Origin: Chiloscyllium plagiosum
Lineage: Eukaryota
Direction of reading: 5' to 3'
NCBI RefSeq assembly: GCF_004010195.1
Contig: NW_025214396.1
Span: forward strand, 1-42,916
Length of the DNA stretch: 42,916 nt
Positions 1 to 42,916 of the stretch are shown here, piece by piece. Every line of letters begins with the position of its first letter. Position 1 is the first letter of the stretch. Position numbers and translations under genes: made by a program. The notes under the pieces are model-generated. The model did not search any database. It saw nothing but the letters and a program-made list of their open reading frames with translations, and had not been told where the DNA came from.

Positions 1-959
1 GTGCAGTATTGCTCCAACCTGTGCAGCCTAGCCAGGTACAGGATACGGTTGCACTGTATATCTGTGATGCATCCATCATTATTTTTAGAGAGAGAGTCAA
101 TCGTGTTAACTACAGTGAGAGAAATTAAAATGGCACAGACATGTATGAAGCAGGAAACACTGGCATCAACTTGCTGGGCTACCAGGACCATTTCTGTCCT
201 TGAAATGTATGTGTTTGTATGTAGTTTCCAACATGCGCATGAATTAAGGATTTTTCTGATCGACACCATTACTAGATGCCTGGGATCACTATGGATTTTC
301 CCAACATAATGTGAACGTTCATGTCAGGAGCATGGCTGACCAAATTTACATACGGAGTGGGTTAGCTGGATGCATGCTGAGAGCAACGCAGAGGTAAATA
401 GGTGTTTCATTCAAATCATTACTAGAACTCATTACTCCAAGCACTTCCATATTCTAAACATTGCGTTGAGAAGCAGCAATTGAGTTAGAGATGGGGCACT
501 ACCAAACTGTTTGAACATGAGTATTTCCACCATGGTAGTGGTTACACAATTGCACAAGTACTGCACAAAGTCTGAAGGCCTTTAAAAATCACAGGTGAGA
601 ACCAGATGTGGAAAACCAGTCCCCATCTCTGATGGCTCTACTTTTTGCCATCAATGGAAAGGGGCAGGCAACCAAAACTCAACAGGACCATTTGAAATAA
701 GTATTGAGTTCAAATAGACCCCATTTTGGCTATTCTAAAGGCCTAAAAGTACTGTGTAAAAAGTCACTAATTGATAGAAGATATAAAGTGCTCTTGAGGG
801 GTGGATAAGCTCGGTGAAAGTTCTGGGGGAGGCAATTATTGGTATTATTATCAGACTATTAAATCAGAAACTCAGCTAACGTTCCCCAATCACCAGCTCA
901 CTCACATGTTTCCATACTGAGGCTCCTGAGACAACTAAGTGTCCCCTTAAAAACACTTT

Positions 960-1302
960 GGGTGGCACGGTAGTTCAGTGCCTACCTGCAGGTCCCTACC
1001 TGCAGCAGGGACCCAGGTTCGATTCCAGCCTCAGGTGACTGCCTGTGTGGAGTTTGCACATTCTCCCTGTGCCTGTGTGGGGTTCCTCCCACAATCCAAA
1101 GATGTGCAGGTTAGGTGAATTGGCCATGCTAAACTGCCCATATGGATTGTGGATTCAAGGGTGTGTAGGCTAGGTGCATTAGTCAGGGGTACATGTAGAG
1201 TAATAGGCTTTGGGGAATGGGTCTGGGTGGGTTACTCATTGGAGAGTCAATGTAGACTTGTTGGGCCGAAGGGCCTGTTTTCCACATAGTAGGGATTCTA
1301 TG
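960..1302 (+). mobile_element. HE1-type tRNA-derived V-SINE
   Basis: GGTGGCACGG head, B-box GGTTCGATTCC, V-domain GGAGTTTGCACATTCTCCC...CCAAAGATGTGCAGGTTAGG, CR1-like tail GGGCCTGTTTTCCACA...GGATTCTATGA. Confidence 0.9.
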
Positions 1303-1779
1303 AACCAGGCTAGAAATTTTAATGAAAGGCACAGAAGATGAGGATTAGGAAATCTATAGCTAGGGGACAATCAATCAACAATGAAAAGGAATACTTGTAG
1401 CCAAAATCACAGCAACCAAGAAAATAAAGGGTAGAAACAGATCAGGGGTAGTGAGCTGAAATTGTAATGCATTTATTCCATTGGACAAAACACAATTGGA
1501 ACATACAGCAGTTTCTTGGGAGATGAGGGACAAGAAATTTTTAAGATCACCCAGGAGAGAGACACTGACACTGACAAAAAAAAACCGTGCAGAATATCCT
1601 CAACCTCAGAATATGGATAGAATCAGATCAGACAGATAGGTCAAAGCACCACAGAGAGCAGTTCTCTCTGAAGTCTGAGGCTTTGGGGAAAGATGTTGAC
1701 AATAGGGAGAAAGACTTGACTGGTGTTGTAGAATGAGAAATCAGCCAAATGAAGAATGACGATGTAGATCAATAATGCC

Positions 1780-2060
1780 AATGTCACATGTGACGATTGC
1801 TTTTTTATATAGAGACGGCCAGAGGGAGACAGAAACTTCACCTGGATCTTGAGACAACGTGCCCTTATGCAAAGCTTCTTGATGAAAGTAGCTTGATTTG
1901 AGAGACCGAATCGAGTTAGATCCCGTACATACGACAAAACAGATTGGCCTTGGTGACTCTAAACTCTCCTGCTAACTTAAGCATTGGTTACAGGGGCCAA
2001 ATTCCATCAGTGATGCAGTATAAGGAACAAGAATTACTATGATGTTTTGTTAGTTTTATG
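1780..2060 (+). mobile_element. Possible highly decayed Gypsy-like protease remnant
   Basis: Interrupted frame reads KLHLDLETTC...SIGYRGQIPSVMQYKEQEL, loosely like the Gypsy protease region; stop codons present, weak similarity. Confidence 0.2.
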
Positions 2061-2189
2061 ATTGATCCTCCCTCCATTGCCGCTACCTGGAGATGATGGG
2101 GCAACACGAACGTCATTGAGTAATTCAATGCTTTATGGAAAGGGCATTAAAACCCACCCTGACTGCTGGTGTAATTTACAGGCAATTAA

Positions 2190-2428
2190 TTACATTGGGA
2201 ATAAAAAGCTAGCCTTAGAAATGATGAGCATGTAACTATCACTGCTTGTTGTAAATGCCCACCTGGTTCACTAATACCCATTTAGGAAAGGAAATCTACC
2301 AGCCTTATCTGATCTGGCCTACATGTGTCTCCAAACCTACTGCAATGCAATGAATACTTGACTGCCCTCTGAAATGGTTCAACAAGGCTTCAGTTCAAGA
2401 GCAATTCAGGGTGTATAGCCAGTCTTGT
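2190..2428 (+). mobile_element. Old shark SINE fragment (non-HE1 family)
   Basis: CTGGTTCACTAAT...GGAAAGGAAATCT...CTGGCCTACATGTG.CTCCA core; antisense copy at ~29625-29950. Confidence 0.65.
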
Positions 2429-3120
2429 CATAGAGCCATAAAATCGTACAGCGTGGAAAAAGAGCTTTGGGCCCAACAGGTCCATGCCAACCAGATTTCC
2501 TAAACTGAATTAGTCCCATTTGCCTTTGGCTAATATTGGTTTGAACCTTTCCAATTGATGTACCTATCCAAATGTCTTTTAAATGCTGTAATTGTATTCA
2601 CTTCTACCACTTCCTCTGACAGTTCATTTCATATACACATCATACTTTTTGTGAATAAGTTGCCCCTCAGGTTCCCTTTAAATCATTCCCCTCTCACCTT
2701 AAACCTATGCCCTCTAGCTTTGGACTCCCCTACGGTAAGGAAAAGACCCTGGGTATTCACCTTATCTATGCCCCACAATATTTTATAAACCTCTATAAGG
2801 TCACCCATCAACCTTCTACGTTCCAGGGAAAAAAGCCTACCCAGTCTATCCATCCTCTCCTTATAACTCAAACCGTCCGATCTTGGTAACATTGTTGTCA
2901 AACTTTTCTACATCCTATTAATTTTCATAACATCCTTCCTATAGCAGGGCAACCAGAATTGTGCACAGTATTCCAAATGTGGCCTTCCCAATATCTTGTA
3001 CAGCCATAACATAATGCCCCAACTCCCATACTCAATGCTCTGACTGATGAAGGCAAACATGCTAAACACCTTCTTCTTGCTTACCTGTGATGCCAGTTTT
3101 AAGGAACCATTGCACCACTA
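2427..3120 (-). mobile_element. CR1/HER1 LINE, ORF2 C-terminus and 3' UTR
   Basis: ORF 2683-2901: GLSYKERMDRLGRLFSLERRRLMGDLIEVYKIL...ARGHRFKVRGE. Confidence 0.9.
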
Positions 3121-3766
3121 TGACTCTGTGGCCAAAAACATTCAAAACACTTGAAATAATAAAGGAAAAAACAAACACAACTCCCATGTGTATGTCTAAA
3201 TTGAGCATAACATACACAGAGAGCATCCGAGGCATGAATCAAACTCATGCACCAATATTTTATGATGATGGTGATGGTTAAAGGGGAACTTAGCTACAAG
3301 TGTAGGATACTTATGCAGGGCATGAAGCTAATGCAGTCCACAATATGCTCAACTCTAGGGTAGCCACTGGGGCCTACATTCATTGTGTTATTGCTGTGTT
3401 GGTGCCATCAGAGTTTGACACTCTGTTTTTTTTCTGGCTCTCTAATCCAATCAGTCCTCCATCTTGAAAAAGGTGGACAACGAATCTATGGGAGGGCTTT
3501 CCAAATTATCTCATCCATCCTACATTCCATCCTGAAACGCAGACACAGTCACAAAGCAATAGAGCCACACAAGCTTAATTCTGGTGCTCCACCCCAACCC
3601 CACACCAATCCCTGGACCAGATTGTTGATACTGCTACTGAGATATTATAATCTGCAGGTAGACTCTTGAAACCCAAACTCCTCAATGTTTCTCACTCTGG
3701 CCAGCTCCACTGCCCTAGGTTTGCAGTAGCTACTCATTTTGTAAATTATAATCATTGGGAATATAT

Positions 3767-3786
3767 GAGAGAGAGAGAGAGAGAGA
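3767..3786. repeat. (GA)n microsatellite
   Basis: GAGAGA run. Confidence 0.9.
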
Positions 3787-4074
3787 AGCGCAGCAGGTCA
3801 GGGTCAGGCAATGCAGTTTTTAAAATAGGCACTAGATAATTACAACATGATAACATTTCATTTCATTAACAACCCCTCAGATACTGAAACAATCCCATGT
3901 TCAAATGCAACAAGACCTGGACAATACCCAAGTTGGGGTCGACAATTGGTAAATGACATTCATTTTACACAAGGGCCAGGCAATGACCATTTTCAACAAA
4001 AGAAAATACCACTTGACATTCAACTTTATGAAGAATTGTTTTGAATTATATACTACATTGTCTTGTGTTTTTTT

Positions 4075-4340
4075 TTATTTTATTTTATTTATTATTACAT
4101 GCATTTGGTTACAAAATAAAACAATAAAGTGTTGTATAGTGTCACAACTCTCGGGCGCCATCTTAAAACACAGAAAAATACACCAAGACATAGGATTATA
4201 AAGGCAGAGAAATGAAGAAATAAAGAAAAAAAATGTTCAACTTGACAGTTGTTCTTGGTAAGTGCTCTGTCATGGGCTATAAGCCATGGGCCTGGTGGCC
4301 ATGCACGAGTCTCCTTCACCACACGCCACCACCACTGGAA
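4075..4340 (-). mobile_element. Unclassified non-autonomous retroposon, 3' part
   Basis: Homologous to 27638-27850 and 40775-40920; TTTATT-rich tail on + strand. Confidence 0.6.
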
Positions 4341-4689
4341 CATGGGTCACCACTAGGTATATAGTTTCTTTGATCTGTTAGGCATACTCTCCCATGGTAG
4401 CAATACCAAATGCAGGCCTGAAATTGTGAGTAATCATTGGTGAACATCCCCACTTCTGACTCTATGATGGAGGGAAGTCCGTTGATGAAGCAGCTGAAGC
4501 TGGTTTGTCCCAGAACATAAACCGAAGGAACTAGGGTTCTTATGGCACAGTGTCTCTACTTCTAAGCTAGGAGACCTGGTTTTAAGTCCCAGGTTCTTAA
4601 AGGGCCATATAGTAGGATTTTACCCTGGATGGAGATTTTACTGTAATGCAGTCTCAGTAAAAGAGGGAAGTGATGGAAGACTTTTATGA

Positions 4690-4925
4690 AAATGAATGTC
4701 TTCATTCAGAGCTTTGCGGATCTTTGGAATTCTCTACCCGGACAGGCAGTAGAAGTTCAGTCATCCATTACATTAGAGCCAAAGGTAGATAGATTTCTAG
4801 ATACCAGTGGCATTTCAGGATGTGGGGACAGTATGAGAGAATGGCATTGAGGAAGGTGATTCACCATTGTCTAAAACGGTGAAGCAGGCTTGAAGGGCTG
4901 GATGGTCTACTCCTGCTCCTAGCTA
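4690..4925 (+). mobile_element. CR1 LINE 3' end
   Basis: CTTTGGAATTCTCTACC (LWNSLP) and tail GGCTTGAAGGGCTGGATGGTCTACTCCTGCTCCT. Confidence 0.75.
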
Positions 4926-5574
4926 ACTCTGTTGCCTGTTGTTCCTGGTGCTACTCTCTTCAGCCTTGACAATGTCCTGAAGTGTGATGTGCGGATTTGA
5001 AAGGCTTAAAGTCAAATACACTAGTTTTGGCTGCTGAGGGTCTTCAGTTGTAACTGCTCCCCACCCCCACCCCCACCCCCACCCTTCAGCCCCACTTCCC
5101 CTCCCCCCTCCCAGGGAGAAAGTTCAAGTTAATGCTTCAGCTAACCAATCAGCTTCTCAATCAATCGGCAGGTATCTCTGAAGTGCTGACCTGACTCATC
5201 ATTTGCCATTTAGCCAACCCCCAACCTCTTCATCTCTGAGGGGCGGGGGGATTTGGAAATTCCACCCAAAGCATTCTTTTCAGATGTTTTCCAGATGATC
5301 ATCAAAATCTCCTCACTCCTCCAGTTTACTTTCCTGTTAGTAATTCACAATGGTCCCATTGACCTTTTAACAAACTTCTCAACTTGTCTGGCTAGCTTTA
5401 AAAAAATTGAAATAAACACCTCCAAATCTCTCTGTTCCTGCACGCCTTTAAAATTGGGCATCTAAAACCAAAACAAAATATATCTCCTTGCCTCTGTCAG
5501 AGGTGTAGCTTGTTTGATTTTGAGTTAAATCTTCCGAATCATCTGTGTAATTGACACTTGAAGGCCCACATCTA

Positions 5575-5672
5575 CTCAGATGAAGGGCTTTTGCCCAAAA
5601 CATTAATTTTTCTGCTCCGCAGATGCTGCCTGACCTGCTGTATTTTTCCAGCACCACTCTAATCTTGACTCT
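5575..5672 (+). mobile_element. Penelope-derived mini-insert with decayed hammerhead
   Basis: CAGATGA-A-GGGC-TTTT-GCCC-AAAAC then GATGCTGCCTGACCTGCTG tail shared with 21630-21720, 26475-26565, 26740-26832, 36790-36880. Confidence 0.8.
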
Positions 5673-6524
5673 ACTGTTAAAGCTGTCTGCCAGCTGTGAG
5701 TGAACAGGGAACAGACCGAACATCATGTGATGGATGCCACTCGACACGTGCAGAGCGCCAGCCTTCTAGGGACGAAGGCCAATCAACTTTGCCCCATGAA
5801 ATTTCCTCTTAATAGGGATGAGCAGACGACCTCTCTTCAAATCTGTGTCAAATCCAACCCTTCAAAATCGAAATTCCCTTAACCAACCCAGTGTGAAATT
5901 AAAAAAAAAATGCAGCTCAACACCAGCTTTTCATTTTGCTGCTGGAATTATATAAAACACCAGTTTATCACGAAGCCAACCGAAGAGATTTTCACTGCCC
6001 CTTGGCTTTTAGTTCAAACCCAAGTTCAGATAAAACTGAATTGCAACAGCTTTGCTCTTAGCCCTCAGGGTTGAGCTGAGCGGTAATAAAAATCCTCGCT
6101 ACATATTAATGGGATGGGTTAGAGCCAGTTGATTAATTTAACCTCACAGCAGCAGCTTATACACATTCAACACTGCCCCAGTCTGCACTGGACTGAGAAC
6201 AACTCCTTACGCTGCTCTGAACTATCAGCAAATCACAAGTCATTTTGTCCGTTTTGTGTTCAGAGATACTGAAGAATTTGAGAAGAGGCAATCTTGAAGC
6301 TAGCGGCAAACAGATCTTAGAAGGGTGTTTAACATAAATAAGATTTTCAGTTGATCTAATTCATTAATTTAATTCTTAAATTAACTCGCGATTTCCTTAT
6401 CGACTCTCTGCTCCACATAATTTATTCTGAAAAACTAAATGAAGAAGCAAAAAGAAAGTGTCATTAACTGTGCGCTGGCACCTGCAGATACTTACAATTA
6501 ATGTGTGCTAGCCTTCCTGCCTTC

Positions 6525-6793
6525 TGAGATAGCAGGCCCTCTCCAAATCTGGCCCTTTCCACATCTTTGATTTCCAAGCCATTGCTATTGGTAGGCACGC
6601 CATGAACTGCCTAGGTCCCAGGATCTGCAACTCTGTCTCGAAATCTTTCAATCTCTTTACCTCTCTCTTTCTCTAAGATCTTCCCTGAAACTGACCTGTC
6701 CTAATTTCTTCTTTTGTGACTAAGTGCCAAATCTTGTGCTTTAATATTGTCCTTGAAGTCAATCTGGGACATTTGACTACATTAAATGTGCTC
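6525..6793 (+). mobile_element. L2-like LINE 3' end
   Basis: Decayed 3' sequence ending TGAAG...TGGGACATTTGACTACATTAAATGTGCT, typical of an L2 tail. Confidence 0.6.
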
Positions 6794-6874
6794 TGGCCTG
6801 AACATTTGGGAATGCTGGCTTCCAAGTGAAGGGATAGTGAAAAAAAATAATCATATGGACAATAAGAAATTAAT

Positions 6875-7366
6875 TGATTGATTCATTCATTAGCAGTCCC
6901 TTGCAGACAATGATGATTCTCTTCCAAAGTACCGCAGGCTCTGGGGCAGAAGGTCATCATGGGAAGGGGCGGGTGAGGACGTTGATGTGGCAGCACACTC
7001 CTTACAGTTTTTGCCTGGCTTCCGCTATTTCCTGAAGGCAAGTTATGAGTGCCCAATGCCTTCCTGGATGTTCCCCCTCCACTTTGGATTGTCTGGGGCC
7101 AGTGATTCCCAGGTGTCTGTGGGAATGCCGCACTTCACCAGTGAGGCCTTGAAGGTATCCCTGAAACACTTCCTCTGTTCACCTGCAGCCGGTCTGCCAT
7201 TTCGAGGTGTGAGTAAAGCATCAGCTTGGAGAGTCTCATGTCAGTTATGTAGAAGACATGTTCGAAATGGTGTAGCTGACTAAGGGTGGTCAGAGCCTCG
7301 ATGTTGGAGATGTTAGCCTGGTCAAGGACGCTATTGTTGGTGCGTCTTTCTTCCCAGAGGATTTGC
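6875..7366 (-). mobile_element. RTE-clade LINE C-terminal fragment
   Basis: Minus strand reads QILWEERRTNNSVLDQANISNIEAL...GEQRKCFRDTFKASLVKCGIPTDTWESLAPD.PKWR; short-repeat tail (TGAA/TCAA)n. Confidence 0.85.
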
Positions 7367-7544
7367 TATTTAATGAAATCATTTTTTTTGTTCCAAAAGG
7401 ATGTGGGTGTCACGAGCATATGCCAGAATTTATTGCATATCAAGAATAATTAGTAACCTAGTTGCGTGAGACCCTTGGAGATGAGTGGCCATAATATAAC
7501 AGAATTCTTCATCAAGATGGAGAGTGAAGTAATTGACTCTGACC

Positions 7545-8420
7545 CCAGGGTCCCCAATTTTAATAAGGAAAATTACAAAGGTATGAAGTGTGAGTTGGCC
7601 ATGATGGATTGGGAAGTTTTACTGAAATGAATCTCTAGTGATGGCAAAGATGAACTACAAAAATTGCTTAGTCCTATCTGGTGCAAATTGCAAAGAGAAC
7701 TGTCACCAAACTGTGGCTTATCAGAGAAAATAAGAGATAATATTAGATGCAAAGTGAGACAAATAAATTTGCAAGAAAAAACAGTGGATCTGAAGATTGG
7801 AAAGTTTAGAATTCAGCAAAGGAGGACAGGGGATTGACTGAGAAGGCAAAAACACAGTACAGGAGTATAAGATTAAGCTTGCAGGGAACATTAGAGCTGA
7901 CTCTATAAGCTTTTATAGGTATGGAAAGAAAAAGAATTGATGAAAGCTAACATGGGTCCCTCACTGTCAGAATGGTGAAATTTATCATGGGGAACAGAAA
8001 TGGCTGACAAACTAAATTTGCTTCTGTCAAAGGAGGACATGAATAACATACCAGAAATGATGGAGAACACAGGGTTTCCATGAGAGGGAAGAACTGAAGC
8101 AAATCTGTATTCGTTGAGAAATGACGCTGGAGAAATTTATGGATTGAAGACTGATAACTCCCCAGACCCTGATAATCTACATCCCAGAGTACTTAGAAAA
8201 TGGCCCTGGAAATAGTGGATACATTGGTGGTCCTCTTCCAAGTTTCTTTAAACTCTGAAACAGTTCCTACAGATTGGAGGGTAGTTAATTTAAAAGGGTA
8301 AATCTTTTAAGATTGAAATGAGGAGGAATGTCTCTATCTGGAGAGTAGTGAGCCGGTAGAATTCACTACCACAGAAAGGGGTTGAGGCCAAAACATAATG
8401 TGTTTTCAAGAGAAAAGGCT
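7545..8420 (+). mobile_element. CR1 LINE ORF2 internal fragments
   Basis: NFNKENYKGM, SPDPDNLHPRVL and VPTDWRVVN-like motifs, followed by a 3' segment. Confidence 0.8.
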
Positions 8421-8421
8421 G

Positions 8422-8571
8422 TTTAACTTGAGGGTCATCACACCTCAGGGGAGGGGAATGTTTGAGGAGAGTCTTTTATGGTAACCATATCATAACCATG
8501 ATATGGGAACTTAATGCACACTGTTTGATATTACACTGCATTGCAAATCAGCTGTCCAGCCACTGAGCTAG
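8422..8571 (-). mobile_element. tRNA-headed short SINE
   Basis: Minus strand starts TAGCTCAGTGGCTGGACAGCTG (A-box-like); decayed. Confidence 0.5.
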
Positions 8572-8604
8572 TATAAAACTCAAACGCAATACATTGCAAG
8601 ATAC

Positions 8605-9219
8605 GTTTGTAATCTATATCAATGATTTGGATGAGAATATACAAGGCACGATTCGTAAGTTTGCAGATGATACTAAAATAAGCAGTATCGTGGACGGTGA
8701 GGCTGGTTGTCAGAAGTTGCAGTGGGACCTTGATCAGCTGGGGAAGTGGGCCGAGAAATGGCAAATGGAGTTTAATATAGGTAAATGTGATGTTTGCATT
8801 TTGGAAAGTCAAATCAAGATAGAAGTTTCATGGTGAATGGAAGGGCCTTAAGGATTGTAGTTGATCACAGGGACCTTGCAGTTCAGGTGCATGGTTCTCT
8901 AAAAGCGGAGTCACAGGTAGACAAGGCAGTGAAGAAGGCTTTTAGCACACTGGCTTTCGTCAGTATCATTAAATATCGAAGTTGGGAAGTTATGTTGCAA
9001 CTGTACAGGACATCGGTGAGGCTGCACTTGGAGTATTGTATTCAGCTTTCATCACCTTGCTACAGAAAGGATGTTATTAAACTGGAAAGAAGAAATTTAC
9101 AAGGATGTTGCCTGGACTCAATGGTCTGAGTTATAGGGAGAAGTTAGGCAAGTTAGGATTTTTTTCTTTAGAGCATAGGAAACTGAGGGAGGATCTTATA
9201 GAAATGTGCAAGATCATAA
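8605..9219 (+). mobile_element. CR1 LINE RT domain (continues at 10129)
   Basis: FVIYINDLDE...KFADDTKI...LQWDLDQL.KWAEKWQMEFN..KC; HLEYC.Q. Confidence 0.95.
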
Positions 9220-9223
9220 CAGA

Positions 9224-10128
9224 CATGAGTTGGAGGTGCCAGTGTTGGACTGAGGTGGGCAAAGTTAAAGATCACACGGCACCAGGTTATAGTCCAACAG
9301 GTTTATTTGGAAGCACTAGCTTTTGAAGTGCTGCTTCTTCCACAGGTGGTTGTGGAGAATAAGGTCATAAGACACAGAATTTATAGCCAAATGAGCACAG
9401 TGTCATGGAGATGTGATGATACATTAAACAATTTTCGATCAAGTCTTTCATCTTTTAGAGTGGGATGTGTTAGTTTCTGTTCCTTGATATGTAAATCCTT
9501 TTTTAACATTACATTCTCAAGAAAGGTCCAGCTTTTCTAACAACAGATGCCATCACAGCTCAGAAAATGCATTAAAGTGTGAGGTCTATCTTTGTCCCAA
9601 TGTAGCGTGAGACTGGTTCTATTTCTAAGATGAGATTTACAGAGTTTCACATGGATTTGTGCAGTTTTTGAGCAAAATAAATGTAACTTATATGTACATG
9701 TGTGTAGGAGAGACAAGAGTGAATGTGAGCATGTGAGTGTGCATGTGTGAGTGCACGTGACAGTGTGTGTGTGTGTGTGTGCAGGCTTGATAAAGTGTGT
9801 GTAAGTGTGGTGGGGTATACACTTGTGAGAGGGTATGTGCATGGGTGTGAGTGCGTATCAGAGAGAGCTTGTGTATAAGAGAGAGTCTGCATGGGTGTGT
9901 GAGTATGTAGGAGTGTGTGCGTGCATGACAAAGTGCATAGTGCAGTGGGATCACCTGTAGTGTGACATGAACTCAAGATCCCAGTTACGGCCATCCCCAA
10001 AAGTACCGAACTTGGCTATCAGCTCCTGCTTGGCCATTCCAAGTTGTTGCTTGTCCCAAAGTCTGCCTTGGAGGATGGTCACCTGAAAATCCAAGGCCAA
10101 ATGGTCCGGACCACTGATGTGTTGCCCT
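9224..10128 (-). mobile_element. Penelope-like element 3' part with (CA)-rich tract and pLTR, nested in CR1
   Basis: GHLALDFQVTILQGRL...QELIAKFGT.GDG.N.DLEFMSHY (GIY-YIG C-terminus); reverse complement of 38560-39320. Confidence 0.85.
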
Positions 10129-10520
10129 GAGCATAGGAGACCTAGGGAGGATTTTATAGAAGTGTATAAGATCATAAGAGATATGGATAGGGTGAATGCA
10201 TGCAATCATTTTCCCAAGGTTGAGGAATCGAGTTCTAGAAGGCATCAGTTTATGGTTAGAGGGGAAAGAACAAAAGGGAACCTGAGGGGTCAACTTTTTT
10301 TTACACAAAGGGTGGTACACATATGATTTGAGCTGCTAGTGGAAATGGTTGAGGCGGGTACATTAACAACATTTAAAAGGCATTTGGACAAATACATAGA
10401 TAGGAAATGATTAGAAGGATAAGGGTGAAGTGCAGGGAAACAGTGGACAGACATTTTGGACAGCATGAAGTAGTTTGGGTCAAAGGGCCTCCCCCCATGC
10501 TGTAGGACTCTATGACTCTT
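10129..10520 (+). mobile_element. CR1 LINE 3' end (continuation)
   Basis: EHRRPREDFIEVYKIIRDMDRV...FFTQRVV; tail GACTCTATGACTCT. Confidence 0.9.
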
Positions 10521-10651
10521 TCATTCTATATGATAAGGAAAGGATGACGTAGCGAGAGAAACAGGTAAGGAAAGCAGCAAGGATTATTCTGCTAAAGCTC
10601 AAACATTATTTCAGCATATTTGAAACTTGCCTCTATAAAATCCTGTCATGT

Positions 10652-11445
10652 AGAATCATATGATCACTGAACTTTACAGTACAGGAGGAGGATACTTAAC
10701 CCATCATGTCCATACTGGCTCCAGAAAGTGTTACCCCACGAGTCCCACTCTCTAGCCCTATCTCCATAGCACTTTAAATTCACCAGTTTCAAACGTATTC
10801 AATTCTTTCTTTGAAATCTCCTATTGGAATCCGCCTCCACCACTCTCACAGCAGCGCATTCCAAGTGCTAACAACTCTCTGAGTGAAGACCTTTCCCTTC
10901 ATCTCACTCCTAGCTCTCTTGATGACCGTCTTGAAGTTGTGACCCCCTAGTTACTGGCATAACAGCTAGTGGAAACAGAACATCCTCTTTACCCTGTCCA
11001 AATTGTTCATAAATTTGAATATCTCAATAAGGTCACCTCTTAATCTTCTCTGCTCCAAGTAGAACATGTATAATCTCTCCAATCTTTCCTTGTATCTAAA
11101 ATCCTTTATTCTTGATATCATTCTGGTAAATCTCCTTTGAACTCTCTCCAGGACTTCAACATCCTTCCTTAAATGAGGTACCCAGAGCTGAACACAATAT
11201 TCCAAATATGGTCTGACCAATGATTTATAAAAGTACACCATGACTTCTTTACTTTTATACCTGTGTTCATAAAACCACGGATCCTAGAAGCCTTCTTAAC
11301 AAATTTTTCAAATTGCTTGGCCATCTTTAGAGAATTATGCACTTGAACTGAGTTCACTCTGCTCCTGTACTGCCCACAAAGGTGTACCACTGAGCCTATA
11401 TTATCTCTCCATGTTTCTCCTATCAAAGTGTGTTACCTCAGTTGT
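10652..11445 (-). mobile_element. CR1 LINE ORF2 C-terminus and 3' UTR
   Basis: YKSLVRPYLEYCVQLWVPHLRKDVEVLERVQRRFTRMI...EQRRLRGDLIEIFK. Confidence 0.92.
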
Positions 11446-11536
11446 TTCAACTTCACTGAGATGGGAAACAAAACTTTTGAAAATTGCTTTAATCTCTTCC
11501 CAAATGTATAGATTAACTCATGCTTTCCTTGACCTT

Positions 11537-12385
11537 GTAATAGCCATGGAGTGGTTTCAATATTATATAGGCTACAACGCACTTGGAAAGGTGCAATGAC
11601 TCTCAAGCCCCAGTATTCTTAGGATTGCCACAAAGTTAATGAATAATAAATGTCTGTAAATTCCCCAGTTTATTTTCTTGATGGAATCAGGTTAACAGAA
11701 GACCAGATTTCTGTACGTAACAAAAAATACTGTCTACAGGCAAATAAACGACAACCTTTCAACATATAATTTTAATAGTTGAACATCTAGCCCCTTTTAA
11801 ATCCCTACATGCGTAATGACAGACAAAGAGAAAACCAATTATATAATGGATGGGAGCAAGAAACTAGGAAAAACACATTTCCACTATGGTAATACTTCAG
11901 CTTCCCAAGACTCTCTGAACTTCAATTTCTCAGGCTTCTTTCACTGAGTCACAAGAGGCACAGGGCAATTGGTACATAAATTACAAAGTCTCTTAGTTCC
12001 TGGTAAAAGGAAACAGCTAACAGAAATTGTTAATGGAAATACTTTTACTACAGAGAGACAGAGACACAGAACCAGCTCACACAGAGAGACGTGAGGTTTC
12101 TCCCCATTCACTGTAAATCAATGAACTGCTCAACTATCCAGGAAACTGTTGTCAAGCTGATAACGTTTGGTACCTGCAACTGGTCACAATTACGCAACTC
12201 AACCAGTTATTTGTTGCTGGCTGGACCTCCCTTTGAACACATACTCTGGTGTTGTACCATCCTATCTCACTTCTCCCACTGCCTACAAAGCAGCAGTTCC
12301 AGTGACGTGTTTTCAAAAGACCAGCAATCCTTTCCACTATCCTTGGACTTAAAACAATCCTTTCCCATTTTGGTCTGAAATGACA
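11537..12385 (-). mobile_element. Possible old solo LTR
   Basis: TGTAAT...ATGACA ends, TTTATT near left end, LTR-like composition; no clean TSD. Confidence 0.25.
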
Positions 12386-12454
12386 AATGAAGGATTTTTT
12401 TTAAAAAAAGATGAGATCTTTGAATTAGAGAGAGAACAGAGAGCTTGTAGGATT

Positions 12455-13110
12455 AGACCATCCTTGGAATATTGTGTTCGGTTCTGGTCGCCTCATTAAA
12501 GGAAAGATGTGGAAGCTTTAGAGAGGGTGCAGAGGAGATTTTCACAGTTGCCTTCCCCCCAGCCCTATCCCACTCCTATTTATCTCTCAGCCCCCTTTGC
12601 CCTCACCCCCCCACATTCCTGATGAAGAGCTTAGGCTCGAAATGTCGACTCTCCTGCTCCTCGGATGCTGCCTGACCGGCTGCAGGGCCTGTCTTATGAA
12701 GAGACGGTTGAGGGAGCTGGGTTTTTCTCATTGGAATGAGGAAGGATGAGAGGTGACTTGATAGAGGTGTACAAGAAAATGAAAGGCATAGATAGAGTGG
12801 ATAGCCAGAGACATTTTCCCATGGCAGAAATGGCTATCATGAGGGGACAGAATGTTAAGGTAATTGGAAGAAAATTTAGGGGAGATGTCAGAGTAGGTTC
12901 TTTACTCAGAGAGTAGTGGGTGCGTGGAATGCACTGCCAGCAGTGGTGATGGAGTCAGATACATTAGGGACATTTAAGCAACTCTTGGATAGGCACATGG
13001 ATAATAGTAAAATTAATGGTATGTAGGTTAGTTTGATCTTAGAGTAGTATAAAAAGCCAATACAACATTGAGGGCTGAAGGGCCTATACTATGGCTGTAC
13101 TGTTCTATGT
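12455..13110 (+). mobile_element. CR1 LINE 3' region, interrupted by a Penelope piece at ~12541-12680
   Basis: RPSLEYCVRFWSP, RGDLIEVYK, RVVGAWNALP motifs; tail CTGTACTGTTCTATGTT. Confidence 0.9.
12615..12650 (+). ncRNA. Minimal type I hammerhead ribozyme motif (Penelope pLTR)
   Basis: AUUC-CUGAUGA-A-GAGC(UUAG)GCUC-GAAA-UG-UC-GACU; core intact, stem III palindrome decayed. Confidence 0.7.
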
Positions 13111-13261
13111 TGAGTTAACATAGGAATGCAATGAATTACGGAGTGATATGTTTTGCCAAAAAATACAGGGAGGTAATACACAACTAAGAGTACTTTTTTG
13201 ACCAAATTTTGATCCTTAATTTGTCATTTCAGACCAAAGTGGGTATATATAAGCAGCAATC

Positions 13262-13610
13262 ATTGCAGAGCAAAAGGACCTGTGGGTTTATGTGGGTATA
13301 TAAATGCAGCAATCATTGCAATCGTGAGATCCAGAAATTTATATATTGAAGCATAGAGTATAAAAGCAGAAGTGTTGTGATAAAATCTTATAAAACAATT
13401 GTTCTACCTCAGCTGTAGCATTGTGTCCAAGTATGGGCACCATACTGAAGAAAGATGTGTGAAAGCATTAGAGGGAGTGAAAAAACTTTCATAAGAATTG
13501 GATGAGAGACTTCAGTTATCCGTATAGATTGGAGAAACTGAGGCTGAAAGGATATTTGAAGAAAAAATATTTCCAGCACAGTTAATAGCTAGGATCTGGA
13601 ATGCACTGTA
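13262..13610 (+). mobile_element. Decayed CR1 fragment
   Basis: YKTIVLPQL..CVQVWAP and RIWNAL-like motifs. Confidence 0.65.
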
Positions 13611-13689
13611 TTTTCACCTCCTTCTCCACCAACTCCTGTATTTAACTAAAACCTTCCTCTGCTATTTGCTTGTCCAGTGCGAATAGAAG

Positions 13690-14130
13690 AAATAGGGAAC
13701 ATAAAACACATGGCTCATCCACCCTGCTCCACCATTCAACATGATCACAGCTGCTTTCTGGTTTCACCTTCACTTTCCCATCCCCTCTGCTTTCCTTTGA
13801 TTCTCTGAGAGATAAAATGTTGTCGAGCCCACTCTTAAATGTATTTACTAATGGGGAATCTACAGGTTTCTGGAGGAAAGAATTCTGAAGATTCACAACC
13901 CTTTCAATGAAGAAATCTTTCCCCATCTCAGTCCGACACCTTATCCTGAGACTTTGTCCCCATATTGTAGTTTCCCAATCAGTAGGAAGCAATATTTCAG
14001 TACCTACCCTTTTGTTGAATATCTCAATGATGTCACCTCTCATTCTTCAAAACTCCAGAGAATTTATTCAGCCTCACACATTATAGGACAACCCCTTCAT
14101 CCCAGATATCAGCTTACTGATTTTTCACTG
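13690..14130 (-). mobile_element. CR1 LINE 3' end
   Basis: MRGDIIEIFN...RTEMGKDFFIERVVNLQNSFLQK. Confidence 0.8.
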
Positions 14131-14149
14131 CATACAATGCAAATACCAC

Positions 14150-14530
14150 CTCCTAAATTTAACACTGAGGTACAACAATTTCAGATTATGATTAATTCTG
14201 TTTCCTTTCTCTGTGCATGTTTTAGTCTCTTACTTATTTGTCTTCACTTTTGCTGTTTGAACAGCAGCCATTCATCATTCCACCATTTGCATCTCCTCGA
14301 GCCTCATCTTTTGTTTCTTCAGCTGACCCATCACAATTCCCTTTGGCTTTGCATCACTCGCTAGTTTGTTCCTCTTTCATCTCCCCCTTCACTTCTTTAA
14401 CCCCCATTAAACCTCTACGTACTTCCAGTTTTGATGAAAGAGCAATGATCTAAAGTGTTAACTCTGTTTCTCTTTCCAAAGAAACTGCTTGACCTACTGA
14501 AAATTTGTGGAGACTTCGGTTTTTATTGCA
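14150..14530 (+). mobile_element. Old Penelope-like 3' end with decayed hammerhead
   Basis: Pyrimidine-rich UTR then TTGATGAAAG...TGTTAACTCTGTTTCTCT...CTGCTTGACCTACTGA. Confidence 0.55.
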
Positions 14531-14674
14531 AATCAGGCTTGTTTTTTAAACATTGACAGACAGTCTATAGTATGTGTGTAAACTAACTAGCCCTCTGACA
14601 CTCCTATCTCTAACATTCAGATTGAACTTGTCCACATGGAGACAATAGTCAACATTCGCTACTCTTCCTATAAG

Positions 14675-14876
14675 ATTAAAAATCACACAACACCAGGTTA
14701 TAGTCCAACAGGTTTAATTGGAAGCACGCTAGCTTTCAGAGCGACAATCACCTGATGAAGGAGCGTCGCTCAGAAAGCTAGTGTGCTTCCAATTAAACCT
14801 GTTGGACTATAACCTGGTGTTGTGTGATTTTTAACTTTGTACAGCCCAGTCCAACACCGGCATCTCCAAATCATGA
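14675..14876 (+). mobile_element. Palindromic Penelope pLTR insertion with TSD
   Basis: 70-bp inverted arms 14676-14745 and 14765-14834 (2 mismatches); flanked by CTTCCTAT at 14664 and 14877. Confidence 0.9.
14749..14783 (+). ncRNA. Minimal type I hammerhead ribozyme motif
   Basis: CAC-CUGAUGA-A-GGAGC(GUC)GCUCA-GAAA-GC-UA-GUG; stem I CAC/GUG, palindromic AGCU stem III, one stem II mismatch. Confidence 0.75.
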
Positions 14877-14897
14877 CTTCCTATCAGAGTTTCTGTA

Positions 14898-15058
14898 AGA
14901 TTAGATTAGATTAGATTACTTACAGTGTGAAAACAGGCCCTTCAGCCCAACAAGTCCACACCAACCCGCCGAAGCGTAACCCACCCAGACCCATTCCCCT
15001 ACATTTACCCCTTCACCTAACACTACGGGCAATTTAGCATGGCCAATTCACCTAACCT
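14898..15058 (-). mobile_element. HE1 SINE, 5'-truncated
   Basis: (AGATT)n tail and ACTTACAGTGTGAAAACAGGCCC...GGGCAATTTAGCATGGCCAATTCACC. Confidence 0.9.
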
Positions 15059-15583
15059 TCAGTTTATTGCAATATTGATAAATTCATAAATATCAGTAAA
15101 TTACTCCTGCCCCTTTTTAAAGTATCAGCACTTAGAAATATCAATACTTTTCCTTAAACTAAATAAATCTCATAAGTCACTAGAGGTCTATACTGTGCTG
15201 TTGGCTGCTTCTTCTTGCTCACTTTATCACTTATCACTGCAACACTGAAAATCCCATTTCTTAAAAAAGCTAAAAGTTCCACCTGTGCCCATGATGATCA
15301 CAAGAAGAACTTCTCCTGTCTGTTTTCTTAACTACTGATAGCATGAATAGTCTATTAACTTATGAAGGCAGTGTCAAATAGTAAGATTATAGTTATATCA
15401 GGTCAGTCTTGCTTTAATCATTTGTGAAGAATGTGAATCACATTCAGATGTAATGATTCAAAATCTGGAAGTATATTCGCAGAATTGCCGAACTATTCCA
15501 CAGCTCCCGTCTAATAGCAGTGTAATTTCCCATCCTCCAATTAAATACCTTCCCATACTGTCTGCCCCTATCCCTCTCCATGG

Positions 15584-15796
15584 TTATTGTAAAGGTGAGG
15601 CAGTGTGGTCACTGTCACCAGAATGCTGTCCCACTTGGCATGGCTCATTGCCTAACACCAAATCCAACATGGCCTCCCCCCTAATTAGCCTATCTACATA
15701 TTGAGTCAGGAATCCCTCCTGGACACACCTGACAAATTCAGCTCCATCCAGACCACCTGCAATCAATATTGGGGACATTGAAGTCACCCATAACAA
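15584..15796 (-). mobile_element. CR1 endonuclease domain, C-terminal part
   Basis: GLDGAEFVRCVQEGFLTQYVDR..RGEAMLDLVLGNEP...GDSDH. Confidence 0.9.
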
Positions 15797-15799
15797 AGG

Positions 15800-15920
15800 G
15801 ATGGAGTAAAGTGTGTCTGTTTCAATGTGTCAGAAATAAGAGTGATGAACTTCCAGTATGGATCAGTACTTGGAACTATGATGTTGTGGCCATAATGGAG
15901 ACATGGATTTCACAGAGGTG
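15800..15920 (+). mobile_element. CR1 endonuclease domain, N-terminal part
   Basis: VRNKSDELPVWISTWNYDVVAIMETWI. Confidence 0.85.
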
Positions 15921-15924
15921 CCCA

Positions 15925-17338
15925 TGTTTGCTGCAGCAGCAGCAGCAGGAGCGGTGAGAGCAAGGACCAGAGGGCTGCCGGAAAGGTAAATTAATCCTTT
16001 AAAAACTTAGCTCATGGGATCAGGGGCCTCCATTTTTGCAGCAGCAGCAGCGGGAGTAGGGCATGGGAACTGCTGAGTCTGTGAGGTAATATATTTGGGC
16101 AGTTGCTTTACCCAAAACTCAACTTAGATAGTGTGTCCCACCCATCCTCCTTCTCTTACCAAAAGAAACGGTTCTGTACATTGATTCGGTAAGGTTACTC
16201 TTTTTGTTGAATAGTCTCTTTGAAAAAGCAGAACAGTGGGAATGGATGCTAGGGCAGTTGCATGCTCCTCCTGTAGAATGGAGGGAGCTAAGGGTCACCA
16301 CTAGTGTCCTCACTGACTTCAGCTGTGGGAAGTACTTCGGGCTCAGTGGTTAGCACTGCTGTCTCACAGTGCCAGGGATTCGGGATTCTCTGGGTGCTCC
16401 GGTTTCCTCCCACAATGCAAAGATGTGCAGGTCAGGTGAATTGGCCATACTAAATTTCCCGAAGTGTTCAGGGGTGTGTAGGTTAGGTGCATTAGTTAGG
16501 GGTAAATGTAGTGTAGTAGGGGATTGGGTCTGGGTGGGATACTCTTCGGAGAGTCGGTGTGAACTTGTAGGGCCGAATGTCCTGTTTCCGCACTGTAGGG
16601 ATTCTATGATTCTTAAAGGAAAGTACACCCAACTCCAGCTCCTTGGAAACCATGTTAGCGATCTGGAGCTGGAGCTGGATGAACTTGGGATCATTTGGGA
16701 GGTGAAGGGGGTTATTGAGAGGAGCTACAGGGAGGTAGTCACATCTCAGGTGCAAGAATGAGGCAGATGGGTAACTGTCGGGGGACAGAAAGGGGACAGG
16801 CAGACAGTGCAGGGATCCCCTGTGGCCATTCCCCTCAATAATAAGTATACCGTTTTGGATACTATTGTGGGGTTAGCCTTACCAGGGGAAAGTCATAGTG
16901 GTCAGGTCTCTGGCACTGAGCCTGGATCTGTGGCTCAGAAGGGAAGAGGAGAGAATAGAAAATCACTAGTGGTAGGAGACTCAATAGTTAGAGGAAAGGA
17001 CAGGAGATTCTGTGGTCACGAACGGGACTCCCAGAAGGTATGTCCAAGGTCTGGGATTTCTCTGATCGAGTCTACAAGATTCTGAAGGGGAAGGCAAGCA
17101 GTCAGAAGTCATGGTGCATATTGGCACCAATGGCATAGCCAGGAAAAGGGATAAGGATCTAAAAAGTGATCTCGGAGTTAGGTTGGAAGCTAAAAAGCAG
17201 GACAAGCAGAGTAATAGTCTCAGGATTACTACTGGTGCCACATGCTCATGAGGCGAGAACAGGGAGCAAGTGCAGTTAAACACATGGCTTACAGGGCTGG
17301 TTCGGGAGTGAGGACTTCAGATATGTAGATCATTGGGT
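15925..17338 (+). mobile_element. CR1 5' UTR and decayed ORF1 (zinc finger/leucine zipper plus SGNH esterase)
   Basis: AVACSSCRM, QLQLL..HVSDLELELDEL, IPLNNKYTVLDT, LVVGDSIVRG, VHIGTNGI, VIVSGLL motifs. Confidence 0.9.
16341..16613 (+). mobile_element. HE1 SINE (internal deletion) nested in CR1 ORF1
   Basis: GCTCAGTGGTTAGCACTGC head, V-domain, GATTCTATGATTCT tail; approximate TSD GGA(A)AGTAC. Confidence 0.9.
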
Positions 17339-17339
17339 T

Positions 17340-17580
17340 CCCAAGTCTTCATATTTTTCTTCATGGTAAACACAGAGAAGAAGTATTCATTGAGGATGAA
17401 TGCCTCCAACAGTTCTACACATACACACCCACTTTGATCCTTGAGGGTCCTATTCTCTCTCCAGTTATTCTTCTTCCTTTAACATACTTAAAGAATCTCT
17501 TTGGAGTCACCCTAATCTTCTTAGCCAAAGCTATCTTGTGTCCCCTTTTTGCCTTTCTGATTACCTTCTTCAGTAAACTC
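17340..17580 (-). mobile_element. CR1 ORF2 EN-RT linker fragment
   Basis: KKVIRKAKRGHKIALAKKIRVTPKRFFKYVKGRRITGERIGP. Confidence 0.85.
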
Positions 17581-17785
17581 AGATAATAATTATCCAGGAA
17601 TGCATCAAGCACCTTCAGACTTACAGTTGGGATAAAGCAGAAGCCAAGTGCAAAAAGCAAAAGGAGCATGCTCTCACACCAACACCCCACCCACCTCTTC
17701 CTATGACCACACTCTCTCCTAGGTGTAACAAAGCCTATGGAAGCCATATCGTTCTGTACAGCCATGTATGGAGTGAAAGAGAGCT

Positions 17786-18135
17786 ATAAGAACATGAGAA
17801 CTAGGAGCAGGAGTCGGCCGTCTGGCCCCTCAAGCCTGTTCCATCACTCAATAAGATCATGGTTGATCTACTCATGGACTCAGCCCCCTGCCCGCTCACT
17901 CTAACTCTTAATTCCTTTACTGCTCAAAAATCTATCTTTGCCTCAAATACATTCAACAAGGTAGCCTCAACTGTTTCACTGCACAGGAAATTCCACAGAT
18001 TCACAACCTCTTTGAGTGAAAACGTTCTTCCTGGACTCAGTCCTAAATCTCCCCTTATTTTGAGGCTATGCCTGCTAGTTCTAGTTTCACCTACCAGTGG
18101 AAAAAACCTCCCTGCTTCTATCTTACCTCATCTAT
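17786..18135 (-). mobile_element. CR1 LINE 3' end
   Basis: ATAAGAACATGAGAACTAGGAGCAGGAGT tail; GAAATTCCACAGATTCACAACC (VVNLWNF antisense). Confidence 0.8.
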
Positions 18136-18722
18136 GAGGTGTCACCAATGATGATGATGAGATAATACTCCCCCCTCCCTCTCCAAGCATTGCGAAATGG
18201 CACGTAACTCCTTCCTGGCCTCAGTTTCTGCCCTGACTCCCCAACAAACTTCAAGACCTCAGCCCTTTGTTCCTACTAAATGCACACAACACCAGCAACC
18301 TCCTTTCAGCAGCTCCCCCTTTTCTGGCATTGCTGCTCCTCCATCACATTGTGGTTCTGGCCCACCTTTGTTGCTAATTGCCTGTCAGCTGCTTACCATG
18401 GTGGTGCACTTGCTTATCATTCCCTACCATTTTTATATGGGTGATTAATTGCTCCCTCTGAAGAACTAACATCTGCAGGCAGCTGAGGGATGTCAAGGCT
18501 TGATTGGACCACCTCTCCCTATATTTTGAACCTCGTTCCTCTTATTTGAATACATTTTGCCCTTGTATCATTCTGATGGATGTTGTACTTCGACCTTTCC
18601 AAGTCCAGTTTACCCTCCCAGAAGTACAGAACCTAAAACTGAGCACAGTGTTCTGAATGGGGTATTTTATACCAGTGTTGCAGAACCTCCATCGTTTTCT
18701 ATAACAGGGCCCTTGCAATAAT

Positions 18723-18985
18723 TGGAGTTTGCATATTCTCCCTGTCTGTGTGGGTTTTCTCATGGTGCTCCGGTTTCCTTGCATAATCCAAAGGTGTGCA
18801 GGTTAGGTGAATTGACCATGCTAAATTGCCCATAGTGTTCAGGGATGTGTAGGTTAGATGCAATAGTTAGGGGTAAATGTAGAGTAGTAGGGGGAATGGG
18901 TCTAAGTGGATTACTCTTTGGAGGGTCGGTGTGGACTTGTAGGGCCGAATGGCCTGTTTCTGCACTGTAGGGATTCTATCATTCT
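18723..18985 (+). mobile_element. HE1 SINE, 5'-truncated
   Basis: V-domain and GGCCTGTTTCTGCACTGTAGGGATTCT tail. Confidence 0.9.
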
Positions 18986-19800
18986 TAAAGGAACTTTACG
19001 TCAGATTTGGGGTGAGAACCTCTCATTAAAGTGACTAATTGCTGCAGCGTTAGCAGATTTATCCTCAATGCATTGTGACATCTGCCAGTCACAAGCTTCA
19101 GTTTATCATGGGATCAATCATCAGAAAGCATGACATGATGCCAAAGGTGGCTTTCATATTGCAACAGCTGTAAGGAAACAAAGTAACAGAATAATGAAGC
19201 ATCATTTTCATTTGAAGTGCCTTAAGCATCATACAATCCAAGCTGGTATCAAGGGGAAATTAAAGGATGAGTGTATGTTTTATTTGAATGCAAAAATATT
19301 AATTAGGAGATTTTGTAATTTGCTGTCAGTGTCAGGAATGGCAATCGATATTTGAGGACAAGGCTGTGTTTGAAATTCAAAGCACTGAACAGCAGGCTTA
19401 GCAAAATGCCTTATTAAGCTGCTATAGATTGGATTGGTGCATCTTCCAGCTGCAGATACACAGCAATTTACCAAGAACTTTCTTCCCGTTGCCTCTCAGG
19501 ATTGAGATAAGCTGCACACTGAGTCTATTGGACATTCACCAAAATGAATAATTCGTCTGCAATAAAAAAATATTTTCTATGAAATGTGCTTGAAAGAGTC
19601 AGCACAGACAGGAAACGTTTCTGAGTCTGCAATTCTATGGAGTAGAGTCTTTACTAGTGCTATGAATGCTATGGAGATGTTTGTGGGTGAATCAGATGAA
19701 AAATCCCAGTGGGACCTGTCTCAGAGGCAGGAGCAACTCACTCCTTAACAAGCTTTGAGGTGAGTTTCTTGCTAGGCAGTGATGAGCTCTAATTAAAGAG

Positions 19801-20089
19801 GATTAGATTACCCGAGGTTCAGTGTGGAAACAGGCCCTTTGGCCCAACATGTCCACACCAACCCTCTGAAGAGTAACAATCCCAGACCCAATCCCCTACT
19901 ATTCTACATTTATCCCCAACTAATGCTTCTAACCTACACACCCCTGAACACTATGGACAATTTAGCATGGCCAATTCACCTAATCTACGCATCTTTGGAT
20001 TGTGGGAGGAAACCGGAGCACCCAGAGGAAACCCATACAGATATGGTGGGTTCCCCAAGGCTGGAATCAAACCTGGGTCCCTGGCACTG
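19801..20089 (-). mobile_element. HE1 SINE (left member of a fused inverted pair)
   Basis: GATTAGATT tail, antisense V-domain, ends CCTGGGTCCCTGGCACTG. Confidence 0.9.
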
Positions 20090-20376
20090 CTGCCTCACAG
20101 CACCAGGGACCCGGGTTCGATTCCAGTCTCAGGCAACTGTCTGTGTAGAGTTTGCATATTCTCCTTATATCTGGGTGGGTTTCCTCCGGGTGATCAGGTT
20201 TCCTCCCACAGTCACAAAGATGTGCAGGTTAGGATGGATTGGCCATGCTAAATTGCCCATAGTGTTAGGCGCATTAATCAAAGGGAAATGGGTCTGGGTG
20301 GGTTACTCTTCACAGGGTCGGTGTAGACTTGTCGGGCTGAACGGCCTGTTTCCACACTGTAGGGAATCTAATCAAA
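20084..20376 (+). mobile_element. HE1 SINE (right member of a fused inverted pair)
   Basis: Starts GCACTGCTGCCTCACAGCACCAGGGACCCGGGTTCGATTCC; tail GGGAATCTAATC. Confidence 0.9.
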
Positions 20377-20886
20377 TACCTTGTTAATACTCTAACTGAG
20401 CTTTCGATCTTACTAAATGAGCCGATCAGACTAGACGTTGAGAATTCTCGACATGACAGTGCCAGTGGGTACCTGGTGACTCCTGCTTACTACAGGCTGA
20501 GAGGAGCCTCCATGTCGTTCAGCACCAATCAGCATCTCAGGGCACAGTCCATGGGTACCCGTCACATAAATCCTTTGTTCATTGGCATCCAGCATTTGCC
20601 ACTCCTCACGACCACCTCTTCAATACACTGGCAAGATGCTCTGGAAGCACAGACTTACATAGCAGACCACGCCAGCAACTAATATTGAAAGGCTGCAGTG
20701 GGGACACTTTGCACAGGGTCAGGTATCTAGCTCATTGACCAGGGCTGTTATACTAACTCACTATTCCTCATGCTCACAGTATCCATGCCTTGCTATGCTG
20801 TGCTGTGTTGTGTTTTTTAGTGCATTTGTTTCTTAGGCAGAGTCAAAGTCTATCAATACTGCCGTATTGACGTTATCTTTAACACA

Positions 20887-21489
20887 TGTGAGAAACGAAA
20901 CTCACTGTTCAATAATTTCAGTCCGAGTCAAATTCTGAAGCAGTCTTTATTCATATGGTCTTGCAAGTCCGGGCGACCACAATGTAGTCACACCCAATCG
21001 GGGGTTACATTACAATTTATACAGTTCAGTTGAGTCTTTCGGTACTCCCCTTTTACATCATACGTGATAGTTGTATTGCTCTGTACAATTGCTAATCTAA
21101 TCGGTTTACCACATCTGTCTGTGGCCTGTTGTTGGCATGTAACTACCCCCCTTGATAGCTGAGTATTATTATTTTTGCTGACGCAACACTGGGTCTTATT
21201 TGATTATCTTGTCCATCTTAGCTCCCTATGTGCATGACAATTGCAACTGTCATGTCAATACACCTGTTTCTACCAGTCGACCATCTCCCTTTGTGGTTAG
21301 TTATTTCTTGATATACACCCACGTGATTCCGCCTTGCAATTTTTGCAGAAGCAAGATACAGCTACTTGTAACTCTTTGTGCAAGCATATCTAGCTTAACA
21401 TATACCTCCTTCCCCCCTCCCCCCCCCCCAACCATGACTCAGCCTTGTGATTTTTGCAGAAACAACAAACTTCACAAGCGCTTCTCACA
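20887..21489 (-). mobile_element. Solo LTR (603 bp), probably Gypsy-type
   Basis: TGTGAGAA...TTCTCACA inverted termini, 4-bp TSD CACA, minus-strand TATAAA (21016-21021) and AATAAA (20946-20951). Confidence 0.85.
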
Positions 21490-21524
21490 CACAGACCTAT
21501 GGGGGGTGGGGAAGGGGGCAACTT

Positions 21525-21758
21525 GCTGCATGGCACGGGATGAATGTAGATTTCTCCAGCTTCCTCATTTCCCCTCCCCCCACCCCCCCTCCACCTTTTA
21601 TCTCAGCCCGCGTGGCACACCAGTCTCATTCCTGAAGAAGGGCTTATGCCCAAAACGTTGATTCTCCTGCTCCTCGGATGCTGCCTGACCTGCTGCGCTT
21701 TTCCAGCACCACACTTTTCAACTCTGGTCTCCAGCATCTGCAGTCCTCACTTTCTCCT
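21525..21758 (+). mobile_element. Penelope-like 3' end/pLTR with hammerhead carrying a G12A change
   Basis: HGMNVDFSSF then CTGAAGA-A-GGGC-TTAT-GCCC-AAAACGTT and shared tail. Confidence 0.85.
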
Positions 21759-22199
21759 TGCAGCGTGACACACAAAGATAACCAATCCAACATTTACAGC
21801 CTATGCCAACTGCCTCGGTAGCAAACCATTCTTTGTTCAACTCAGAAGGGAGCTAAGGGAGGGAGGGTCCATTGCTTCCCTGTCTGTCCGTGACCATGAA
21901 ATGATGGTCTGGTCTGAATACAGGGAGAAGGTGAATGGTTGGTGTAGGCCTGGGATGGGAACGGGGTCGGAGGGCAGCAGCCAGTCCCTTTTGATGGAAT
22001 GCTTAGGTCAATCAGCTGACTCGGCACCTTCACCAAGTTGGTGCCCAAGCTGAGGCTGAAGCTGAATGAATGATGGAGACATGGTCCAGGTTTTTGGGGT
22101 GCAGCCTGGGTCTCTCATTGGTTTTCAGACCTTTTGCTCTCCGTGCAGGCCATTTCCACCGAGAGTAGGTCCAGCTGCTGGTGGGATGTTGGTCGCTGT

Positions 22200-22516
22200 G
22201 GTTACCTTCCTCAGAAGATGAAGGCGGATGCAGGAGAACAAGGCTGGCAAGAACAAAGCAGCAGCTGAGCCCTGTGGAGAACAAAAGCTGCCAGTTCAGG
22301 GAGAAGTCACAGCCTCAGGGCCCCTCAGGATGTGTGCAGTCCACAGGCAGAACACAATCTTTCAGCCCTGGTTCTATTATAAGGGGATGAGCAGGGTACA
22401 GTGTCAAGGCAGGCTCCATGTGACCAGGGACACTGTGAGGGAACTGTGCTGGAAGCTGGAGCAGGACCTGAGGGCTGCAGGAGTAGGAGGCAATCAACTC
22501 TAGTTGACTGTCCATA
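22200..22516 (+). mobile_element. PIF/Harbinger (HARBI1-like) transposase N-terminal remnant
   Basis: IFQPWFYYKGMSRVQCQGRLHVTRDTVRELCWKLEQDLRAAGVGGNQL*LTV resembles the Harbinger N-terminal helical region. Confidence 0.7.
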
Positions 22517-22544
22517 ATATAAATGGCCCAGTTGTGTGCAATTA

Positions 22545-23260
22545 TCTAATAAGGTATGGTGGATAGCCGATGAGGATCAATGAAGGGAAGTGTGAGTTGA
22601 TGCATTTTGGTCAGAAGAACATTGAAATACAATATGAATTAGGGAATACAATTCAAAAAACGGTACAGAAGCAGAGTGTCACAAAGGTTGAGGGAGCAAT
22701 TAATAAATCATGGAATTGTAAACGTTTTTTTTTAAATCGAAGAAAAGAATACAAGAGCGAGGAGTTGATTTTGAACTCGGTGAGGTACCTTGTTAGATCT
22801 CAGCTGGAGTAACATGCACTATTCTTGGTATCACATTTTGGGAAGATGCAAATGGATTGGAGAGTGTGTAGAAGCAGGTTACAAGAATGGTTCCAGGGAT
22901 AAGGACCTTTAGCTATGAGGAGAGATTAAAGAAGTTGGGATTGTTCTCCTTGGAGATAAGGCAGCTGAGGAGCCATCTGATAGAAGCTGTCAAACCATGA
23001 CAGAGCTGTGTAGAGTAGATAGGGAGAGACTGTTTCTTCTTTGAAAAGGAATGAGAATGGAAGGCCATAGAATTAACGGGATTTGCAAAAGAAACAAAAT
23101 AAAGGTGAGAAGAAATAATTCCACTCAGCAAGTAGTTAAGATGTGGTAAGCATGGTCTGGAAATGTGGTGCAGACCAGTTCAACTGAAACATTCAAGTGA
23201 GCATTGGATAATTATTTGAATAGAAATGATTGCAAGGATATGAACATAAGGTTATGAGAT
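22545..23260 (+). mobile_element. Decayed CR1 ORF2 3' part
   Basis: KCELMHFGQKN, LVRSQLE, SYEERLKKLGLFSLE motifs. Confidence 0.8.
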
Positions 23261-23575
23261 ACATTGGAAAAAGTATAGAGTTGCACACTTTAATAACATT
23301 TTTGCATTCTATCATTATTTCCTCCTCCACTTTGAGCTGGAGGCTGTTATTCAGATTCATAGGGATGTGCAGCATGGAAACAGACCCTTCAGTCCAATTC
23401 ATCCATGCCGACCAGATATCCCAACCCAATCTAGTTCCATTTACCAGCACCCATCCCACATCCCTCTAAACCCTTCCTAATCATAGATCCATTCAGATGC
23501 CTTTCAAAATGTTGTAATTATACCAGCCTGCACCACTTCCTCTGGCAACTCATTCCAGATGTTCACCAACCTCTT

Positions 23576-23830
23576 CGTGAATTCCTAGAAGCATGGCACT
23601 CATCCACAAACTCCATCAACAAACACATCGACCTGGACCCAATATACCGGCCACTACAGCGGACAGCTGAAACTGACAACCGGAAGCGGCAGGGACAGGC
23701 CACTATAAATGCCGGAGGAAACACCACAGAAGCGCTTCACAGGATGCTCCCAAGCACTGAGGATGTCACCTAGACAGGGGACGAAACGTTTGTAACAAAA
23801 CTTTCCAGCTCGGCAAACAGAACCACAACA
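23576..23830 (+). mobile_element. Penelope-like element 3' end (distinct family)
   Basis: REFLEAWHSSTNSINKHIDLDPIYRPLQ (GIY-YIG C-terminus), TATAAA at ~23704, hammerhead downstream. Confidence 0.88.
23754..23793 (+). ncRNA. Minimal type I hammerhead ribozyme motif
   Basis: GCA-CUGAGGA-U-GUCACC(UAGACA)GGGGAC-GAAA-CG-UU-UGU; core intact, ACGU palindrome. Confidence 0.75.
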
Positions 23831-25330
23831 AGACCTTGTTTATTTATCCCATCCATGCCCCTCATGATTTTATAAACCTCTGTAAGGTCACCCCTCAGCC
23901 TCTGATGCTCCAGGGAATAAAAGCCTCAGCCTATTCAGCCTCTCCTGATAGCTCAAACCCTCCAACCCTGGCAACATCCTTGTAAATCTTTTCTGAACAC
24001 TTTCAAGTTTCACAATATCCTTCCAATAGGAAGGAGATTAGAATTGCACACAATATTCCAAAAATGTTCAATGTCCTATACAGCCACAACATGACCTCCC
24101 TACTCCTATACTCAATGCACTGTCCAATAAAGGAAAGCATACCAAACACCTTCTTCACTATGCTGTCTACCTACAACTTCACTTTCAAGGAACTATGAAC
24201 CTGCACTCCAAGGTGTCTTTGCTCAGCAACACTCCCTTATAATTGAGTGTATAAGTCCTGCTCTGATTTGCATTTCGAAAATGCAGCACCTCACATTTAT
24301 CTAAATTAAACTCCATCTTCCACTCCTCAGTCCATTAGCCCATCTGATCAAGATCCCGTTGTACTCTGAGGTGGCCTTCTTTACTGTCCACTACACATCC
24401 TGTGCTCACATCCAAATCAGTTATATAAATGACAAAAAGCAGTGGACCCAGCACTGATCCTTGTGGCACTCAGGCCTCCAGTCTGAAAAACAATCCTCCA
24501 TCACCACCCTGTATTCTACCTTCAAGCTAGAGCTGTATCCAAATGGTTAGTTCTCCCTGTATTCCTAACAGGAATATACTGTCTCTGGACTCTCGTTCTC
24601 TCGTTATCCCATTTTCTAACTGTTCCTTTACCTGCGAATGTCTGTCCTCAATCAACTATTTGCCTAATACTGTCAAAATTGGCCTTCCTTCAATTTAGAA
24701 CTTTGTCAGGTAGCACTAGATGTCTTTTGGTTGACAGGGTTTTCTTTTTGCTGATGAATCTTACAGTCTTGCAGCATTCTTACTGAAAATTCTTCTTCTG
24801 CCACTTAACGGGAGGTAAGAGCTATTGTGAAGGCAGATCTTGGAGAAATCATGTCGTTTGTTGGAACTGAAACAATTTTACGTAACAATCCACCACGACC
24901 TATCGATGTTAAATCACAGCAAATGACCATGAAAGTGTCCTGTAATGAGAACTCCAAGGAATTTTGCTTAGTACAGTGTCCACTTCAAAATAGCAATGCA
25001 TCAATAGAATATGACAGACCTATTAGTTACCTGCTTGGTAAAATAAATAATAAGACTCCCCGTGACCCAACCATTATCATTCCCAGAGGCCACAGCATGA
25101 CGCTGAGCTAATGCTCAAAGCACTTAAACTTGGTTTCTACTAAGCACTTTCTCTCTGGCTAGAGCTGCCACATTTTTGTTCTTTGAAACTGTAATGATAC
25201 CTTTTAGTCAGAAAAAAATGCACAACTAAATTCCATGAAATTACAGTGAAGATGTTCATTCTGATCATTACTCCCCCATCTGTAGCTTCAAATCAAATGA
25301 AGCTAGAGATCATAGCTTCTGTATTTTTTT

Positions 25331-25703
25331 AGATTAGATTACTTACAGTGTGGAAACAGGCCCTTTGGCCCAACAAGTCCACACCGACTCGCCGAAGCGC
25401 AACCCACCCAGACCCATTCCCCTACATTTACCCCTGCACCTAACACTACGGGCAATTTTTTTCTGACTAAAAGGTATCATTACAGTTTCAAAGAAAAAAA
25501 ATGTGGCAGCTCTAGCCAGAGAGCAATTCACCTGACCTGCACATTTTTGGACTGTGGAGGAAACCGGAGCACCCGGAGGAAACCCACGCAGACACGGGGA
25601 GAATGTGCAAACTCCACACAGTCAGTCGCCTGAGGCGGGAATTGAACCCGGGTCTCTGGCGCTGTGAGGCAACAGTGCTAACGACTGTGCCACCGTGCCG
25701 CCC
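25331..25703 (-). mobile_element. Full-length young HE1 SINE carrying a 69-bp foreign insert
   Basis: GGGCGGCACGGTGGCACAGT head, B-box, CpGs retained, (TCTAA)n tail. Confidence 0.95.
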
Positions 25704-26474
25704 ACATGTATCTGTATCTGTAGCTGTATCATGTATCTGTAGCTACATATCATGGGTACAGGATGTAAATTAAATTGCAGCCCAACAAGGGGGCGGGAGT
25801 GGTAATGGGTCTCTAACTTACATTCTTTGATTGCAGTAATCATCTGTATGTTCATTTCACAGAGGTCTGCTTCTCATCTGTGCTAACCCAAGTTTTAACA
25901 TCTACATTCATCACTTTATGTCAACCTCATATATATGGAACTGCTGCAAGGCTCACACCTATAATAACACAATACCAGCAATCCAGTCATTATCCAGTTG
26001 CCCCACTCTCACTGACACATTTCACTCTCTCCTGCAGGACAAGGCAAAGCTGAAGCAGAAGCAGGAGGAGTCAAATGGGTTTCCAAAACTGTGTGATCAA
26101 GTACCATAAAAGATTATTGGTATGATATAGTAACATGGACAGAGGGATTCTAGCAAGCAGGAGAGTCAGAATAGATGAATAACTTACAGATTGATGAACT
26201 GCAACAAGTGTAGTTCTGTGTGACCTCTGTTGATTTTCTGCTTTCTTTCCACAGATTCTGCCAGACCTGCTAAGTTTTTCAGGCAATTTCTGGTTTTTAT
26301 TTCAGTCTCCAGCATCAGCATTTTTTTTTACTATAGACATTAAGACTGCTGTGCTACAGAGGAACCTATACACTCTCCCATACATATCATAAAATATTAG
26401 CACAAATGTACAACAAGTAATTACAAAAATGAATGCGAGCTTTTATTGCAAGGGGTATGGTACCTAAAAGTTAT

Positions 26475-26565
26475 GAAGGTGGTGCTGGAAAAGTACAGCA
26501 GGTCGGGCAGCATCCGAGGAGCAGGAAAATCAATGTTTCAAGCAAAGGCCCTTCATCAGGAATGG
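26475..26565 (-). mobile_element. Penelope-derived mini-insert
   Basis: Hammerhead plus GATGCTGCCCGACCTGCTG tail only. Confidence 0.85.
26528..26563 (-). ncRNA. Minimal hammerhead ribozyme motif (partly decayed)
   Basis: AUUC-CUGAUGA-A-GGGC(CUUU)GCUU-GAAA-CA-UU-GAUU; stem II kept through G-U pairs. Confidence 0.55.
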
Positions 26566-26685
26566 CTTGGATACAGATGGACATAGACCAAATGCAGGCA
26601 AATGGAATTAGATTAATTGTGAAAACCAGATTGCATGGACAGGTTGGGCCAAAGGGCCTGTTTCCACATTGTAAACCTTTATGAC
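26566..26685 (+). mobile_element. CR1 3' UTR fragment
   Basis: CCAAATGCAGGCAAATGG...GGGCCAAAGGGCCTGTTTCC. Confidence 0.75.
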
Positions 26686-26739
26686 ATTGCCCCGTCAGGT
26701 AATACACACTGTTGAAAGCAAGCTGACACCACCTGTGAG

Positions 26740-26832
26740 TCTGAAAATGTGTTGCTGGAAAAGCGCAGCAGGTCAGGCAGCATCCAAGGAGCAGGAGAAT
26801 CGACGTTTCGGGCATGAGCCCTTCTTCAGGAG
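26740..26832 (-). mobile_element. 93-bp Penelope-derived mini-insert with 9-bp TSD
   Basis: TSD ACCTGTGAG at 26731-26739 and 26833-26841. Confidence 0.9.
26798..26831 (-). ncRNA. Minimal type I hammerhead ribozyme motif
   Basis: UC-CUGAAGA-A-GGGC(UCAU)GCCC-GAAA-CG-UC-GA; core intact, stem I clipped by the insert boundary. Confidence 0.75.
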
Positions 26833-26941
26833 ACCTGTGAGACCACAGTCAGAGTCCTTGTGTGGTATGTTGGTCTCCTTGGACGTTTTAATATTAGAAG
26901 CATTTTAGAGAAGGTTTACCGCACTGATTTCTCAGATGAAG

Positions 26942-27300
26942 GTTAACTGTCTCCAAACAGATTGTTTCAGTGACTTCCCTTGTGCGACAGTGGATGGCGA
27001 ACTGTGTAATTTTGCAAGTGTCTCAAGCGCTGCTTAGTGGGAGTCCAAAGCCACATAATCACCTTCCCAAGCTATGCAGTCCTCCCTCTGCCTTGAGGCT
27101 GCAGTTTTGAATGTAGTGGATGGCCTATTTGGGTGAAGCCATCCTTACTGGAATACACCCATGTCTCACACGTTGTTCCTCACTGAGATTCAAGCAGGAA
27201 AATTATGCCCTGAACACCCTTTGGCCTCCTGCTAAAATCTCTTCTGTCCACTATCCTCCTTCCTCTTCCAGTAGCTTGTCCTGCTCTGTGTGACCTCTTG
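26942..27300 (-). mobile_element. PIF/Harbinger (HARBI1-like) transposase remnant
   Basis: Frameshifted minus frames: QRVFRA*FSCLNLSEEQRVR / KLQPQGRGRTA / DTCKITQFAIHCRTREVTETI. Confidence 0.75.
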
Positions 27301-27571
27301 ATTTTATGAGTCATGTTATGCCCCAAAGTGAACGCCTAGTCATGCAAACAGTGCCTGCCACATAACTCCTGTTTAGAACTTAGCAACTCAAAACAACTAT
27401 GGAAAATGCAAAGTTCTTGTCAAATCAGAGAAACAGTAAGAGTATATCAACCAATAACTAAGCCATAATTAGCTGGTGATGGGTTTAAGTAGAACAACGG
27501 AGACTCTATCCTACTACTGAACATGTATTCATCTGCATGAGATTAAGAGAAAATTGTTGGCTTGATATTTT

Positions 27572-28620
27572 GAAAACAGAACTCACATTTGTATAGTATG
27601 TTGTAATTCCTCAGAATGTCCAATCAGCTTCAGAACTATTTGATTTATTTATTACCACATGTATCTTGTTACAAAATACAGTGAAAAGTGTTGTGTAGTG
27701 TTGCCACTCTCCAGCACCAATTTAAAACACAGAAGAATAAGGCAAAACATAGAATACAAATACAGAAAAATAAAGAAATAAAGCAAGTGTCCAACTTTGC
27801 AGTCCTTTTTGTTAAGTGCTCCATCATGGGCCTGGACCTGCTGACCAGGCAGGAGTGCCCTTAACTGAGCAACCGATTGGAATAAAAGTTTTCACTCTTC
27901 AGCACCATCCTGCCTCTAACAATACCTTTGTCACTATGAATCCTAATTGTACCTCACCAATGCAGATGCCAAAGATGTTGCCGGGTACTGAACACCGCCG
28001 TGAGCCCACATTGGCTCGCCTCGCCGATGCAGCCGCTGCTGACAGTGCTGGGCCCCAAGCCTGTCTCTGCCGCCGCCTCCAATGAATCTGCGCTGGAAGC
28101 AGACAGGAACCCAGACTCACCTTCGCAGCAGCAGCCAGCCATCAGTCGCCGTTGTTGGGCCCACTCGAGTTTGTGTTGCTTGAACCACTCTCCGCCAATA
28201 CCGTCACTCCCCCCACCATGACTGAGCTTTTCACCAAGAGGTAAGTAAAATAAAATAGAAGAGAAACAAAAGGAGAGAAGAGAGAGAAAAAGGAAAAGAA
28301 ACTAAAGGAATAGTGGGATGATCCCTGGGCTCAGAAGCCCCGCTTCACTGCCATCTTCCTTAATAATGTTTGAGTTGCAGCCATGCTGTTGGTGGTCTGT
28401 CTACAGCAATGTCCCACAAACAATAAAAGAGATGGATGAGTTGGTCAACTGTGTGCGCATCTGGAGACCAGGGAAGCTGTCTGCTGCTCTGTATTCAGTG
28501 TTATTCAATTATTCATCATAATGTTGATCCATCAGAGCAGGCCAATGAGTCATCTGGAAGTGCCCTGTGAAATGGGCTTGGTCTCTCAGAACTTCAGTGA
28601 GGTGCCAGCCCAGAGCATGG
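27572..28620 (-). mobile_element. Decayed Deu-domain SINE split by the 27638-28360 insert
   Basis: Tail AACTCACATTTGTATAG at 27579; ACAGCAATGTCCCACAAACA...CTGCTCT core at 28403-28490. Confidence 0.5.
27638..28360 (-). mobile_element. Unclassified ~720-bp non-autonomous retroposon
   Basis: 5' AAGATGGC motif, CpG-rich body, 3' TTTTCACTGTA...ACATGTG..AATAAATAAATCAAAT tail; partial copies at 4075 and 40775. Confidence 0.65.
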
Positions 28621-29186
28621 GACCTCTCCTATGCTTCTGACAAGACCTCAGCAGGAAATTCACGGCAACATTGGCAAAACATTGTGACTGATGGAATCAT
28701 TTCACCATGTTCATCAAAAACAGAAATCCGTCAGTGATGAATTTCACAGTTCACAGTGCTGGATGGCTGGAAGACTTGTTTCTGAATTAAGCGATATATG
28801 TGTTTCAGTCTAGAAGTGTTCTGCAAGCCTCTAATCTAGTCTGGACATTAACTTTTAAATGGACGGATTTTACAGAACTTTATTTTTCAGTGCACGAACA
28901 ATGCAATTGCTTAGGAGTAACTTTCTACGGACAATGGAACCACATTCCTGAACCAAAGACATAGGGGACAAGAACTTGCATTGATGTAATGCCTTTAAAA
29001 TCATTTTCACAGGCCAATTAGACCAAATATCCCCGAAAATGGGAATCCAACCTGACTTTTGACGTGTAGTTTCAGGCTTGGCGCGCAGTCCTGGTTTAAA
29101 GTCAATATTAATTTCTGAAGAACACTGAGAAGATTTGACTTTGTTGCAGATTGTCACTTAATGAATTATTCTCTACAAAGCCACAA

Positions 29187-29420
29187 AACATTGGAGTTGA
29201 AAGGGGCCATTCGGTCCATCCAGTCTGCTCTGCCAATCAACGAAATCATGGCTAATCTGTTAGTCCTCAACTCCATTTTCCTGTCTTTTCCCTATAAACC
29301 TCAATTCACTTACTGATTAAAAATCTGTCTATCTCAGCCTTGACGATACTTACTGAGCCAGCCTCTGTGGCAAAAGAGTTGCACAGATTCACAACCTTCT
29401 GAGAGAAGAAATTCATTCCC
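29187..29420 (-). mobile_element. CR1 LINE 3' end
   Basis: CACAGATTCACAACCTTCTGAGAGAAGAAATTC (NFFSQKVVNL antisense). Confidence 0.75.
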
Positions 29421-29624
29421 TTTTCTCTTCACAGGCCCTCGGAGGAAACCTTAGCCCATACCCTAACCAAAGGGTTACCCTCCATATTGTCTATTGTTGA
29501 CAGTAATCACCTCAGCTATCCCACACCAAACACTTATTTAACTGGCTAAAGATCAATCCCATCAGGATTAGATAAGCACTGTATACTCTTGCTCTGTCAG
29601 GTTCTCACAACCCAAGTAAAAATC

Positions 29625-29950
29625 AGCTTTTCTTTTTTATTCTTCACAGGATGAGGGCATCAATGGCTAAGCCTGTATTTAGTGTCCACCTGAGAGGGAA
29701 ATTAAGAGTCAGCCATATTGCTATGGGTCTGGAGTCACACATAGGCCAGACCAGTTAATGATGGCAGCTTCCTTCCCTCAAGAACATTCCTGACCCAAAT
29801 GGGTCCTTCCAGAAATTGCCATTCATTTCATGGTTATTCAGACTTTTAAAAAAAATTGAATCCAAACTCCACTAATGGCAAAAGTAGGATTCAAAACCAG
29901 GTTGACAAATCATTACTGGGGTCACTAATTTTAATAACACCAGCAGACCA
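29625..29950 (-). mobile_element. Old shark SINE (same family as 2190-2428)
   Basis: GGGTCTGGAGTCACACATAGGCCAGACCAG...TTCCTTCCCT core. Confidence 0.7.
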
Positions 29951-30047
29951 TTATCTCTCCATTGTGCAGAGAACATCCTTGTTTTAACTAATGATCTCAC
30001 AATGTCAATTCATATCGATATCATTTTAGCTTCATTGTTGCAGGGAT

Positions 30048-31412
30048 TTAGAACATAGAACGTAGAACAGTACAGCCCTTGATGTTGTGCTGACCCCTTA
30101 TTCTACTCTAACCTACATACCCTTCATTTTACTATCATCTGTGTGCCTATCCAAGACTTGTTTAAATGTTCCTAATGTATCTGACTCTACTCCCACTGCT
30201 GACAGTGCATTCTACACACCCATCACTCTCTGTAAAGAACCTACCTCTGACATTTCCCATAAACCTTCCTCCAATCACCTTATAATTATGTCCATTCGCA
30301 ATACCCATTTCCACCCTGGAAAAATGTCTCCGGCTATCTACTCTATCTATGCCTCTCATTATCTTGAACACCTCTACCAAGTCACCTCTCATCCTTCTTC
30401 ATTCCAATGAGATAAGCCTTAGCTCCCTCAACCTTTCTTCATAAGACATGCCCTCCAGTTGAGGCAACATCCTGGTAAATCTACTCTGTACCCTCTCTAA
30501 AGTTTCCACGTCCTTCCTATAAGGAGGCAACCAGAACTGAACACAATATTCCAAGTGTGATCCTACCAGGGCTTTATAGAGCTGCAACATAGCCTCACAT
30601 TTCTTAAACTCAATCCCTCTGCTAATGAAAGCCAACACACTATACACCTTCATAACAACCCTACTAACTTAGGTGGCAACTTTGAGGGATCTATGCACAT
30701 GGACGCCAAGATCCCTCTGTCCCTCCACACTGCCAAGAATCCTGTCTTTAACTCTGTAATCTGCATTCAAATTCATCCTTCCAAAATGAATCACTTCATA
30801 CATTTCCAGGTTGAGCTACATCTGCCACTTCTCAGTCCAGTTTTGCATCCTGCCAATGTCCCATTGCAACCTACAACAGCCTTCCACACTATCCATAACT
30901 CCACCAACCTTCATGTCACTGGAAAATTAACTAACCCACCCTTCCACTTCAAGTCATTTATAAAAATCACAAAGGTCCCAGAACAGATACCTGTGGATTA
31001 CCACTAGTCACTGATCTCCAGGCTGAATACTCTCCATCTACTCCCACCCTCTGTCTTCCATGGGCCAGGCAATTCTGTATCCAGACAGCTAAATTTTCCT
31101 GTATCCCATAACTTCTTACTTTCTGAATGAGCCTACGATGGGAAACCTTATCATACACCTTGCTAAAATCCATATACACCACATTTACTGCTCTACCTTC
31201 ATCAATGTACTTTGTCACATCCTCAACAAATTCAGTAAGACTTGTGAAGCATAACCTGCCTCCCACAAAGCCATGCTGACTATCGCGGATCAAGCCATGC
31301 TTTTGCAAATAGTCATAAATCCTGTCTCTCAGAATCCTCTCCAATAATTTGCCCACCACTGACATAAGACTGACTGGTCTGTAATTCTCATGGTTATCCC
31401 TATTCCCTATCC
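30048..31412 (-). mobile_element. CR1 LINE ORF2 (RT) to 3' end, decayed
   Basis: NYRPVSLMSVVGKLLE, DSQHGFV.GR.C.T.L.EF, VYMDFSKVYDKV.H, PQVSVLGPL, HLEYCVQFW; (TAGAACA)n tail. Confidence 0.95.
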
Positions 31413-31592
31413 TGTTCGAATGGAGACTTTTTAAATTCAGTCCAAAGTTAGCACGCAGCACATTGCAGTCACACAGGACATCAGGCACTGCTCTGAGGAT
31501 TCTCATAGTTTTAAAAAGCCTCTTGTTGGCCTGAATGTGAATTCTGAAGAAGAATCACACAATGGACTCAAAATGTCAACGCAAAGTACTTT

Positions 31593-31905
31593 TAGATTAG
31601 ATGACTTACAGTGTGGAAACAGGCCCTTTGGCCCAACAAGTCCACACTGACCCTCCAAACAGCAACCCACCCAGACCCACTTCCCCACATTTACCTCTTC
31701 ACCTAACACTACGGGCAATTTAGCACAGCCAGTTCACCTGACCTGCACATCTTTGGACTGTGGGAGGAAACCGGAGCATACAGAGGAAACCCACACAGAC
31801 ACGGGAAGAACGTGCAAACTCCACACAGACAGTTGCCTGAGGTGGGAATTGAACCTGGGTCTCTGGCTCTGTGAGGCAGCTGTGCTAACCACTGTGTCAC
31901 CGTGC
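31593..31905 (-). mobile_element. HE1 SINE, near full-length
   Basis: Head, V-domain and tail present; TSD TACTTT. Confidence 0.93.
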
Positions 31906-31964
31906 TACTTTCAAAATTTGAGACTTAAACTTCATTACATATTATTATTTTTCTTTGAGTGCTG

Positions 31965-32835
31965 AAGTAGTGTAGGACGTTCGTGAGTCCACTTCTGCAG
32001 TATTGTGTGCAGTTCTGATCACCCTGTTAGAGGAAGGATATTATTAAACTGGAGAGGGTTAAGGAAAGATTTACCAGGATGTTACCAGGAATGAAAGGTT
32101 TCAGATATAAAAGCAGACTTATATGGCATGGTGGCTCAGTGGTTAGCACTGCTGCCTCACAGAGCCAGGGACCTGGGTTCGTTCCGAGGTTCAGGCGACT
32201 GTCTGCGTGGAGCTTGCTCCCCGTGTCTGTGTGGGTTTCCTCTGAGTCCAAAGATGTGCAGGTTAAGTGAACTAGCCAGGCTAAATTGCCCATGGTGTTA
32301 GGTGCATTAGTCAGGGGTAAATATAGGGTGGGGGAATGGGTCTGGGGGTGGGGGTGGGTTACTCTTCAGAGGATTTATGTGGATTTGTTGGGCCTGTTCC
32401 CATATTGTAGGCAATCTAATCAAATTGAACAACTGAGACTTTTTTCATTGAAGCACAGGAGGTTGAGGGGCGACCTGAAAGAGGCTTATAAAATCATGAA
32501 GGGCACAGATAAGGTGAATGACGAGGTTTTTTCCCTTGGATGGATAAGTTCAAAACCAGCGGGCATATTTTTAAGGTGAAAGAAGAAAGATTTAAAATTG
32601 ACACGGGGGCAACTTTTTTTACACAGAGATTGGTTCATGTACGGAATGAATTTCCAGGATTGTGGGTACAGGTACAATGTTTAAATGACATTTGGATAAG
32701 TTTGTAAATAGTAAATGTTAGAAGGGACATAGGCCAAGAACAGGCAGATGGGACTAGTTTAGTTTGGAAATATGGTAGATATGGACTGGTTGGACTGAAG
32801 AGTTTGTTTCTGTGCTGTATGACTCTATGACTCTC
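31965..32835 (+). mobile_element. CR1 LINE 3' region with nested HE1 SINE
   Basis: LQYCVQF*SP, KHRRLRGDLKEAYKIMKG; tail ATGACTCTATGACTCT. Confidence 0.88.
32125..32425 (+). mobile_element. HE1 SINE
   Basis: GGCATGGTGGCTCAGTGGTTAGCACTGC head; AATCTAATC tail. Confidence 0.92.
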
Positions 32836-33439
32836 TGTTAACTCTGCTTCTCTCTTCACAGATGCTGGTAGACCTTCTGAGTTTCTCCAGAATTCTCTGT
32901 CTTTATTCATCATCAGGGATGTATAGCTGGTCATGAACAAATGGGGAGGCTGAGGTGGGGAGTCCAAACTCACTCATGCTGGGCTCTGTCTCACAATCCC
33001 TCAAGTAAGGGTTAGTATTATAGATGGAAGAAAGCAATACATCAAAACATGAATGAGAGATCAGGCAAAGTTAAAGGAGTGTTTGAAAAACGGTATTATT
33101 TTTTCCAGATTTCCCAAGCAATCAAGATTTTAAAAATATGCTATCAATAGATTAAATGTCCATTCTAGATACCTGTAGGGCCCAATTAACACAGACAAAT
33201 GCAAATGCTTTATGGTGATCTGCACGTCCATCACACCATGCAGGATTAGAAAGGCTATGAGATGCTGAGGTAGTTTTCCTATTACTGCATAGATCGTACA
33301 TACTCCACCAAACCACAGTGATTAGATCAGCCTGTATTTGCAGTGATGCGCTGCACAGTGGAGCACAGAGTGATACTGCTATTGTCAGATTGGTCTTAAA
33401 ACCAGAAAGTACAAATGTTACTTGAAAGCATCTACCTTG

Positions 33440-34052
33440 TGTTATGACACCAGTTGATGGTAACACTGGACATGTCAGATCCAGTATGAAACCTAACTTG
33501 ATCGATGGTGTTTAGCCTTTGGAATTTGTGGTTAGTCACTGAAACATGTTTCATGAGGATGCAGATTAACAAGTTCATTCCACAAGGTAAAAATAAGCTC
33601 CAAGCTTTATAAGTACATATTTTGAAACAGTTGAGATAGCTTTATTGCTTCTTCTAAGTTCACCTACTTGGTGTAAACCTTTTCTCCATCTGACAACTGA
33701 AAACTTGTGTATAAACTCTCACAGCTTCGACACTTTACAAACCAAAAACCTTTCTGCTTAGATGAAGACTTAACTGAACTGAATTCCTCTGAACTGAATC
33801 AAAAACTAAACCCTGGTCTATTTTTCTCTGTTATAAACTCAGTGATGTAAAAACATTCTATTCATTAACATAACAAACATCATGCCACGTACTTGACTGA
33901 ATGGCATGTTTTCTTGGAGATGATGTAGTTATATTACTTTGCCAAGTTACTTTCACACCCTTATTTTAAAAGAATTAGCCTTCACAGAACTGAAACCCAA
34001 ATCCATCTGCCTCCATTTTAAAATTCCAAATGTAAAACAAATCGTAATAACA
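33440..34052 (-). mobile_element. Probable old solo LTR
   Basis: TGTTATGA...TAATAACA near-inverted termini (7/8), TTTATT at ~33641; TSD imperfect. Confidence 0.45.
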
Positions 34053-34114
34053 TATGATATGCATTTATCATACCTGTGACCATCTGAAAGGGTGGGAAGT
34101 GTTATTTTAATATT

Positions 34115-34232
34115 TCATTCAATCGACAGCCACTCAATGGCTTCAGCACTGCAGCGGAGTGCAGGCTGTGTTTACATGTTCAAGTCCCTCGGACAGATCT
34201 TGAACCCATAACCTCCGACTTACAAATTCAAC
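34115..34232 (-). mobile_element. Decayed Deu-type SINE head fragment
   Basis: CAGCACTGCAGCGGAGTGCAG...TCAAGTC...CTTGAACCCATAACCTCCGACT. Confidence 0.5.
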
Positions 34233-35019
34233 CTCAGCTGACACCTTGGTTAAATGTGAGCCATCACCAGTACTCCACAACCAGTAATGCATGCAGAATA
34301 TATCAATATGTACAGAGACAATAGATCTCAAATATCATCCTTCCGCAGGCAAGTACCTTCATTTGCCATCACTATCTTTATCTTGTCACATAGTATGAAG
34401 AAGTGCGGGCTTTTTTTGGATAGCTGGTTATTGACACACAGCATACAAAAGGGGATTCTTCCAAACAGCTGTTATATATCACCTCTAACAATGCTGAAGT
34501 CACAAGCTCAGGAGCACAGCAGTGGTGAGTGAACTGATTGAGTTTCTCAGCAACAATAGGATTTGTTGCAAACTTAGAGTAACAATCATCTGGCAGGGAT
34601 TACAGAGCTACAATCAAATTAAAAGCACGGAGAGGTAGTTAGGTAATTCATGTGGTGAGTGTTTTGGAGAACTGTGGCTCTGAAGACACTCCTGGAAAGG
34701 CTATGAGGTGCTGAGGTAGTATTCCTATTACTGAGTGGATCGTGCATACTCCACCAAACCACAGTGATTTAATATGTTTAAAAACATTATAATTACCAAT
34801 CAAAAGGTTACACTTCTTTATGTGCTAGCAACTGTGGTGTACAGAAAATGCTTTGTTGCACAAATGGCAGATTTTGAGTGCTGTATTCTGTTTATCATTC
34901 ATGCCTTTGTTTAAATTGATCTTTGTCCTATGCTATGCAAATATTGCCTTATACTTTAAAGCTTTGTGTTGCTTTGTTTAATTTAGTTCTACTTGTTAAA
35001 AATGATAACTTGTCCTCTT

Positions 35020-35645
35020 TGCAAGAAGAAGAGAAAAGCAGCATGTTGTTTAACTGGTGAAAGATCACAAAATCCTCAGGTAAAGAGGGATTGTGGGACA
35101 CAAGTCACAAAGTTAGTACACAGATACAGCAAGTGATCAGAGAGGCGAACTCAAAGTTGTTTGTTGCGGGGGGAATGAAACAGGCATGTTTCACTTCAGT
35201 AGTGTACAGCATAGGTGAGACCACATCCCGTGTGTTGCATATAGGGATGGTCTTTATATTTAATAAATTATTAGAAAGCAGTTTCAGGAAATGTTCACTA
35301 GTTTGATATCTGAGATACTAGGTTATCAAATGAGAAAAGGCTAGACCTATGTTCATTGAGGGTTAGATGATTGACATGTGATATCATTGAGAAATGTAAG
35401 ATTTGGAAGGAATAAGGTGGATGTTGAAAAGGTGATTGCTCTTGTGGGAGAGACGAGACATACGGACTAAGTTTTAAAGAAGGGGGCTTCCTACTTAAAA
35501 CAGAGATGAGCAGCCATGTTTTTCTCAGGAGATTGTGTCTTTGGAACTCTCTTACCAGGGGAGCTGTGAATATTGGTACGGCAGACGTAGATAGATTCTG
35601 GACGAACAAAGAAGTCAAAAGTTGCTGAAGGTAGACAGGAATGTG
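35020..35645 (+). mobile_element. Decayed CR1 3' region
   Basis: QIQQVIREAN, KTEMSSHVFL, LWNSL motifs. Confidence 0.7.
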
Positions 35646-35774
35646 GGCCCAGATTTTTCAGTTTCCACATAGTTAGAGATTGGACATAACCAGGAAGGTT
35701 GGGACCATGCGGAAGTCCAGATGCATTGTCAACATGGGAATTACCTGGGGAGTCGAAACTTCCCTGAATAATTA

Positions 35775-35878
35775 GTTAAAAACCACACAACACTAGGTTG
35801 TAGTCCTTTGTATAACCTGGTGTTGTGTGATTTTTAACTTTGTATAGCCAGTCCAACACCAGGACCTCCAAATAATGA
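35775..35878 (+). mobile_element. Short palindromic Penelope pLTR piece
   Basis: GTTAAAAACCACACAACACTAGGTT...AACCTGGTGTTGTGTGATTTTTAAC inverted arms; same family as 14675. Confidence 0.8.
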
Positions 35879-35884
35879 GTAATT

Positions 35885-36100
35885 ACACAGAATTACAGAA
35901 GTGTTACAGTAGAGAGGAGGCTGTTCGGCCCATTGTGCCTGCTCTGACTCGTTAAGTGAGCTTCATCGGGTAGTGCCAGTCTCCTGCCTTTTTCTCATAG
36001 CCTTGAACATTATTTTAATCCGAATAATCATCCAATGCCTTCCTGAATGCCTCAATTGAATCTACCTCCATCACATTTCCAAGTAGTGCATTCCGTACCC
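35885..36100 (-). mobile_element. CR1 3' end
   Basis: CACAGAATTACAGAA tail; GTAGTGCATTCC (WNAL antisense). Confidence 0.65.
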
Positions 36101-36377
36101 TAATTATTTATGCATGTTTGTGTGCATTAGAATCTGTGTATTTGGATGTGTACCACATTTGTGTAGACATCTGTGTCTGAGTGTCTGTGAAAGTGTGTGT
36201 ACATCTCTGTTTCAGTGACATATTCCCACTTTTGCTCCATATCCCTTGTTGTCTTTAATATCTAAGAAAAATCAAATAATTTCTTGACTATACTCAGTGA
36301 TCCAGCCTCCACAGTCTTCAATAGCAGTGAATTCCACAGGTAAACTGCTCTCTCTGGGAAGAAGTGTTTCCCCCATC

Positions 36378-36881
36378 CCCCACCCGGACGAACCAACCCA
36401 ACCACCCTGTAGCACAGCATTTCAACTCCCCCTCCCACTCCACCGAGGATATGCAGGTCATTGGACTCATCCACCGCCAAACCAAAACAACGCGACGGTC
36501 GGAGGAGGAGCGTCTTATCTTCCGACTGGGAACCCTCCAACCACAGGGGATGAACTTGGACTTCACCAGTTTCTTCATCCCCCCTCCCCCCACCTTGTCT
36601 CAGCCGAATCCCTCCAGCCCGGTACCGCCTTCCTGACCTGCAGTCTTCTTCTTGACCTCTCCGCCTCCATCCTACTCCGACCTATCACCCTCACCTTGAC
36701 CTCTTTCCACCTATCACATTTCCAACGCCCCTCCTCCAAGTCCCTCCTCCCTACCTTTTATCTTCTCCTGCTGAACACTCTCTGCTCATTCCTGAAGAAG
36801 GGCCTGTGCCCGAAACGTCGAATCTCCTGTTCCCTGGATGCTGCCTGACCTGCTGTGCTGTTCCAGCAATAAAGTTTCAAC
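36378..36881 (+). mobile_element. Penelope-like element 3' end (GIY-YIG C-terminus plus pLTR) with 11-bp TSD
   Basis: HPVAQHFNSPSHSTEDMQVIGL...EEERLIFRLGTLQPQGMNLDF; TSD TTTCCCCCATC at 36367 and 36882. Confidence 0.92.
36788..36823 (+). ncRNA. Minimal type I hammerhead ribozyme motif (best preserved)
   Basis: AUUC-CUGAAGA-A-GGGC(CUGU)GCCC-GAAA-CG-UC-GAAU; stems I and II perfect, GUC cleavage triplet. Confidence 0.82.
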
Positions 36882-37060
36882 TTTCCCCCATCTCAGACCG
36901 GAATGGCTTACTCTGTACCCTAAGACTGCGAACCCTGCTTCTATATTCCCCAATTAAGGGAACACCCTAACTAAAAACTGAAAAGAACTGTGGATGCTGG
37001 AAATCCATAACAAAAATAGATATTGCTGGGCAAGTTACTGGACTCGAAATGTTAACTCTG

Positions 37061-37366
37061 GGGCGACACGGTGGATCAGTGGTTAGCACTGCAGCCTCAC
37101 AGTGCCAGGGACCTGGGTTTGATTCCAGCCTTGGACAACTGTCTATGTGGAGTTTGCATGTTCTCCCCATGTCTGTGTGCGTTTCCTCCCACAATCCAAC
37201 AATGTGCAGGTCAGGTGAGGAATTGGCCATACTAAATTGCTCGTAGTGTTAGGTGCATGAGTCGGGGTAAATGCAGGGGAATGGGTCTGGGCAGGTTACT
37301 CTTCGGAGGGTCAATGTGGACTTGTTGGGCTGAATGGCCTGTTTCCATACTGTAGGTAATCTAATC
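37061..37366 (+). mobile_element. HE1 SINE nested in a short Penelope-derived element (36975-37432)
   Basis: GGGCGACACGGTGGATCAGTGGTTAGC head; host element reads GTTAACTCTG|TTTCTCTCCATAGATGCTGCCAGACC across the insertion. Confidence 0.9.
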
Positions 37367-37590
37367 AAAAAACGTTTCTCTCCATAGATGCTGCCAGACC
37401 TGCTGAGCTTTTATTGTAATTTCCATTTTTGTTAAGGGAACATCCTCCCTAGTCTGTCTAGCCCGGTTAGTGTTTTATACATTTCAGTCAGATCCGCTCT
37501 TAGTTAGATCCCTCTCGATCAAAAAAAATTCTCCTTAGAGGACAGAACCTGCTATCTCTGGTATCAGCCTCGTGAATGTCTGCCACAATT

Positions 37591-37637
37591 CCTCCATGAC
37601 ACTTCTTCCATGACACGTCCTCCATGACACTTCCTCC
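37591..37637. repeat. 14-bp tandem repeat, about 3.4 units
   Basis: CCTCCATGACACTT units. Confidence 0.85.
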
Positions 37638-37974
37638 CTGCCTTTCTTAGGCAGGGAGATCAAAACTGCACACAATTCTCCAGGTATAAACTCACCAAAG
37701 CTCTGTATAACTGCAGTAAGACAGCACTACTTCTGAGCTCAAACTCTCTATTAACGAAGGCTAACTTACCATTTACCATCCTAGTTGCATGTTGCAACTG
37801 CCTGTTAACTTTCATTGGCTGGTGTCCAAGGTGACCTGATTCCATTGTACATTCACACTTCCTTTCACTTCACCATTGAAATAATACTCTTCCTTTCCAT
37901 TTTTCACACCTACGTGTATAACGTGATGTTTATCTATGCCATACCTTGCCTTGGCTGGAGTAGGAGTTACCCGC

Positions 37975-39320
37975 CATAGATTCCAATGGAAGTACCATCC
38001 TCCATGTTCTAAGGCCAACAAGAATTATAGATATGTCTGGGACAGACAGCCCATCTCAGACAGCTGTTCCCATTGCATCCTTCTCAGGAGACAGGCACGA
38101 GCTGCAACTGACAGGGTACCGTTCATTGTTCAGTATTTCCCAGGAGCCAAAAACTACGCCATGTTCTTCGCGACCTGCAATACATTAGCAATGAGGATGA
38201 GCACCTCACCAAGACCTTCCCCACACTTCCACTTCTCACCTTTAAACAGCCATCAAATCTCAAACAGATCATTGTTCGCAGCAAACTGCCTGGCCTTCAG
38301 GACAACACCAAACAACCTTGTCATGGTAGATGCTGCAAGATGTGTCAGTGTGTCAACACGGATACCACTATTACACGTGGGGACACCTCCCACCATGTAC
38401 ATGGCAGGTACTCATGAGACTCGGCCAACATTGTCTATCTCATACGCTGCAGGCAAGGATGCCCTGAGACATGATACATTGGTGAGATCAAGCAGAGGCT
38501 ACTGCAACGGATGAATGGACATCTCACAACAACCAACAGACAGGAGTGTTCCCTCCCAGTCGGAGAACACTTCAGCGGTCCGGGACATTTGACCTTGGAC
38601 CTTCAGGTGACACACACACAATCACACACACACCCACACTCCTATTGACACACATGCTCTCTCTCATGCGCTCACAAATACACTCCCACACTCATGTACA
38701 CTCACCCTCTCACAGACTTAAAACCCTTTATACTCATACTCACACACGCATATACACACACTCTCTCACAGATACTCATACACCTCCCCCCCACCCCCCA
38801 CCCCCCCCCCCCCACACACACACACACATTTGTGGCGTAAATTTGTACTTGCAAAATTACATTTTATTTTGCTCAAAAACAACATGAATCCATGTAAGAT
38901 TCTGTAAATCCTTTTTTTACATTATAATCAGTCTGAACATTGGGGCACAGACAGCCTCACACAGGGCACCTCACATCTTCAATGCATTATCTGGGCCAAC
39001 ATGGCACCTATTGTTAAAGTTCCCTTGTGAATGTAAGTTTAAAAAACGTTCTGGGATTTACATATGAAAGAACTGAGACCAACATGCCCATTCTAAAAGA
39101 TGAGATACTTAACAAACAATCCAGGACTTTTTCAGTATACAATTTCAGTTACATCACATTGTAAACTTTTGCTACAAATTCTGTGTCTTACGATCTTATA
39201 TTCCGCAACCACATGATGAAGGAGCAGCGCTTTGAAAGCTAGTGCTTCCAAATAAACCTTTTGGACTATTATCTGGTGTTGTGTGATTTTTAACTTTATA
39301 CCCCAACACCTCCATGCCAT
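37975..39320 (+). mobile_element. Penelope-like element, GIY-YIG endonuclease region plus pLTR (decayed)
   Basis: DRVPFIVQYFPG; SANIVYLIRCRQGCPET*YIGEIKQRLLQRMNGH...PVGEHFSGPGH; (CA)-rich tract; hammerhead with C3A change at 39210-39244. Confidence 0.92.
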
Positions 39321-40300
39321 TGCATCCTGAGGTTCACATTCAGTGCCATGTGCCGTTATAGGAACACTCTTGACCTCTCCCTCCATCAGCACTGCCTCAA
39401 ACTATCTCAAAGCTTCCCCAGTCCCCCATTCCATTTTATTCTTCGTGTCCTTCGATATTGTCACAGGAAACTTTTTCTTTTCCTTTCCGATGTTAAGGAA
39501 CACAAACTCCAAAAACTCTCAGATGCCCTTACAAATTCTTCCTTCCCTCCCCTTCCCTCCGACTCCATCCGTTGATCTAATTTCATTCCTTGCTGTGTAT
39601 TCACTCTATCCTCTGACCTTCCCCTTTTAATGCTGGGTATAGGTCTTCAACAAAAGACTTCGCTTTCTCCCTTTATACTTCCATCTAAAGGTATTTTGAG
39701 CACGATGTGCATTGAATGTTTCTTCTTGACGTTTTTCCCTCTGTACCTATTCCTTTGGACTGGACTCCTCTCCCCTTCACCCATCTCCAGTACTCCCCCT
39801 CCCTCTAACCTTGTACCCGCACATGATCTCCTCAAATGCGAGCTGTCAATGTGACATTAATTTCTCTGCTGCCCAGACCACTCTGACCTTTGAACTCGCT
39901 GCATTCTATTCCCTCAGGCTAACCTCAGTCCCGAGGGCAGTACAGTGATTGTCTGGCAAGCTGCCCTCTACTTGACAGATGGTGAGCACCAACTCTCAGG
40001 TACTTGCTCCTCTCTCTGCCCTGGATGATGACCCCACCATTGAACATCTCGCTAGACTGTCGCTGACCTCACCTTCTTGGAGATCTCCCCTCCTCAGCTT
40101 TCAACAACATAGTCCCCCAACCCCATACATCCCACTTCTAACTCCTTCCCAAATTAAACAAGCAGGACTGCTTTGGCAGACCCATCACATCAACCATTTC
40201 CTGCCCCAGTGAACTTTGCTCTTTTGGCCTTGATTTTATTTTGCTCTCTCCTTGCTGAGTTTCTGTCCACACCTGATTCTTCTGACATTTTAAGTCAGCG

Positions 40301-40671
40301 TATGGAAAATTAACAAAAATAACATTTCCTCTGTAATCCATTTCCTCTGAATTTAAAACTTTCTGACACTTTGCTACTTTGCTGAAGTCTGCAGTCGAGG
40401 GACAGCTTGTCTCTGCGGAGCTTTGTAAACATTCAACAAGAGAAAAATATAAGAGCAGTATGTCCACAACAAGGGAATGAAAGACAGTCTTTGTCCTTGA
40501 TAGTGTGGTAAGAAATGGCATAAGAAGAATTTCTGAATTATGCTCAGGGCCCTTGCACAAGGCATTTTTGCCAAGTGCATGTGGTCCTTCTGCAATGCAG
40601 AGGTTAAAAAATTAATAAAGCTTTTTGGTTGCTCTTGCTAATAGTTGAGTCGAGTCCATTTAATTTCCACA
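40301..40671 (+). mobile_element. Probable solo LTR (371 bp)
   Basis: TATGGAAAATTAA...TTAATTTCCACA inverted termini, TATAAG at 40448, AATAAA at 40614; interrupts the Penelope RT; TSD not clean. Confidence 0.65.
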
Positions 40672-40774
40672 GCAGTCAGTTCCACAATTCCCGGTTTTCT
40701 AATTTTACCCACCTGCTCTTTCCCATGGATATGCAATCCCTCTATGTGTCCAATTCCCACGGGGTTGGTAAGAT

Positions 40775-40920
40775 TTGATTAATTTGTTGTTGCGTGTATC
40801 TGGTGACAAAATTCAGTGAAAACTGGTATATAGTGTCGTCAAGCTCCAGCTCCATCATAACACAGAAAAATAAACCAATTCACAGAATATAAACACAGAT
40901 AAATGAAGAAATAAAGAACT
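40775..40920 (-). mobile_element. Unclassified retroposon 3' fragment
   Basis: Homologous to 27640-27785 and 4090-4225. Confidence 0.6.
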
Positions 40921-41079
40921 GAATGCTCTCCACTTCTTCCTTAAACAGTCTCCATCCAACACTACCCTCCTCTGCCACGCTGAGCCCAACCTCACTTTGA
41001 ACAGATGTTTCTTGAACTCATCTCAGTTTCTCCATGTTGAAGTGTGGGGACGGGTACTGAATGTTGTATTAGGAGGCAC

Positions 41080-41900
41080 CAATGAGGGACCACGAAGCAC
41101 ACAAGGAAGCAGACTGGGGTGTGGGGGCAGTGAGGGAACAGACAGGGGCTGGGGCAATATTGAGGGAGCAGTAAGGGGATGGGGGGATAGTGAGGGAGCA
41201 GCGAGCGGACAGGGGAATGTGATGGAGCAGTGAGGGGCTGGGGGAGATAGTGAGGGAGCAGTGAGNNNNNNNNNNNNNNNNNNNNNNNNNNNNNNNNNNN
41301 NNNNNNNNNNNNNNNNNNNNNNNNNNNNNNNNNNNNNNNNNNNNNNNNNNNNNNNNNNNNNNNNNNNNNNNNNNNNNNNNNNNNNNNNNNNNNNNNNNNN
41401 NNNNNNNNNNNNNNNNNNNNNNNNNNNNNNNNNNNNNNNNNNNNNNNNNNNNNNNNNNNNNNNNNNNNNNNNNNNNNNNNNNNNNNNNNNNNNNNNNNNN
41501 NNNNNNNNNNNNNNNNNNNNNNNNNNNNNNNNNNNNNNNNNNNNNNNNNNNNNNNNNNNNNNNNNNNNNNNNNNNNNNNNNNNNNNNNNNNNNNNNNNNN
41601 NNNNNNNNNNNNNNNNNNNNNNNNNNNNNNNNNNNNNNNNNNNNNNNNNNNNNNNNNNNNNNNNNNNNNNNNNNNNNNNNNNNNNNNNNNNNNNNNNNNN
41701 NNNNNNNNNNNNNNNNNNNNNNNNNNNNNNNNNNNNNNNNNNNNNNNNNNNNNNNNNNNNNNNNNNNNNNNNNNNNNGCTGGGGAGATGGTGAGGGTTCG
41801 GAGAGAGGATGGGCTACTAGTTAGGGAACAGTAAGGGGCTGGGGGGGATGTCAGGGAGGAGCGAGGGGCTGGTGGGGATGGCGAGGGAGCAGCAAGGGGC
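41080..41900. repeat. G-rich ~30-bp minisatellite spanning the gap
   Basis: Units like GTGAGGGAGCAGTGAGGGGCTGGGGGAGATA on both sides of the N run. Confidence 0.8.
41266..41777. other. Assembly gap (512 N)
   Basis: N run. Confidence 1.
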
Positions 41901-42589
41901 AGGAATTGGTTCCACCTGAATAAAACACAGGCTGGTGTGAGCGTGGGAATTGAGGACCAACTGCTGTGACTGAGGGTATGGAAAAGAAATCTCTCATCTG
42001 CTCTTGTCTCTGTCATCTCTGAGTAACAAATATCCAGTGATTAGCAGACATCATTGAGGCACAGTTGGTGACTAATGATATTCTAGCAATGATTCGTTGA
42101 TTGGTCTGTGGCTGGTATCAACAATGAATTATGAGGAAAGGACAGCAGTGTGTTTGCAGCAATAATTACAGGGTTGGCCTCTAATCAATAAACGTAGAAT
42201 CAAATGAAGATGTGAATTATACCAGCAGCAGAATGCTAGACTTACACTGCACTGAAAGCTTTAGATCAAAGCAATGACTCACCGTTTGAATTTGTTTCTT
42301 GTTTGAATATTCATGCTCAACATCAAAGGAGGATCAAGATTTAATTTACTGTGATTCTGTGAAGGCGCAATGGAACGGGTGGATAAATCTAATCTCATGA
42401 ATGTTAGAAGTTGAGCATTCCGTATCGGTCCTGCATAATGTAAACCAAATGAGATTTAATTATGTTCCTAAAGGGAACAGAGTTTCAATTAGAAAAAAGG
42501 TGTTTACAAAACAGGTAAAGGTTGGGAGCGAAGGTTGGAGATCCCTGGCAAAGTTTGTACACAAGTACGTTAGTGATTGGGTTCTGGTC

Positions 42590-42684
42590 GAAGAGTTACA
42601 GAGGTGTACAACCTCTATGGAAACAGACACTTCGGTCTAACCCGTCCATGCCGACCAGATTACCTAAATTAATGCAGCCCCACT
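42590..42684 (-). mobile_element. CR1 3' UTR fragment
   Basis: ATGGAAACAGACACTTCGGTCTAACCCGTCCATGCCGACCAGA. Confidence 0.75.
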
Positions 42685-42916
42685 AACGATTCAACCTGCA
42701 TTTAGTGAAATGTCTCTCGGCACACTGTGCTATTTGGAGAGAATTTTTATTTCGGAATGCCATGAAGCAAGACAAAAGGTCGATTTTGAGTGTGATTTGT
42801 AGGTTTAATGCCCCATTGAAGCTGACTGGAATTAGATGGGTTGTATAATTACCAGCTGCGATCCACGATTAAGCCCAGGTAACAGTTCTCCATGCTTTTC
42901 CCAGTCCAGTCCAGTC

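Follow-up and report, generated by a model that had tools for sequence, protein, structure and literature searches.

Minimal hammerhead motifs, probably inert, at the ends of truncated Penelope-like insertions in a carpet-shark-type genome

Results

The 42,916-nucleotide stretch analysed here (the window) carries 12 remnants of minimal hammerhead ribozymes (min-HHRs) in four families, A to D. All 11 sites listed in an earlier sequence-only reading are present and dispersed across the window, and we added a copy that it had missed, at 14431 (+). Its positions mark real motifs, although its plus-strand figures denote stem I, 0 to 4 nt before C3, and its minus-strand figures lie near the low coordinate rather than at C3. 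Counted at C3, the plus copies lie at 5577, 12619, 14752, 21632, 23757, 31544, 36792, and 39213, and the minus copies at 9345, 26559, and 26829; the predicted cut site at 36819/36820 agrees with the computed position.

Family A (putatively Neptune-type) has six copies. A 5′-truncated copy at 36378..36881 (+), flanked by an 11-bp TSD, has an endonuclease C-terminus (36382-36573), a C-rich 3′ UTR, and a tail, and bears the best hammerhead of the window (36792-36819, +), with a 4-bp stem I, GGGC/GCCC, ACGU, and C17. The copy at 12545..12683 (+), within a CR1-type LINE fragment, has an intact core (12619-12646, +) whose stem II, GAGC/GCUC, is compensatory relative to GGGC/GCCC, and its palindrome has decayed to AUGU. 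Two insertions are 93 nt long. One, at 5577..5669 (+), starts at C3, has a 6-bp TSD (a length frequent by chance), and carries a dead hammerhead (5577-5604, +; U4>A, G12>A, ACAU); the other, at 26740..26832 (−), starts 3 nt before C3, has a 9-bp TSD, and carries an intact hammerhead (26829-26802, −) with a stem I of just 2 bp, since host DNA supplies part of its 5′ strand. The ends of the last two are approximate: a short copy at 26464..26564 (−) starts about 5 nt before C3 and has an intact core (26559-26532, −), two G·U pairs in stem II, and ACAU, and the copy at 21534..21758 (+) has a hammerhead (21632-21659, +) that is dead (G12>A).

Family B, also putatively Neptune-type, includes a 1.2-kb 5′-truncated copy at 38082..39316 (+) with a 12-bp TSD. 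Its coding part (38080-38624, +) holds the end of the RT thumb, a CHGRCCKMC linker, and the GIY-YIG region, with two stops and one frameshift, followed by a CA-rich UTR; its hammerhead (39213-39241, +) is dead (C3>A). Another 5′-truncated copy, at 9220..10167 (−) with a 10-bp TSD, retains an endonuclease C-terminal remnant (10166-10026) and a dead hammerhead (9345-9317, −; A6>U, G12>A). The insertion at 14672..14876 (+), with an 8-bp TSD, is a fold-back of an inverted 5′-truncated arm and a forward arm. Its hammerhead (14752-14780, +) has an intact core and G·A at 10.1-11.1, and folding predicts that it is locked in a ~65-bp hairpin, the fold-back reaching −127 kcal/mol. Rfam matches to MIR860, MIR845, and mir-39 at 14682-14829 are under the gathering score and reflect the fold-back only. 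A further fold-back, at 35775..35879 (+) with a weak 6-bp TSD, is tail only and lacks a hammerhead.

The family C copy (putatively Poseidon-type) lies within a CR1-type fragment at 23576..23830 (+) and comprises the last 65 ORF codons, a hammerhead (23757-23790, +) with intact core and ACGU, and an AC-rich tail. Family D has a remnant at 14425..14536 (+) with a strongly decayed hammerhead (14431-14459, +; C3>U, G12>A, A15.1>G) whose 4-bp stem I is intact, and three tail-only remnants: 26231..26326 (+), 32836..32916 (+), where the likeness to 14431 sets in ~4 nt ahead of the predicted cut site, and 37366..37438 (+), immediately behind a SINE end. A remnant at 31540..31581 (+), with a hammerhead (31544-31577, +) showing G12>A, AUGU, and one stem II mismatch, is probably family D-like; we leave its membership uncertain since we found neither tail nor TSD there. 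The insertions are separate and 5′-truncated, with TSDs of 8 to 12 bp around 5 of the 12 elements tested and 6-bp TSDs around two more. Four of the ten copies in families A to C begin within 8 nt upstream of C3.

The motifs are almost certainly not chance matches, a reading already refuted for families A to C. The pattern CTGANGA-N10-24-GAAA-SS-TH has four matches in the window against 0.07 expected (0/100 shuffles), and a looser form with NN has seven against 0.38. A structure descriptor has five matches in the window against a mean of 0.015 in 200 shuffles, or three against 0.005 with the palindrome made obligatory. Moreover, the motifs hold a fixed position relative to the ends of PLE ORFs, and their stems are compensatory across families. 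What favours chance is confined to single sites: one loose match (13885) has no stem, and copies 31544 and 14431 are decayed enough that either could be misread. The Rfam Hammerhead_1 search that had been proposed as a check would not work, as Rfam hammerhead models return nothing at E ≤ 10 for either the whole window or a 121-nt stretch. Further copies for covariation were few, with no match in viral_contigs and two in metagenome_contigs; one (L001), from eukaryote-looking DNA, resembles a min-HHR, and the other (L002), in bacterial-looking DNA, was left out of the comparison.

The core (C3-U4-G5-A6-N7-G8-A9, G12-A13-A14-A15.1, U16.1-H17) is unchanged in 6 of the 12 copies, and every copy has a single unpaired nucleotide between A9 and 10.1. 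Stem II is closed at 10.1-11.1 by G-C in eight copies, G·U in two, G·A in one, and A-U in one. Stem I is short and open, giving a type I topology, with 2.1-1.1 paired in 12/12 copies and 2.2-1.2 in 11/12. The six motifs described earlier as good do keep all 11 core bases, but 12619 (AUGU) and 26559 (ACAU) have lost the palindrome, and the proposed ACGU/AGCU stem III (CG or GC at 15.2/16.2) applies to seven of the 12 copies; the other five have TG or CA, products of CpG decay. Nor does stem II stay fully paired in these six, with G·U at both 10.1-11.1 and 10.2-11.2 in 26559, the G·A in 14752, and an A·G mismatch in 23757, which also has U at position 17. Only 3/12 copies (23757+, 26829−, and 36792+) retain core, G10.1-C11.1, and palindrome together, the other nine being damaged; these intact copies match the published consensus CUGANGAH-G..C-GAAAN-palindrome-NUH exactly. 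Across all copies, 89 of 108 stem cells are paired, compared with a shuffle mean of 62 and maximum of 75 (0/5000 shuffles reach 89), and up to three or four Watson-Crick types occur per position. The rows are related and stand for only four families, so that the claimed covariation is supported at a level below R-scape grade. A MAFFT cross-family alignment in which family B was out of register was excluded from the pair counts.

In a tblastn search, shark RT and GIY-YIG proteins aligned at 67-91% identity to the sequence immediately upstream of families A, B, and C, which places these hammerheads at the pLTR of an RT- and GIY-YIG-encoding element. Thus, the earlier count of at least three Penelope-like families holds, with three adjoining PLE coding remnants and four families in total. 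Family D has no coding remnant within the window and is likely a fourth PLE family, given the similarity of its tail to that of family A. Neptune-clade PLEs are recognized by a CX2-5CxxC linker between RT and the GIY-YIG endonuclease at the C-terminus (Craig et al. 2021, PMC8557442). A CX4CX2C linker is present in family B in the window and, for family A, only in the relative P0017; P0016 lacks an intact one, as does P0004. The family C relatives P0009, P0014, and P0020 have none, in line with Penelope/Poseidon-type PLEs, in which no linker zinc finger precedes the GIY-YIG and the ORF begins inside the hammerhead. This single motif suggests that A and B are Neptune-type and C Poseidon-type, with Nematis compatible too. 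Families A and B further resemble the Neptune clade in their 5′ truncation, adjacent inverted 5′-truncated copy, and tail. A PDB search with P0009 gave no relative and no named PLE reference.

Family C resembles PAc, the Poseidon element of Anolis carolinensis (Frangieh et al. 2024, PMC11167929), in having an ORF start inside the hammerhead and an AC-rich tail. The frame from the ATG at 23763, which would be the start of the next unit, resembles the N-terminus of the full-length 832-aa relative P0020 before a stop at codon 11. N17 is the 28th base from the A of this ATG, and the PAc cut site lies 26 bp downstream of its start codon. Unlike PAc, the family C copy is a dead 255-nt fragment, and the window has no full ORF.

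The sequence-only reading envisaged several same-strand copies in one long transcript pairing as double hammerheads and cutting it, which we consider very unlikely. In the double-hammerhead design, stems I and III both form between two copies (Cervera and de la Peña 2014, PMC4209133). All 14 cross-family ordered pairs fail at stem I or stem III. Among eight same-family pairs, three fail and four pass on paper (12619→21632, 12619→36792, 36792→12619, and 36792→21632, all +), with stem III fully paired and stem I keeping 2 bp or more, but their partners are 9-24 kb apart. The remaining pair, 26559→26829 (−), is spaced by merely 270 nt; it is marginal, with a stem III mismatch, a stem II weakened by G·U, and an active fold predicted at +13.9 kcal/mol (P ~1e-10). 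Published min-HHR monomers are inactive, and dimers cleave weakly even when adjacent (PMC4209133). Among 285 non-repeat ORFs of at least 45 aa, a length below which exons would escape, Pfam identified no host exon; its one match is a LINE RT, and ORF 27957-28301 (−) has low Atlas scores only.

Intact copies might instead be cleaved in trans, either by plentiful PLE RNA of their own family or with the assistance of PLE protein, the ribozyme load thereby trimming host nuclear RNA across the genome. The window is locally dense in copies (12 remnants, three of them intact, in 42.4 kb), the substrate half requires just NN-U-H and a short stem I strand, and the PAc protein switches on the PAc hammerhead in vitro (PMC11167929). 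We nonetheless regard such trimming as quite unlikely. Partners would be joined by no more than 4 bp of stem III and 2-4 bp of stem I, and for each of the three intact copies the predicted double-hammerhead fold is higher in energy than its competitors. Nor do intact cores show a sign of selection in either direction, and no cut ends were observed in anole RNA-seq (PMC11167929).

Short copies could also form a non-autonomous family, akin to retrozymes or SINEs, whose replication proceeds via self-cleaved circular RNA. Non-LTR retrozymes, reportedly a subject of Cervera and de la Peña in 2020 as well, by definition carry complete hammerheads in two or more units arranged in tandem. They resemble the present copies in their pLTR-derived type I hammerheads and chondrichthyan host, and one report describes retrozymes in one chondrichthyan (Li, Clavereau and Pollet 2026, bioRxiv 10.64898/2026.07.22.740005). 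The two 93-nt TSD-bounded copies, and the starts close upstream of C3 in 4/10 copies, are in keeping with this. However, no tandem array bearing the motif occurs in the window; 26559 and 26829, separated by 270 nt, do not form such a unit because 26829 has its own TSD. Short and long copies have a common tail and grade into ORF-bearing copies, and the short ones begin upstream of the core, whereas a monomer released by cleavage would have its start at the cut site, 28 nt downstream. A retrozyme origin is therefore highly improbable.

Discussion

Min-HHRs at PLE ends are an already known arrangement, and the four families of this carpet-shark-type genome are new members of it, mostly fossils; they are relevant to repeat annotation and change no concept. 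Like other metazoan PLE min-HHRs (PMC4209133), they combine CUGANGA plus one extra nucleotide, G10.1-C11.1, GAAA, a palindromic 15.2/16.2, UH, a short open stem I, and a pLTR location, and occur mainly as dispersed single copies from truncated PLEs, with several families per genome; stem II here is 4-6 bp. Cartilaginous fish are absent from the part of that study's supplement covered here. We found no shark-specific report on PLE hammerheads in a search whose scope stopped short of Repbase/Dfam and most subscription literature; the 2014 and bioRxiv supplements may list some.

The intact copies amount to 71/Mb (95% CI 15-207) in a single window chosen for the feature, and the 118 descriptor matches/Mb (CI 38-275, one selected window) look higher than the figures of ~4,000 for coelacanth and ~9,000 for Xenopus (PMC4209133). 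A very large genomic ribozyme load, as proposed earlier, is plausible. A bolder proposal, which we hold to be quite unlikely, is that shark genomes carry ~10^5 intact min-HHRs, the largest known vertebrate load, that intact copies, 36792 among them, undergo cleavage in trans by PLE RNA or protein upon transcription, and that insertions starting 0-8 nt before the core map the true RNA 5′ end, with the hammerhead uncut at the start of the template. Cleavage of host RNA at these positions, should it occur, would represent a retroelement ribozyme acting genome-wide in a new way. PAc inserts without cleavage, which puts the role of PLE hammerheads in question. Its hammerhead requires PAc's own protein, mutants of the hammerhead insert nonetheless, and RNA-seq gave no reads ending at the cut site (PMC11167929). 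A genome rich in copies of different ages would let selection on solo copies be judged, and insertion 5′ ends could tell transcript start from cut site.

We conclude that the window very probably holds minimal type I hammerheads at the 3′ ends of separate, 5′-truncated PLE insertions, likely inert relics that decay neutrally, with three families evident and a fourth likely. Each motif follows a PLE endonuclease remnant or its 3′ UTR and precedes a tail particular to its family, with TSDs at several insertions. By analogy with anole Poseidon, the element protein would initiate reverse transcription within the tail, 60-100 nt downstream of the hammerhead, and copying of uncleaved RNA would leave the motif in nearly any insertion, however short. 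In an active tandem source element, two identical hammerheads may pair via the ACGU/AGCU palindrome and cut the multimeric RNA, probably aided by the element's protein; selection on source elements could then give rise to the compensatory stems between families.

In inserted copies, decay proceeds equally in the CpG-rich core and the tail, albeit in small numbers (9/18 CpG positions decayed in the core and 6/11 in the tail), so no post-insertion selection is seen. Outside CpG, the core has fewer changes (1/60) than the tail (10/186), a difference short of significance (p = 0.30), in a comparison where ascertainment favours intact cores and six family A copies give little power. Lone copies without a partner would be expected to cleave read-through RNA little or not at all, and the copies in the window are likely inert. 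The 36792 copy could cleave in vitro, since a nearest-neighbour model, which takes no account of Mg2+ or tertiary contacts, places its homodimer at just +1.1 kcal/mol relative to two monomers.

Inventory and state of the hammerhead copies

All 11 hammerhead-like sites listed in the sequence-only reading are present in the window, together with a twelfth, D14431+ (family D, C3 at 14431), which that reading had lacked and which carries three core changes. The core is preserved in six of the 12, and the core, the G10.1-C11.1 pair and the palindrome are all preserved in three: the family A copies with C3 at 26829(-) and 36792(+), with stems I of 2 bp and 4 bp, respectively, and the family C copy at 23757(+), with one A.G in stem II and U17. 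The core is also unchanged in family A copies 12619(+) (AUGU) and 26559(-) (two G.U, ACAU), and in family B copy 14752(+) (G.A at 10.1-11.1). Family A copy 5577(+) is dead (U4>A, G12>A), and core changes are found in 21632(+) (family A, G12>A), 9345(-) (family B, A6>U and G12>A), 39213(+) (family B, C3>A) and 31544(+) (family D, G12>A, with AUGU).

Chance matching is excluded as the source of these motifs: a strict sequence pattern, CTGANGA-N10-24-GAAA-SS-TH, matched four times in the window versus 0.07 expected, a looser one with NN in place of SS matched seven times versus 0.38, and two structure-descriptor counts gave five versus 0.015 and three versus 0.005 (200 shuffles of the window). 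As for the proposed covariation of the stems, 89 of 108 cells at nine pair positions are paired (shuffle mean 62, maximum 75), an excess that is supportive only, because the rows are related and represent just four families. The suggested Rfam hammerhead search yielded no model matching the window motifs.

The motif corresponds to the minimal hammerhead defined by Cervera and de la Peña 2014 (consensus CUGANGAH-G..C-GAAAN-palindrome-NUH), of which fish, coelacanth and Xenopus genomes each carry thousands of dispersed single copies, according to the accessible portion of that paper (PMC4209133). We found no published report of hammerheads in shark Penelope-like elements (PLEs), which supplements and Repbase/Dfam may contain; the available text of a 2026 preprint (bioRxiv 10.64898/2026.07.22.740005) reports retrozymes in one chondrichthyan. 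No tandem array in the window contains the motif, so that, by the retrozyme definition in that text, these copies are not retrozymes. Among metagenome contigs, a eukaryote-looking one rich in CA repeats (L001) has a similar motif at 252-306(-) with stem II GAUCC/GGAUC; another, of bacterial-looking DNA (L002), fits the core at 501-535(+) with stem II GAGC/GCUC and ACGU-C, probably a chance match in so large a collection.

Carrier elements

The inferred origin in at least three PLE families holds, as tblastn places PLE coding remnants upstream of family A, B and C motifs. These ORF fragments match annotated Chiloscyllium punctatum and Hemiscyllium ocellatum proteins, which have weak RVT_1 and GIY-YIG matches under the Pfam cut-offs and visible YIDD/YVDD and Y..YIG motifs; given these matches, a carpet shark is the probable source of the window. 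The remnants lie at 36382-36573 for family A (67%), at 38080-38624, with two stops and a frameshift, and 10166-10026 for family B (up to 80%), and at 23576-23770 for family C (91%). A CX4CX2C linker, a clade criterion for PLE groups in the portion of PMC8557442 available, is carried by family B and by the family A relative P0017, and is absent from family C relatives; by this criterion families A and B are predicted to be Neptune-type, with Nematis also possible, and family C Penelope/Poseidon-type. Family D has no coding remnant within the window and is tied to family A by tail similarity.

In family C a single 34-nt stretch (23757-23790) combines the final codons and stop of the ORF with the hammerhead and the initiation codon of the following unit's ORF, and the frame opened by ATG 23763 resembles the N-terminus of an 832-aa relative. 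The accessible text of PMC11167929 reports the same layout for PAc, the Poseidon element of Anolis carolinensis. Family C endonuclease sequence forms the end of two Chiloscyllium punctatum gene models, P0011 (NT5DC1 isoform X3) and P0015 (MAP3K7 isoform X3), either because PLE fragments were exonised or as an artefact of annotation.

Insertion structure and 5′ ends

Target-site duplications (TSDs) of 8-12 bp lie beside the expected ends of five of the 12 elements tested (26740-26832, 36378-36881, 14672-14876, 38082-39316 and 9220-10167); control windows of 25 + 55 nt gave at least 8 bp in 159/5000. Two further elements have 6 bp, a weak case since controls gave at least 6 bp in 1320/5000, and the remaining five showed no convincing TSD. 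At the 3′ junction of the family A copy at 12545-12683, the tail is similar to the CR1-type LINE sequence beside it, and this junction may be homology-mediated.

Two family B insertions (14672-14876 and 35775-35879) are fold-backs, described as common for PLEs in the available part of PMC8557442. The arms of 14672-14876 are ~65 bp, nearly perfect and have private variants in common; its predicted fold (-127 kcal/mol, z -22.6) buries the hammerhead and draws sub-threshold Rfam miRNA matches, and if transcribed it would be a possible source of endogenous siRNA.

Of the 10 family A-C copies that carry a hammerhead, four (5577-5669, 14744-14876, 26464-26564(-) and 26740-26832(-)) have their start only 0-8 nt before C3, and the other six reach about 75 to 1130 nt upstream. 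The first and last of these short starts are set by TSDs, both copies being 93 nt, and those of 26559 and the 14752 forward arm by alignment. A profile search found no family A or B copy beginning at the cut site; family C is represented by a single copy. Three remnants of family D, consisting of tail alone, begin near the cut site and are too decayed to call.

Pairing between copies and a model of amplification

Same-strand copies had been proposed to pair and cleave a long transcript across the locus. A double hammerhead joins one copy's core to the UH site and stem I strand of its partner. The proposal finds no support in the 22 same-strand ordered pairs from families A-C in which the core is usable: all 14 cross-family pairs fail, either in stem III or at the first pair of stem I, and of eight same-family pairs three fail, four pass on paper at distances of 9-24 kb, and one, 26559->26829, is marginal, the copies lying 270 nt apart with an active fold 13.9 kcal/mol above the ensemble. 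Compared with two monomers, trans homodimers cost +1.1 kcal/mol for 36792, +14.1 for 26829 and +9.9 for 23757, and 36792 has an alternative dimer 5 kcal/mol more stable; these are secondary-structure estimates that leave out Mg2+ and protein. A Pfam comparison of 285 ORFs of at least 45 aa in the window revealed no host exon.

For published minimal hammerheads, the accessible text of PMC4209133 gives no monomer cleavage and weak dimer cleavage, and a review citing Lunse et al. agrees in the part available. The PAc hammerhead, in the available text of PMC11167929, cleaves only in the presence of the element's protein. Insertion in vitro does not depend on this hammerhead, and RNA-seq shows no ends from it.

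Very probably, reverse transcription proceeds from the tail on uncleaved RNA, the motif works only in tandem sources, and solo copies decay. By analogy with PAc, synthesis would start within the tail, shortly after the hammerhead, so that nearly every truncated insertion would carry the motif; cleavage would be confined to source elements arranged in tandem, probably assisted by protein. Run-off copies marking the transcript start might arise if the PLE protein sometimes used the tail close to where its own mRNA begins, and this could explain insertion starts at -8..0.

Solo copies decay after insertion, as seen at small n. CpG decay in family A (core 9/18 at three CpG sites versus tail 6/11 at two) fits neutral decay; non-CpG changes (core 1/60 versus tail 10/186) lean slightly against it, not significantly (p=0.30). 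Compensatory stem changes lie mostly between families, with one within family A (GAGC/GCUC), a distribution suggesting that active source elements were under selection.

Genomic load and other repeats

The window, selected for this feature, holds 283 remnants/Mb (95% CI 146-494) and 71 intact copies/Mb (95% CI 15-207). For a genome of several Gb, this density would correspond to roughly 10^5 intact motifs. Extrapolated from one selected window, such a load would be well above the coelacanth and Xenopus counts in the accessible portion of PMC4209133.

Self-repeats make up about 25% of the window. CR1-type LINE fragments and an abundant SINE family of ~300 nt occur at many sites (for example 16340-16621, 19803-20216, 25329-25698, 31592-31905 and 37061-37378), the SINE resembling the shark V-SINE HE1; one CR1-type fragment at 30967-31554(-) has a 195-aa RT frame. 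A G-rich minisatellite with a 30-bp unit spans 41129-41900, across a 512-N gap (41266-41777).
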